Source of the DNA: Psammoneis japonica
Taxonomy: Eukaryota
Direction of reading: 5' to 3'
NCBI GenBank assembly: GCA_008632985.1
Contig: QPGO01000095.1
Coordinates: forward strand, 183,681 to 247,680
Length of the DNA stretch: 64,000 bases
Shown here in pieces: positions 1 to 64,000 of this stretch. The notes under the pieces are model-generated. The model had not been told where the DNA came from. It searched no databases and worked only from the letters and a program-made list of their open reading frames with translations. The position numbers were made by a program, and so were the translations under genes. How positions within the stretch are numbered: the first letter of the stretch is position 1; each line of letters opens with the position of its first letter.

Positions 1-438
1 ATGGTTTTCCATGTTGGTCTGGTGCATTGCCTGTTCCTTGTTGAGATGATGTGTGGGCGGCTGTTGTTGTTGTTTGCAGGGAACCTTGGCAAAGCAGCAG
101 CAGCCGTTGTTGCGAGAGTTGCAAGGAAGAGTGGGACATGGAATTGCAACATGGGGATGCAGTCTGCAGCAGCTGGAGTTCACTTGTACGATGAAGTGAA
201 TTCCACTCATTCAATCATTCATCATCTACTGTGTCTCCATGTGTCATGCACCTGTCATTCAATCATTCATTCAAATCACATCTGTCTGTCCGTCCGCCAA
301 TTGGTGTTGTTTGTAGGCGCACAGCCGCCTAAACGTGATTTTGATTGATCGTAGCGCGCGTGCAACAATTTCGCGCGCAAGTCATTGCATTGCACGAACG
401 CACAACACACAACACTTCGTTCAACGCTTACTTCCACC

Positions 439-2202
439 ATGGCCGATTGGTTTTTGATTGTAGCCATTGTCGTGGCACTCATCGTGTTGCTGGTTGTTGC
501 CTTTTATTTATTGGTGTACTATCAACATCCCGATGACCGCAATGATGCATACTTTCCGAAAGCCGTCGTAGTAATAGGGTTTGTGATTGCGGGAGCAACC
601 GTGTTGTTGTTGCCGCTCGATGTGGCGAATAATGAAAATTATCCAGGTATGAAAATTTCTGTATATGTGTAAGATTGACACGATTCATACAAAAACTCTC
701 ATGGGGATGGTCTATTTTTCTTTTGCGTTTTAGGGTGCGAGGGATACGACACGGACCTCTGTGGTGGACTCAACATGCAACTCTTTTGGGACATCTTTTT
801 CTGGCTTATTCCGATTTGGGTGTTTGTGCTCATTCCGTTTTCCACCTTTTATTACGAAGCGGACGATGGCATGCTCATGGCGGGCACTTCTGTTGCTCCA
901 AATGCTGTGAAAAAGTCTAGATGTGCGCAAGCGCTCTGTGCTGAATTTGTCATCTTGGTAATCTTTGGACTCATTTTTGGATTGACGTACTTGTTCCTAA
1001 GCGACACGAAAGTTCCAGTCTGGGAATACCGCGGCGGGGCTGTGGTGAATGCAATCAATGCCCAAGTGGTCTACACGGTGGAACCGCGCATCAATGCAAC
1101 ATCTGGTGAGGTTCTTCCCTTTTCCACATCTCAGCTCGAGGATATGAACACCAATGATGGCAATTTTTTTTCTGGCAAGGATGATCCCACCTTTGACGGC
1201 GTAACGTTGACGGAAGGCAGTCCACACAAGATTACGGTTCAAGTCGACCCATCAACCTTTTTTGCAGGACTCATGGCGTGGCTAGGGTGGTTTTTATTCG
1301 CCATTTTTGGTGGTATAGGCCTGGCGGCGCTTCCGTTGGATTCAATTTTGGTCTTTAAAAACCGTCCCCGACACCTGGACGCGGTCGAGTTTGCCGATGT
1401 CAAGATGGGACTGCAGGAGAGATGCAATGAGCTGGTGGATATTGGAGAATTGCTAAAGATTGAACAAGATGCCAAATCTCAGCAAAGTGCTACTGGAGGT
1501 TTTTGGGAACGCCGCCGCGAGGCACAAGAAGACCGCAAGACGCTTTTGGAATTCAAACAGGCTGTCTACTTGCTCGAACAGGACGTTCAAGATTTTAACG
1601 CTGTGTCTGCCAACTATGAAAAGTACAATCCGCTCATTCCATACGCATCCCTCCTTGTTGGATTGGTAGCGATTGTACTGAGTATTTGTTGGATTTTACA
1701 GATTGTCTTGTACGTCTTGCCGGATCCTCCGGTGACTGGATTTCTCAATGACTATTTTGAGTGGTTTGACCGGTGGTTCCCGTTGTTTGGTGTTTTAAGT
1801 GTGGCGCTCTTCACCGTTTACCTGCTGCTGTGTGCCGTCAAGGGTTGCTTTAAGTTTGGACTCCGATTCATGCTGGTGGAGCTCCATCCCATGCGTGTCG
1901 GACGGACCTACATGTCATCGTTCATGTTCAACATTGGTCTGGTGTTGCTGTGTGCCTTGCCCGTGGTGCAGTTTTGTACGACAGCCTTTGCTAAGTACGC
2001 ACGTTTTACAGAAATTCGCAACATTTTTGGGGTGCAAATTGAAAACCTTGAATTCTTTGGTTGGTTTTGGAGAAACAATGTCTTTGTCTATGCGCTCTTG
2101 GCGATCTGTGCGCTGACGATGCTTTACCTACTTTGTCGCCCACGAGACACCAGTAAGGACAGCACGGAATTGCGGGATCGATTGCGAGCCAGAAGGGCGT
2201 AA
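439..2202 (+). CDS. LMBR1/LIMR-family multi-pass membrane protein; exons 439-646 and 734-2202
   Basis: ATG at 439 (MADWFLIVAIVV...YYQHPDDRNDAYFPK...LLLPLDVAN). GT at 647 and AG at 732-733 join in frame to the 475-aa ORF. Typical LMBR1 segments (PFSTFYYEAD, GWFLFAIFGGIGLAALPLD, HPMRVGRTYMSSFMFN) and many hydrophobic helices. Confidence 0.9.
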
Positions 2203-2828
2203 TGAAATATGATTCAGCAGTTGTTGTAGTTGAGCGGTGCCAGTAATAGGATGGATAACACAAAGCTATAGAAAGTGCATTTCTCTGCTGCTGGTCTCAT
2301 TGCTTGTGCTGCGTGCCTCATTTACGTCGTCGTCTTGTTGTTCTCATATGTTTTTCCTTCGTGCCCCAGCTACACCGTCGTCTTATTGCCCCACCAAGTG
2401 ACAGACTGGTTCATCGCAGGGTTGTTCAAGAAATGAACAGTAGCCGGCACGAACTCAGAACTGCTGCGCCAGTTTTGGCGGGGAGTCATGTCATGGGTGC
2501 TCTTGTCAGGACTTCAGACTTTGTTTCCTTCCAAGCAAAACCACTCCTTGTGTCCAACCCCCCACTGGTCTGCACTGTGGTGTCTCCTTGTGGTTTTTCT
2601 CTGTGGGACTTGCAAAAGAGGAAATGCACCCCATGTTGCTTGTCATGTTGGCTGCACTTGCTGCAACAGCCACAGGAAGTGACTGGCAATGGTGGGTGTC
2701 TGACTGATGAGCAGCATGGAAGTCACCCTGGTCAGGGACAGCAAAGAGAGCTTCTGCATCCCCTGGGAACTGCATGCACAAAAGACAAACATGCAAACAT
2801 CTCAGTGACTCTCTGACCTGATCTCTCC

Positions 2829-3104
2829 TGACAGAAATTGAAGGCAAATGGCAAGAATTCAAACAACAACTCCTTGCTGCTGTCTAAATGGCAGATGAGT
2901 CTCCGCTCAGAGACCGTTGCAGGAGCCGAAAGACGTGTAAGTCAGTGCAATCGGGCCACTGTTGTCATTCTTGTGAGCCTTGTGGCTCGAAAGCAAACTG
3001 CATCGCTCGTGAACGCGCGGAACCAAAGCACACAAAACTGTGCACGGTAAACTAAACAGCGCGCGATGCTTCGCGCGCACCTGAATCCTGTTCAAATCCT
3101 GTCA
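2829..3104 (-). repeat. 3' LTR (outer) of copia element 1, heavily TpA-mutated
   Basis: Aligns end to end with 10088-10363; 15 differences by eye. Confidence 0.95.
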
Positions 3105-4275
3105 CTCCCCAGTTTGCTTGAGGAGCCACAGAAACAGATTCGACTTCGGATGGAATGAAGTTCCAGAACATGAGGGGGCGGAGAAGGTCCCAGATTTGGG
3201 AGTGACCCCAATGCTTGCTGAGAATGTCAGCAGGGTTGCGGGAGCCTTCGATGAAGTGGAACTCAAGGTGACCAGAGGCAATTGCCTCACGCACATGGTG
3301 GAACGACAGTGCGGTGTGTCGCTTGTGTAACTTGGAGTGCGGGATGGTGGCACTGTCTACAACCGACTTGTTGTCACCGAACATGTAACTGACGTTACGG
3401 ATCGGGACGCCAAGGCAGCGCAGGGTGATGCGCAGGTCGACAATCTGCTCAACACAAGTCCTTGCGGCAACAAATTCAGACCCGCAGGTCGCAGTCTCCA
3501 CGGTGGCTTGTTTCTTAGAGAACCAATCAGCCGGGAATTTGTTGAGGAAGTGGAGCATTCCCATGACAGAGCGTCCGGTGAGCATGCAATGGTGCAAGTT
3601 TGCATCGACGTAGTGGGTGGCAGTGACGAACTTGCCAAGGGGCGGTGGAGCGTCCTTCGGGATCATCTCTTCTGCTTCACCACACACGGAATGCATCCAT
3701 TCACAGGCCGGAGCAGGGAGATCCGAATGGTCGGGCTCTTCCGCACGAACGCGGAGAGCACCGTGTCGCATCTTGGAGAGGTGCCCACAGACGCGTTTGG
3801 CACGATCCAAGTGGCCTTGACGGGGCGCAGCTCGGAAGCTAGAGAGTGACATGACGGCCGTGGCAATGTCAATTCGACCAAGGGACACTGCCCATTGGAG
3901 TGAACCAACAAGAGACTGGAACTTGTGAATGCCATCGGGTCCCAGCAGTTCGGAAGTGTCCAGTTCGGGGTGGTCACCCTTCTCTAGAGGTGACAGGGCG
4001 TTGGTGGCAGGTTTCTCCCCAAACAGTCGGGCACAGCTGTCGACCATGCGCTCGATGTACTTGCGCGGAGACAGGCACAAGGTTCCGTCGGGTTCCCGGG
4101 AAAAGTCGCAACCCAGATGGAACTCAATGGGTCCCGCACCCTTGAGCTTGAACTTGTGCTTTTCCGTGAGAGTGTCGACGAAGGATTGAGGGTCCTTCAT
4201 GGCAATGGCGAGGTCATCCACATGGGCGGCAATGCATTCATGGTGGTCGCCGTTCCTGCGCATCCAAATGTCGGG
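3105..4275 (-). pseudogene. Extra copy of the 3' part of pol (RT C-terminus + RNase H)
   Basis: Near-identical to 4552-5722; RT motif reads HVDD instead of YVDD; ends abruptly at the internal LTR. Confidence 0.9.
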
Positions 4276-4551
4276 TGACTGAAAATGAAGGCAAATGGCA
4301 AGAATTCAAACAACAGCTCCTTGCTGCTGTCTAAATGGCAGATGAGTCTCCGCTCAGAGACCGTTGCAGGAGCCGAAAGACGTGCAAGTCGGTATGATCG
4401 GGCTGCTGTTGTCATTCTTGTGAGCCTTGTGGCTCGAAAGCAAACTACATCGCGCGTGAACGCGCGGAACTAAAGCACACAAAGCTGTGCACGGTAAACT
4501 AAACAGTGCACGATACTTCGCGTGCACCCAAATCCTGTTCAAATCCTGTCA
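4276..4551 (-). repeat. Internal (second 3'-type) LTR of copia element 1
   Basis: Full 276-bp LTR copy adjoined by the PPT complement CTCCCCAG at 4552. Confidence 0.92.
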
Positions 4552-7500
4552 CTCCCCAGTTTGCTTGAGGAGCCACAGAAACAGATTCGACTTCGGATGG
4601 AATGAAGTTCCAGAACATGAGGGGGCGGAGAAGGTCCCAGATTTGGGAGCAACCCCAATGCTTGCTGAGAATGTCAGCAGGGTTGCGGGAGCCTTCGATG
4701 AAGTGGAACTCAAGGTGACCAGAGGCAATTGCCTCACGCACACGGTGGAACGACAGTGCGGTGTGTCGCTTGTGTAACTTGGAGTGCGGGATGGTGGCAC
4801 TGTCTACAACCGACTTGTTGTCACCGAACATGTAACTGACGTTACGGATCGGGACGCGAAGGCAGCGCAGGGTGATGCGCAGGTCGATGATCTGCTCAAC
4901 ACAAGTCCTTGCGGCAACAAATTCAGACCCGCAGGTCGCAGTCTCCACGGTGGCTTGTTTCTTAGAGAACCAATCAGCCGGGAATTTGTTGAGGAAGTGG
5001 AGCATTCCCATGACAGAGCGTCCGGTGAGCATGCAATGGTGCAAGTTTGCATCGACGTAGTGGGTGGCAGTGACGAATTTGCCAAGGGGCGGTGGAGCAT
5101 CCTTCGGGATCATCTCTTCTGCTTCACCATGCACGGAATGCATCCATTCACAGGCCGGAGCAGGGAGATCCGAATGGTCGGGCTCTTCCGTACGAACGCG
5201 GAGAGCACCGTGTCGCATCTTGGAGAGGCACCCACAGACGCGTTTGGCACGATCCAAGTGGCCTTGACGGGGCGCAGCTCGGAAGCTAGAGAGTGACATG
5301 ACGGCCGTGGCAATGTCAATTCGACCAAGGGACACTGCCCATTGGAGTGAACCAACAAGAGACTGGAACTTGTGAATGCCATCGGGTCCCAGCAGTTCGG
5401 AAGTGTCCAGTTCGGGGTGGTCACCCTTCTCTAGAGGTGACAGGGCGTTGGTGGCAGGTTTCTCCCCAAACAGTCGGGCATGGCTGTCGACCATGCGCTC
5501 GATGTACTTGCGCGGAGACAGGCACAAGGTTCCGTCGGGTTCCCGGGAAAAGTCGCAACCCAGATGGAACTCAATGGGTCCCGCACCCTTGAGCTTGAAC
5601 TTGTGCTTTTCCGTGAGAGTGTCGACGAAAGATTGAGGGTCCTTCATGGCAATGGCGAGGTCATCCACATAAACGGCAATGCACTCACAGTGGTCGCCGT
5701 TCCTGCGCATCCAAATGTCGGGTTCGGCGCGGCAGGGGAAGAAGCCTTCAGCTCGCAGGCAGTCGGCGAAGCGCTCGTGCCAGCGGAGACCGGAGCTGCG
5801 CAGTCCATGCAGTGCCTTGTGGATGACAAGGATGTGTCCTTCGAGTTTGCCAAACTCGGGTCCAGCTGCAATGTAAAGCTTCTCCTTGGTGGTGGCTTCA
5901 AGGCAGGCATTGCCAATGTCGGTGGCCCATGTCTCCAACTCGTTGAGTTCGGCCAGGAAAATCATCAGCCGAAGGCCATGGAGGGAGACTGCTCCGGAGC
6001 AGACACTGTCGACAGGTGCGTCCGTGAGGTGCCCGTCGGCTGCGAGTCGTGCCTTGTGGCGACCGTCGTGTTTCACGTCGCACGCTAGGTGCACTCGGAT
6101 CTTCTTGTGTCCCGCAGGAGGAGTGGAAGACTTGAAGGGCCCGCAGTCATGGAAGACTTCGTATTCGTCGAGTTGGTCCATCTCGAGATTAGTTGCGTCT
6201 CCCCACTTGCGGTTGCCGTTGCGTTCGTCTAGTGACATGGCGTGTTTGCAGTTCCGGGGAACTTCGCATCCACACTTGCAGCGAGGTGCAGTGCGGAAGG
6301 AGCGAAGCTTAGCTTGGTTGCTGGTGAGGCTCACTTTGCCAGCTGGAGATGAAGAGGGCTCGTAGGATCCCGAGCACCTTGTTGCTGATCTCAACTTGAG
6401 CACGGTCGCCAATGAGTTTGGATGGGGCACCACGCTCACGGATCTGATCCTTGAGTGTGTTGACAAACTCTTTGTCCGTCTTGGTGCCGCAGACGTCAGT
6501 GACGGTAGACTCGGTGCCAACAAACAGTTGGGTGCTGGTGCAACCAGAGTCGACGGCCGGGGTGTCGGCACAAACGGTGTCAGTGGCGACAGGCTCGTTG
6601 CGGCGGTGCACATTAAGGGCGGGGTTGGGTGATTTGTAGGCCTTGCGAAGGTGTGTACTGGCGGGCATGCAGGCGTGCTGCGTGGTGCAGTCAAAAGCAC
6701 GACGGACCGTGTCGGCAGGTAAGAAGCCAAAGCAAGGCCGAAGAGACTCGAAGGGGGGGTCCTTGGGCTGTACAGTGCGCTCCGGAGGTGGAACATTGTC
6801 GCCCTGGGGGCCAATCGCATGCAGATGACACTCGTAGAACACGTCGTCGTTCGGAATGAGGTGATCATCGAGGGCGGATGCGTGATCGGCAGACAAGGAA
6901 GCGGACATGATGGTCTCGTTGACAACGACACGATGACGGCAGTTGCCGCATTCGTCAAATGGGTTGGCAGTGGGATCGTCCTGTGGGTCAGAGATCACGT
7001 CGCACCACTGGTCGTCGTCAGTGACAGAGTGATCGAGGACGGAAGGGTCCCATGTGTCATCACCGGTGAGGATGACATGGGGCAGGGTGTCCCATTCGGC
7101 GTCAGTGCAAGGTCGCATGGCAACATGAGGCAGGCCAGCCTTGATGTCAATGGGGATGACATAGCCATCAGGAGTGGCAATACGTTGCAAGCCGTTGGGC
7201 ACCTTGACAGAGCGATCGTTGACATCCTGTTTGTGCCATTCGAGCTGGCCGCAGGAATGGATGGTCTTGCCCTTTCCCGTGTGAGCGCACTGATGGAGGA
7301 TGGCGATGACGGGACCACGCTGGGTCTCAACAACGGCACCAGCGGTGACAATGGGGATGTCCACCAATTGATGATCGTCAATGCCCTGAACGTCGACTTG
7401 GCGAGAGGTGCGTGCAATGACGCGAACGTCGTCGCCAGCAATGCCGCCGTTGGCCCCACGATCAACTAGAGCACCAGTGCGTGTGGAGCGATGAGCAGAG

Positions 7501-9158
7501 GCAGAGTAAATGACATTGTGGTTGTTGACGCGGCGGCAAGTGCGGCCGTTAAGTTCCATGTCATCTGCAGAAGCTGGCGGGGTAGAGGAAGCGGCGGATG
7601 GCCCCGGTCGACTGGCATTGTGGGCTTGGTTAGGAGACAACAGACGTTGCAGATCACCGGGTGGCAGTGGCTTGCGCTTGGTGAGGTGCGCCAGGATGGG
7701 ATTGTCCGAAGTGGCGTCCACATGTGGAGCGGAGTCACCAGAGTCAGCAGGAGTCGTGTTGGACAAGTTGACATCACCGTCACTCCCAAGGTGTTGGTCG
7801 TGAAGGTTGGCCGTAACAGACTCATGGTGGTTGCTGGCTCGCGGGTTGCGGGGAGGTGGACGAGAATGCTCAAGGATGATCGCCTTGGAGGAATCGGGCA
7901 ACGAATCCCAGAGCCGTTGGTGGTCGGGAGGGAGACGTCTCCATTGGACACCGGTGAGGCTGGGACCGCGGGTGCAGGCAGCATTGGCTTGAAGGACGTC
8001 AACGTCGCTGTCAATGTCGTAGAACACATCGTCGGACGGTTCCTCGGAGCAGACGTCGTGTGCGCACATGGCGCGTCGGGGAGCTCGAGGTGTCGTCTTG
8101 GGTTGAAACGTGCTGTCGTGCTGAGCTGCCGCGGAGAGGAGCAAGCCACAGTGTTGATCGCATGTGAGGCTCTTGCCACTCTGCGTGCGATGCTGATCAG
8201 CTTGGTTCTTGACAGCACGGAGTTCCTTGACAGGGTGCACGGCATTCTCGAGCATGACGCGCTTCTGTCCTTCAGAGAAGTGGTCACTGGCCGGGATGAG
8301 TGCCTCGCACTTGCGCAACTGATCTTGCCAATGAAGGATGAACCCGTGGGTCGGACCTTTCCAAGTGCCATCACCAAGACGCGCGGTGGTGAGGCACGTG
8401 AGCAGGGTGGAGGACTCGACAGATGCGCGAGTGGAGGCAAGCGCGTGCTCAGACAAGGAGCGGTGGACGGTCTGTGCGTCAGAAGACCCCACATTTTCGC
8501 GGATGAGAGCCTTGCCCTTGTCGGTGAGAAGGATGCGTTCGAAGATGGCGAACACGCACTTTTGCTGTTCAGCAAAGAGCAGTTTGTCTTTGGGGCTGGT
8601 CGGTTTGTACGACGAGTCTAGAATGCACTCGACGTCTTGGGCACGGGCTTGTGCCACAAGTGAGGTGTGCCAAGTGTGCCACTGCTTGTCGGATTTGAGA
8701 GCCATGAAAGCGGTGGGATCATGCTTGATGCCTCGCTTGAAGTCCCGCACCGGGTCGCGTGCCTTGGTCGGGTTGGTGACATGTGGAGGTGCAAGGGGTG
8801 AGCTGCCGATGGACACAGAAGACATGCAGTCGGGGCTGAGGCGGTGGGCAAGGAACTCGTCATGCGCGAACAAAGAGGAGTCGTTGGCAACGTCAAGACC
8901 TTTGTGTGCTTTAACAATGTACAGACTGACCAGTGCTGCCAACATGTTCTCATGGCCACGGGGCAAAGGGATTGCATTGGCGCCGTTGTCGCACTCAAGC
9001 GAGTCGATTTGGGGCGGCATGAACGTGAATGGTTCCTGATGTGAGTCCGTGCCGTCTTGGGCCAAAGCCAAACAAAGAGGACTCCCAGCACCTTGGGCAA
9101 GCACGGTTCCAACCACATGCTCGAAACCATCGGTTTGTTGCTGACGAGTGAGAACCAT
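4499..9158 (-). pseudogene. copia gag-pol of element 1 (gag, protease, truncated integrase, RT, RNase H)
   Basis: Probable start MVLTRQQQ at 9158; protease LVDRGANGG; RT YVDD; RNase H YVDANL...GDNKSVV...NPADILSK. About 1010 bp of the integrase region is missing relative to element 2 (junction ~6317-6320), with a frameshift. Confidence 0.92.
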
Positions 9159-10087
9159 GGCAGACAAAAATGGCGTCAGGACAATCAATTCTGGTTGGGA
9201 AGCGAAGGCAGACTCGAAACTTGGGTGAGAACAGACTTGACTTGAAATCTTGAACTGTCTTAAAATCAGAAGTCGCCGGGCTTTGTTGTCCCGTTCGTTG
9301 TTGAGTGCTAAACTTCCCATCCGGTCCGCAGAGTTGTGCCGGCACGTCCAAACCCGCAGCCAACGGCGCTTTGGGTTGCTTGCGAGCGGAGTGGCGGGTT
9401 GTAAACCCCTGCAGGTGAGCTGACTGGAGGTGGACAAGACCCCCGAACCGTTCTCATTTTATGTTGGTTGGATTTCCCGATCAGGCTGGCCAGTTGACGC
9501 AGGCGTCAGGCGCTGTGGACGAACGAACAAACGTGGGAAAGCACTCTCGCCCCAACGCAGGCTGCAACCACGGCTGCTTGCTCTCACAGTCGTCCTCGTG
9601 GACCTGGCAGAACTGCAGAGCACCAGTAGTCCGGGGTAGATCAGGTACAATGGACTCGGTGTGCCTGTAGAGTGGCAGCAAAACCGCAGTCCGAAGAGTG
9701 GGTGCAGGTTCTTGGCCGTGAAGACACACACATGTATATATATATATGTCTTCAGCGACGAAGATCCTTGAATATGTAGGGTTCTTGACCGTTAACCGAT
9801 GAATGGGTATATCAAGGGATGAGGATCAAGGATAGACTTGGATATGACCGTTGAATGTATGTCTTCAGCGGTCAAAAGTAGTATAATCAATCCAGATATC
9901 CAGCGGTAAGGAGACTTGACGGTGACGTTAACTTCCTGCCGATGCCCTGGTATCGAATGCGCGTAGACTTGCCGATGTATGTAGAATATATACGGAGGTC
10001 CACGTAGAATTGAAATAGCGTCGTTGGTAAATCAACGACGACGATGGCGGTTGCTCAATGGGTTGACAATGAGCAAGACTGTTAATC

Positions 10088-10363
10088 TGACAGAAATTGA
10101 AGGCAAATGGCAAGAATTCAAACAATAACTCCTTACTGCTGTCTAAATAGCAGATGAGTCTCCGCTCAGAGACCGTTACAGGAGCCGAAAGACGTGTAAG
10201 TCGGTATAATCGGGCTACTGTTATTATTCTTGTGAGCCTTGTGGCTCGAAAGCAAACTACATCGCGCGTGAACGCGCGGAACTAAAGCACACAAAACTGT
10301 GCACGGTAAACTAAACAGCGCGCGATACTTCGCGCGCACCTAAATCCTGTTCAAATCCTGTCA
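10088..10363 (-). repeat. 5' LTR of copia element 1, apparently unmutated (17 TpA present)
   Basis: TGACAG...CTGTCA, flanked by TSD TCTCC and a PBS-like sequence. Confidence 0.95.
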
Positions 10364-12638
10364 TCTCCTGCAGCAATCTACCAACCTTTTCAGATGTCCA
10401 ATTTGATGTCACTGCATGTGTCTCAGTTCTGGTCAGGTTGGGTCCCTTCACCCAGTTGCCTGCACATGCACAGTGCGCAAATCTCAAACCAGCCCCCCCC
10501 CCCACATGCTGGGTTGCCACACCACTTTGGGGAACACAGAAATTGCATCAGAACCTGCAACAGCCTTCTGATTTCTGTTTCCACATTTGTTTGTCAACCA
10601 TGACCATAAATGATGATTCAGGCAGCTGTTTGATGTGCTCCCAACTTGACAACCAACTTTGCTGCCACAAAGCAGCCACACTCTCTTTTCCTTCAGCACA
10701 TTTTTTACAAACAAAACACTCCACCACCTGTGTGCACAGCACCACACCTTCCCCACAGCACCAACTCAAACAGACAAGAAAATTTGCATGCACCACACAC
10801 CACTTGCTGTGCACCAGCCACCCCCACAGCACAAGAGGACAAAAAGCTGCCCCCACTTAAGATCCACTCTGTCAACTCAAAAGCATTTGCCATTCTTGTC
10901 TTGGTTTGAATGACATTTGTCAGTTCCTGTCTGGTCTGCGCAGGAACCCATTGGAAGAAGGAGGTCCTTCTCTGGATCAAAATCTTTGGGGAGATTGTTG
11001 CAAGTGCTCGAGCACCATTTGTTGCATGCTGTTTCTCCAAGGTTGCAGCCATCAATGGGAACAAACTTGCAGAACCCTTCCTGCATCAATTTTGTTGAGA
11101 TTGTGATGGTCTTCAAAAAGGGAGTGGGCAAGCATGTCCCTCAACATGTCCTGCATTTGGGAACAAGCAACTTGGCACCCACAAATGATGCATGTGTCTG
11201 GCTTGGGCATGTGCACCTTCTTGTGGAGGTTTCTCACCAACCTTTTGCACCAAAGATCCTTGGATGCATTGAACTCTTTTTCTTGATGCAGAGCTGTTGC
11301 AGCAGGGTGAGCAGCAGATTGTCATAAAATCCTCTTGTGGCACTGGAATTGTCACACAGCCAGTGTGATCAGCTGAAGAGAAGCTTCCTCAGCCAATGCA
11401 AAGCTGCACCCAAGTGGGGAGGATGACTGTTCCCTGCCAACATCAGAGGGTTCTGCCAGCAAAACATGCCCTTCATTGATGCCACAATTGTGGGCAGAGT
11501 TGGTGCTGGGAAACATCTCAAAAAGAGACAGCTCATTCTTGTTGTCTTCATCAGAAAGTTGGTGTCAGTGGCATCATCATCTTGTTCATTGGATGCTCTG
11601 TTCTCAACATCCAAATCAGCAGCAGCAAAGTCAACATCATGTCCTGCCATTGCACCAGGGGACAAAAGGGAGGAAACAGCTGAAGCCCCAGAGTGGGGGA
11701 GGTGATGTTGGAGCTGTCCAAAGTGTTTCCAGAGGTGCCAACAGAGATGAAGCAAAATTTGCAAGAGGACAACAGTGAGGACTCCTTGTCCTGTTGTTGA
11801 TGAACATTCAACACAGTGGCTTGGGACAGCATGCCCAAATCACTGGCCATGACATTCACACACCCAATTTGGTTGGGGCTTGAAGTGGCAATGGCAGGCA
11901 CAAACCATGTGCAAGGATCAAATTGCAGGGGGGGGGGCAACCAAGATCAACTCAAACAAAAGGAAAATTGTTGGAAGCAAGTGAACTGATTGATTTCAAA
12001 TCAGATTGTTGAGCAAGCATTGGTGTTGATTGAGAAAGCATGTGCACCCCAGCTGGACAGACACAATTGTTGAACAACTGGAAAACAGAATTTGAAAATT
12101 TGGACATTCAGACATTCAGTCAAAGGAAATTGAATTGTTTTTGAAACTTGGGTGAGTAAATTCAAATCACACAAAAGAAGTGAACATCAAAGAATGCACA
12201 AAATCAATGACAATCTAATCTTCATGTCAGAAGATTTGCAAATGGAGAAGCACTGGGAAAACAAACCACACAAAAAACAATGTGGAGACATGGCAACCAT
12301 GGTGCAGAGGGAGATCAATCCAGCTGAGTGGGTGGACAATGACAAGAAGGTGGGCAGAGACACAGTCAAGGTGAGAGACCATGTCAAAGAAAAGGTGTTT
12401 CTCAGCATCACATTTGTGTTTGATGCAATGCAGTTGGAGGAGACCGGCGTGCTGCACAGAGACTGCACCCAGAATTGTGGACCAACGTCAATGGATGGAA
12501 TGCTTGTGGAGCTTCCAGAGGCAAAGAAGAAGACATGCCTGCATTTCCTGCAGATGAAAATGAAACAACAAACCAGACTGCACCAGGACTGGCTGGCAAT
12601 GAAGCAATCCAATTGCCCCATGCAACAACAGATTTTGG

Positions 12639-14610
12639 TGTTGTGAAAAATTGTGAGACCCATTCATTCAGAGAACATGTGTGCATGACAGCAAGACATG
12701 AAGAGCTTGAGTCCTTGCAGAGCCAGTCATGCTCCATGCTGTGCACATCTTGTACAGACCCTTCGTGCAAGGTGAGTCACTTGCGCAATGGCCAGTTGCA
12801 CCAGTCTCAGTCACATGCTCCCAAAGCCCATCGTGGGTCGTACACCAGGAGTCATGATGCCTGCTGCACTTGCCCCTGTGACAAGGTTGTGTGAGTGACG
12901 GAAAGGTCCTGGTGCTGGCAAGGGACAATTTGTTGCATGTCACATGCATCCACCAGCATGCCTTCTTGCACACAAAGGGTGCCATTGTCTTTGACTTGAA
13001 CAATTGCAGCTGGCCCTGGCACCTGCACAACTGTCAGTGCCAAATTTTGCCCATTGTTCCTGCTTTGCAAGCACAAGTTGTCCCTTCATGCATTGGCACT
13101 CTCCCCTCCTTAAGTTCTCATGCTTGTTGTTCAAGCAGATCAATTTCTGCTTTCTGTTCTGCACACACCTCCACTTGGCATGGTGGGCAACAGACAACAT
13201 TGCATCACGTCCAAAGACTGGTTGCATCGAGATCACCTTGGCAGCAGTGTGTGCAGTTGCATGCGCAGCAAAGGCTGCTGCAGAAAGTGTGCCTGCCCAT
13301 GGGTTGTCTTTGTCTAACTCCATGTCCTGTGCTGAGAAAGTGCACATCATGTCACCAATTGTCTGCCTGATGTGCATGTTCCATTGTGGAGTTCACCTGT
13401 GGGTTGCATTTGGAGACAGGTCTGGCCTTGAGTTCACAGTGTTTGAATCATTCAACTGAACTCAGCCACACAAACTCAGCACCTGTGTCAAGTGTGACTT
13501 TGCTTGGCCATGGATGTCTGCACAGCCATGTCTGCTCAATGATGTTTGCCACCACATCTGCATGTTTGGTGGCCATTTCTGCAATCTTGAAAATTGTCCA
13601 GTCACTTGATCCTTTGTGGGCAATTTTGCAGGGCCACATTAAATCTGCACACAGGCCTCCCAGTTGGGGGTCAACATTGGGCATGTCACCCTCACATCCA
13701 ACTGTCCATTGGTTCTGCACACACATTTGACCCAATGAAGCATGCAATCTTGTGTTGCATTAAAGACAAATGTTTGATGAAAATTTGAACTCAATGCTTG
13801 GTTTTGAACTCAATGGTCAGATCTCCTCACACACGGAACATGTCATGATGCTGACAAAAAAAAAAGCAACCACCATGGCAAAAGACCAGTGCATGGCAAG
13901 CATCTCCACCAATGCCCCAACAGTGCACACATGCATTGTGACATGTGTGTCATTTTCCCTCACCACTTTTTTGCAGCCTCCTCCAGGCAAAATGGGGGAG
14001 GCCTCCTTTGCAATGTCACACTGATGGCAAGTGCCATTGCTCTGGCAGTCGTGTTGTGAAAAGCACAAACATCACTGCAAGGGGCATGCTAAGTCAAGTG
14101 CTGTGACTCCACCCTCTGGGCATGTGTTCTCTCCAACTGCATGGCTTGACAAGGTCAAGAAAGGGTGGCATTTCCTCACTGGTGCAGCCACTTGGGCCAT
14201 CAAAACTCTGCCCTCAACATTGAGGAGTTCTCAACACAAGCCAAGTGTCAACAGGGTTGGCAGGCCACTTGTCTCTCCTGCATCCCCCCAGCAGTTTCCA
14301 CTGGTGACACTGCTGCCTTGGACCCTCACTGCCTTGCCCTGTGCAAAAACAAGGGTCTGAGTGCTTGGTCATGGAGATTTGGGTGTTTTGTGAAAGTTGT
14401 GAGATGATTTTGCATGGAGCATGCGTGCGCATGACAGTGAGACATGCAAAGCTTGAGTCCTTGCACAGAACCAGTCACACTCAGCCGGTGCTACATGCAT
14501 CCCATGCAGACCCTCCACACAAGGTGAGTCACTTGCATGATGACCAGTTGCACTGGTCTCAATTGCATTGATCTCCTGCAGACCATGGTGGGTCTTGTGC
14601 TGGGAGTCAC
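12639..14610 (-). mobile_element. Deleted Ty3/Gypsy relic: integrase 3' part between ~230-bp degenerate direct repeats (probable LTRs ~12639-12870 and ~14385-14610)
   Basis: Fragments TWLCRHPWP, NPWAGTLSAAAFA, PVFGRDAML, NNKHENLRR resemble the Gypsy integrase C-terminus. Shared GAGCTTGAGTCCTTGCA...CAAGGTGAGTCACTTGC blocks at both ends. Confidence 0.6.
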
Positions 14611-16120
14611 ATTTTCCAATGTGTGCTTCTGCGTGATCACAGGCTCAAGTTCAAGAAATGGGCTGGCATGTCACCTCAATGGAAAAATGTTCAACATGCA
14701 CAACTCAGGATGATTTTACATGTGCTGAATTGCAGTCTTTTTGAAAAACATTTGGTCCATCATTTGTCCATCAGATTGTGGACTTTGGTGACCCCACATG
14801 CCTTTTTCACCACAACACAGCATGACACAATGGAGCCGTCATGCCATCACAATTTTGAGCACAATGGAAGGTGGGGCATTGGTTGCCAATGATTGCATTG
14901 GTCCCTTTTGACACTTGAAAGGCTTGAATGTGTTGTCGTCAACCAATGCCCCACCTTCCTTCATTGCAAAAATCCCATCTCTTTTTTGCCATGGCCATGC
15001 CATGCACCAAACGTTGTGTGATCTTATGAGCGATGACAAGGTGCTTGCATCTCTGCATGACCCAGCACTTGTCATTTGAATTTCCAATTTTCTCACACCA
15101 ACACAATCAACCATCATCATTGTTCCTGTGGCCATGGCACCCAGCAAGAAAAAGAGCAGCACTGCAGGAAAGAAAAAAGTGGTTGCCCCATTAAAAAAAG
15201 AGTTGACAATGCTCTCATTCTTTTGACAGCACACGTCTTGGCAAGCTCTGATGGGAAATGGCCAAGTGCAGGATGCATTCACTGTGTGCTCTAGAACAGT
15301 GGCATTCCAGGCAGAACAATGAACCAAAAGTGACATGTTGGATGCAATCCAGAAGGGATCTGGATCCAAGGGCTTGGTTGCATTTTGCAGAAAGTCCAGT
15401 GACAATGAAAGGTGCCACCATTCATTGTGATTTGAACCCAGTCCTGATGCTCCAAATCTCAAGCCATTGTTCATGTTGAATCATTCTGGGTCAACTTGTC
15501 AGCATGTGGTTTGTGTGATTCCCTTGTTGAGTTTGTTGATGCTCACATTGCACAATCCACCATCAGGTCATGTGACAAGGTGGATGCCAGCCACTGCTGA
15601 TGAGAAAGCTCCTGTTGCACCTGTTGCCAATGAGCCTCACAATGACTTGATGCCATGCCCTGGTTGGGGTGGAGAGAAGCACAAGCAAGTGACATTGATG
15701 TCTGTTCAAGACAACTTGGAGGAAATGGAAGAGCAGTCTGGAAATCAAAATGGAGCAATGTGTTTGTGGCAATTGTGACTGTGGCGGCATCAATTTTTTG
15801 AATCACTTGGGCAGAAGCTTCACTCTCAATGTTGGGTGGAATGTCATCATGTTCTTCAAATCATCCTCTTCTTCAACCTCTTCAGATGACTCAGCTTCTT
15901 CTGGCACAGTCATCATGGCAAACAACAGTGCTCTGCACTTCAGTGTTGGAGGGAGAAAAGATGATGGCAATTCCCAGACTGCACGTAATTTCAGCACTGA
16001 AATATGCACAGACAATGCAGCAAAAAAATGCATGGGCCAACCCATCTTCATTTCTTGAACTTGAGCCCACACCTTGCCTGTGGCAGGATCAGCATTGCTG
16101 TGGACATCCTGCAGACACAC

Positions 16121-17490
16121 GGACATTCCCAAGTTGGCCAACTTGCAAAATTTTTTCTTGAATGTGACATTGATGACATTCTTGTTTTGGCAATCCTGAC
16201 AGGTTGAGACATTCACACATGCATGTTTTTTTGCCCTGTGAAATTTACAGTGAAGATCCAATTTTTTTGTAAAATCTGCAGCCACAAAGGAATGAATTGC
16301 ATTGAATGACCTGAAATGCCTGATGAGCAAAAATGCTGTCAGTTGTTGGGAGTTAAGTGAGAAATGTTGTGAGTTGTCGAGAGCACTTGCATGTCACATG
16401 AACATGCAATGCAACCAATCAAATGTTTTAATTGAGATTTCTTAAACAGATGCATGCTGTCTGCAGAATTGTTGCAAGTCAAGTGAAATTTTTCATGAGT
16501 TGTTGTGATTTGTCGTGATTTGTCATGAGTTGATGTGAGTTGTCATAAGTTGTCATGAGTTGTCATGAGTCACAAGTGCTGTTTGACAATTGTGACTTTC
16601 ATGTGGGTGACTCATTCTTGAGTCATTGTGCTTTTGGCAATGAGAATGCCTCCCCAGATTGTCTTCTTAAATGATGCATGTTTTTTATGGCACATTTGCA
16701 TCACAATGCATGACATTGGTTTGGCAACAAAACACAACAATTGATGGCAATTGTGTGTTGTTGATGATGCTGCTTGCCTGGGACATTTCCAAATCTGCCA
16801 TCTTGAGACCATTTCATCAAAATTGTTGATGCCTTGATGACATGTGATCACCATCAATTGTCATGTTTTTGTTGCCAAACCAATGTCATGCACAGTGATG
16901 CACACATATCACCAAAACACACATTGATGAAGACAATCTGGTGAGGCATTTTGGTTGCTAAAAGCACAATGACTCAAGAGCAAGTCACCTGAATGAAAGT
17001 CACAATCATCAAACAACACTTGTGACTCACAACAACTCATGACAACTCACAACAAATTTCACTCAATTGCAACAATTCTTCAGATGGCATTCGTGTGCCA
17101 AGCAACATCAGTTGGTGTGCTCAATTGCTTGAAGTGCATTTGTCTGATGTGTGAGCACTCTCAACTCACAACAATTCTTGCTTGGCTCCCAACAACTCCC
17201 AACAACTCCCAACAACTCACAACAACTCATGACATTTTTGGTTTGTCAGGCATTTCAGGTCATTCAATGCAACAACCTTGGCAATCAGCAGTTTTTGCCA
17301 AAATGATCATTGTTTGTTCATTTGTGGCTGTAGATTGTGTGAAAGGATTGGATCTTTGCTGTCAATTTCACAGCCAAATCAACATGTGTCAGCAAATGTC
17401 ACAACTTGTCAGGGTCGTCAAAACAAGAATGTTGTCTGTGTCACATTCAAGAAAAGAAAATTTGCAAGTTGGCCAATTTGGGAGTGTCCC
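16121..17490. mobile_element. Foldback/long-TIR non-autonomous element (~630-bp inverted arms, ~100-bp spacer, internal 10-bp tandem repeats)
   Basis: GGACATTCCCAAGTTGGCCAACTTGCAAA (16121) is close to the reverse complement of TTTGCAAGTTGGCCAATTTGGGAGTGTCC (17461-17489). The arms also match at ~16698-16747 vs ~16851-16900. GTTGTCATGA/ACAACTCATG arrays in both arms. Confidence 0.8.
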
Positions 17491-17499
17491 AGGGACACC

Positions 17500-18000
17500 T
17501 GCTGCACTCACCCCTGCAGCATGACAAGGTTGCACCAGTGAAAGAAGGGCCCCACTGCTGGCAAGGGACATTTTTGAAGTGTCCACCAGCGCACCTTCTC
17601 ACACACAAAGAAAGTCATTGTCATTGACTTGAACAATTGCAGCTGGCCCCACTGCACAACTGTCAGTGCAAAATTTTGTCCATTGCTCTTGCTCCCCAGC
17701 ATCTGTTGTCCCTTCATGCATGCGTTGGTGCTCTCTTCTCTTAGAGTTTTCATGCTTGTCATTTGAGCAGATTAATTTTTGCTTTCTGTCCCAACCACAC
17801 CTCCTCTTGTTTTGTGATGGACAACAGACAAAATTGCATCATGTCCAAATGCCAGCTGCACTGGAGTTGCCTTGGCAGCAGTGTGTGCAATTGCACGTGC
17901 AGCAAAGGCTGTGGCAGAAAGTGTCAGCCCATGGGTCTTTTTTGTCCAACTCCATGTCTTGTGCAAGTGTCAAGTTTCCAATTGTCTGATGTGTGCACTC
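17500..18000 (-). pseudogene. Second Gypsy integrase 3' fragment, related to 12880-13370
   Basis: QDMELDKKDPWADT / ATAFAARAIAHTAAKATPVQLAFGHDAIL parallels the 12940-13377 ORF. Confidence 0.65.
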
Positions 18001-18639
18001 CACTGTGGTGTTCCCTGTGGATTGGAAAAAAAAAAGGCGGCACATTGATGCACGTGTGCAGAGTTGATCAGGCTCCACTTTCTGTTGTGGCAACACCCCT
18101 TCTGTCTTTGACAGGCTGCACTGTGCTCAAAGAATGAGTGCAAATGAAAGTTGAGTGAAGTGCCAAAAGTGAAAACTGAGAGTTGAAGTTTGTGCTCAAT
18201 CATTTTGGGTTTCTCCAAACAAGCTCTCAATGGCCTGAAGCTTCTGCACTGTTTCCACAGACAAAAGGCCTTTCGGAGAATGCAATCATGACAACAGATT
18301 GTCCCAGTGTGATTGCTGTTGACACATGAGATGTCAGCATCATTGAGCAATTGTGTTTGCAATTTTTGACATCAAATCAACTCTGTGTGATCAGTCTGTC
18401 CTTCATGCGAACCCATGACTGACGCACGATTGAAGTGTGACAACATTTCAAATGTGCGCACATGTGCACATTGCATTTGCCCCCCCAATTGCACATCAGA
18501 GTCAATCATTGAACAGTGTCATGCAACAGATGTTGACAGTGTCAATGACATCACTGCATTTGATTTGCACTGTGCCACTGCTGGCATGTGCCGTTGTTGT
18601 TGCACACAGTCCAGCATGGGGCTGTTCTGACTTTGGGAT

Positions 18640-21600
18640 CATTCTTGAGCAGCATCTTTTCTCCCACTCTGCACGCACATGGAGCACATCAAGCATTTTC
18701 TCAAGCATCATTTTCATTTGTAATTTCTTGCTTTTGTTTCTGGACAAACTTCAAGTCAGTGATGTGTTGGATGTCAAAAATCATGTCTCTGTTGAAGACC
18801 AGTTGTCCTGGTGCAGCTTGCACAGCAGTGTGGCATGCAGAATGTGCAGCAAAAGTCATTGCTGACAGTGTGCCAGAGAATGGATTGTCTGCATCCAGGG
18901 GTGCATTTTGCAGGTCAAATGTGTGCAGCATGTTGCCCAGTGCATGATGCACTCATTCAACAACTGTGTTTGCTTGCAGATTTCATGGCCAAACAGCACA
19001 TTTGAGAACTCCTTTGGTGTCTCCACAACAGACAGTGGCTCTTTTTCCATTGCAGCACAATGCGTCTGTGCTCCATTCAGCTTGTGGCTGCAGAAGGCAA
19101 CAGGTTGGTTGTTCTCCATGACAACTGCCCCCAATTGAGAATTGCTTGCATCAGCGTGTGTCTCAAAGGGTTCATTGAAAAAAAAGATGATGCTCTTCAC
19201 ATTTTTGAAGGCATTTTGTTCCATTTTGGTCCATCGCCACTTTGCCTTAGATGAGGTGAGTTTGGCCAAAGGAGCAAAAATGTGAGATCATTGAGGCCAC
19301 ATGTCTCAACAGCAGTTGATCACACTGACAATGCACTGCATTCCTTGTGAGTTTTGGGAGATGCAATGGCATGAATTGCCTCCACTTTCTCAGGCATTGG
19401 GCTGACGCTGTTGTGTGTGAATGCCCAGACAGTCTGCTTTGGATTTGGCAAAGAAAGACTTTTTGGCATTGACCTTCAATCCAGCTTGTTCAAGGCCCAT
19501 GAACACTGTTTTAAGCTTGTTGAGGTGGTGTTGAAAATCACCTTTGGCAAGGCACAGCTCATGGTCAACACAAGTTTTGATGAATTCCAGACCTGCCATG
19601 AGCTCACTCATGCGCTCTTGGAAAATGTCTGGATGTTTGCCCCAAGGCATGACAATTGTGCACAAGCAATGTGCTTGTGGAGTTTTGTGATGGCATCCCA
19701 TGTTTAAATCAAGTGAGGTGGCACACAATGCCATCAAGTTTCTGCAGCATGTCTTGAACATTGGGCGGAGGGAATGGAGCATGTGCCAACCTCTTGCACC
19801 ATCTTTCTTTGGTTGAATGAAGGTTGGAGCTACCCATTCAGAACAATTTGTTTTTCTTGAGACTTTTGACTTGCGCAGTCTTTCAACTTCCTTTTGAGCA
19901 ATCACTTCCAAGGCTTGTGGTGTGGGAAATGGCTTTGCATGATGCGGACTCATGTCTGAATTCAACTTGAGATCCACTGGTTTCTTTTTAAGAGGAAGTT
20001 CAGCTGCTTCTCTGTTCCTCTGGAGTTGGATGAGTTGCTGCTGCAGTCACATGTTGAGGTCAGCAGTGTGACAATCTGAGCCAAGGATCTGACTGACCCT
20101 GTCATTGAGACCAATCACGGCATGAGATTCCTCAATGTGATTGGCAATCAACTTGAAAACATTGGCATTGAGGAGTGTGTCAACATTCTTCATGGGTGTG
20201 GTTGTGTCCTCCCATTTAATTTCTTCATTTGCAGTGTCTGATGTGATCTCAAGACTTGGCATGAAGTTGCATCCCATGATCACATCATAAGGACTCAAAG
20301 GAGAAGGGATGTCATCAACATGCACCTTTGTTTCTGTCATCTCGTGTTTGTCAAATCCAGGCAAAGAGAACTGGATTTTGCACTGACCATCAGTCATGAA
20401 GAACCCTCCTTTGGTTTCCCAAATTTTGGTGGTGGATTCTTTTGTTCTCAGTTTCCATGTGAATTTGTGAAAAATTGTGGTTGACAATGTTCCACTGTCA
20501 AGGAGAACATGCAGAGGCTTTTTTTTTTTTGCTTTGCCTGAAGAGGCATTCATGTGAGCAATGACTGCTGTGCTAGCATGAATTGCTTTGACCCTTTTCT
20601 GGGCTTCCCAATGTCCAGCAGAGTGCAAGACTCCTCAAGCAGCACCAGTCATTCTTCAGAATTGCTGTGCATCATTTTTTCAAACTGACAGTTTTCCTTG
20701 CTGAGGGCATCAGAGCCATGCTCCTTGCTCTTGCGCTTTGCCTTGTTGGTGGAAGAACTTGTTTTGAGAGTGTTTCTTTGAACTGCCTGAATGATCATGG
20801 CATTCAACTCTTCCTTGTGAGGGCATTTTTGTTGTTGCAACATGACCACTTGCAATTGCCATTTGAATGGCACTGTTTGAAATCACACTTGCAGTTTCCA
20901 CAGCATTCTTTTGCCAGTCTTTTCATGACCCAGCACTTGTCCGTGTCATGAGTGGTTTTTTTGCAACAATTGCACCACTCATCAGACTCAGATCATTTGG
21001 TGCCAGATTGGTGACCATTTTTGAAACCATGATTGGATCCATCCTTGACTTTTGATCCAGGTCTGTTGCTGGCATCAGCCATGACATAAGTGAAGTCAAA
21101 GACATCCTCAGCAACCTCCAGACACTCCAAAAACTTGACCAACTTGTCAAAGGTGTGTTTCAAAATTTCAAAACCTTGAACAGTTGATTGGCACTGCCAT
21201 TCACAAGGTGCAAAATTGCAGAGGATGTCCTTGAGCTTGTTGCCCCCAATCTTCTAATCTTCCTTGAAAGGACAATGGAACTTGAGATCTTTGTTCACTT
21301 CTTGGACCCAAGAAGTGGCAATCACTCCAATTTTCATGCTCTCTGGATTCTTGAGATTGCACTGCAAATGACGCTTCTGAATTTGAAATGCATTCTTGGG
21401 GGAAAACATGTCTTGCAAGGTGCTGTTGGCATTTTTTGAAGGCTCCATTGGCTGTTTCATCTTTGACATTCACAGCAACATTCTCAAATGCATGCAGAGC
21501 ATCTCCCTGCAACAACACATGCATGAGGTGGAACTCATCTGCTTGCTTCTTGATGTTCTGGCCCACCAAGTTTTGTTCGCAGCTCTTTAGAAATTTGATG

Positions 21601-22050
21601 TGCTTGGGAATGCCTTGCTTCTTGCAATGCTCAACATTGACAGTGTGGGTGCAGCCATCCTTCTTTTCTGGGTGAAAACACTGTTCCATCTTGAGGCATT
21701 GGCTTGGTTTGAGTGTCTTTTGCTTGGAGATTGATTCCAACCACACATCAACAATTTCTCCTGCTTGAGAGAAGACTTGGCATTGGCAACATGAGGTGAA
21801 AGCTTCATTTTTGTCTTGTTGCCTTCTGTGGTGTGTGCACACAATGCACTGTGCTCAAAGAACAAGTGCAACCAAAAGTGGAAAAAGCATGAAAAGTAAA
21901 AATTGTGAGATTAAATTTTGCTCAATCATTTTGGGTTCCTCCAAACCAGTTCTCAACAGCCTGAAGCTTCCATGCTGGTTCTACAGACAAAAGGCCTTTT
22001 ATGAAATGTGATCATGACAACAGATTGTTCAAATGCAATTGCTGTTGACA
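18640..22050 (-). mobile_element. Degenerate Ty3/Gypsy element (gag, protease, RT, RNase H, partial integrase)
   Basis: Minus-strand order: gag-like (21201-21842), protease VLLDSG (20047-20628), RT-like SEWVAPTFIQPKKDG...SLDLNMGCHH...CVDH (19390-19977), RNase H HADASNSQLGAV...EKEPLSVVE (18856-19269), integrase SAMTFAAHSACHT...PGQLVFNRDM. A ~200-bp block at ~21847-22050 recurs at ~18118-18325. Confidence 0.8.
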
Positions 22051-22342
22051 CATCCTGTCCATGTGCAGTGGGATGGAAGCACCACTTTCTAGACTCCGCT
22101 TGCGGGGGTTGTGGATGCATGGGCTTGAAAGTCTGTGTGGGCAGTGGCTCTTGGCTTGATGTCCCCAAGCAGAAATCATTGCCAATGCCTCATTCAGCCA
22201 TCCAGTTTGTCTTTCCCCACTTGAGCAGATTGGCCTGTTCTTGCTTGGTGTGGTGTGGTTGTGGTGGCACATGTTCCACAATTGTTGTTGTGTTGGCCAA
22301 TGAAATGGCATGGCAAGCAGCACGGTGCTCCCTTTGCATCTG

Positions 22343-23430
22343 TCAGCAAAGCAACATTGTCATGAGCACACCACTGTTTGACATTGTGTGACCCCACACA
22401 TCAGGGCACTCTTGCAGGACTGTGAAATGCTTGTCATGGTGCTCATTGTGCACAATGGAGTTGTCACCTGGCATGCCTCCTTGCCCTGCTGCCAGTGGTT
22501 GTTGGGGGATTGCACATTCCAGGGGCTGCACCGCCGGCTCATGTGCAATGGTTGGCAACTCTGGCCACCAGCAGAGTGCTCCTTGGGCTGTTTCTGCCAC
22601 TGCCAAGAGCAGCTGGAATGGGACAAGGTTGTGCAAGCATGATTGTGTCTGAAACCAATGACACAATTTGACCTGTGCACAACATTGCAGGTCCGCTGGC
22701 AAAGTTGGGTGCAATGTCACTTGGGCTGCCAAGTCATTGGCATGCAAGTCCATGGACTGGCGCATGTGGATGAGCCACTGAACAACATGGTGCGTGACCT
22801 CAAAGGCCACTGGGAGGATGATGCACAGCCTGTCAAACCACTGCTGAAATGCCTGAACAGTGGTGGCAACAATGGCATTGTTGGGCACCTCCAACACTCT
22901 GGTGTCGGCCAGGGATGGTGTTCCATCACCACCATGCATTTGCTGACTCATGGCATTGTGGCAGGCTGCTTGCTTGGCTTGCTCCGGTGTGGTGACACCA
23001 AATGGAAATGGATTGATGCCTTGCATTAATTTGTCTTTGTTGTGCCTGGCAATGTCAATCTGTGTGAGCTCAGTGACCAAACTCACCGTGACCAGTGCAC
23101 TGAAGTGCAAGTGGTGTGCTTGGCATTGCTCATCAACTGCATTGTGTGTGGTGGCAATGCACCCTGTCTTGGGTGATGCTGCCACCAACTGTGCCCAGAG
23201 TGGGGGCAGATTGTCCTGATGGTGGACTTGGCACAAATGCGCGAGCTTTGCAACACCAAATTTGCCACAGAATTCCATCAGCATTTTTCTGTGTGCTGCC
23301 ACTTGCTGCCTTGCAATTGTGTCCAATCATTGCTGGCACTGCTTGGCCATCAGGTCTTGGACAGCCATGACCACCCAGTTGAGTTGACATGGTGGCAGTG
23401 GCTGGCCCACATGGTGTGGGAGGTCTTGCT
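22343..23430 (-). pseudogene. Degenerate ORF of unknown, probably transposon, origin
   Basis: 327-aa Tyr-free ORF with protein-like segments (LPPLWAQLVAA, GINPFPFG) inside the mutated domain; family not recognised. Confidence 0.35.
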
Positions 23431-23450
23431 AAACCATGGGGATGAGTGGT

Positions 23451-24380
23451 TTGGATCTCTCTCCACAGCAGGAATCACCCTTGACCCACAATTGAGCTTT
23501 CAGAAAAGTGTTTTCATGAGGGTCCTTTTGTCATCATTTGTTAGAATTGCATGCTTGCATGAACTTTTCTGCCAAAAATGGGAACAAACCCTGTCAGTCA
23601 GGAAAACCACAGCATGCTGCAGTGCCTGGTGCAAAATTGCGTGCGTGCTTCACCATGTTAAAAAAATTGGAAACCACGGCAAAACCATGAAGGAAAGAGA
23701 CAATCCATTTCTTGCCCTGTTTGACACTGGGACGCATTTTCACCATGCAAACTGGTTGGACGGACATGGATGACAAGATGCAATGATCTTGTGCCAAAGC
23801 AATCTACTTTGTCAGTCATTTGGAGCCTCACAAAGTGTCTCCAGTTAATTGCCAGTGATTTGCATGGCAATTTGATGAGCGATTCACCATGCTTTGCCAT
23901 CGTAAAACAAGGATTGTCCAAAATTTTCGATTTGACATCTCTGCTGGCAAAAGTTTCACGTTGCATGACCTTTGCATGTGTCGAGCAACATTTGCACAAC
24001 GTTGAACTGCTTGCATTGCTCATGTGGACGTTCTCCACCCCTCACACTTTTCACCGTGCTTTCACCACGTGATTTTGATTTGCAACAAGGCAAATTGTCG
24101 ACGCAGAATTCCATGCATTTCATGCACTGCATGCTGTGGTTTGGCTTTTTTTTCTGAAAACTGAAAGGTTTTATGACCGCAGAACATTGAAATGACAAAT
24201 TGAACAAACAACATTTTTTGGCATCAATTTCTGCTTAAGAGCACAATGTCATCATTCTCATTTTTGGTGACGTAAACTTGTGCTTAACATTTAGAAGAGG
24301 ATTCCAATCTTCTTCTGATCCAACACACATGAAAACACTTTTTCAATCTGAAGTGATTCCTGCTGTGGGGAGAGATCCAA
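23451..24380. mobile_element. Probable non-autonomous TIR element (~930 bp)
   Basis: TTGGATCTCTCTCCACAGCAGGAATCAC (23451) vs GTGATTCCTGCTGTGGGGAGAGATCCAA (ending 24380) are ~28-bp inverted repeats; no clear TSD. Confidence 0.55.
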
Positions 24381-25614
24381 GAGGTCCATTTGGTGGCCAC
24401 ATCATGGTTGGCCAGTCCTGTGCCACCAACAATGCATGCTGATCTGCTGCCAATGCAAGTGGTCAACAGTCTGCAACATTGTTGGTCACAGTGGCCACTC
24501 TGCACATCCTGCTGGTGAAAGCCTGTTGTGGCAACAAAGGCATGTTGAGCAACAAATTGACAAATGCAAATGGGACCATCACAGCAAACCATTCCTGACT
24601 TTGACAGCGTCTTGAACATTGGTGCCACATGTGGGTGCAAGATTCTGGCATTGTCATGATGTGCACTTGGAGTGCGTCATTGGTGGGAACCCATGCACCT
24701 TGTGGTCGTTAGCTGCTGGGACCAGATCATGCTGTCCCACAACCAAATCCCCATGATGGCAAAAAATTGTCTGTCCCATGGTGGCTGGTCGGGCCCAGCC
24801 ACAATGATCAGATGTTGGGTGGCACAGTGCTGCAGCACTTGAATGACTCCCACATTGTTGCCACCTTGCGCATGGCAGTGCTGCATGAGTGCCATTGGCA
24901 AGTTGTGCCCTGATGCTGCTCTGACCCTGTCTCTCAACACACTGGGGTTGCAGCATGATTGTCCCCAAATCAAAGCTGCAAAATCCTGCTCAGCACTGGC
25001 ACGGTTCCGTGGTGCAGATCTTTGGTGGCCATTGCATGACAATCATGGCAGGTGCTAATCATGGGTGGTGGGACCAGGACGCCCTGCCCAACTGTGCCAG
25101 CTGGAGCAGGCACCTGCACTGGCACTGGTGGCGCTGGTTGCTGTGGGGCTCCTTGAGGCTCTGTGCTCCCTGGGGTGCCCCTGGCTGTCTGGCTGCTCCA
25201 ACTGCTGGATGCACTAAAAATGGTGCTTGTGGGACAGGCTGTGCACCTCCAGCATTTGGTTCATCATGGGCAGCATTGCCAGGTGGTGGATTCCCGTTTC
25301 CTCCAATTTTTGTGTTCTGGTTTGGCACGTTAAAAAATCTGTCCTCTGTGAGATTTGCTTGCAGCAGTGGATGGCATCCTCCACCAAACCAACAGCACTT
25401 TTAGACTGTTCACTCAGCTTGCTGCACCAAAGCTCTTTGGAAGAATGATGGAAGCAGCTCATTTCCCATCGCCAGCTTGCGTTCAATGCTGGTGCTGATG
25501 TTGAGGATGACTCACCCCCATGGCAGGGGAGCTGTGTGTGGTTGCACATGCACCGCACTCATGTGCACTGAGTTTTGATGTTGACACTCACATGCACATG
25601 CACACCTTCACAAG

Positions 25615-26052
25615 CAGTGAGCACCTTCATTTTGTGGGAAAAAGCCGTCAAACAATTCAGCGGACAAATGTGTTTCAAAATGGTCATGTCTCCGCCACAA
25701 ACCCCATCATCCGAGCAAACTCTCAGTGCCTTGCCCCCCTTTTTGCACATGAGGAACAATTTGTTTCACTCACCCTCTTTGTCGGAAAACGCGATCTGAG
25801 AGAAATGGTGTGGAGTTGGTGCAAATTTTGCACACATTGTGGAATTCGCACCAAATCTGTGCTGAATGACTGAGCACGAGTTTCTGGAGAAAAACAAATG
25901 GCAGAACCAAATTTCTCGCATGCCAAAAGGGCGGGGGGTGAGGCACTGAGGGTTTGCTCGGATGACAGGGTTTGTGGCAAAAGCATGATCATTGAAACAT
26001 GCACACCCGCTGTCATTTGCGGTTTTTTCCCACAGCATGGAGGTGCTCACTG
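25615..26052. mobile_element. MITE with ~130-bp terminal inverted repeats
   Basis: CAGTGAGCACC...CATCCGAGCAAACTCTCAGTGCCT is mirrored by AGGCACTGAGGGTTTGCTCGGATG...GGTGCTCACTG. Confidence 0.75.
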
Positions 26053-26298
26053 CCATTGGCATTTGTTTGCAAATTCAAAATGTGTGAATGCAGTGACATG
26101 TGGTGGGACATTTGTGTGAAAACACACAGCATTGGACAACACACAAATCTCACACGCAACTAACCATGACATCACTGTTCGCCCCTGCACAGGGGTGGAG
26201 GATGCTTGCAGTTGCCTCATCAACTAACTGACCAGTGCTGGTTGTAAGGTCATTTCCCCTTGTCGGTCCTTGTCACACCGTTGCGCACGCACCGGTGC

Positions 26299-26493
26299 GA
26301 GGCCGGCGGCATCGATCATCGCCAGGGGCCAGGGACACGAAATGTGTACGAAGTGCTCAGACGGGATGTCCCACGTGGTATAATAGTTCTACAATGGCGG
26401 CTTCGCGGCAGAAAACATGATTTTATTTATTTAGCCAGTTCGCTCGCTTCCGTTGAGCGTTGAGCCGATGCATGTGATGGGCTGGTCAAATGG

Positions 26494-26528
<35 letters not shown>

Positions 26529-29500
26529 TCCATTACTGTAGGGCCCTATCGGATCCCATTCGCAGCTCGAACGTAAGACCAATCTTAGTTACCTGCTTTT
26601 AAAATTATTACTCATGATGAACCCCGAAGCGGTTTTGGAGATAGAAGAAGACCGACAAGAGGCCGAGATACGCCCGAAGGGTGGGGGAGATGTCTCCAAT
26701 CGTGCTGCGGCACCACAATCCGAGGAAGACAAGGACGCCCTGATTGCATCACTGCTAAAGGAAATTGAAGAACTAAAGGCGAAGAGTGCAGTGCTGGAAG
26801 CGCTGGAAGCGAAGAGTGTAGCGTTGGACAAGAAAAGAAGTGTACAAGAGTTGCTGAGAGTTCACCATGGGATACCCCGCATGGAAAAAAACACAGCAGC
26901 GAAACCTTCAGTCGGCAGTGCAAGTATTCCGCGTAGCACCCAAAAGCGCAAGGAACCAGAATCAAAACGAAGGGCGGCAGAGGAAGCGTCCAAGAAGATC
27001 TCGAAGATTATCATTGACGAAGAAAGTGACAGCGAAGAGCAACAGCATTTACCCGCAGAAATAAAAAAAATGAAGGAAGAGGTAACGGCCTGTCTGAATA
27101 AGTTTGAGGTGAATCTCAAAGATCCAGAAGGGGATTTGATCAAGAGTAAGGTCGCTGTCGAATTGGCAGAGAACAGCACAAATGAGGAGGCCGAATTGCA
27201 CCATTTCAATGAAGCAAGCGTTTCCAGACACGTGTCGGATGTCCTACATGATGTGCTGCAATGCCTGCAGATGTCCTTGACCACCAAAATCGGCCAAGAA
27301 ATCTCTCTTTTTTCTATGCGACCGGACATTGTCGTCGTTCGCTGGAAATGTAGAATTATTCTGGTGATTGAAGTCAAGAATCCCGGCGAGAATGGCAAGG
27401 CAGTCGTTTCCAACAGCGTTGCTGCCGGCCAAGCCTACGACTATGCCATGGGATTGCAACAGATGGGCATCGATCACCCGTTTGTCTGTCTCTCCACCTA
27501 TGATTACATGGGAATGGGAACCCTGAAAGCTTCCTCTCTCGATATTTTTCACCATGCAACTGAGCTTCTCGCGAGTGGACCGATTGGAAAGGCTTTTGAC
27601 TCGACGATCGGCACAAACAAACCGAAAGCCAGCCCCGAGGAGGGAAAACCGACGGAAGTTCCTGTGGATTACTCCCTGACCGACGTTCGTGACATGGACG
27701 CAACGCAGACGAGACCTACGGGGACGAATCGCGTCATTTATTTTTCAGAAATCTTTGAGCGCTCGAACATGTTCCAAGCCCTCTATTTTGCAGTTGCTTG
27801 TGGCATTGTGGCGGTTGAACATTCGAAAAACGACAGAAAGGAAAATCTCGTGCCCTTAGAAGGTGAACGAGTCACCACACGAACTATCGCTGTCGTTCAG
27901 GAAAACTCGCTTAGCTGGGAGAAGCATAAATGCAGAGCAACCTATCAGTTGAAGCGCGCATGGCGAACCAATCTTAAGGTGTATTTGCATTGTGTTTTGG
28001 GACAAGGCTGCTCTGGAAAAGTTTACCTCGGTTCTGATTCTGCAGGTCGCATGTTTGCCGTCAAGCTGTATCTTTTTGATGCAGCAATCTTGGAGTCCTT
28101 TCGAGCAATTGATAACGAAAAAACCAAAATGACTCAGAAGCAAAGAGCGGCGAGAGTCCGCGACAGCGAAGCTGAAAAGTGGAAGAATTTTTACCCCTCA
28201 TACAAGGAAGCGATCTATCAGGGAGAACTTTTTGGCGTGCCATGCTTGGCCATGCCTTACGTTGCTTCAATCCCTATGAATCGCCGCAAGGCCCTTCTTC
28301 CAAAGATTGAGAAGGAGCTGAAAAGACTTTCGAACAAAGGCTTTGCTTATGCCGATCATGATCTCCGCTGGCGTCACATCGGACTACGAAAGGACCATGA
28401 TGATGGAGACGACAAAATCGTGTTGGTCGATTTGGAATCGATGAAACCAAGGCGAAAGGACGACGAAGCCCACACCGATCACGTCTACCTCCAGTCGGCC
28501 ATCAAGGAGTTGAGAGATCGCGCGGAAGAGGAACGCGTCCGCTCTCCTCAGGAGCTGATTCATGCTTGATTCGGAATGGTTTTTGTTTGACCGCTTCGAC
28601 GCTGACCCCCGCTGCTTGTCGCATCCTGGAGCAGTGAAACCTCTAGCCGCTGTCCCACAATGCTTCTATTAGCCTTCGGGTGGTGTTACCCGAAGTTAGA
28701 AGAAGCAACCTAGCACTTCAGACCCGCAAAGGTTCCTTTGTCTCGCGCCTCATCTCACTTTTCCGTCCAAATGGTGGGACAAATGTTGTCCACGTTCTGA
28801 CATTGACCATTGCATTCCTCATCGTCGCGTCGCCCTGCATCTGTAGTTCGGCACAATTGATTCACTTGTCGGACCAATTTCCGCAGTTTCCGACCTTGTT
28901 GCTGGACGGACAACCAGCGTAGCGATGAACGGCGGCTAAGACTCTTTAGACTCGCATCATGAACTCTCAATGGTGCCATCAGCATGCCTGCTAGAGGCAG
29001 TGACGATTACAGCAGCGTCTAAATTGTTTAGATGTGCTAGTCTGCAGTCATAGAGCTCTTGGAATCTCAATGGTTCAACAAAATACATGCTCCATTTCAC
29101 CTGCAAATGTGTCTTGAGCTCCCCCAGTTTGGACTAAGACTTCTTGTTCCTAGAAACAGGAAACGCAACACCCAACATTTGGCTCATTCCTGTGTTGAAT
29201 GTAGGCATCTTGAAAACAAGACCAAAAGATGACAATTCCCCACATTTGGGCATGGACGTGAAGTCATTGGCACGCGGCAGCACTGCCATCTTGGCTGTGG
29301 TCCAGAAAGTCTGTGGGGGGTGTTGTCAGGAGTGACAAGTGTGCCTTCTTCATTCATTCCTCCAGCAGTGCAGAAAATTCTGTGCAAAGCCCCAAGTAAA
29401 TTGACCTTGGCATTGGCAATCCTGATCAAAACTGGGGGCATGGGTGCCCCAATGGTGCAGCAGTCCAGACAGGCTGTCAATGCTGAGCTGTCCTTCATCA

Positions 29501-30514
29501 ACATCAAAAATGATGAAAAACACAATGTCCAGAAGGTTTTGAAACAGACAAATGTCCTGGTGTCAATGTTGCACAACTGTGGGATTGGTGATTTAACCAA
29601 AAAAGTGACTGTGCTCTGTGTCAGCATGGATGAAAGAATGAATGCAAGTGGTTGATGCAGGTGGGTTGACACCCTTTGGTTGCCAGCTGGAGAGAGCAGG
29701 AATGCACCATCCACACTCAGCTCTGTTGCTTCCTCATTTCCAGTGTCACTTTCTTCTTTCAACCCAAGCCGTTTCACATTTTGCAGCTGTGATGCAATGG
29801 CATGCACCCTTGCTGGCTCATTCTGCACACATTAAATTCCAGGAGCTCAACAAGGTGGGGGCTTGGAAATGAACTTCATTGTCTCAGAGCCAGGCCAATG
29901 CTTCCCTGGCACCATCATTGCCAATGAGATGACAGCACCCTGCCTCCACAAGTGTTTGATCATTTCCAGCTGTTTGCTCACAAATGTTCAACACATGCAG
30001 CTGCAGTCTCCAATGAAGCTGTGCAATCCAAGCTCAAGTGGGACGCCATGGCTGCTCAGAGCTGGAGCTCATTTTTGACAGAGATTGGAAGCTTTCTCCT
30101 CTGGTTCCTTGCACTGTCTGTGTGTTGGATGCTGCTTGTGGATTGCTGCATGGAGACAACAACAATGTGGTGCCAGCAAATGCAGAGGGAGCTAAATGCA
30201 AATGTCCAACAATGCACAGTGATGCCAAGGTCTGCGTGGAACAGGCACAGTGATGAAGCTTGTGCATGACTGTCAGACACTGACCACATCAGGTGATTGG
30301 TCATGAGTGCCAGCTGGAGCCAACAAGAGAGAAACAATGAGACAGTTGAACCTCGTTGCTGCTTCAACTCTGACACTGCAGTTGTGGTTTTGAATGATTT
30401 GTTTTTGCAACAAGAGGTCTTGTCTCTGCCCCACTGTGGCTGCACCCAACCCTGTGAACTGCAAGATGCCATGTGGGTCCATGCCTGATCCCCTTGCTGG
30501 AGACCACCAAGTGC
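26299..30514 (+). repeat. Segmental duplication, copy 1 (copy 2 at ~33361-37490)
   Basis: Colinear near-identity from GAGGCCGG...GCATCGATCATCGC to GGAGACCACCAAGTGC; includes a (GCT)n tract, the kinase gene and a TpA-depleted 3' block. Confidence 0.92.
26614..28569 (+). CDS. Coiled-coil + PD-(D/E)xK nuclease + atypical kinase protein (Crinkler-effector-like architecture), copy 1
   Basis: 651-aa intronless ORF. Nuclease-type RPDIVVV...ILVIEVK...GQAYDY; kinase-type LGQGCSGKVY, FAVKLY, DLRWRHIG, LVDLE. Confidence 0.8.
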   Translation: MMNPEAVLEIEEDRQEAEIRPKGGGDVSNRAAAPQSEEDKDALIASLLKEIEELKAKSAVLEALEAKSVALDKKRSVQELLRVHHGIPRMEKNTAAKPSVGSASIPRSTQKRKEPESKRRAAEEASKKISKIIIDEESDSEEQQHLPAEIKKMKEEVTACLNKFEVNLKDPEGDLIKSKVAVELAENSTNEEAELHHFNEASVSRHVSDVLHDVLQCLQMSLTTKIGQEISLFSMRPDIVVVRWKCRIILVIEVKNPGENGKAVVSNSVAAGQAYDYAMGLQQMGIDHPFVCLSTYDYMGMGTLKASSLDIFHHATELLASGPIGKAFDSTIGTNKPKASPEEGKPTEVPVDYSLTDVRDMDATQTRPTGTNRVIYFSEIFERSNMFQALYFAVACGIVAVEHSKNDRKENLVPLEGERVTTRTIAVVQENSLSWEKHKCRATYQLKRAWRTNLKVYLHCVLGQGCSGKVYLGSDSAGRMFAVKLYLFDAAILESFRAIDNEKTKMTQKQRAARVRDSEAEKWKNFYPSYKEAIYQGELFGVPCLAMPYVASIPMNRRKALLPKIEKELKRLSNKGFAYADHDLRWRHIGLRKDHDDGDDKIVLVDLESMKPRRKDDEAHTDHVYLQSAIKELRDRAEEERVRSPQELIHA

Positions 30515-30719
30515 CAAGTGCTTCTTGTGCATGACAGATGAAGAGTGCAGAGATGCCATTTCAAAGTTTAAAGCTGACCAAGAGAAAATGAACAGACAAC
30601 ATTCAACATCACTTGCTCTGTGCAAGCTTTGACTTTGGCAGGAGTTGTTTTGCAAAGTCACAGCCCCCCGCCCGCTGCACTGCCGCCTCCACCCCCACCT
30701 TTCCCACTGCCGCCCCCTT

Positions 30720-33020
30720 CACCTTCCCCACAGGAACAATTTGCACCCCCAGAAGACAATGACAACTGGGTCATGCCAACAAATCCAGACCATCAGCCAT
30801 GTCTGTCCAATTTGATGAGCTGCTTTCTTGGCAAGATGTTTCTGAGACTTCACAAGTTCTCCTGGAGCCAGCTTCTCCTGCTGAACCAAATTGTTGTCCA
30901 AAAGTGGTTGTCTAACATGGCTCATGGGAAGGAAGAGCATGATCCAGAAACAGACCATCCAACACACTCCAGGTCATCAAACCTTGAGTGCAAGAAAAAA
31001 GCTGTCAGCTTCTTCATGCCAAACAAGATCCCAGCTTGGTGCAACGGCCAAGGCAATCCCACCAAGCACAAGTCAGTGAACAAGGTGACAAAGAATGTAA
31101 AGAAAGCATGGGTGCAGGGACTGGGTGTTCCATCAAAAGCAAAAAGGCCTTTGAGGATTTCAGAATTTCTCAAGATGCTGGAGCTCTCCGAAATGTTGAC
31201 GACTGGAACCACCTGTGCGCAAGTGTCCCACCATGTGCTTGTGGCAATTTCACCTCATTGGACAAATTGATGACACAGTCCACTTTGAGGTGAGTGACCC
31301 CAAAGGTCATGAAGTGTTTGATTTTGCCCTGCAAACAAAAGTGAGGTGGTCAAAAAATGTGACAGAGGAGAGATCATGCCTGGACACAATGTTGATGGGT
31401 GTGATGGATGACTCATGCTGTGCTCTAATCCAGCTTGCATTGCATCTGGAGTCACACCTTGAGAGGCATGCAGAAGCAAAGCACTTGTTTGCAGAATTGC
31501 AAAGCAGCAAGGCTGCAGACAATTTAAATGCGACATTCAGAAGATGCCTTGGATTGTTGGTGTGGTCGCAGGAGGAGTTCAAAGATGTGGAAGATGAAGC
31601 CGACATTGGAAAGGGTGGAGTCGGCACACACAGCAGCAGAAAACTGCCAGCAACCTTTGGTTCCAACAAAGCCTGCATCCCCGCTGAGGTGGAGATTCGT
31701 GGACATTGGAAAAAGGGTTGTGGAGGCCATGTTGTGTTTCGGCACATTGACACAAAGCAACTCCACTAAGATGCAAAAGCAGCTGCTGCTTTGTGCATGG
31801 GTGGACCTGTCAAATGTGCACTGAAGGATGGCATTGAATTGTTTGACGACTGGCTCTTTGAGAATGTGGTGCCAAACATCAGACATGGACATTGGAGTGA
31901 CACAAGACTTTGCCAAGTTTTGGCACTCCCGCTTCTGTGCGCTTGCTTGAACAAAGCCACACTGTGGTGCCTGCTGACACAAAGAACCGTGTCTGTGCCG
32001 CATGTTCTGCACTTGGTTTTGACGAGGTGCAGCCGGTCAGAAAAATGCCACTTCATGTTTGCCTCACAGAAGACTGGCTGATGATTGATCTGTCCATTGA
32101 TGCTGGTGCTGCGACTGGTGGAGGAGCTGCAGGTGGTTCAATGGCCACAAAAGAAATGGCTCAAACCATTCTCATTCAGCAGAATTGTCTTGAGCAAGTT
32201 GTGAGCCAATGCTGTGCAATGATCCTGCAGAGCAGTGCTGATCAATGACTCTGGATGGCAGCTTGGTGCAATGGCCAAGGCAATCCCACCAAGCACGAGT
32301 CAGTGAACAAGGTGACAAAGGATGTAAAGAAAGCAGAGGTGCAGGGGATTGGGTGTTCCATCAAAAGCAAAAAGGCCTTTGAGGATTTTCCAGAATTTCT
32401 CAAGATGCTGGAGCTGCTCCAAAATGTTGATGACTGGAGCCACCGATGCAAGTGTCCCACCATGTGCTTGTGGCAATTTCACCTCATTGGACAAATTGAT
32501 GACACAGTCCACTTTGAGGTGAGTGACCCCAAAGGTCATGAAGTGTTTGATTTTGCCCTGCAAACAAAAGCGAGGTGTGGTCAAAAAATGTGACAGAGGA
32601 GAGATCATGCCCGGATCAAATGTTGATGGGCACAATGGGCACAATAGATGACTCACACTGCACTCTAATCCAGCTTGCATTGTGTCTGGAGCCACACCTT
32701 GAGAGGCATGCAGAAGCAAAGCACTGCTCATCCACGGAATCGCAAAGCAGCAAGGCTGCAGACAATTCAAAAGCAATGTTCAGAAGATGCCTTGGATTGG
32801 TGGTGTGGTCATGGGAGGAGTTCAAAGATGTGGAAGATGAAGCCGACATTGGAAAGGGTGGAGTCGGCACACACAGCAGCAGAGAACTGCCAGCAACTTT
32901 TGCCTCCAACAAAGGCTGCATCCCCACTGAGGTGGAGATTCGCGGACATCGGAAAAAGGGTCGTGTGGAGGCCGTGTTGTGTTTCGGCACATTGACGTAA
33001 AGCAACTCGCCAAGATGCAC
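30720..33020 (+). mobile_element. Degenerate tyrosine-recombinase (Crypton-like) transposon with an internal partial duplication (~31032-31775 repeated at ~32259-33016)
   Basis: LIGQIDD (R->Q), GTHSSRK (HxxR), EIRGHWK (GRW-like) and VVFRHID (Y->H) occur in YR catalytic order; frameshifted. Confidence 0.65.
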
Positions 33021-33360
33021 AATGGAACTGACCTGGCAGGATCCATTGTGCGATTTCTCCCAACAATGAAAAAAGAAACGGGGAAATCGGTGCAAGCATC
33101 GTCGAGACACCACGCCACAAAGTGGGACACCGGCTGCTTGCATCATTGTGCTGCTGCAGTTTGTTGCGTGCAAAATGCGAAGCACACAGATGGATCGATG
33201 TCGGTCATACAATTGACGTCGACCAGACAATCAGAAGCCAATTAGAGGATTGAGCTTCCTCTTTATACAAGGAGGTTGCGCAGACAAAGACGTAAGTAGG
33301 TTGAGGACCAGGTCTACAGAGTAACAATCACAGTACGTACGACGTACGGCCTGCCGATAC

Positions 33361-36300
33361 GAGGCCGGCGCGCGGCATCGATCATCGCTCGCTTCCGTTG
33401 AGCCTGATGGTTGAGCGTTGAGCCGATCATGTGATGGGCTGGTCAAATGGCGCTGCTGCTGCTGCTGCTGCTGCCATCCATTACTGTAGGGCCCTATCGG
33501 ATCCCATTCGCAGCTCGAACGTAAGACCAATCTTAGTTACCTGCTTTTAAAATTATTACTCATGATGAACCCCGAAGCGGTTTTGGAGATAGAAGAAGAC
33601 CGACAAGAGGCCGAGATACGCCCGAAGGGTGGGGGAGATGTCTCCAATCGTGCTGCGGCACCACAATCCGAGGAAGACAAGGACGCCCTGATTGCATCAC
33701 TGCTAAAGGAAATTGAAGAACTAAAGGCGAAGAGTGCAGTGCTGGAAGCGAAGAGTGTAGCGTTGGACAAGAAAAGAAGTGTACAAGAGTTGCTGAGAGT
33801 TCACCATGGGATACCCCGCATGGAAAAAAACACAGCGGCGAAACCGTCAGTCGGCAGTGCAAGTATTCCGCGTAGCACCCAAAAGCGCAAGGAACCAGAA
33901 TCAAAACGAAGTGCGGCAGAGGAAGCGTCCAAGAAGATCTCGAAGATTATCATTGACGAAGAAAGTGACAGCGAAGAGCAACAGCAGTTACCCGCAGAAA
34001 TAAAAAAAATGAAGGAAGAGGTAACGGCCTGTCTGAATAAGTTTGAGGTGAATCTCAAAGATCCAGAAGGGGATTTGATCAAGAGTAAGGTCGCTGTCGA
34101 ATTGGCAGAGAACAGCACAAATGAGGAGGCCGAATTGCACCATTTCAATGAAGCAAGCGTTTCCAGACACGTGTCGGATGTCCTACATGATGTGCTGCAA
34201 TGCCTGCAGATGTCCTTGACCACCAAAATCGGCCAAGAAATCTCTCTTTTTTCTATGCGACCGGATATTGTCGTCGTTCGCTGGAAATGTAGAATTATTC
34301 TGGTGATTGAAGTCAAGAATCCCGGCGAGAATGGCAAGGCAGTCGTTTCCAACAGCGTTGCTGCCGGCCAAGCCTACGACTATGCCATGGGATTGCAACA
34401 GATGGGCATCGATCACCCGTTTGTCTGTCTCTCCACCTATGATTACATGCAAATTGGAACCCTGAAAGCTTCCTCTCTCGATATTTTTGACCATGCAACT
34501 GAGCTTCTCGCGAGTGGACCGATTGGAGAGGCTTTTGACTCGACGATCGGCACAGACAAACCGAAAGTCAGCCCCGAGAAGGAGGGAAAACTGACGGAAG
34601 TTCCTGTTGATTACTCCCTGACCGACGTTCGTGACATGGACGCAGACGAGACCTACGGGGACGAATCCGTGACGTCGGAGAAACGCGTCATTTATTTTTC
34701 AGAAATCTTTGAGCGCTCGAACATGTTCCAAGCCCTCTATTTTGCAGTTGCTTGTGGCATTGTGGCAGTTGAACATTCGAAAAACGACAGAAAGGAAAAT
34801 CTCGTGCCCTTAGAAGGTGAACGAGTCACCACACGAACTATCGCTGTCGTTCAGGAAAACTCGCTTAGCTGGGAGAAGCCTAAATGCAGAGCAACCTATC
34901 AGTTGAAGCGCGCATGGCGAACCAATCTTAAGGTGTATTTGCATTGTGTTTTGGGACAAGGCTGCTCTGGAAAAGTTTACCTCGGTTCTGATTCTGCAGG
35001 TCGCATGTTTGCCGTCAAGCTGTATCTTTTTGATGCAGCAATCTTGGAGTCCTTTCGAGCAATTGATAACGAAAAAACCAAAAAGACTCAGAAGCAACGA
35101 GCGGCGAGAGTCCGCGACAGCGAAGCTGAAAAGTGGAAGAATTTTTACCCCTCATACAAGGAAGCGATCTATCAGGGAGAACTTTTTGGCGTGCCATGCT
35201 TGGCCATGCCTTACGTTGCTTCAATCCCTATGAATCGCCGCAAGGTCCTTCTTCCAAAGATTGAGAAGGAGCTGAAAAGACTTTCGAACAAAGGCTTTGC
35301 TTATACCGATCGTGATCTCCGCTGGCGTCACATCGGACTACGAAAGGACCGTGATGATGGAGACGACAAAATCGTGTTGGTCGATTTGGAATCGATGAAA
35401 CCAAGGCGAAAAGACGACGAAGCCCACACCGATCACGTCTATCTCCAGTCGGCCATCAAGGAGTTGAAAGATCGCGCGGAAGAGGAACGCGTCCGCGCTC
35501 CTCAGGAGCTGATTCATGCTTGATTCGGAATGGTTTTTGTTTGACCGCTTCGACGCTGACCCCGCTGCTTGTCGCATCCTGGAGCAGTGAAACCTCTAGC
35601 CGCTGTCCCACAATGCTTCTTTTAGCCTTCGGGTAGTGTTACCCAAAGTTAGAAGAAGCAACCTAGCACTTCAGACCCGCAAAGGTTCCTTTGTCTCACT
35701 CACTATCTCACTTTTCCGTCCAAATGGTGGGACAAATGTTGTCCACGTTCTGACATTGACCATTGCATTCCTCATCGTCGCGTCGCCCTGCATCTGTAGT
35801 TCGGCACAATTGATTCACTTGTCGGACCAATTTCCGCAGTTTCCGACCTTGTTGCTGGACGGACAACCAGCGTAGCGATGAACGGCGGCTTAGACTCTTT
35901 AGACTCGCATCATGAACTCTCAATGGTGCCATCAGCATGCCTGCTAGAGGTAGTGACGATTACAGCAGAGTCTAAATTGTTTAGATGTGCTAGTCTGCAG
36001 TCATAGAGCTCTTGGAATCTCAATGGTCCAACGAAATACATGCTCCATTTCACCTGCAAATGTGTCTTGAGCTCCCCCAGTTTGGACTAAGACTTCTTGT
36101 TCCTAGAAACAGGAAACGCAACACCCAACATTTAGCTCATTCCTGTGTTGAATGTAGGCATCTTGAAAACAAGACCAAAAGATGATAATTCCCCACATTC
36201 GGGCATGGACGTGAAGTCGTTGGCACGTGGCAGCACCCCCCGCGCCACCACTGCCATCTCGGCTGTGGTCCGGAGAGTCTGTGGGGGGTGCTGTCAGGAG

Positions 36301-37490
36301 TGACAAGTGTGCCTGCTTCATTCATTCCTTCAGCAGTGCTCAAAATTCTGTGCAGAGAGCCCCAAGCAAATTGACCTTGGTGTTGGCAATCCTGATCAAA
36401 ATTGGGGGCATGGGTGCCCCACATGTGCAGCCGTCCAGGCAGGCTGTCAATGCTGGGCTGTCCTCCTTCAACGTTGAAAATGATGAAAGACACAATGTCC
36501 AAAAGGGTTTGAAACAGACAAATGTCCTGGCGCCAATGTTGCGCCACTGTGGGATTGGTGATTTAACCAAAAAAGTGACTGTGCTCTGTGTCAGCATGGA
36601 GAAAGGAATGAATGTAAGTGGTTGATGCAGGTGGGTCAACACCCTTTGGTTGCCAGCTGGAGAGAGCAGGAATGCACCATCCACACTCAGCTCTGTTGCT
36701 TCCTCATTTCCAGTGTCACTTTCTTCTTTCAACCTGAGCCGTTTCACATTTTGCAGCTGTGATGCAATGGCATGCACCCTCGCTGGCTCATTCTGCACAC
36801 ATCAAATTCCAGGAGCTCGACAAGGTGGGGGCTTGGAAATGAATTTCATTGTCTCAGAGCCAGGCCAATGCTTCCTTGGCACCATCATCACCAATGAGAT
36901 GACAGCACCCTGCCTCCACAAATGTTGGATCATCCCCAGCTGTTTGCTTGCAAATGTTCAACACATGTGGCTGCAGGCTCCAATGAAGCTGTGCAATCCA
37001 AGCTCAAGTAGAACACCATGGCTGCTCAGAGCTGGAGCTCATTTTTGACAGAGATTGGAAGCTCTCTCCTCTGGTTCCTTGCACTGTCTGTGTGTTGGAT
37101 GCTGCTCATGGATGGCTGCATGGAGACAACAATGATGTGGTGCTTGCAAATGCAGAGGGGGCTGAATGCAAATGTCCAACAATGCACAGTGACGCCAAGG
37201 TCTGCATGGAACAGGCACAGTGATGAAGCTTGTGGATGACTGTCAGACACTGACCACATCACCCACAAGGTGATTGGTCATGAGTGCCAGCTGGAGCCAA
37301 CAAGAGAGAAACAATGAGACAGTTGAACCTCATTGCTGTTTCAATTCTGACCTGCAGCAGTTGTGGTTGAATGATTTGTTTTTTGCAATGAGAGGTCTCG
37401 TCTCTGCTGCTGTGGCTGCACCCAACTCTGTGAACTGCAAGACACCATGTGGGTCCATGCCTGATCCCCTTGCTGGAGACCACCAAGTGC
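33361..37490 (+). repeat. Segmental duplication, copy 2
   Basis: See 26299-30514. Confidence 0.92.
33562..35523 (+). CDS. Coiled-coil + PD-(D/E)xK nuclease + atypical kinase protein, copy 2
   Basis: 653-aa ORF nearly identical to 26614-28569 with the same motifs. Confidence 0.8.
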   Translation: MMNPEAVLEIEEDRQEAEIRPKGGGDVSNRAAAPQSEEDKDALIASLLKEIEELKAKSAVLEAKSVALDKKRSVQELLRVHHGIPRMEKNTAAKPSVGSASIPRSTQKRKEPESKRSAAEEASKKISKIIIDEESDSEEQQQLPAEIKKMKEEVTACLNKFEVNLKDPEGDLIKSKVAVELAENSTNEEAELHHFNEASVSRHVSDVLHDVLQCLQMSLTTKIGQEISLFSMRPDIVVVRWKCRIILVIEVKNPGENGKAVVSNSVAAGQAYDYAMGLQQMGIDHPFVCLSTYDYMQIGTLKASSLDIFDHATELLASGPIGEAFDSTIGTDKPKVSPEKEGKLTEVPVDYSLTDVRDMDADETYGDESVTSEKRVIYFSEIFERSNMFQALYFAVACGIVAVEHSKNDRKENLVPLEGERVTTRTIAVVQENSLSWEKPKCRATYQLKRAWRTNLKVYLHCVLGQGCSGKVYLGSDSAGRMFAVKLYLFDAAILESFRAIDNEKTKKTQKQRAARVRDSEAEKWKNFYPSYKEAIYQGELFGVPCLAMPYVASIPMNRRKVLLPKIEKELKRLSNKGFAYTDRDLRWRHIGLRKDRDDGDDKIVLVDLESMKPRRKDDEAHTDHVYLQSAIKELKDRAEEERVRAPQELIHA

Positions 37491-38489
37491 ATCTGGAACC
37501 TTTTCAGCTGAGAGTGCCAAGGCACCCACCATGCCCCCATGCAATGGGGTGCTCGTTGCCGGCAATGAGATCCTGAAGGTGCTCGTCTGCTCAGTGGGTG
37601 AGCCTGCACCTGTGGTTTGCATGGCCCGCTGCACCATGTGAGGTGCTCTCACACTTGGGCTCACCACGCTGTGGGATGATGGCTTCTGCATGCTTGACTC
37701 CGATGTTGGTCCGGGCAATCAGGTGACAGAGTTGTCATGTGGGGCCTGCCAACCCCTTTGCAAGGACTCAGTCTACACACAAGTCCCCACACTTGATGAC
37801 ATGCAAAACCAGCTTGCTGCTGCTGGTGGTGCAGACTGCCTGGGCCCTTGCACTGATGGTGAAGCTCATGTCGAGGAAGTGCACACCCGGCTCCTCTTGC
37901 TCCAATCCCACCAGCCTGTGCCGTGCTCCTCGCTGTGGCCTGTCAGACTTTTGCACCCCAGCAGTTCTGCACCAATGTCATTCAGCTTGTCATCCCTGAT
38001 GGGTGTGGGGCCGCTTGCACCCCACTCATCAACTGGGCCTGGGTGGCCTGCACCTGCAGTCTGGGCGATGCCGGCGGCAATTCTGAGTGCATCTTGTTGC
38101 AGCACCAACGACTGGCAATCGGCAGAAGGCGTGGCTGTCCTTGATGCACCAATGACATCAATCATCGTGGGAATGGTGCTTTTTCTGGCATGTTTTGTGT
38201 AAAAAACTCGTGTGGTGGTTTTGAGCCAAATCTGCAAGAGCACCCACCGGCACCTGAAGATAGATAGAACACATGTTTCGCCTCCGTCTGTCATGTCTGA
38301 ATGAGGTCACCCCCCGCCGGGTGTGCGAAGTGCGCTCGCGCGGGATGATTCGATAGAGATCGAGTGGCAGTGTTCTACGAAAGCAACGGGGACGTCACTT
38401 ACGCCAAAACACAGTACAAAATGTACGAGCGACGGCAGATTTCTACAAGTGACGCATCACAACATCAACGCTCGCTCATTCAATCAACC

Positions 38490-39573
38490 ATGTCGGCAGA
38501 CGACGGCCAACCCGCCATGCTTGCTGCTGCTGCTGCTGCCAATGATGGCGATCAAGCCGCCGCTGAAGCCGTGGCTGCCGCAGCAGAGCAGCAAGCGACT
38601 GAAAACGATGACAGCGTCAAGGCGAAGAAGCGTAAGGAACGCCTCGAACAGAACCGCATCTCAGGTGAGTCCGACGCGCATATATCGAAGATGACATTCA
38701 TAAGAAACTGTGCCGCACCTCTGGCTGCGGTTTGTGGCTTTAGACGGTGAATTTGCCTTGTGATATGCCCCTTTTTCGCCATATTCTTTAATCTCTGAAT
38801 ATGACTTAATGGTGTGCCCCGCTGTGTCGCCGTATTCTTACATTGATTTCTGCCTCCATTAACAGCTCGTGAGTCCAGAAAGCGAAAGAAAACAATGATC
38901 GAGGAGCTGCAGAGGACGGTGATTACTCTTTCTAGAGAAAACAAGGAACTCAACGAACGAAATGAGGGACTCAGGAGGCAGCTCATGGAGATTGGAACCA
39001 AGGCAAGTGTCTGAGAACGGCTTATGATGGATGCTCGCTCATGGTGTCTCCACTCTCCACTCAATCGCTCATGATGGTTGATGTATGTCTAACTTATTAC
39101 TGTATGTTTGTAAAATACCAATGCAGTATCCAAACGTTGTTCCCATGCAAGCCATCATGGGTGCTCCCGCCGCTCTTGATCCCAACCAAGCTGCTGCAGC
39201 TGCAGCCGTTGCTGCAGGTCAACAACCTGCTGCTGCTCCTCTGACTATGGCTGCCTTTCCTGCTGCCATGTATGCTGCCGCTCAGCAGCAACAGCAGCAG
39301 CAGCAGCAGCAGCAACAACAACAGCCTCAACAGCAGCAGCAGCCTCAACAGCAACAGCAGCCACAACAGCCGCAACAAGTCCAACACCAGCAGTACTTGG
39401 CGACGACTGGTCACACGCAGCCTCAAGTCGAGGCACAGCCTGCTGTCGCGGTGCAGCAGCAGCAGCAGCCTCAGATGCAAGTCATGGTTCAGCAGCAGCA
39501 GCAGCAGCCTGTTGCAACTGCTGAAACGGCACCTGTAGTAACAGAGCAGCCGCAACATGAAGCGAATGTGTAG
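38490..39573 (+). CDS. bZIP transcription factor with Gln-rich C-terminus; exons 38490-38664, 38866-39002, 39127-39573
   Basis: Spliced product KKRKERLEQNRISARESRKRKKTMIEELQRTVITLSRENKELNERNEGLRRQL is a basic region plus leucine zipper. Intron 1 is GT-AG; intron 2 is best read as GC-AG. Start codon uncertain. Confidence 0.88.
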
Positions 39574-40456
39574 AGGGAGCGCGAATGTCTTGGAAAGGAA
39601 GGGAACGGGAACAGCGAAGTGTGGGACATCATTGAGTTTAGTTGTAATGTGAAACGTGTTTTAGGGAACAGTCAAGTATGTCTTTTACAAATACTGTAAG
39701 ACCTGTTTTTACTTTGTTTTCTCGAAAGGCAAGGTCGGAGCTATTCCCAAAAAACAGCTGAAGCTAAACAATGCTGTGTGGCACCTTATCGCGAATCCAT
39801 TCCACTCTGCAAGTACTACATGAAATATTGGACCCGAACCGATCGGCGGCAATGACAGTGTCTATACAGTTCTTATGAAGAAACTCGCGAGTCACATAGT
39901 CCCATGTTTCGCGTTCCTGTACTTGCTTGGCATCCATGTGGGTTTTGTGAAGCAAAGACCAATTTCTCTCTCTCTAGATGTGCCTGCTACGGTATATTCT
40001 CTTATCATGAAAAGATGACGTACGACAGCTTTATTTGCGTTCAGAACAGTACTATACCCGTAGTGTTGCTTTTATGTTATCACCCAAACCGAGTCATGTA
40101 GAAGGATTGAAAACCTACGAGTAAAGAACATTCTCCATGGACTGCTGTGCTCACTCGAGTAGACAACAAGCCCACTCATGCGTCGCGCTGGTACTTTCGG
40201 AGTGCAAGGAATGCTCATACTCTCCTCTTGTGGGAAAAAAGTTGGGCACAAAACAACAAGCCCAAAAAAGATCTCTACTCTAGACATACCGTATATGATA
40301 CGGGTTCTCTGTTTATGCAAGGACGTACTATGTCGATTGTGCATGACAAGAATGTTGAAGGTCGCACGCTATGGTAAATATCTCGACCGAGTCATGAATA
40401 ATGCTTGCAACCTAAATAACTATACCCCACGGGATCCAACCCTACTACTAGATTGC

Positions 40457-41931
40457 TCATGCCTTTCGACGCTCTGGTAGCTTCGGCGTCTTTGGAATGC
40501 TTAGATTTTCCTCTTGTTCCATCCGCTTGATTTCGCCCAAGAGCGCATCCATGAGCTGAATTGGACCGCAAATACCCGGCTTGGCATTGACCGTGTCCTT
40601 GAGGCGCTCCACTACGCTGGCATCCCATCCACCGCTTCCGACAATTTGCTTGATATGCACACTGTGTTGCACCATGGGCAGTCGGGTCCGAGGTGAAGAA
40701 TAATCGTGAGGCCCATGTTGAGGCTGCAAACGATTTCTTGGTACTTGCTACCAAAGCCAAAATCCAAAAGATACGATTTTTGAATGTTGGTCAGGTACTT
40801 GGTGCGCAAAAGTGCAATCTCGTCGACCTTGGCCACGGCCGCATCCATGCGGGCCTGGGTTTCGCGCAGCAAAAAGGCCAAGTCCTCCATGGGACCCATG
40901 TTCTTGGCCATGTCGACCAAATCGTCCGGTTGGGGAATGCGCATTTGAACCACCGCCGTATGGTCATCTTGGTCTTGCTCATTGACACTGGGTGACGACA
41001 CGAGCGTATCGCTCAGAAACTTGGCAGCCGTCACTCGTAAGTCGTCGGAATTGGGCTTGGGAGAAAGCACAATCTGCATCTCGTGCTCTTGACGCAACAC
41101 GAGTACAAGTACCAAACCACCCGATTCGTTCTTGTCGACATTCTTGATTTGAATACCACTAACACCTTCAATCGATACACACATCTCATCATACCAGTCC
41201 CTCATATCCTCCAGTGCAGCCACCTTGGCTTGCAGTTCTGCCGTTTTGGCTTGTAATTCCTCTGTAGATGCTAGGTGTACATCGGTTGTACTCGTGGGAG
41301 ACTCCACTCGCTCGTCAGACACTTGAGCGCCCCGTGCCAGCTGCATTTCATTTACAGAAAGAGCATAGTTTTGGGTCGAGAGTTCGGCTTGCTCTGTTTC
41401 GAGGGTTATGCTGCGCAACTTGGCTTGGAGTTCGTTGCGCTTCTTGGTCAATTCGGCCAGACGTTGTTCCTCCAACACCATTTCCTCCTCGGAAACGTCC
41501 AAGTCGTCATCTTCATCGTTATCATCCTTATCCATAGGAGGAGTCTCCTTTTCCATGTCATCCACCAAGTGCACAAGCCCCTGTCGGCGACTGACGAGAT
41601 GCGCGTATTTGCTCTCTAGAATTTGCATTTGACGATTCATGTCTTGAGTCGTATCCACGAGCTGTTGCGTCGCCTCGTCATGAATGGCTTGTTGGTGTTG
41701 CATATCTTCAGGAGTAAGCTGTTCGGGTAGTTCCAAGGTATTTCCATCGTAAGTTGAAAGGTGTTCGTAAAAGACTTGCTGACACCGTTGTTGAATATAC
41801 GCGTTGCGAGCCTTGTGATAACGCCGTGTCAAGTCCTCGTCCAGTCCTTCCGCATCGTCATTGCGCCTGTACTGACTGGGTAACTCGTATTCCTGGGCCT
41901 TTTCGACACTGGCACGGAAGTTGGAAGCCAT
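40457..41931 (-). CDS. Coiled-coil protein, possibly Zwint/Sos7/Kre28-like kinetochore subunit; 1-bp frameshift near 40677
   Basis: Long coiled coil followed by an alpha/beta region. YHKARNAYIQQRCQQVFYEHL loosely recalls the Sos7 motif. The natural C-terminus (MVQHSVHIKQIVG...RRKA) lies in the adjacent frame. The gene is likely; the family call is tentative. Confidence 0.6.
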
Positions 41932-42731
41932 GGTTATATCTCTTTTTCGTTGAACGTTCAGAGACAATGGCGTTGTTTCGTTGACGTGCGGTCGGTGAGT
42001 CTACGTAGAATTCGTACCTGTTTCTGCGTAGCATTTGAATTTCGTTGTATTCAATTATATTCGGGATCATATACAAAATTTCAGCAGGCTTTTCTCGAGA
42101 GTTTTTTTGGGTCGTCGTCGACTTTGAACTTTGAACTTATTGTAACCTTACTCTACCGTAGATTGAAAATATACTCTATGATAGGGGCCCTAGTCTTTAG
42201 CTAGCTAGTAGAAGTATTATAGGCCTACCGGTACTGTAGATCTTGCTCTTTCAGCCGAAAAGGAGTGACAAATTGACTCTCGGCTGATATGCTTATGAGC
42301 CGTAATAGCGACTGTAAAGTGTCTGACTTGATCTACTGTACCGAACACAAGAGACTAGAAGTAATGAATGACATCGACAAGGCCGCTACACCACCGCAAG
42401 AGACCAACCTATCATAAGGTATCAATCTAGCAAAGTACTAGTAGGCCCTATATGTCAACGGATTAGATTCTACTAATTGTGAACACACAATACATTACAC
42501 ATATATCTTCTACCACATAGTTTAAGGAAAAGTGCGGCAAGCCACCTGAGCCAGTATAAACCCTGCAAAAAGACTACTCCAATGGGACCTTGGCGCCGCA
42601 GATGATTGATTCTTCCTTCTTCTCATGCAACAACGGTTGCGGCATCCTGAGCTTTCCCATTTCAGCAGCCACTGCTCAACACCGCCGACCGCCAGAAACA
42701 CCCCAAAAGGCAGAACTTCATTCATCTCTCG

Positions 42732-42935
42732 TCACTTTTTATTTTCTTGCTGATATTTCCAGTCGTCTTCTTGAATAACCTTGGTGAGGCCTCGCAACTG
42801 ATTTAGGGTTTCTTGAAAGAGCGCCTTTTTGTTTCCCTCGGCACAGCGTTCATGATCGTGGTCGTCCACGATTTGAGCCATGCGTGCCATGCTTTCTTCC
42901 TCTATCTTATTGGTGTTAGTAAAGGATGAACTCAT
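42732..42935 (-). CDS. Small 67-aa helical protein, possibly APC16/Apc9-like
   Basis: Ends LNQLRGLTKVIQEDDWKY, reminiscent of the APC16 C-terminal helix (LVEELEADEWRF); resemblance judged by eye only. Confidence 0.35.
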   Translation of the reverse strand: MSSSFTNTNKIEEESMARMAQIVDDHDHERCAEGNKKALFQETLNQLRGLTKVIQEDDWKYQQENKK

Positions 42936-43611
42936 GTTTTGATTTATTGACAGAACGTGGTTGCTTGTTGCCTATTGTTGTCGCTGTTTTCTTGTTCACT
43001 CCAACAACTTGTGTCTTCTGTGACTGTGGCGACGACGCGACGGATATACGGTAGCCGTCCGTACCGCGCCGGTAGGTATGCATGGGGCGGCTGTACCGGT
43101 ACTTCACTCCTTTCTATGTATTGTAGATTGATAATGGGCGAACTAGAATGAGTAGTAGTCGCTAGTAGTAGCTATCTCTATAGCTAGCTAGAGGTAAAAG
43201 GCAAGCTCTGCTACTCTAGCTCTACTACTAGTAGAAGTAGCTGCTGTAGATAGGCAAGCTACACCATGATGGTGAGAACACGGCGCGCCGTCGGGATGGC
43301 GATTTGAGATTGGCCTCGTCTTATTTTCTCGAGAATTGGCGTGGTTTAGTTTTAGGTATTTGGATCGACTGCCACTTCTTATTTCTGAGCTACTGTAGGA
43401 TATTAGAAGTATTCTATATGCTGAGCGGTTACCTTGAGATAATACTGTACTGGGTATAGGTAGAGAGAGAGCTTTGACAGGGGAGTGTGTAACATATTCA
43501 GATGAGCTGTATAGAAGACGGGCCCATACAAGTTGGAATAGGTGCATTGTGAAGTACAGTGGAGTTGTCATTGCAAAGCATTGCAGGCACTTGTTGGTAT
43601 GAGATGCTTTA

Positions 43612-46032
43612 CTACTCAATCGAAAAAACAGTTCCCGCCATGGTCACGGCCACCTTCAACTTTTCTTCGAGATCATTCTTGGAGTGGTACATCGGAAGAT
43701 CAATTCGATTGAAGCAGGTGCTTCCGATACAAGAAAGAAAGAAACAGCGTTATTCAATGCCCTGTAATAAGTCGCGATTCCAGTCGCAGCTACACACAAG
43801 TCGAACTACTTACTGTGCACGAGGGTAAAGGCAGTCACCCAGGGGGACACCGTGGATCGTAAACTTTCGAATATTCCCATCGACGCCAGGCAAGACACCA
43901 AACCCTCTTGCTGAAACGCCCGACGTCCCGGTAACAAATTGAAGCAGTCGAGCCTTCATTTCATGATCAAAATCTGACACCACCTCCCAGAACCAAATGC
44001 ATGCAGGATGACTGGGATTGTCTTCGTATGCGCCTGAATACTCTGTGTTTGCTTTCCAATCCCTCATGTCGATTTCGGGCATACCGCAAATGAGCAACTC
44101 CAATTCTTGAAAGTCAAAGACGGTCAAAAGTGGCTCCGGAATGACATCAAAGAATCCAAGGAGCAACTCGTTCAGTTGCGGTTTGACTACATCGAGCAAC
44201 TTGTATTTGAGACAAGCTTCCAAGTATTCAGGAAAATTGTCATTGTTCAGTTCAATGTCTGAACCACCCGGAATTAGCTCGATTTCTTCTTTCTTCCCAA
44301 AGACATCTGTAGTGACGGAGAAGGTTTGGTACAATAATGACAAATCCTCGCCATTGGCTACCATTCTTTCAAGCTCTTTGAGGCTGTTGTAATACTCTTC
44401 ATCGACTCTCTCAAGATCTGCAAAGGTGACAGGCCAGCCAAGAAGATGCTTGTACATATGTTGAACCATGTGACCGGAACAAAGCCGGTTATCACCGTCA
44501 AACAGAGCCTTACCCATGACACGACCCAAGAAGCGAAAGTAATCCAAGTGTTCCTCGTAACAAAACGCTGTTGACGCGGGCACGAGGATTCAGTTGTAAG
44601 CACTTGCGCGCAAAGAACAGGAACGAACCAACAACACCTTCGAACGAAGCATACAGAGATGCTCACCTGACGCAGGATTAACTTGCATGGACATTTGATT
44701 GACCGCACTGGATTGCCAAAGGCCCAAGTCGGGATCAAAAATCTTCTTGGTTACTTGGTGAAACCAATCTCTTGCCACACCGCCGGCATCTATACCGATC
44801 TCTCCGATAAAACTAAATCGCCACAACTTACGCAAATCAGTGCGACTCAAACTCATCACAGCATTGATGGAGTCTGCCAACAAACAGTCTCGACGCACGT
44901 TTATTTGCATGTGGCCTTCGTCCCAATCCATGCGCAGCTGATTGCAAGTAGCTTGGAACCACTTGGCCTTTTCCTCGAATGGCTTGCTTTGAGCGGCCGC
45001 AATGTCCTTGTAAGAAACCAATTTTTTGCCGCGTGCATTCTTGATACTGGAGTCTACCACTCCTTCGCTAGCGGCCACCAGGCTAATCCTGCCGGTTCGC
45101 AGAAACGGATCGTGACCACGGCTCAAAAATTCCAGTTTGCGTACATAGGCAGAATTCTTGGTGTTGAATCGATGATTGGTTTCGAATTGTCCTTGACTGT
45201 CCACACGGACCCACTGAAACCTTAAATCGGACAATCGTAATGTACGTGTCCATCCATCCTTGTCATAAGAGAGTCGAGTTTGGGCAACAGCGCTTCTACC
45301 TTTGAAAGAAGACTGCATACGTACTTCCTTTGGTACCTTGAAGCGAATCCGTTGTCCAGGCACCGCATTCATTGGACATGTTACCAGGATCCGGGCACCT
45401 CCAGCCACCAGAGGAAAGGGAGCACCCGGTCTGACCCCTCGAGGAACCTTGACTTCATACAACACCATACCATCATTATTCTGGGGAGCTGGAGTGGGGG
45501 CGGGAGGCGACTCCTCGTCCGGTTTCCGAGTAGGCGGGGGCATGGTGATTCGAACCTGTGTGCCCGCAGAAGCGCCCGAAGGACACGTTACCATTGTAAC
45601 CGTTTTCTGTCCCTGAACCTTGACTGGGAATAGTGCTCCAGGCAAAACACCCTCGGGAATTGTCACCATGTAGGTGTTTCTATCATTGGTCAGGCTACTT
45701 TGGGGGAGGTGAGTAGCCGGAGGTGGATTGGGAATGCAAGGTGATGGCTTGCCGCTGCTGTTGCTCGTCGCAGTCGAGCTCCCTGTGCTGCCGCTATCAA
45801 AACTACCGCCTTCATTATTACTATTCCCTTTTTGTGCTGGCATGGCTGAAAGTCGAAGTGTCTCTCCCGGACTCCAATCCGGTGGACAGCGAACCCGAAG
45901 CGTGAACTCGTCACCGGGATTCACATTGCCGGGCACCGTCACATGTAACACAGTGCCAATTTCAGCGCTATCATCGACGTTGATGTCACTATGTTTCTTG
46001 ATTGGCTTTTTTGGTCTTCTATTGCGGAACAT
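43612..46032 (-). CDS. NEDD4-like HECT E3 ubiquitin ligase; exons 46032-44667, 44567-43814, 43720-43612
   Basis: HECT motifs FIGEIGIDAGGVARDWF, RFLGRVMGKALFD, RLLQFVTGTS. Splicing restores YPRAHTCFNRIDLP with the catalytic Cys. N-terminal VxVPxGVxPG repeats. Confidence 0.92.
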
Positions 46033-46544
46033 GATGATGAGAGACTCTTTCTTCTCTCGAGCTTTTTTCACTTTGTAGTGTTCACATTATGATGACGATG
46101 CGCGTTTCAAAAATTTTGAAACGCGAATCGATTCACAATAATCATTTTTCATTCCGATGAGTCGAGTCGTGGATTGTGGATGACGATTGATTATGAATCC
46201 GCGGATCAAATTATAGAGTCCACTGTTTTGCCATGAATACAGCGGCTTTGGTATGGAGGTGATGGTAAAGATCCCATAGTGTTGTAGATTGTAGATAGTG
46301 TGCACGCACCATTGTCCATTGGCGAATGAAATTGAAAATGAATTATTGTGATGGTGTCGTCCGTCGTCTGCGTGCTGATGACTTCGTCCGTCCATCGCCA
46401 CAGGACTTGGATGACGTCAACCTGACGTATGAGACGTGCCTTGCGTTGAGACGTGCGTGGCCCCCCTGCTCTTTGCCGAAAAAAAGAGGTTTCTTCAGAA
46501 GTCAAGACCTGCCAAGTTGGGAGTGGTGGCGAATGTGTAGTTTC

Positions 46545-47957
46545 CAGCTTTGGATCATGCAAGTGGTGCCTTTCAGAAAACTGGTCAGTGTGTTTGTGCT
46601 GTTCTCTTCTTGTGTGCCCAGCAGGGTGCCTCTCCTCCTGCCTCTCCCCCAGACCTTGCACAACAATCAGGCGCCCTTTCCAGCTTCGCTGCTCCTCTCA
46701 TCATTGTTCATTTGTGCTTCAAGCACAAACTGCACAAGCTTGTGTGTTTGCTGCTGGGAGCACCTGCTGACACTCACATCATCTTGCATGGGCGCACACA
46801 CCATCTCCTCTGCTTTTTGTGTGGCCAGCCAGAAAAGGCAAAAAAGTTGATTTGATTTTCCTTCCCTCTGAATTTTGCTGTTGTTGCTGCTGCTGTCTCT
46901 TTTTCCCTCCAGCTCTTTCCAAGTTTTAGCAGATCTGTGCTTGCAACAGCCTTCCCTTTTTGAAGAGCATTTTCTTTGTTGTGCTGCTCACCCCTTGTTG
47001 CTCTTTGTGTGTGTGTGTGTGTGTGTTGCAGCAAGACAAGCTTGTGTGTGTGCTCTCTCTCTCTCTCCAGGAGAGCAAAAAATGGCAACCTGCCAAATCC
47101 CTCTTAGGATGTGTTCCAGCCACACTTGAAAAAAGTGCAAAAAATGAACTTCTTTTTGGGCAAATGCAGATTTTGCTTGGCTGCAAAAAACTTGGGAATG
47201 AACTTGTTGCAAACCCAAAGCAGTGTGCCACGCATGCTGACAAGACCTGCCAGAGTGCACCCAAACAAGTTGTCTCTCTTCATTTCCTGTTCACAAAGCC
47301 AGTGCTCTTTGGGTGGCAAAAATTGGTGCTTTGTCTTCAGCATTTGCAGCAAAAATGTTTGGGAGAGCCCCGCAGCAGAGAGCCACAGGCACAAAGGACT
47401 CTTTGCTGCTTGGCCAGAGCTTTTTTTTTAACCACACAGGAAGAAGAAAAAGCTGCCGCTGATGTGCCCACAGCCAAAAGTGAAATTGCTCACAAATGAG
47501 TCAGCAAAGAAGAAGATCCAGAGAGGAGGCCCACCCTGTTGGCCACCTTGCTCTTTTTCTTGCTCACTTTTCTCTCACATCACTTTCTTGCCACAAAGCA
47601 GTGCACAAAATGTGCTGACGGGCCTGCTCCAGCTCCAGGTGACACGCACAGGTTCGATTTTCATCACTGGCCTGTTTTTGCATTTGGCCCAATGAACTCC
47701 TTCAAAATCAAGTTTTTTCCCAAATCAAAGGGTGAGTGCACACAAAACACACGGGGGCGTGTGTTTTGTCTGCGGCACTCACACCTTTCGATTTTCGAAA
47801 CGATCAAATTTGAGTGAGTTTGGTGCACCAAACTGCGCAGAAAATTGGCCTCTCACGTGATGGATTTCTCATCACCTGGGGCTGGAACAGGCTGTCGGGA
47901 ACTTTGCTTTTCGCTGTCATCCCAGATCACTGGCTGCTGTCTCCTTTGTGAAGAGTG
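46545..47957. other. TpA-depleted degenerate repeat-like block flanking copia element 2
   Basis: Very few TA (seen at ~46927, ~47105, ~47429); no recognisable protein. Confidence 0.6.
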
Positions 47958-47962
47958 GCACT

Positions 47963-50900
47963 TGACAGAAATTGAAGGCAAATGGCAAGAATTCAAACAA
48001 CAACTCCTTGCTGCTGTCCAAATGGCAGATGAGTCTCCGCTCAGAGACCGTTGCAGGAGCCGAAAGACGTGCAAGTCGGCATGATCGGGCTACTGTTGTC
48101 ATTCTTGTGAGCCTTGTGGCTCGAAAGCAAACTACATCGCGCGTGAACGCGCGGAACTAAAGCACACAAAACTGTGCACGGCAAACTAAACAGCGCGCGA
48201 TGCTTCACGCGCACCCAAATCCTGTTCAAATCCTGTCACTCCCCAGTTTGCTTGAGGAGCCACAGAAACAGATTCGACTTCGGATGGAATGAAGTTCCAG
48301 AACATGAGGGGGCGGAGAAGGTCCCAGATTTGGGAGCAACCCCAATGCTTGCTGAGAATGTCAGCAGGGTTGCGGGAACCTTCGATGAAGTGGAACTCAA
48401 GGCAACCAGAGGCAATTGCCTCACGCACACGGTGGAACGACAGTGCGGTGTGTCGCTTGTGTAACTTGGAGTGCGGGATGGTGGCACTGTCTACAACCGA
48501 CTTGTTGTCACCGAACATGTAACTAACGTTGCGGATCGGGACGCCAAGGCAGCGCAGGGTGATGCGCAGGTCGACAATCTGCTCAACACAAGTCCTTGCG
48601 GCAACAAATTCAGACCCGTAGGTCGCAGTCTCCACGGTGGCTTGTTTCTTAGAGAACCAATCAGCCGGGAATTTGTTGAGGAAGTGGAGCATTCCCATGA
48701 CAGAGCGTCCGGTGAGCATGCAATGGTGCAAGTTTGCACCGACGTAGTGGGTGGCAGTGACGAACTTGCCAAGGGGCGGTGGAGCGTCCTTCGGGATCAT
48801 CTCTTCTGCTTCACCACACACGGAATGCATCCATTCACAGGCCGGAGCAGGGAGATCCGAATAGTCGGGCTCTTCCGTGCGAACGTGGAGAGCACCGTGT
48901 CGCATCTTGGAGAGGTGCCCACAGACGCGTTTGGCACGATCCAAGTGGCCTTGACGGGGCACAGCTCGGAAGCTAGAGAGTGACATGACGGCCGTGGCAA
49001 TGTCAATTCGACCAAGGGACACTGCCCATTGGAGTGAACCAACAAGAGACTGGAACTTGTGAATGCCATCGGGTCCCAGCAGTTCGGAAGTGTCCAGTTC
49101 GGGGTGGTCACCCTTCTCTAGAGGTGACAGGGCGTTGGTGGTGGGTTTCTCCCCAAACAGTCGGGCATAGCTGTCGACCATGTGCTCGATGTACTTGCGC
49201 GGAGACAGGCACAAGGTTCCGTCGGGTTCCCGGGAAAAGTCACAACCCAGATGGAACTCAATGGGTCCCGCACCCTTGAGCTTGAACTTGTGCTTTTCCG
49301 TGAGAGTGTCGACGAAAGATTGAGGGTCCTTCATGGCAATGGCGAGGTCATCCACATAAACGGCAATGTGTTCACAGTGGTCGCCGTTCCTGCGCATCCA
49401 AATGTCGGGTTCGGCGCGGCAGGGGAAGAAGCCTTCAGCTCGCAGGCAGTCGGCGAAGCGCTCGTGCCAGCGGAGACCGGAGCTGCGCAGTCCACACAGT
49501 GCCTTGTGGATGACAAGGATGTGCCCTTCGAGTTTGCCGAACTCGGGTCCAGCTACAATGTAAAGCTTCTCCTTGGTGGTGGCTTCAAGGCAGGCATTGC
49601 CAATGTCGGTGGCCCATGTCTCCAACTCGTTGAGTTCGGCCAGGAAAATCATCAGCCGAAGGCCACGGAGGGAGACTACTCCGGAGTAGACACTGTCGAC
49701 AGGTACGTCCGTGAGGTGCCTGTCGGCTACGAGTCGTGCCTTGTGGCGACCGTCGTGTTTCACGTCGTACACTGGGTGCACTCGGATCTTCTTGTGTCCC
49801 GCAGGAGGAGTGGAAGATTTGGAGGGCCCGCAGTCATGGAAGACTTCGTATTCGTCGAGTTGGTCCATCTCGAGATTAGTTGCGTCTCCCCACTTGCGGT
49901 TGCCGTTGCGTTCATCTAGTGACATGGCGTGTTTGCAGTTCCGGGGAACTTCGCATCCATGCTTGTAGCGAGGTGCAGTGCGGAAGGAGCGAAGCTTGGC
50001 TTGGTTGGCCATGCGAAATAGCTTCTTTTGGCGCCTCGCGATGGTGCGGAACCGCTTCCATCCATCCGTGTCGAGGAGTCCGTTCTCTCGTGCATAGATG
50101 GCACAGGTGACGGGGTCGTCCTTGGCAATGATGGCAAGAGGCTCGGACGTGATCTCCCCACTTTCCCATTCAAGCATGATGTTGCAGCTGGAGCCTTTCC
50201 AGGTTGGGTCGTGAGGCTTCAGAGGTCCTTCGTGCGACACGATGCGTCGAAATTTCCAAACAGTGGTGTCTTCGTCTTCTTGCTCAATGTGATTCATGAT
50301 GTCATTGCAGGCAAGGACTTCCTCGCATTCGTCATTGTTGACAGAGCAGACGAACTTAGTGAGCTCGGGATTGCCGTTCACTTTCCATTCGTGGTCTTCG
50401 ACGGCCTTGACGATGCAAGCTCTGTGGCATTGTCCGTCCTCTTGTGGCTGCATGAGGAAGGTACGTCCAATGATGTCTTGCGGATCGAAAACTGGCATCT
50501 TGGGTGTCCTGATCTCCCCATCAGGAGAGTTGACGGGGTTGTTGTCATGGCAAGATTTGATGATGGGTTCAGGTGGCTCCCCATCAGGAGGATCAAGACG
50601 CAGGTTTCGAACGGCAGGATCGGGGGTAGCGGAGCGGACGTTGGACCGGTGGAGGATCTTCTGAGTCTCGTCAGATAGAATCTTGAAGGTCATCTGGTGG
50701 CCGACGTGCTCAGCAATGCCAACGAAGCGTCCACGCAACTCACGGGATTCGGACGGCCAATCGGAGTCATCGAGGTGGAAGTACACGGGTTCCCACCAGT
50801 GAAAGCGAAGCAACGGGCTGATGTCCGGGGTGGAGCCAGTGAGAGTCTCGAGGGGCGTGCGCCAGTGGAGACGTGGGGACGCTGCATGGTTGAGTGTGAA

Positions 50901-53900
50901 GCACACGCACATGAGCGCCAGCAGCCATGCATGGGCGGGCGAACCAAAACGATCCATGACAGTGTTTGCCATGCGCTTCACGGTCTGGTGTCGACGTTCG
51001 GCAAAGTTTTGGTGTTGCTGGTGAGGCTCACTTTGCCAGCTAGAGATGAATGGGGCGCGTAGGATCCCGAGCACTTTGTTGCTGATCTCAACTTGAGCAC
51101 GGTCGCTAATGAGTTTGGATGGGGCACCACGTTCACGGATCTGATCCTTGAGTGTGTTGACAAACTCTTTGTCCGTCTCAGTGCCGCAGACGTCAGTGAC
51201 GGTAGACTCGGTGCCAACAAACAGTTGGGCGCTGGTGCAACCAGAGTCGACGGCCGGGGTGTCGGCATAAACGGTGTCAGTGGCGACAGGCTCGTTGCGG
51301 CGGTGCACATTAAGGGCGGGGTTGGGTGATTTGCAGGCCTTGCGAAGGTGTGCACCGGCGGGCATGCGGGCGCACTGCGTGGTGCAGTCAAAAGTGCGAC
51401 GGACCGCATCGGTGGGCAAGAAGCCAAAGTGAGGCCGAAGAGACTCGAAGGGGGGGTCCTTGGGCTGTGCAGTGCGCTCCGGAGGTGGAACGTCATTGCC
51501 CTGGGGGCCAATCGCATGCAGATGACACTCGTAGAACACGTCGTCGTTCGGAATGAGGTGATCATCGAGGACGGACGCGTGATCGGCAGACAAGGAAGCG
51601 GACATGATGGTCTCGTTGACAACGACACGATGACGGCAGTTGCCGCACTCGTCAAACAGGTTGGCAGTGGGATCGTCCTGCAGGTCAGAGATCGCGTCGC
51701 ACCACTGGTCGTCGTCAGTGACAGAGTGATCGAGGACGGAAGGGTCCCATGTGTCATCACCGGTGAGGATGACATGGGGCAGGGTGTCCCATTCGGCGTC
51801 AGTGCAAGGTCGCATGGCAACATGAGGCAGGCCAGCCTTGATGTCAATGGGGATGACATGGCCATCAGGAGTGGCAACACGTTGCAAGCCGTTGGGCACC
51901 TTGACAGAGCGATCGTTGACATCCTGTTTGTGCCATTCGAGCTGGCCGCAGGAATGGATGGTCTTGCCCTTTCCCGTGTGTGCGCACTGATGGAGGATGG
52001 CGATGACGGGACCACGCTGGGTCTCAATGACGGCACCAGCTGTGACAATGGGGATGTCCACCAATTGATGATCGTCAATGCCCTGAACGTCGACTTGGCG
52101 AGAGGTGCGTGCAATGACGCGAACGTCGTCGCCAGCAATGCCGCCGTTGGCCCCACGATCGACTAGAGCGCCAGTGCGTGTGGATCGATGAGCAGAGGCA
52201 GAGCAAATGACATTGTGGTTGTTGACGCGGCGGCAAGTGCGGCCGTTAAGTTCCATGTCATCTGCAGAAGCTGGCGGGGTAGAGGAAGCGGCGGATGGCC
52301 CCGGTCGACTGGCATTGGGGGCTTGGTCAGGAGACAACAGATGTTGCAGATCACCGGGTGGCAGTGGCTTGCGCTTGGTGAGGTGCGCCAGGATGGGGTC
52401 ATCCGAAGTGGCGTCCACATGTGGGGCGGAGTCACCAGAGTCAGCAGGAGTCGTGTTGGACAAGTTGACATCACCGTCACTCCCAAGGCGTTGGTCGTGA
52501 AGGTTGGCCGTAACAGACTCATGGCAGTTGCTGGCTCGCGGGTTGCGGGGAGGTGGACGAGAATGCTCAAGGATGATCGCCTTGGAGGAATCGGGCAACG
52601 AATCCCAGAGCCGTTGGTGGTCGGGAGGGAGACGTCTCCATTGGACACCGGTGAGGCTGGGACCGCGGGTGTGGGCAGCATTGGCTTGAAGGACGTCAAC
52701 GTCGCTGTCAATGTCGTAGAACACATCGTCGGACGGTTCCTCGGAGCAGACGTCGTGTGCGCATGTGGCGCATCGGGGAGCTCGAGGTGTCGTCTTGGGT
52801 CGAAACGTGCTGTCGCACTGAGCTGCCGCGGAGAGGAGCAAGCCACAGTGTTGATCGCATGTGAGGCTCTTGCCACTCTGCGTGCGATGCTGATCAGCTT
52901 GGTTCTTGACAGCACGGAGTTCCTCGACAGGGTGCACGGCATTCTCGAGCATGACGCGCTTCTGTCCTTCAGAGAAGTGGTCACTGGCCGGGATGAGTGC
53001 CTCGCACTTGCGCAACTGATCTTGCCAATGAAGGATGAACCCGTGGGTCGGACCTTTCCAAGTGCCATCACCAAGACGCGCGGTGGTGAGGTGCGTGAGC
53101 AGGGTGGAGGACTCGATGGATGCGCGGGTGGAGGCAAGCGCGTGCTCAGACAAGGAGCGGCAGACGGTCTGTGCGTCAGAAGACCCCACATTTTCGCGAA
53201 TGAGAGCCTTGCCCTTGTCGGTGAGAAGGATGCGTTCGAAGACGGCGAACATGCACTTTTGCTGTTCAGCAAAGAGCAGTTTGTCTTCGGGGGTGGTCGG
53301 TTTGTACGACGAGTCTAGAATGCACTCGACGTCTTGGGCGCGGGCTTGTGCCACAAGTGAGGTGTGCCAAGTGTGCCACTGCTTGTCGGATTTGAGAGCC
53401 GTGAAAGCGGTGGGATCACGCTTGATGCCTCGCTTGAAGTCCCGCACCGGGTCGCGTGCCTTGGTCGGGTTGGTGACATGTGGAGGTGCAAAGGGGTGAG
53501 CTGCCGATGGACACAGAAGACATGCAGTCGGGGCTGAGGCGGCAGGCAAGGAACTCGTCATGCGCGAACAAAGAGGAGTCGTTGGCAACGTCAAGACCTT
53601 TGTGTGCTTTAACAATGCACAGACTGACCAGTGCTGCTAACATGTTCTTATGACCACGGGGCAAAGGGATTACATTGGTGCCGTTGTCGCACTCAAGCGA
53701 GTCGATTTGGGACGGCATGAATGTGAACAGTTCCTGATGCGAGTCCGTGCCGTCTTGGGCCAAAGCCAAACGAAGAGGACTCCCAGCACCTTGGGCAAGC
53801 ATGGTTCCAACCACGTGCTCGAAACCATCGGTTTGTTGCTGACGAGTGAGAACCATGGCAGACAAAAGTGGTGTCAGGACAATCAATTCTGGTTGGGAAG

Positions 53901-55072
53901 CCAAGGTAGACTCGAAACTTGGGTGAGAGTGGACTTGACTTGAAATGGACTTGACTTGAAATCTTGAACTATCTTAAAATCAGAAGTCACCGGGCTTTGT
54001 CATCCCGTTCGTTGTTTGGGTGCTAAACTTCCTGTCCGGTCCGTAGAGTTGTGCCGGCACGTCCGAACCCGCAGCCAGCGGCGCTTTGGGTTGCTTGCGA
54101 GCGGAGCAGCGGGTTGTAAACCCCTGCAGGTAAGCTGACTGGAGGTGGACAAGACCCCCGAACCGTTCTCATTTTGTGTCGGTTGGATTTCCCGATCAGG
54201 CTGGCCAGTTGACGCAGGCGTCAGGCGCTGTGGACGAACGAACAAACGCGGGAAAGCACCCTCGCCCCAACGCAGGCTGCAATCACGGCCACTTGCTCTC
54301 ACAGTCATCCTCGTGGACCTAGTAGAACTGCAGAGCACCAGTGGTCCGGGGCAGATCAGGTACAATGGACTCGGTGTGCTTGTAGAGTGATGGCAAAACC
54401 GCAGTCCGAAGAGTGGGTACAGGTTCTTGGCCGTGAAGATATGTATATATATACATGTCTTCAGCGACGAAGATCCTTGAATATGCAGGGTTCTTGACCG
54501 TTAACCGATGAATAGGTATATCAAGGGATGAGGATCAAGGATAGACTTGGACATGACCGTTGAATGTATGTCTTCAGCGATCAAAAGTAGTATAATCAAT
54601 CCAGATATCCAGCGGTAAGGAGACTTGACGGTGACGTTAACTTCCTGCCGATGCCCTGGTATTGAATGCGCGTAGACTTGCCGATGTATGTAGAATATAT
54701 ACGGAGGTCCACGTAGAATTGAAATAGCGCCGTTGGTAAATCAACGACGACGATGGCGGTTGCTCAATGGGTTGACAATGAGCAAGACTGTTAATCTGAC
54801 AGAAATTGAAGGCAAATGGCAAGAATTCAAACAATAACTCCTTACTGCTGTCCAAATAGCAGATGAGTCTCCGCTCAGAGACCGTTACAGGAGCCGAAAG
54901 ACGTGTAAGTCGGTATAATCGGGCTACTGTTATTATTCTTGTGAGCCTTGTGGCTCGAAAGCAAACTACATCGCGCGTGAACGCGCGGAACTAAAGCACA
55001 CAAAACTGTGCACGGTAAACTAAACAGCGCGCGATACTTCGCGCGCACCCAAATCCTGTTCAAATCCTGTCA
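47963..55072 (-). mobile_element. Full-length Ty1/copia (CoDi-like) LTR retrotransposon, element 2, same family as element 1
   Basis: 276-bp LTRs at 47963-48238 and 54797-55072; TSD GCACT at 47958-47962 and 55073-55077; 7110 bp long. Confidence 0.97.
48186..53856 (-). pseudogene. copia gag-pol polyprotein (gag-PR-IN-RT-RH), open for ~1780 codons but missense-riddled
   Basis: LVDRGANGG, integrase ATDT...ISDRA...QNFAERR, YVDD. RNase H reads YVGANL (D->G). An extra A near 53491 separates the gag start (53856). Many Tyr->His/Cys changes. Confidence 0.9.
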
Positions 55073-55440
55073 GCACTTGCGCATGCTCGCCGTTCTTGGC
55101 GATTGGTCAAGCTTCTCTGCAGTGTGCTTCTCTGCCCATCTGCCCCGCTGTTGTCACATGTGGTGGCGCCGTGACAGCCCTCTCTACTGGGAGTAGCCAC
55201 TAGAGTAGAGAGCACACACGGGCAGGGCTGAGGGCGTTCAAACACATCATGATGTGTGTCTCTAAAAAAATGCCCCCCGCCCACGGCACGGCGCGCGCAA
55301 GCCAAGCAATGCAAGATGTCTGTTTTTTCGTCATCATGACGTTTTATTGCCGCGCCTTTTGTCCGACGTCAGCTTGCATGCCGATTTTGCTTCCGATCTT
55401 TCTGTTTTTTCCAGTTTGGCCTCATTCTTTGCCCACTACC

Positions 55441-56979
55441 ATGGTGAAACAATACGCAGATCGCCGTCGGGCTTCGAGCATCGCCCTTCAACACAATGAG
55501 GAACGCAAGCCAAAGACGGCGAGTGATTTTGTCAAGTTTTCAAAGGCCATCATTGAGTTTCAGGTGCGTCATTGAAAAGAATCTTGAAGCAATACCGTCG
55601 CGTGTTTCGAATTCCTTCAACAGCTCGGCGACAATAAAAGCTGGTTCACATGTTCTCAAATATCACTGATTTTCTACTGCATTGTAGATGCTTGCTCTCC
55701 AGAGCGAACTTCAGTTGCTGGAGGAGCTCTCTGGAATGAGTGATGACGAAAAACTCGCTGCTCTATTTGCGATGCTCGATCAGGATGGAAACGGCGTGCT
55801 CAACGCTGGCAGAACTTGCACAAGGTCTTTCCACCATTGGTGGGGAAGAATCCTTTGAAGAAAACATGGAAGCGGCGGTGAAAAGTATTGCTGCATTTGA
55901 TTCAAATAAAGACCAAGTTTTGGATCAGAGCGAGTTTAGCAACCTTATCAAATCGCTCGCGCCGGTGATTGGCTGTTCTCTTCAAGAGCTTTCCGAAATG
56001 CTAGTCATGAAGGTTCTCTTTTCAGAAGAACGAATTGCCAGCTATGATGTGCCTGTGAAGTCTCAGGATGATTCGGTGGAAACAAAGGACGTTGCGTTGA
56101 CGGAAAAACCAAAGATTGATCCTTCGCTCCGTCGCGCAATGAAGGATCGACGCATGAAGGCTCTCTTCAATGTGTTTGACCAAAGCGGTGAAGGTGTGGT
56201 GGATTTCAAGGAAGTTGTTGTTGGTATGTACAAGATTATGGAAAATATGGATGAAGCCAGCCATGCGGCCGTCGCTGCTTTGCTATTGTTTGATGAAAAG
56301 CAAACCAGAGAGCTCAGCTACAAAGACTTTGCCAGGCTCATTCTTAATGTCGTGGCATCGTCACCAGACAATGTCACGTTCAACGATGTTGCAGATACCC
56401 TGACGAGAAACGCTATTAATGTTTCCTCTGGTATCACGTCTGACTATGTCATGAAGAAGCTGCGTCTCGATGCGGAATCCAAACTCCTACTGGACATTTC
56501 CGATGACGAGGAGTTCAGCAATCTCGACGTGGTTGAGTTGGCAAAGATGGATCGACTGTTCAAAGTGTTTGACACAAACGGAGACGGATTTATCGACTTG
56601 TCCCATCTCATTCTTGGCCTCCGGTAGGTTCTTAATGATTCTTCTTTGGTTCTGTCTCTTACATAAACGCTGACTGATTTCTTCTCGCAAAATTCTTGGC
56701 AACAGCAAGTTCCATGCTACAACTGGTATGAAAACAACGGTAGAAGAAGCTACCAAAGTAATGAAAACATTCGACAAGAGTGCTAACGGAAAGCTCAACA
56801 AGGAGGAGTTTGCTTCTTTTATTGTCAACTTTGCTAGCACGGCCAATGTCGAGCTTGTCGACATGGTGGATTTTATGATTGTTATTGGCTCTGTGTATGA
56901 CAACACGGATGCTGAGTTGGAGTATTTGAAATCAATCGGCGTTGGGGGAGAAGAAAAGATCGACTACTGGTACGGATAA
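55441..56979 (+). CDS. Multi-EF-hand calcium-binding protein; exons 55441-55563, 55688-56623, 56706-56979; 1-bp frameshift near 55808
   Basis: EF loops DQDGNGVLNA(A)E, DSNKDQVLDQSE, DQSGEGVVDFKE, DTNGDGFIDLSH, DKSANGKLNKEE; GT-AG introns. Confidence 0.85.
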
Positions 56980-57293
56980 TGCCATCAAACGTGATGTGCG
57001 CTTATAGCGTTTACTTGATTCAGCTACTTCTACGAAACATACTGTGTACTTTCTATCCTGCTTTCTATACTACAGCATGCGGCAATCATCGACTATCCTA
57101 GACGCACATTCGTTTCCACAGAGAACTAGAATCTATTTTTTTATCCTTCGGTTTCTTGTTCATTATGAAACATGCATGATATCATGTAAGATGACCCGAC
57201 TTAAATCGAATGCTCACGCTAACGAGACACGTGCACGCATTCTACATCTAAGTGGTACTTGGCAACCCTCCAATCAAGCTTCCTTGAAAAACT

Positions 57294-58376
57294 CTAGTTA
57301 ACATTGTCATCATAGAAATCGACGTCTTGCACCGCTTCTTCGCATTTCACCAGAATAGTGATGTCACCGATTTCCAAGGTAGATCCATGGGGGACAACGC
57401 AATAATCACTCTGCGATTCAGGAGTGATCTTGTAATGGTATCCGTCGAAAACGCGGTTGAACCGTTGATAGGAGCTCTGCCTGTCACAAGGGTAGAAACG
57501 CATCTTTGTCCCAACCAACATGCCTTCACCATGGCCCACTTGCAGGCACATGTCATCATCATTTTCGCTGTGAAAAAGGAAGGAACCCGTGCTCGTTTGT
57601 TCATACCTCCATCCATTCCCAGGTCCACAGCGATCAATGTATACTTTGTCACTTTTGACTGGCACCTTTCCATTCTTTGGCATCACACAGGCTGGAACGC
57701 CGTCGGGAAAACCAGCAATGATTTCCCAGAGGTCTGAATCACTGTCATTCTCTCTGGCCTGTACAAAGTCAAACTTGTATCGACGACTTCCGCCACAACG
57801 CTTGGCATGAATCGTATCTCCTTCGTCAGGAGTGCTTCCTTCATTTGTCACACAGTAATCGTCGTTAGGAGAGACGAGTTTGAGCGTCTCAGAGCTCGAG
57901 GAGAGTCTGAATTGATTCAGATTGCTATTGATATTGCAATCATCCAGGCGCATGACGCCGCCGCCGATGTTATTTCCATCGTTCACAATCATGCACATAC
58001 CAGGATACTTCCTGCTTTCAATCTTTCTGTCGCTTCTGAGTTGGAAGAGCTGGTAGCTCACCTCTTCAATGTCGTCGACATTGTAAGGCTCGCAACGCGA
58101 AAAGCGTAGCATGCTTTCGTAGAAGGATGCCTCGTTATAAGGCGTGGGAAGGTCGGGGGCGACAATGCACCAATCCTGAGAGCTGCTAACCAGTGAAACA
58201 ATGAAGGAAAAGTCTTCTGATAACTGGCGATCATCGGTATCAGCGGCTTCGTGATCCCACTTTCCGTTGCTATAGTCGCCGAGCCTAGCTCCCCACACTG
58301 GGATGAGGGCAAGTATGAAACTAGTAGGGCTTTCTGAACAAACATTGTGCTTTCTATCGCAAGAAAATGGCAACAA
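57294..58376 (-). CDS. Ricin-B (beta-trefoil) lectin-like repeat protein; 5' end uncertain
   Basis: Repeated C-(V/L/M)...C...Q-x-F/W units (MCMIV...DDC...NQFRL; MCLQV...YPCDRQSSYQRF). Confidence 0.65.
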   Translation of the reverse strand: MLPFSCDRKHNVCSESPTSFILALIPVWGARLGDYSNGKWDHEAADTDDRQLSEDFSFIVSLVSSSQDWCIVAPDLPTPYNEASFYESMLRFSRCEPYNVDDIEEVSYQLFQLRSDRKIESRKYPGMCMIVNDGNNIGGGVMRLDDCNINSNLNQFRLSSSSETLKLVSPNDDYCVTNEGSTPDEGDTIHAKRCGGSRRYKFDFVQARENDSDSDLWEIIAGFPDGVPACVMPKNGKVPVKSDKVYIDRCGPGNGWRYEQTSTGSFLFHSENDDDMCLQVGHGEGMLVGTKMRFYPCDRQSSYQRFNRVFDGYHYKITPESQSDYCVVPHGSTLEIGDITILVKCEEAVQDVDFYDDNVN

Positions 58377-59519
58377 ACTTAGAGAGATGGAACTCGAGAC
58401 ATGCAGGACAACACGACTTGTTGTTTCTTCTCACCTTATACTATTTTCTTTTTATGAGGGCTTGGTGGGCAGTGGGGTCGCAAGTTCATTCTTCGAGAAC
58501 AACGATTTGGGAGTCGCAAATTAACTCACGAGTAGAAACGGAGTGCGTTACTGTGCCCTCCTACAGGTCGTCTCTGTTCCACTTGAACAAAGCTCGCGTT
58601 TGCATCTCTGGAGTCGCAATTCAATAATGATAGAACAAGCCGCAAGTTCAAAATCATAAGAAGAGAATCACTGGTTAACCACGAATTCGCGTCGCGAATT
58701 ATTAACCGAATCCCGATAGTAAAGAAAGAGCGGAATGACAGAGACACAAAGAGAGAATCGTTAATTGAATCAATCCCACGGTCCCAGGGCAGTTCGTCGA
58801 TCTCTTTCACTATAGCAACACCAACTCTAACCGCGATGTTTGATCCCGGAAGTACTTAGCGTCCACGACAGGGGATCGCATTCTCTGACCAATCAGTAAA
58901 GCATCAAGATTCGCGTTCGCTTATCCCATCACTTTTAAGACGACAAATCGCTCAGCCATTTAGGAATTAGGGCCTAAGTCTTTTGTGATTGTCCTGGAAT
59001 CTACCGTAGAACAATGTTGGCTCTTTCACGCACATTCGCGAGTTTCTCTCGAAGAAGAACCTCACCATTGTGTCGATTGTACCTTTCATCTGCACAGATT
59101 CAATGACAGTCCTTTCGGTGCATACCAACATCAAAGGAGGACGTTGGCTAATACGCAGGTGAACAACAATGAACGACATGGTTGTCAGGGCCGTTCCATG
59201 CTGATTTCGCCAGCGGGATTATTTTTCGCGCGCAAAAAATTGAAAATCAAAAATCGCATGTATTGTACGTCTGGGAGATTGTACAAAATGGGTGTGCAAT
59301 GTTCGGCCCAACAAATTAGCCGTCATACGCAAACTCATTACTCAAGTTTTGTAAGTAGAAAGTACGAAAGCTTTTGTACGGAGAAACGAACGCGGAGTCG
59401 AAAAATTGCTTCAACCTTCAACGACACGCAAGCACGCAACCGGAAAGCTTTCAGGTTGCGCGCAATGTCGAGACATCTGCTGGGCGTCTTGAGTAGCTGC
59501 TGTCGTTTTTGAGACCGGC

Positions 59520-62500
59520 ATGTCTGCATATCAAAGTAGTTTGCTTTCTCAAGTGTATGCTTTTGACATGCCCTCTTCGTCTTCGACTTCAGACGAATCA
59601 GAAAACGACGCAGGCTCTCCGCAACCCCACACGCCGCAAGAGGATGGAACTCTCATGGCGGAATTACACACAGCGCTGGGCGAAGAGCTCCTCGAACAAC
59701 TCGAAATGCAAGAACTTGACGATAAAGATATCGAAAACTTTACAATAGACACGACGGATGTGACAAACAGATCCACAAGCGAGAACGGTTCTCGCCATGG
59801 TGACCAGCCGTCGGCGAAGGGAGTTTCATCGGGCGCTCGTGCGACAGACGTGCAGACAGGTGACGTCATGGCTTCTCAAAAGCAATCCCGCCTTTTGTGC
59901 AACGCGTCCACTGCGAGTACCGCGATCAACGTAGATTCTACGCAAGAGTTGTCAGCGACGCGTGGCAGTCCGTCACTCTCGCGTATCACGACCGACGATG
60001 ACAACATCATTATCTCAGACACACCTCAGATGGACAACATAGGTGCGCTGAACACTCCTAAACAAACGGATTCTCAAGCTCCTCAAGACGCAGAGACAAT
60101 GACTCCCAACATTGCGTCTTTCTCTGTCGACGAAAGTCGAGAATCTAGTCCAGGTGTTGCCGAAGAGGTGATGCCAGATTCTTCTGTACCGACTGACGAG
60201 ATAGAAAGGACGAGCGACCATGAGAAATCAGAAATCGACTTACCAAAGGTGGAAGACCGTGGTGCGGGCAGCTTTAAGGAATTGTCTCGAGAAAAGGATG
60301 TGACTGTTGGAAAGAGCCTTTGATTGATTCGTTAGCTAACGATTCTAATGAGTCGCCTAGTGAAGAGAAGAAGTCAGAGACGCACGACATTGTATCGTCC
60401 TCAGGGAACGAACCGTCAGAAGATCAGAAGCCTGGCGAATCAGAGCATGATACTTCCGAGCCTCTGACACCACCCCGGCGGTTGCCAATATTTGAAAGCA
60501 TCGCAGTCGAGCCAACCTTGTCTCAGGATGAACTTATTCAAGAGGCTTCAAACGAGCCCGACGGCCTGTTTCTCTCTCTGAGCGAGGAATCTGATTCATC
60601 TCGAAAGAGGCTTTCTGATGGCCATTTGAATGAACTGAGAAATACGCCAGATGCATCTCAACGATCGAGCGCCGTCGTCGACGCAGAAGAAGAGTCCACG
60701 GCATCCAAGCTAATTATCCCTGAGGCAGTGAAGCAACCGAGACTGGGAACTCCCGAGCACGAAATGTTTGGCAGAGGAATCTCCTTTGAGCGTCCCTCTT
60801 CCGCCATCTCGGATGACATAAGTTCGCCGTTCTCAGAAAAGGGTGTCTTGTCAGCTAGAAATGCGCAAACATTGGAAGAAATGAGAACTAACGAGATACC
60901 AACGGGATCACCACTTGGAAATGAGCCGTGGAGCGTGCCAATCGGTACTCCATCACAACACAGAAATCTTGTGCCAATGTCCATACAAACAACTCCACCT
61001 GCAAGCTATATGGTGGTTGCTAATGCTCCACAAGTGCAACGCTTTGTCCCAGAAATGCAAAAGGCGCAGCCTGTCCCGTTTGGTGCCTATGCCGTTCAGC
61101 CCCTCCCAAAGGACGTTCTTCAACCTGCGTCTACGGGTGGAAGAAGAAAGATTCGTTTGAAACTCGAAGAAGATGTACCGATGACAGAAAACAATAGACG
61201 TTCGTGGTTTTCCAGGAAAAGTCTATCAAGTCCAAAGCTCGGGTTTTCAAAAAGAAATATGATAGACGCAGTCGATTCAATGGTAAGCCACGTTGACCGG
61301 GGCTCCATTTCAGTTTCATGGTATGAGGGCACGACGTCGGCGGAGCTGCAGGAACACGTGCGAAAAAGCATTGTACGAAAACTTGGATTGCAGGCGAACA
61401 CTCAATTGTTGGGACTTCGTGTTATTGACGAAACAATGGACCCTCCGGAAGGTAAGTTCTTATATGATTGCCGTGCACGCATTTACTACTTTCGGGCGTA
61501 ATCTCATCCTCCTGTTTAACGTTATTAGAAATTGTGCTTTCGTCGTACATTCCTGATGGATCTGAGTTTCTGCTAAGATTTGCGACTAAAGAACCAGAAC
61601 GAGCGAAGCCTTCGACGTTTCCTCGACACTTGTTGCGTCATTCTCATTCAATGGACCCACCGATATCGCCTTCGGCGGCTCTTAGCCCTTATCAGTCTTC
61701 TGTGGATTTACAGGGTCTCAGTGCTGACGAACTGAAGGCTCTCGAGGCGAGATTAGATGGAATGCCGTTATCTGGCGAGACACGGGACGGAACGACGCAA
61801 CGAAGGTCCAAAAGAGAAGTCGCTGCCAGCAAGCTTCCCGGTTCTGTTGCTGTAAACAGCGAGGACAAGCTTCCTGACAGCCCACTGGCTGTTAAAGCAT
61901 CGAGGGAACAAGGGAAAAACAAAGACGGAGATGACACGGAAGAGTATTCAAGAGCTTCGGGATACAGCAATGGCGAAGAATACCCAAAAGATCCAATAGA
62001 GGCGCGACTGCGTCAGATTACGGAACTTCTGCTCTTGGACAGAGAGACGGCACATCGGGAAAGAAGAGGCCGTCGAGAAGAAAAGAAACAAGTCATATTT
62101 GTGTTGGCAAATTACTTTGTCCTATTCTTGTCACTTATTGCAATTTCCGCCGAGATCCAGGCTCGTGCTCCCAGCTGGATGGAGTACCTCGAGAATCAAA
62201 TGGCGAGTGTACAGAAGTGCGCTACAGATCGAGACTCTCTCTTTGAATGTGTATCGAACGGAGACTTTTCCGGTCTTATTGCCTCTTTTGTTCTTTGGAT
62301 AACGCGATCGGCAGCTACTAAACGGATCTTCTTGTTTGGTTTTGAATCGCCGAAGCGATTATGGACCGTTGTCTACGAGGCTCTCGTGACAGCGTTTTGT
62401 TGGGGTACAAGCTACACGTTCATTCGCCGTGGTATGAACCCAGATACGCGAAGAAACTTTCTACAGAAATACTGGAAGGATGCAGTATACGGTAGTCTGG

Positions 62501-62628
62501 CGGGTTTCAATGCTTCGTTCATGAAGGCGGTACTCAAGAATCTAATTCCCCAAGAAGCTTTCGAGAACGCATTGGATGACAGAGAATTGCGACTGAAGAT
62601 CTTCAGTTTTCTGCCGAGCTTTCATTGA
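59520..62628 (+). CDS. Large unknown protein: acidic disordered N-terminus and C-terminal transmembrane domain; frameshift near 60312, intron ~61452-61529
   Basis: Three abutting ORFs (267, 393 and 386 aa). GTAAGT at ~61452 and TAG at ~61527-61529 join DPPE|EIVLSSYIPDG. Hydrophobic VIFVLANYFVLFLSLIAISA. Confidence 0.7.
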
Positions 62629-62943
62629 CGATGGCAAGCCAGCAAAAGGATACCTACCCACACAATAGAATATAGAAAATAAGAGGTATGAGAAGCTGAA
62701 GGTATTGATCCTACAGCGTTCATTAACTGATCTTGCACTCTCTAGCTAGCTAGAGGTCAACAAAGCACCGCAGCGACGACGACTCCTCACTCCTCCACCC
62801 ATCAAGCTGAGTCGAATGAGTCATCCGCAGTTGCTCAGTCGTGATTGCATGCACGTTTCAAAGTTGACACCTCCGTTATGGCATGCGGATGGAGTGGCAC
62901 ATCAGAAACTGTGTGAACGAGTATTCTACCAGGTCACCCCTGA

Positions 62944-64000
62944 ACATCGCTCTTTTGTGTTCGTAGTGCGCTTTTGTGTGGAAACGCGCTTCGCTGGGTG
63001 TTTGGCGGCGAGGATCCAATTGGATGCGTGAAGCATCCTGACGAGTATTCCACGTCACCGTTCTTTGAAGAAAAACAAGATTTGTTTTTCACGCCCTGTC
63101 ACGAAATCGAAATTCCCGTCGTCCCAAACGGATATTCCTCATATGACGCTGAATTGTGCGGGACCTTGACAAACGACGTGACTAACAAGTCGCGCGACCT
63201 TTGGTGTTATTACGATGTGGTCGAGAAGCAGTTCTGTGGTGCATTGACGGACAACAAAGACACGACAGTTCACATAGAAGAAGAGTCCTTCGATTGCTGG
63301 AATGAACTGGATCGTCCTTATACGGTTTCTGACCAAGAGAACTCGCAAGTGGTCCTTAAGGCCGGGCCATGCTCTGAAGGAAGCGTTCGCACGCCTGATA
63401 TATTTGAGGGAATGACAGACAAGGCATTGAACACTTACAATGAGCGGCTAAACAGTGCTTTTGAATGCCCTTTTCAATCTTTGGTTCCGGCGAAAGCGAA
63501 AGATAGCCGTATAACCAGGGTGGGATTCCGGTCTTGCTCGGATAATCTTTGCTTTCCGTGGTCAACATTCATGGAATTCAATTTGACTGGTGGTCGCGTC
63601 GAAAGTTCGGCTTTTCTTTCTCAGCGTAAAGGGAACCAGGTGTGCTTTTCTTATTCTGTAGATGAAATCTATGGATTCTTCAAGAAGTACAACACTACGT
63701 GTGCATCGTGCTGCGTTGACGAAGGAAAAGAAATCGAGATGTATCGAGGTAGCATGCACTTGGATGATGATACCATTGTCACGAAAATGACCTTCAAAGT
63801 TTTTGCTGAGTCATCAAATAATCGGCTGGTGGGTCGTTTTCGTCCAGTGACTCTCGAGCTTGCTTCCGAGCAACAGATCGCCGTTAACAGCAGCAAGCAA
63901 GATTCGTTTTCCTTCCGAACTTCTGCTGCGACCGCTTCTGTTGCTTTTGTGTTGCTGGTGCTGTTCCTTATGCACCGTAAAGACCAGGCTCGCCGACGGG
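62944..64000 (+). CDS. Unknown Cys-containing protein with a hydrophobic helix near the window end; runs off the window, start not identified
   Basis: Manual translation gives an open frame from 62944 to the end (FGGEDPIGCVKHPDEY...ASVAFVLLVLFLMHRKDQARRR). It is missing from the ORF track, presumably because no stop is reached. Confidence 0.55.

Follow-up and report, generated by a model that had tools for sequence, protein, structure and literature searches.

A 64,000-nucleotide window of the diatom Psammoneis japonica (assembly GCA_008632985.1, contig QPGO01000095.1, positions 183,681 to 247,680 of the forward strand) carries retrotransposons and transposon debris that have lost most of their TpA dinucleotides. 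We interpret this loss, with a probability of roughly 0.8, as chromosomal, domain-targeted hypermutation of silenced selfish DNA from TpA to TpG or CpA (A:T to G:C on either strand). The direction of change, its specificity for TpA, the symmetry between the two strands, the independence between copies, the regional confinement and the existence of a spared zone were all observed directly.

Results

Comparison of LTRs in two Ty1/copia elements

Two LTR retrotransposons are located on the minus strand of the window, element 1 at 2829-10363 (7535 bp) and element 2 at 47963-55072 (7110 bp). Both belong to the Ty1/copia group, as indicated by an RVT_2 reverse transcriptase, LTR ends of the form TG..CA and perfect 5-bp target-site duplications, which are different for each element (TCTCC for element 1, GCACT for element 2). 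Their homologues are 60-75% identical. According to blastn, a deletion has removed 1010 bp from the interior of element 1 compared with element 2, and the last 1448 bp of element 1 are tandemly duplicated so that it contains three LTRs. Retrotransposon LTR pairs are identical at insertion, and the perfect target-site duplications indicate that this was true of each pair examined here. Given the minus-strand orientation of both elements, it is their 5′ LTRs that are TA-rich.

The 5′ LTR of element 1 (10088-10363), which represents the unmutated state with 17 TpA and 20 CpG, differs from the 3′ LTR (2829-3104) at 15 of 276 sites. Thirteen of these are TA versus TG or CA (in element orientation, eight TpA changed to CA and five to TG), and the other two are one lost CpG, reading CG versus CA on the plus strand, and one transversion. 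Our recount thus agrees with an earlier note on this DNA, which had reported the loss of 13 out of 17 TpA, and all other observations in that note that could be checked were likewise confirmed. If differences were placed at random, 13 or more of 15 would fall on the 34 TpA nucleotides with a binomial probability of 1.2e-10. The middle LTR (4276-4551) has lost 10/17 TpA and three CpG. In element 2, the unmutated 5′ LTR (54797-55072; 15 TpA) and the 3′ LTR (47963-48238) differ at 12 sites, of which 11 are at TpA (11/15 lost) and one is a lost CpG. One TATA tetramer now reads TGCA in one mutated LTR, CATG in a second and TATG (plus strand) in a third, the middle LTR at 4276-4551. A:T sites other than TpA were unchanged in the LTRs.

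The direction of change can be deduced from several comparisons. Although they derive from independent insertions, both 5′ LTRs are TA-rich and nearly identical, with only two sites differing between them, and sites with a 3:1 distribution across the five LTRs polarise the change as TA to CA or TG. The outgroup LTRs therefore support the polarity claimed earlier, as does the one-way loss of conserved tyrosines to histidine or cysteine. At tyrosine positions conserved among 120 homologues, His or Cys is now encoded at 11/23 positions in element 2 and at 16/22 and 10/14 in the tandem copies of element 1. The opposite change was found at 0/38 conserved His, Cys, Gln or Trp columns (Fisher p = 3.2e-6), and the tyrosine losses seen in the elements were present in 0/120 homologues. 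The individual motifs read as had been described: the KALYGL tyrosine codon is TGT in element 2 (49494-49496) and CAT in element 1 (5807-5809), one of the tandem copies in element 1 has CAT as the YVDD tyrosine codon, and across the copies the variable codon is TAT, CAT or TGT in DS[Y/H/C]ARLF and TGC, TGC or CAC in HWG[H/C]SQ. These protein-level changes are consistent inside each copy. Element 2 contains an open frame of 1816 codons composed of 1.0% Tyr, 5.1% His and 3.1% Cys, which is open solely because TAA and TAG cannot form.

Strand symmetry, sequence context and speed

Among 88 polarised TpA losses, 45 resulted in CA and 43 in TG. A total of 36 dinucleotides are CA in one element and TG in the other, and either TpA or CpG can give rise to such double differences. 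Where a tyrosine codon was lost in both elements, the outcome was the same at six positions and different at five, and the two tandem copies within element 1 likewise differ in outcome. As the choice between TG and CA varies by copy and is strand-symmetric, the hits are independent and both DNA strands are affected, which bears out the earlier proposal of a two-strand process. Where both 3′ LTRs have lost the same site, the outcome was identical in 7/9 cases compared with 4.5 expected, an excess that is not significant but leaves room for a partly shared history.

The changed A was followed by C in 39/88 events, versus 13/88 for the strand that was not hit (p = 6e-5 by chi-square; the rows are not independent, as events at the same site in several copies have common flanks). 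The elements have reached a non-YR divergence of 0.57-0.63%, a stage at which about 75% of TpA has already disappeared. From this indirect ratio, TpA loss would exceed background substitution at least about 100-500 fold. CG versus CA or TG accounts for 45 of the 204 differences between the elements, and per site TpA was lost about 30 times faster than CpG in the young elements (13/17 versus 1/20 in the element 1 3′ LTR).

Depleted domains and spared gene islands

Dinucleotide counts revealed, beyond what the earlier note described, that about 24 kb of transposon debris outside the elements have a TpA observed/expected ratio (O/E) of 0.06, a CpG O/E of 0.14-0.25 and doubled CpA/TpG. A domain of 15,887 bp (10364-26250) with normal sequence complexity contains 71 TA (O/E 0.063) and 119 CG (O/E 0.138), and its CpA/TpG O/E of 1.93 fits complete conversion. 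It includes a decayed Ty3/gypsy-type relic on the minus strand (18859-20634) with a significant RNase H match and with RVT_1 and RVP_2 matches below the Pfam cut-offs; word depth in the sequencing reads is raised at 18010-20000. Further depleted domains are located at 29251-33250 (TpA O/E 0.062, CpG O/E 0.246) and 36251-38200 (0.037 and 0.219). The left flank of element 1 (2401-2828) is also depleted, and a flank of element 2 (46100-47962) is partly depleted (0.136 and 0.453).

The domains are interrupted by spared islands. One (26250-29250) surrounds a plus-strand ORF with a DUF5898 match (26542-28569), displays a CpG O/E of about 1 and a TpA O/E of 0.4-0.5, and has edges that are sharp within about 250 bp. 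Another (33250-36250) surrounds a paralogous plus-strand ORF (33490-35523). Both ORF islands are part of a tandem duplication, in which 26452-30514 is repeated at 33410-37490. The duplicated ORF island shows 1.3% divergence with a balanced spectrum, whereas the depleted flank of the same duplication shows 6.1% divergence including 12 dinucleotides that are CA in one copy and TG in the other. Throughout the window, genic parts retain a TpA O/E of 0.4-1.0 and normal CpG, and are thus not depleted like the element bodies (0.20) or the debris. The earlier view that the process is confined to transposon domains holds in so far as genes in the window are spared; it has to be modified in that old repeat-debris domains are also marked and that, within the elements, the 5′ LTR with its leader escapes.

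A spared zone at the 5′ end of both elements

In each element the 5′ LTR and about 500 bp of leader are spared. Element positions 1-800 have a TpA O/E of 0.95-0.96 in element 1 (9564-10363, minus strand), where TpA stays intact up to about position 500 with partial loss between 500 and 800, and of 0.91 in element 2 (54273-55072, minus strand). Non-YR divergence is 0.63% in the first 800 bp and 0.57% in the remainder, which demonstrates that the spared zone is real and not a recent replacement. As one and the same element keeps its 5′ LTR and leader, repeat homology alone may not define the target. Both elements share one orientation in the window, so that the 5′ sparing could in principle reflect chromosomal direction instead of element polarity.

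Discussion

We propose that each retrotransposon copy was mutated in place, nearly to completion, by a process that leaves untouched both the genes and, within these elements, the 5′ LTR with a leader of about 500 bp. CpG is lost more slowly in the same domains, as expected from cytosine methylation. Loss of both TpA and CpG would produce old debris without either self-complementary pyrimidine-purine dinucleotide and with doubled CpA/TpG. The leading inference for the candidate enzyme is a DNA-acting adenine deaminase. Chemically, we tentatively suggest, at slightly less than even odds, deamination of an adenine preceded by T and preferably followed by C, carried out by an ADAT2/TadA-like or other deaminase-fold enzyme on DNA. 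Targeting might, at even odds, depend on a repressive chromatin or methylation state that excludes the active promoter-proximal region.

The alternative that deserves most attention, although we regard it as unlikely, starts from thymine. In silenced DNA, a TET/JBP-type oxidase would turn the T of TpA into 5-hydroxymethyl- or 5-formyl-uracil, and T to C changes on either strand would follow when this base pairs with G or is faultily repaired by a glycosylase. Since A to G on one strand equals T to C on the other, the sequence alone cannot separate the two chemistries, and the outcomes are symmetric. Moreover, CG and TA targets both have the changing pyrimidine first, and thymine modification with a TpA preference occurs in dinoflagellates. 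On the other hand, 5-hydroxymethyluracil is weakly miscoding, and we know of no modified base of the 5-hydroxymethyl- or 5-formyl-uracil type in diatoms. The preference for TAC matches the anticodon-loop context in which TadA/ADAT enzymes act. Adenine deamination is also favoured by the authors of a preprint on the alga Bigelowiella natans (Mettrop et al., bioRxiv 10.64898/2026.01.13.699255, excerpts).

Hypermutation before integration is very unlikely. An APOBEC3-type restriction factor acting on reverse-transcription intermediates would render the LTRs unequal already at insertion. During retroviral reverse transcription, regions differ in the time spent single-stranded, and a clean 5′ LTR and leader next to a hit body and 3′ LTR resembles the result of such timing. 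A single-strand deaminase, however, would generate one polarity and not 45 CA and 43 TG. Repeat debris and the chromosomal flank of the tandem duplication decayed likewise, the latter after duplication, and the mutations in B. natans arise in resident chromosomal DNA (Mettrop et al., excerpts). Editing of element RNA was rejected as it cannot give LTR asymmetry together with two-strand symmetry. As argued in the earlier note, it would hit one strand and be copied into both LTRs, while we found symmetric outcomes, unequal LTRs and intact target-site duplications.

Still less weight can be given to a repair or polymerase bias that acts without targeting in late-replicating heterochromatin, such as Pol-eta WA to WG synthesis, T:G glycosylase repair or GC-biased gene conversion. 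The effect is indeed regional and coincides with CpG decay, but changes of AA to AG and TT to CT were not raised (9/204 differences between the elements), A:T sites of the LTRs outside TpA did not change, the excess over background is about 100-500 fold, and the spared zone sits inside a depleted domain. The unaffected AA/TT sites also disfavour targeted Pol eta-type synthesis, one of the candidates initially considered.

It is highly improbable that a modified base at TpA was misread and that the true sequence is TA, an artefact that the earlier note had raised as a possibility. The four available sequencing runs are all from one sample, possibly the assembly source, and the records do not give the type of library. 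Contigs from accurate reads (run X1) at single-copy depth (58-75) nevertheless agreed with the assembly in unique sequence, with 12 differences in 4466 bp of the depleted domain at 10364-26250 and one in 2823 bp of genic flank. Individual full-depth contigs, 335-1269 bp in length, showed between 0 and 5 differences from the depleted domain. A modification miscoding on both strands would yield both TG and CA at each site and disrupt k-mer contigs; the composition fits complete conversion, and the protein changes are uniform inside each copy.

An ordinary RIP-like C to T process read backwards, with the TA-rich LTRs as the mutated ones, would involve the same dinucleotide pair (TA versus CA/TG), but it is refuted by the LTR polarity, by the loss of conserved Tyr to His/Cys and never the reverse, by TpA being depleted and not enriched, and by the coincidence that two independent 5′ LTRs would have to choose the same 13-15 sites among 35 CA/TG dinucleotides.

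Hypermutation of silenced DNA at TpA shares several features with known systems. Like fungal RIP, it permanently inactivates transposon copies in place by mutation, with transitions on both strands, a dinucleotide rule and near saturation. RIP converts CpA/TpG to TpA and increases the AT content, whereas here TpA is destroyed and the GC content rises. RIP furthermore targets duplicated sequence; in the window the two LTRs of an element are equally repeated, yet the 5′ one is spared, and low-copy debris is depleted. Decay of 5-methylcytosine likewise changes CG to TG or CA in the same domains, and diatom transposons are cytosine-methylated (PMC9998398, excerpts), but it explains only the CpG half and not the much faster TpA loss. 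APOBEC3 and ADAR enzymes also disable retroelements by deaminase-type transitions; they work before integration, on a single strand, and the LTRs remain identical, in contrast to the two affected strands, unequal LTRs and affected non-retroelement flanks found here.

The earlier statement that no described eukaryotic system has this spectrum no longer stands. According to the excerpts of Mettrop et al., TpA-only A to G and T to C hypermutation affects integrated NCLDV and virophage DNA in B. natans. It arose in resident chromosomal DNA of some mutation-accumulation lines during vegetative growth, on both strands, only in foreign or selfish DNA and at about 1000-fold above the genomic rate. Its long-term footprint is clustered TpA depletion with CpA and TpG enrichment, and TpA-depleted genes are enriched in reverse transcriptase and DDE domains. 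The authors propose an ADAT2-like candidate and point out that ADAR/ADAT enzymes favour U before the edited A. The P. japonica window agrees in that changes are almost exclusively A to G or T to C (13/15 and 11/12 in the LTR pairs; one-way at tyrosines), restricted to TpA and found on both strands, with selfish DNA hit and the rest normal, as judged within the window. In contrast to the viral targets in a chlorarachniophyte (rhizarian), LTR retrotransposons and debris are affected in a diatom, and depletion is far more complete (O/E 0.06-0.2 versus a rho of 0.45 in the viral region as given in the excerpts). CpG, erased in the same domains here, is not mentioned in the excerpted preprint text, and 5′ LTR sparing and the C after the changed A are not discussed in its excerpted Results and Discussion. 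The B. natans rate was measured, while ours is an indirect ratio.

The only description of this signature to date comes from a 2026 preprint on an alga unrelated to this diatom. LTR retrotransposons and their debris in a diatom, a stramenopile, are thus added to the targets of TpA hypermutation of the B. natans type.

Two independent insertions with unequal LTRs

RVT_2 domains assigned both elements to the Ty1/copia group. Both are oriented along the minus strand and possess LTRs with TG..CA ends. Element 1 (2829-10363, minus strand) is bordered by the perfect 5-bp target-site duplication TCTCC and element 2 (47963-55072, minus strand) by the perfect 5-bp duplication GCACT. These separate duplications identify two independent integrations and, as the LTR pair of one retrotransposon is identical at the time of insertion, the LTRs within each element started out identical. 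Element 1 lacks 1010 bp of element 2 owing to a deletion near 6317-6320. Its last 1448 bp including the LTR are tandemly duplicated (2829-4276 and 4276-5723; 97.1% identity), which results in a third, middle LTR at 4276-4551.

Given the minus-strand orientation, the 5′ LTRs are the TA-rich ones, located at 10088-10363 and 54797-55072. Compared with each other, they differ at just two sites. The 5′ and 3′ LTRs of element 1 (3′ LTR: 2829-3104) displayed 15 differences, 13 of them TA versus TG or CA, and 13 of 17 TpA were lost; the probability that at least 13 of 15 differences land on TpA nucleotides by chance is P = 1.2e-10. In element 2 (3′ LTR: 47963-48238), 11 of 12 differences were located at TpA. 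All difference counts and the TpA polarity described in an earlier note, which proposed transposon-targeted hypermutation of TpA to TpG/CpA from the sequence alone, were thus reproduced. At positions 22 and 219 of the element 2 LTR (element orientation), both LTRs carry TG and the element 1 5′ LTR carries TA. As TG is common to both element 2 LTRs, these two TpA losses are older than the insertion and were inherited by retrotransposition from a partly mutated source.

Direction of the substitutions

Judged by sequence comparison, three lines of evidence are concordant for a change from TA to TG or CA. LTR sites at which one of the five LTRs carries CA or TG and three or four carry TA were polarised in this direction. 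The element 2 reading frame was aligned over its 766 C-terminal residues with 120 homologues of 60-72% identity. Element 2 deviated at 39 of 386 columns conserved at ≥70%, and 11 of these deviations were Tyr to Cys (7) or Tyr to His (4). Element 2 retained no more than 11 of the 23 conserved Tyr, and in the tandem copies of element 1 the losses amounted to 16 of 22 and 10 of 14. All conserved columns of His (16), Cys (4), Gln (6) and Trp (12) were retained (Fisher p = 3.2e-6). None of the 120 homologues showed three or more such Tyr losses. Correspondingly, element 2 contains 1.0% Tyr, 5.1% His and 3.1% Cys; in the aligned C-terminal part, Tyr accounts for 1.7% compared with a homologue median of 4.9%. 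The His and Cys codons reported earlier in place of Tyr in the KALYGL, YVDD, DS.ARLF and HWG.SQ motifs were all correct. The opposite direction, that of fungal RIP, was rejected, since the same 13-15 of 35 CA/TG dinucleotides would have had to mutate in two independent 5′ LTRs; the conserved-residue test also argued against it.

Independent hits on both strands

Elements 1 and 2 differed at 204 aligned positions. CA-versus-TG double differences accounted for 72 columns (36 dinucleotides), TA versus TG/CA for 52 and CG versus TG/CA for 45; the remainder comprised 26 other transitions and 9 transversions. On this spectrum, an explanation by Pol-eta synthesis was rejected. A CA opposite a TG can arise only where each copy separately resolved a self-complementary TA or CG, indicating independent hits in each copy. 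Tyr codons lost in both elements had the same outcome in 6 cases and different outcomes in 5, and the tandem copies of element 1 had resolved identical ancestral sites differently to TG or CA, for example CAT versus TGT. On the element sense strand, 88 polarised losses led to CA in 45 and to TG in 43 cases, so that a transcript-strand bias is absent. The independent outcomes per copy and the 45:43 symmetry rule out editing of the element at the RNA level or on one strand of cDNA. Together with the LTR inequality, the Tyr losses and the gene islands described below, this symmetry supports the postulated A:T to G:C process, which acts on both strands of DNA after insertion at TpA and spares genes.

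Speed of TpA and CpG decay

Outside pyrimidine-purine (YR) dinucleotides, elements 1 and 2 diverged by 0.57-0.63%, at a point when about three quarters of TpA were already lost. The element 2 LTR pair contained no non-YR difference. The TpA observed/expected ratio (O/E) was 0.20 in the element bodies; for the 3′ LTRs it amounted to 0.24-0.25. From these values we infer that the per-site excess at TpA would be in the order of 100-500 fold. CpG decay was far slower than TpA decay in young copies, as the element 1 3′ LTR had lost 1 of 20 CpG and 13 of 17 TpA. LTR divergence is inflated approximately ten-fold, which affects the dating of LTR insertions.

The 5′ end is spared

In both elements, TpA was intact over the first ~500 bp, partially lost between 500 and 800 bp at sites differing between the elements, and mostly gone further in. 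TpA O/E over the first 800 bp was 0.91-0.96 compared with 0.20 in the body. Despite sharing its sequence with the 5′ LTR, the 3′ LTR was hit; repeat homology alone is therefore unlikely to define the target. A fully depleted domain surrounds the spared zone of element 1. All CpG were kept in the 5′ LTRs, and 1, 3 and 1 were lost in the three mutated LTRs. Hence, TpA and CpG decay coincide at sub-element scale. Both decays may track a repressive mark that is absent from the promoter-proximal region, and we consider the chance that chromatin guides the targeting to be roughly even. Chromosomal polarity is an alternative for the 5′ sparing, as both elements have the same orientation in the window. 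Recent replacement of the 5′ end was rejected because non-YR divergence was equal in the spared zone (0.63%) and the body (0.57%).

The base following the changed A on the A-to-G strand (n = 88) was most often C (39 cases), ahead of G (22), T (15) and A (12), versus C 13, G 24, T 20 and A 31 on the other strand (chi-square p = 6e-5, with rows that are not fully independent). In the anticodon loop of TadA/ADAT substrates, the context is likewise T-A-C, so that the apparent TAC preference provides a lead.

Depleted domains and gene islands

Beyond the two elements, dinucleotide profiles revealed long domains that lack TpA as well as CpG. The largest (10364-26250; 15,887 bp) contains 71 TA (O/E 0.063) and 119 CG (O/E 0.138). 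Its CpA/TpG O/E of 1.93 equals the value calculated from genic O/E values on the assumption that every TA and CG was converted into CA/TG. Further depleted domains are located at 29251-33250, 36251-38200 and 2401-2828, and the flank at 46100-47962 is partly depleted. Sequence complexity was normal in depleted DNA. Genic parts of the window had a CpG O/E of ~1 and a TpA O/E of 0.4-1.0. Confinement of the process to transposon domains, as claimed earlier, was thus borne out with respect to the sparing of genes, but the signature extends further than stated, into long domains outside the two elements.

The largest domain harbors a decayed Ty3/gypsy-type relic (18859-20634, minus strand; RNase H E = 2e-14, reverse transcriptase and protease matches under the cut-off). 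Word depth in sequencing run X1 climbed to 1200-5200 at 18010-20000, over this relic. The simplest reading of the depleted domains is therefore that they consist of old repeat debris. A Pfam scan of the 78 ORFs ≥110 aa found in ~24 kb of depleted domains yielded no significant family except the RNase H of the relic. All six frames of 10364-38200 and of both elements contain long stop-free stretches, including a frame of 1816 codons in a dead element, as the absence of TpA makes TAA and TAG impossible. Gene finders would over-call such debris because of these long false ORFs.

Two paralogous ORFs of 675 and 677 residues with a C-terminal DUF5898 (26542-28569 and 33490-35523) form islands of normal CpG and TpA content in depleted DNA. 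They belong to a ~7-kb tandem duplication (26452-30514 / 33410-37490), which spans a gene island and a depleted flank and serves as a natural control. The ORF island (2028 bp) was 1.3% diverged with a balanced spectrum; the neighbouring depleted flank (1514 bp) was 6.1% diverged with 12 CA-versus-TG dinucleotides. Island edges were sharp, within ~250 bp. The host is a diatom. The top matches of a 507-residue LMBR1-like ORF (679-2202) come from diatoms such as Nitzschia, Epithemia and Entomoneis, at ~60% identity. At 43810-44589 (minus strand), a HECT ubiquitin-ligase domain adjoins a 498-residue ORF (44590-46086, minus strand) at a stop codon; both are probably parts of a single gene interrupted by an intron or frame break.

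Support from sequencing reads

Contigs were assembled from run X1, which stems from the same sample as X2-X4 and may be the source of the assembly. At a single-copy word depth of 58-75, matching contigs showed 12 differences from the window across 4466 bp of depleted domain and 1 across 2823 bp of genic flank. A base modification miscoded on two strands would mix TG and CA at every site and break contigs. Neither was seen, which disfavours such an artefact. Single-copy-depth contigs differed from the window by CA versus TG or CG versus TG/CA at 13550-13551, 12900, 13556, 13834, 16337 and 17152. YR decay may be polymorphic between alleles. The summed word depth of the copia family, which is not a copy number, reached 4e4 to 1e5 compared with 64 for unique sequence, and 12,263 contigs aligned; this shows that the family is very abundant, and its size may run to hundreds of members or more. 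Among the best-supported 40 of 266 differing places, 24 were variants of element 1, 19 of which were situated at YR dinucleotides.

Discussion

Taken together, we put the probability that the phenomenon is real at about 0.9. Full-text literature searches retrieved no description of this signature in diatoms. The assertion that no eukaryotic system of this kind had been described did not hold, as there is a precedent in Bigelowiella natans (Mettrop et al., bioRxiv 10.64898/2026.01.13.699255). In this preprint, 231 of 302 nuclear mutations in mutation-accumulation lines fell into integrated giant-virus and virophage regions. Nearly all mutations in those regions were A to G or T to C, all were at TpA, and they occurred at ~6e-7 per site per generation in some lines only. 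Elsewhere, the B. natans genome contains clusters depleted in TpA and enriched in CpA and TpG; reverse-transcriptase and DDE domains are over-represented among TpA-depleted genes, and an ADAT2-like protein was put forward as the enzyme. The preprint text mentions neither diatoms nor CpG.

Measured against that account, the signature is identical, and the process is the same kind as in B. natans, a kind itself only months old. Differences are the lineage, the LTR retrotransposons as target and the far more complete conversion coinciding with CpG erasure; a preference for TAC and the sparing of the 5′ LTR come in addition. No footprint like that of the element bodies was found in environmental copia relatives from 80 metagenome loci (57-75% protein identity; TpA O/E median 0.71, minimum 0.33), among which hypermutated copies may be under-sampled, as one of the three search patterns had a Tyr. 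The 16 long ORFs scanned in the window gave no deaminase-fold match.

Adenine deamination is a possible chemistry, to which we give slightly less than even odds. More tentatively still, diatoms and perhaps the SAR supergroup might possess a chromatin-guided DNA adenine deaminase, which would clear TpA from silenced invading DNA to completion, be read out together with cytosine methylation and be kept off active promoters. If true, this would be an enzymatic genome defence mirroring fungal RIP, raising GC content instead of AT content, and the spared 5′ LTR would imply targeting via chromatin state or a nascent transcript in cis, not via sequence homology. Should the enzyme prove to be a natural deaminase acting on adenine in double-strand DNA, it would be of interest to base-editing research. 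The search for the enzyme can be narrowed by the strand symmetry, the TAC preference, the overlap with CpG decay and the exclusion of the promoter-proximal region, and the findings are relevant to models of base-composition evolution. The diatom data are much cleaner than those from B. natans, with near-saturated young elements and internal controls in the spared 5′ LTR, the tandem copies and the gene islands. They add a second, ecologically dominant algal lineage to TpA hypermutation, which argues for a widespread genome defence and not a one-species curiosity.

Follow-up and report, generated by a model that had tools for sequence, protein, structure and literature searches.

Within the window analysed here, the whole stretch of 64,000 nucleotides from the diatom Psammoneis japonica, two Ty1/copia insertions raise the question of how one long terminal repeat (LTR) of an element can keep its TA dinucleotides when the same repeat at the other end has lost most of them. 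Both LTRs of a new retrotransposon copy derive from one template, and identical sequences situated 6 kb apart in one young insertion with opposite fates constitute a natural experiment. This LTR contrast separates what a transposon-directed mutator recognises from where its target sits.

Two copia insertions and their parts

The two insertions, E1 and E2, are both encoded on the minus strand and each is bordered by its own 5-bp target duplication. They belong to Ty1/copia by their RVT_2 domain and by TG...CA LTRs with 5-bp duplications. The match to the Pfam domain RVT_2 has E=8.6e-25 for E2, where it covers residues 1278-1489 of the 1816 in the frame, and E=9.8e-24 for E1. The features on which the analysis is based are the following.

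2829 to 10363, minus strand: copia element E1, identified by RVT_2 on the minus strand, LTR matches and tblastn with the relative P0123
2824 to 2828 (left) and 10364-10368 (right), no strand: target-site duplication TCTCC of E1, read directly
2829 to 3104, minus strand: distal 3'-type LTR of E1, hypermutated; 13 of 17 TA sites lost
3105 to 4275, minus strand: duplicate of the final 1171 nt of the E1 internal region, a tandem unit with its LTR
4276 to 4551, minus strand: middle 3'-type LTR of E1, hypermutated; 10 of 17 TA sites lost
4552 to 4562, minus strand: polypurine tract, sense AAACTGGGGAG, abutting the LTR
4552 to 9437, minus strand: internal coding region of E1, hypermutated; TA o/e 0.19, CpG o/e 0.90
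9438 to 9729, minus strand: downstream part of the E1 leader, TA-poor (5 TA), with an E1-E2 divergence of 5-7% that is among the highest
9720 to 9753, no strand: palindrome GAAGAC-(CA)n/(TA)n-GTCTTC, bordering the spared block
9730 to 10087, minus strand: spared upstream leader of E1, adjoining the 5' LTR; 31 TA (o/e 1.08), 14 of them in the favoured GTA/TAC context
10088 to 10363, minus strand: 5' LTR of E1, spared; 17 TA (o/e 0.88), with 17 of 17 TA sites and 20 of 20 CpG kept
26452 to 30514, plus strand: one unit of a tandem duplication in host DNA (twin at 33410-37490), used as control for mutation that acts in place and independently of homology
47963 to 55072, minus strand: copia element E2, flanked by the duplicated target site GCACT (47958-47962 and 55073-55077)
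47963 to 48238, minus strand: 3' LTR of E2, hypermutated; 13 of 17 TA sites lost
48186 to 53636, minus strand: open frame of E2, 1816 codons, open despite the replacement of 28 of 46 conserved tyrosines by cysteine or histidine
54440 to 54796, minus strand: spared leader of E2; 30 TA (o/e 1.05)
54797 to 55072, minus strand: 5' LTR of E2, spared; 15 TA (o/e 0.81) and two CA variants common to its own 3' LTR

The orientation of E1 is set by the polypurine tract at 4552 to 4562, which abuts the LTR; a purine run GGGGAG abuts the 3' LTR. E1 contains three LTRs and a 1010-nt internal deletion relative to E2 at 6316/6317, and its extra tandem unit (3105 to 4275 plus LTR) shows 97.1% identity to 4276-5723, with no internal polypurine tract seen at the start of that unit. 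A contig from the sequencing runs joins 2823 to 10364 and represents the empty-site form for E1. Behind the 5' LTR no primer-binding site complementary to a tRNA was seen by eye. With the threshold relaxed to E 0.5, Pfam searches still gave no integrase match for E2 or for the unmutated relative P0123, and as only about 330 residues follow the reverse transcriptase domain in E2, there is no room for an integrase downstream of it. In tblastn searches of the window with P0123, E1 and E2 are the only matches, and no older family copies were detected. An exact 22-nt LTR pattern had 0 matches in public metagenomes, and a protein-based metagenome scan found three loci, all of them distant unmutated relatives, one of which served as a control. 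A loose-end consensus at 9360, considered as an alternative leader in other copies, turned out to be merely a diverged version of the same sequence.

Retention and loss of TA within the elements

The sequence-only reading had taken 9730-10363 as a 5' LTR with its leader that is spared while an identical 3' LTR is hypermutated. The contrast in TA holds, but the identity covers 276 bp only. The true LTR (TGACAG...CTGTCA, 10088-10363) recurs at 2829-3104, 4276-4551, 47963-48238, and 54797-55072, whereas 9730-10087 is single-copy leader that occurs once per element, and the whole interval is not one LTR. That the entire 634 bp could be one LTR, with a 3' twin too mutated to align, was also considered and rejected, as the 3' LTR of E2 begins at the target duplication.

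Both intervals that had been called TA-rich, 9730-10363 and 54440-55072, are so indeed, and the bodies are TA-poor as had been claimed, with 41 TA in 4886 nt (o/e 0.19) for E1 and 56 in 5912 nt (0.21) for E2. The same is true for the three 3'-type LTRs, which retain 4, 7, and 4 TA (o/e 0.24-0.41). Taking as LTR TA sites the 17 positions at which any copy has TA, and comparing the five LTRs of the two elements, loss amounts to 2 of 34 sites in the 5' LTRs, compared with 36 of 51 in those of 3' type (Fisher p=1.3e-9). For the 3' LTR of E2 the loss is 11 of 15 after removal of the two variants common to its own 5' LTR. CpG sites are changed at 0 of 40 positions in the 5' LTRs versus 6 of 60 in the 3'-type LTRs (p=0.08). 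Within the 3'-type LTRs, the CpG-rich U3 side has lost fewer TA sites (8 of 18) than the remainder (28 of 33; p=0.004).

The spared block measures about 630 bp, consisting of the 5' LTR and the first approximately 360 nt of the leader, and ends at the (TA)n palindrome at 9720-9753. In both elements the TA count in 100-nt intervals jumps at 9700, from 0-4 to 9. The E1 block keeps 22 TA in GTA/TAC context, equivalent to 35 per kb, compared with 4.9 per kb in the body. On its other side lies a flank almost without TA and CG (3 TA and 1 CG at 10500-10999), so that the block is placed, as described earlier, between two depleted zones. The body-facing half of the palindrome is CA and not TA in E1, and its DNA fold has a predicted energy of -10.8 kcal/mol (z -2.74).

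As had been noted, the two 5' LTRs differ at two sites (10144 and 10341), and at both of them the variants of E2 are also present in its own 3' LTR. That each 5' LTR carries the alleles of its own element is a statement about these two sites, and we estimate a probability of about one in six that such a pattern arises by chance. A separate ancestry of the two 5' LTRs from the 3' LTRs by way of reverse transcription was discarded, as it contradicts the known replication scheme. Over the 634-bp blocks as a whole, E1 and E2 differ at 10 sites, and not at two, plus a 6-nt indel at the edge; eight of the 10 differences are located in the leader (2.2%). For the leader, which has no mutated twin, sparing is deduced from its TA density together with the low divergence between E1 and E2.

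Sparing is relative: E1 and E2 differ at 5 of about 33 leader TA sites.

Ancestral state, independence and targeting of the mutations

Conserved tyrosines clarify which of the two states is ancestral. In an alignment of 25 related polyproteins, 46 columns contain tyrosine in at least 70% of the relatives, and at these columns E2 possesses tyrosine 13 times, cysteine 20 times, histidine 8 times, phenylalanine 4 times, and tryptophan once. Change in E2 thus affects 72% of the conserved tyrosine columns, 26% of those for isoleucine, and 0-16% of those for the 11 other tabulated residues. Tyrosine makes up 1.0% of E2, averages 3.8% in the 25 aligned relatives, and ranges from 3.0 to 5.0% in all 120 relatives among the matches listed. 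Since conserved tyrosine has become cysteine or histidine at 28 of the 46 columns, TA is ancestral and the direction of change is from TA to TG or CA; on this evidence the body and the 3' LTRs represent the mutated state. The opposite polarity, in which the TA-rich block would be the mutated state in the direction that repeat-induced point mutation (RIP) takes, is ruled out by the tyrosine test. As a control, the nearest unmutated relative (L001) displays TA o/e values of 0.47-1.25 along its length, and its terminal repeats contain 24 and 23 TA, with just 2 of 20 differences between them at TA sites.

Among 35 tyrosine codons that are comparable between E1 and E2, 22 are mutated in both copies, 8 in one copy, and 5 in neither. 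The outcome is the same at 15 of the 22 doubly mutated sites and different at 7, and it is from these 7 that we conclude that E1 and E2 were mutated independently. The tandem twins within E1 were also mutated independently, with outcome or state differing at 6 of 13 tyrosine codons, and private changes in 1448 nt amount to 22, 20, and 21 for the two tandem units of E1 and for E2, respectively. Adjacent double differences of CA versus TG between E1 and E2 occur 33 times in the body and 0 times in the spared block. Outcomes in the body are 27 CA and 24 TG, those in the 3'-type LTRs 16 CA and 20 TG, and from these counts the process acts on both strands. The changed A is preferentially in the context T-A-C, followed by T-A-G. 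By our estimates from the counts, about 0.7 of the TA sites and about 0.06 of the CpG sites are lost per copy. At the eight LTR sites lost in all three 3'-type LTRs, six have the same outcome, where a context model with one neighbour, trained on 40 events in the body, predicts 2.9 (P(6 or more)=0.024); part of this concordance is unaccounted for and might be a sign of a common history or of conversion.

Between the outer LTRs there are 15 differences in E1 (5.4%) and 12 in E2 (4.3%). All 27 differences are situated in TA or CG sites and none among 202 other positions, so the insertions are very young; the empty-site contig for E1 also speaks for a young age. The earlier suspicion that LTR divergence would greatly overestimate the age of these elements is borne out by this apparent divergence of 4-5% as against 0 of 202 at positions outside TA and CG, and LTR-divergence dating in this genome is invalid unless TA and CG sites are masked.

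Host DNA within the window indicates what does not attract the mutator. A 4.1-kb host duplication is only 0-1.6% diverged in its genic half, except for one 250-nt segment at 3.7% (0-3.7% in all up to about 29200), and its genic part (26.5-29 kb and 33.4-36 kb) has TA o/e values of 0.3-0.5 and a CpG value of about 1. In the non-genic half, divergence stands at 6-10% and TA and CG have been stripped to near 0; 12 CA/TG doubles are counted over the entire pair. As the duplicated host gene is untouched and shows no further depletion, the mutator is not triggered by homology. It had been proposed that neither repeat status nor LTR sequence is the target. Both parts are corroborated, the former by the unaffected genic half of the duplication and by the 5' LTR, which is equally repeated yet spared, the latter by the same 276 bp having opposite fates inside one insertion. 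The opposite fates of identical LTRs point to targeting by position inside the element and not by sequence, and the comparisons made here rule out sequence-based and homology-based targeting for the TpA process. As judged from the host duplication, the process acts in place and independently of homology. The most depleted DNA of the window is non-genic (TA o/e 0.01-0.12 at 11-26 kb), and gene-like DNA is spared: 42001-44000, which covers the interval separating two host ORFs together with the beginning of the HECT ORF, has TA o/e values of 0.88-1.06. Transcription alone cannot be the protective feature, since the transcribed body of the element is mutated and host transcription units are not.

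Explanations for the spared 5' end and known systems

We tentatively favour a fast TpA mutator aimed by position, with the 5' end spared by promoter-type open chromatin, a reading that we consider nearly as likely as not. After integration, a fast process would convert TpA to CpA or TpG (T:A to C:G) on either strand in DNA that the cell treats as transposon or as silent DNA. About 70-80% of TA has been removed from both insertions before any ordinary substitution arose between the outer LTRs, independently in each copy and also in each tandem unit of E1. The process has affected all LTRs at the 3' side and the internal region downstream of about 9730, and the 5' LTR with the first 358 nt of the leader (about 630 bp) is left almost untouched. 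These may be a working promoter and start-proximal region, the open, gene-like chromatin of which would exclude the mutator, analogous to host genes with their flanks and to CpG islands escaping CpG decay. The promoter copies at the 3' side would be read through from upstream, silenced, and hence mutated. An adenine deaminase would fit the preference of T-A-C over T-A-G, which is speculation.

It is also conceivable, if somewhat less likely than not, that this diatom has a RIP-like defence with a new chemistry, i.e., an enzymatic TpA hypermutator (GTA/TAC) which is aimed by chromatin and leaves promoter "TpA islands." If this were true, about three quarters of the TA of a new copy would be erased in a time too short for one ordinary substitution, and TpA islands would be found wherever a promoter is working, among them the 5' LTR with leader in the very elements being destroyed. 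If promoter-proximal DNA is immune, such TA-rich islands could reveal past promoter activity, as vertebrate CpG islands do. The loss of TA never creates a stop codon, and copies with an intact promoter would therefore possess open, tyrosine-depleted gag-pol frames, whose expression could yield defective and perhaps interfering products. Open reading frames in this DNA are not evidence of functional elements. TpA-specific, both-strand, in-place hypermutation was not found described in our searches of the full-text literature.

A barrier or protective element acting in cis from the leader could shield about 630 bp regardless of LTR transcription, and a bound factor, a nucleosome-free TA-rich stretch, or a (TA)n cruciform at 9720-9753 serving as boundary are candidates. 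Both LTRs with an adjoining leader are spared (2 of 2) and all those without leader are mutated (3 of 3), the edge of the block is the palindromic (TA)n in both elements, and the leader has a GC content of 43% compared with 58% in the body. However, no Rfam match was obtained in 9300-10500 at E values up to 1, and the partial resistance of the U3 side of the 3'-type LTRs lies far from the leader. With two elements, such a shield and the promoter state are inseparable. We deem the shield unlikely. Still less likely is a mutator that travels with element transcription, in the manner of AID, with an onset about 450-500 nt past the start site. The untranscribed U3 and the start-proximal R-U5-leader would then escape, and the body and the read-through 3' LTR would be mutated, which agrees with the observation that U3 and the start-proximal stretch are spared and all DNA downstream to the end of the 3' LTR is mutated on both strands. 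Host genes, however, are transcription units as well and are not mutated, and the most depleted DNA, at 11-26 kb, is non-genic.

It seems improbable that the whole element was mutated and that 5' LTR and leader were later gene-converted, with an unmutated copy or fresh cDNA as donor and a tract that starts at the palindrome and reaches the element end. Breakage at the palindromic (TA)n is plausible, donors are plentiful because the family is very abundant (summed word depth 37,000-146,000 versus 64 in the flank), and the concordant outcomes at the fully lost LTR sites are in line with conversion. Yet both insertions would each have needed two steps and an identically one-sided tract, which would have to be strictly one-directional, since the body beside the palindrome is among the most diverged parts (7%). 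In addition, the 5' LTRs carry the variants of their own element at 10144 and 10341, and E1 and E2 still differ at eight leader sites. We regard it as very improbable that RNA or cDNA was edited prior to integration and that 5' LTR and leader escaped as the first part to become double-stranded. Such editing would account for the similar dose in both tandem units of E1 and in E2 and for the lack of ordinary substitutions in the outer LTRs. In contrast, one template serves both LTRs, and late editing of the minus strand would give one polarity, not 16 CA and 20 TG. The outcomes in the body are likewise symmetric, divergence shows no gradient from the primer-binding side and is among the highest beside the spared block, the same CA/TG doubles exist in host DNA that was never reverse transcribed, and APOBEC-type editing is strand-biased according to PMC4866542.

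An equally remote explanation is an artefact of assembly or base calling, by which the 5' blocks would have been collapsed or polished to a family consensus, or by which modified bases would have been miscalled. In favour of an artefact is the great abundance of the family. Against one consensus stand the 10 differing sites and the indel between the 5' blocks, and the copy-specific CA/TG doubles of the body show that polishing did not homogenise the copies. None of the conserved tyrosine codons has turned into CG-N, as independent miscalls on both strands would predict. Contigs from sequencing runs, which may be the assembly's own source data and would then not be independent support, match the unique flanks free of TA and CG over 824 nt (1 difference) and 474 nt (no difference), the word depth being about 64. 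None of the 40 run variants inspected, out of 308, is located in an LTR.

Among known systems, the CoDi-type Ty1/copia elements of diatoms resemble E1 and E2 in their RVT_2 domain, their short TG...CA LTRs, and their 5-bp duplications. Heterozygous insertions and stress-linked hypomethylation have been reported for them, and the words "dinucleotide" and "point mutation" are absent from that paper (PMC2806351). Dense, context-dependent transitions in retroelement copies and damaged reading frames are also known from APOBEC3 and ADAR, which, according to PMC4866542, have RNA or single-stranded cDNA as their substrate prior to integration and leave a strand bias. In contrast, both strands are affected here, host non-genic DNA is affected in place, and the LTRs differ in both polarities. 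An asymmetry of proviral LTRs is found in HTLV-1, where identical LTRs adopt different chromatin states depending on position, as is proposed for the LTRs here. The LTR silenced in HTLV-1 is the 5' one, and asymmetry of this type is known as a difference in methylation or expression, not in mutation.

Somatic hypermutation of immunoglobulin genes by AID similarly spares the promoter together with the initial portion of the transcription unit and affects both strands downstream. AID deaminates C in WRC motifs over no more than about 2 kb in vertebrate B cells; in the present case host genes are not mutated. CpG islands, promoter regions that avoid the CpG decay driven by methylation, are likewise start-proximal blocks of a few hundred bp that keep a dinucleotide erased around them, and CpG changes also seem rarer in the 5' LTRs of E1 and E2. 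The dinucleotide concerned here is TpA, however, and its loss is far faster than CpG decay in the same copies. With RIP of Neurospora and other ascomycetes the process shares burst-like, dinucleotide-specific transitions on both strands, by which transposon copies are riddled far faster than by ordinary substitution. RIP turns CpA into TpA, which makes TA and stop codons. In the diatom studied here the direction is reversed, as it is TpA that disappears (T:A to C:G), a change from which stop codons cannot result, and the mutated DNA, with TA o/e values of 0.01-0.2, does not show the enrichment in TpA by C-to-T changes that characterises RIP. Duplication, moreover, is not a trigger, as a 99%-identical duplicated host gene is untouched, and unlike RIP the process tells apart two identical LTRs of one and the same element.

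Anatomy of two copia insertions and their spared 5' ends

A single Ty1/copia family is inserted twice in the window, on the minus strand both times, and the two copies are referred to here as E1 and E2. Their orientation follows from a minus-strand RVT_2 reverse transcriptase, from the purine run GGGGAG adjoining the 3' LTR and from the ORF of E2; since their target duplications differ (TCTCC and GCACT), E1 and E2 integrated separately. Self-comparison of the window shows that the terminal repeat consists of 276 bp only, with the ends TGACAG...CTGTCA. The sequence-only reading had counted 9730-10087 as LTR, but this stretch occurs a single time per element and is therefore the leader behind the 5' LTR.

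Features of E1 and E2, with the number of TA kept among the 17 LTR positions that have TA in any of the five copies
2829-10363, minus: E1, flanked by two copies of TCTCC
10088-10363, minus: E1 5' LTR, 17/17 kept
4276-4551, minus: E1 middle LTR, 7/17 kept
2829-3104, minus: E1 distal LTR, 4/17 kept
47963-55072, minus: E2, flanked by two copies of GCACT
54797-55072, minus: E2 5' LTR, 15/17 kept
47963-48238, minus: E2 3' LTR, 4/17 kept
48186-53636, minus: single ORF of E2, 1816 codons

E1 possesses three LTRs, as 2829-4275 duplicates 4276-5722 with 97.1% identity, i.e., the LTR and the final 1171 nt of the interior are present twice within one target-duplication pair. These tandem units (2829-5722) have mutated independently, and the tandem structure is thus older than the hypermutation; no internal polypurine tract was seen at their junction. 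At 6316/6317, E1 lacks 1010 nt of E2 (50004-51013). Contigs of all four public sequencing runs matched to the window have loose ends at 6317 and 6320 that run on into other sequence, which fits copies carrying the segment missing from E1.

The TA-rich 5' blocks (9730-10363 in E1, 54440-55072 in E2) and the TA-poor bodies and 3'-type LTRs described by the sequence-only reading are borne out by observed/expected (o/e) values for TA of 1.08 and 1.05 in the leaders and 0.88 and 0.81 in the 5' LTRs of E1 and E2, versus 0.24-0.41 in the three 3'-type LTRs and 0.19 and 0.21 in the bodies. In E1 and E2 alike, TA per 100 nt jumps from 0-4 to 9 at 9700, and CpG is near expectation throughout the elements (0.8-1.0). 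The 5' LTRs have lost 2 of 34 TA sites and the 3'-type LTRs 36 of 51 (Fisher p=1.3e-9), and CpG changes lean the same way (0/40 versus 6/60, p=0.08). As had also been noticed from the sequence, variants of the E2 5' LTR, two CA (10144, 10341), are common to E2's own 3' LTR. Sparing of the block is relative, and eight leader sites are unlike between E1 and E2, five of them TA-related. Divergence between E1 and E2 amounts to 0.4-2.4% inside the block and to 5-7%, among the highest in the element, just on the body side of its edge, which coincides with the palindrome GAAGAC-(TA)n-GTCTTC (9720-9753), whose body-facing half has CA for TA in E1. Within the 3'-type LTRs, the U3 side loses TA less than R/U5 (8/18 versus 28/33, p=0.004), and CpG-rich palindromes, GCGCGCGAAGTATCGCGCGC and CGCGCGTTCACGCGCG, occur on that side (10258-10341 and the corresponding stretches of the 3'-type LTRs).

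Direction, independence and context of TA loss

The alignment of the E2 frame included 25 related polyproteins, each 1800-1950 residues long and chosen by list order among 120 listed matches. At the 46 columns with Tyr in at least 70% of the relatives, E2 has Tyr 13 times, Cys 20, His 8, Phe 4 and Trp once; a change of TAY to TGY or CAY, i.e., of Tyr to Cys or His, is exactly a change of TA to TG or CA. Conserved Tyr is changed in 72% of cases, Ile in 26% and 11 other tabulated residues in 0-16%, and the Tyr content of E2 is 1.0%, compared with 3.0-5.0% in all 120 relatives listed. L001, the nearest relative compared at the DNA level (60% protein identity), has a TA o/e of 0.47-1.25 over its length. 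The Tyr test and the relatives thus identify TA as ancestral, the bodies as hypermutated and the TA-rich block as the unmutated state; a RIP-like, TA-making direction is excluded, because conserved Tyr codons lost TA. TA loss is unable to make stop codons (TAA becomes only TGA or CAA), and E2 therefore keeps its 1816-codon ORF despite 28 of 46 conserved Tyr now being Cys or His. The non-coding frames of the elements and of the TA-free DNA likewise include several long open stretches, and in this genome open frames are no indicator of function.

Conserved-Tyr codons comparable between E1 and E2 number 35, of which E1 has lost 28 and E2 24; 22 are mutated in both, eight in one only and five in neither. 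The outcome is the same at 15 of the doubly mutated codons and different at seven, and about 13 concordant pairs are expected under independent hits with a TG outcome share of 73%. The 207 positions differing between E1 and E2 comprise 66 that form 33 adjacent CA-versus-TG doubles, 52 with TA versus CA/TG, 47 with CG versus TG/CA and 42 others. Between the two tandem units of E1, 6 of 13 Tyr codons disagree in state or outcome; 22, 20 and 21 changes are private to the three copies of the unit (transitions at 59 of 63 variable columns), and outcomes are symmetric between strands (27 CA versus 24 TG). TA loss struck each copy independently, in place and on both strands.

Among neighbours of the changed T, a 5' G is over-represented (27 chosen, 10 not) and a 5' T under-represented (4 versus 13), and GTAG/CTAC sites go to GCAG 13:1. 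Body events accordingly read GTA to GCA or, on the other strand, TAC to TGC, with the changed A in T-A-C more than in T-A-G. TadA/ADAT-type adenine deaminases edit the anticodon loop in a U-A-C context, which this preference resembles, a likeness that might be useful as a lead only. In the E1 spared block, 22 TA survive in the favoured GTA/TAC context, i.e., 35 per kb versus 4.9 per kb in the body, and the block is therefore not composed of cold sites.

Host background, duplicated host DNA and age of the insertions

The host is a diatom: the sequences closest to a neighbouring LMBR1-like frame, about 60% identical, belong to Nitzschia, Epithemia, Entomoneis, Thalassiosira and similar organisms. 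Non-genic host DNA (11001-26000, 29200-33000, 36000-38000 and 46500-47960) has a TA o/e of 0.01-0.17 and a CG o/e of 0.02-0.32, often with just 1-5 TA and 1-5 CG per kb, and has CA and TG at about twice expectation; at 11-26 kb the TA and CG values are 0.01-0.12 and 0.02-0.32. Host genes and their flanks show CpG of about 1 and a TA o/e of 0.3-1.06, reaching 0.88-1.06 at 42-44 kb, a region that covers the interval separating two host ORFs and the first part of the HECT ORF. The loss of TA and CG in non-genic host DNA is the background process underlying the copia finding; no account of this near-absence was found in open-access papers and bioRxiv. A weak RVT_1 match (19390-20046, minus strand, E=0.006, under the curated cut-off) lies in a reading frame within this TA- and CG-free DNA and hints that the latter may be old retroelement debris.

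Host tandem duplication
26452-30514 and 33410-37490: DUF5898-domain gene, frames of 675 and 677 codons

The genic part of this duplication is 0-1.6% diverged, apart from one 250-nt window of 3.7% (0-3.7% up to about 29200), with a TA o/e of 0.3-0.5 and CpG of about 1; divergence is 6-10% in the non-genic part, where TA and CG are close to zero, and 12 CA/TG doubles are counted over the entire pair. The rise from about 1% to 6-10%, some 600 nt past the stop codon, shows a sharp boundary of the mutated compartment beside a host gene too. As the duplicated host DNA was never reverse transcribed and yet is mutated, the process acts in place, and as the 99%-identical duplicated gene is untouched, homology is not the trigger.

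The outer LTR pair, i.e., 5' and most distal LTR, differs at 15 sites in E1, of which 13 fall in TA and 2 in CG, and at 12 sites in E2, of which 11 fall in TA and 1 in CG, with 0 differences among 202 positions outside TA/CG, and by such ordinary sites the age of both insertions is zero. One run contig (word depth 64) joins 2823 straight to 10364, the empty-site form of E1, so that E1 appears to be heterozygous or polymorphic in the material that was sequenced. The family is very abundant in the runs, with a summed word depth of 37,000-146,000 at 2602-10427 versus 64-70 in unique flanks; 12,473 run contigs matched this interval, with transitions at 273 of 299 variant places.

Sparing of the 5' block and known systems

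Within these two elements, position-dependent sparing after integration is well supported. The spared block comprises U3, R-U5 and the start-proximal leader, and we infer an open state of promoter type at the 5' LTR, which would keep the mutator out, while the 3' LTR copies would be read through and silenced, hence mutated. The exemption of gene-like DNA (host genes, 42-44 kb) and the less affected U3 side fit such a state. Rival causes are a barrier or factor borne by the leader, which would protect the block, and a transcription-coupled mutator with delayed onset. Restoration of the 5' block by conversion has low odds, although at eight LTR sites TA is gone from each of the three 3'-type LTRs, with an identical outcome at six, above the 2.9 expected from a one-neighbour context model based on 40 body events (P(6 or more)=0.024); of the Tyr codons missing from each of the three tandem-unit copies, only 2 of 7 are fully concordant, and the excess at LTR sites is attributed to a richer dependence on context at hot sites.

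Both LTRs of a new copy come from a single minus-strand template during LTR-element replication. Editing before integration, around reverse transcription, could alter the 3' LTR alone if it struck the minus strand late, but in one polarity only, whereas the 3'-type LTRs hold both (16 CA and 20 TG); moreover, no gradient runs from the primer-binding side, and the strand bias of APOBEC-type editing, as stated in PMC4866542, is unlike the pattern here. An assembly or calling artefact is countered by the two 5' blocks, which are not one consensus, as 10 sites and an indel separate them, by run contigs that agree with the unique flanks free of TA and CG over 474 nt without any difference and over 824 nt with a single one, at a word depth of about 64, and by CG-N never being observed in place of a Tyr codon. 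The assembly may itself have been built from these runs, so that the contig match is no independent proof.

Neither TpA-directed hypermutation, in diatoms or elsewhere, nor a mutational 5'/3' LTR asymmetry was found in open-access papers and bioRxiv, and a term search of the CoDi paper (PMC2806351) gives neither 'dinucleotide' nor 'point mutation'. In L001, an element of another organism, there is neither loss of TA nor a 5'/3' asymmetry, its terminal repeats having 24 and 23 TA, with 2 of 20 differences at TA sites. The process described here shares with RIP its speed and transposons as targets, but is unlike it in RIP's defining direction and duplication trigger. The sparing is comparable to that of a CpG island, except that the dinucleotide is TpA.
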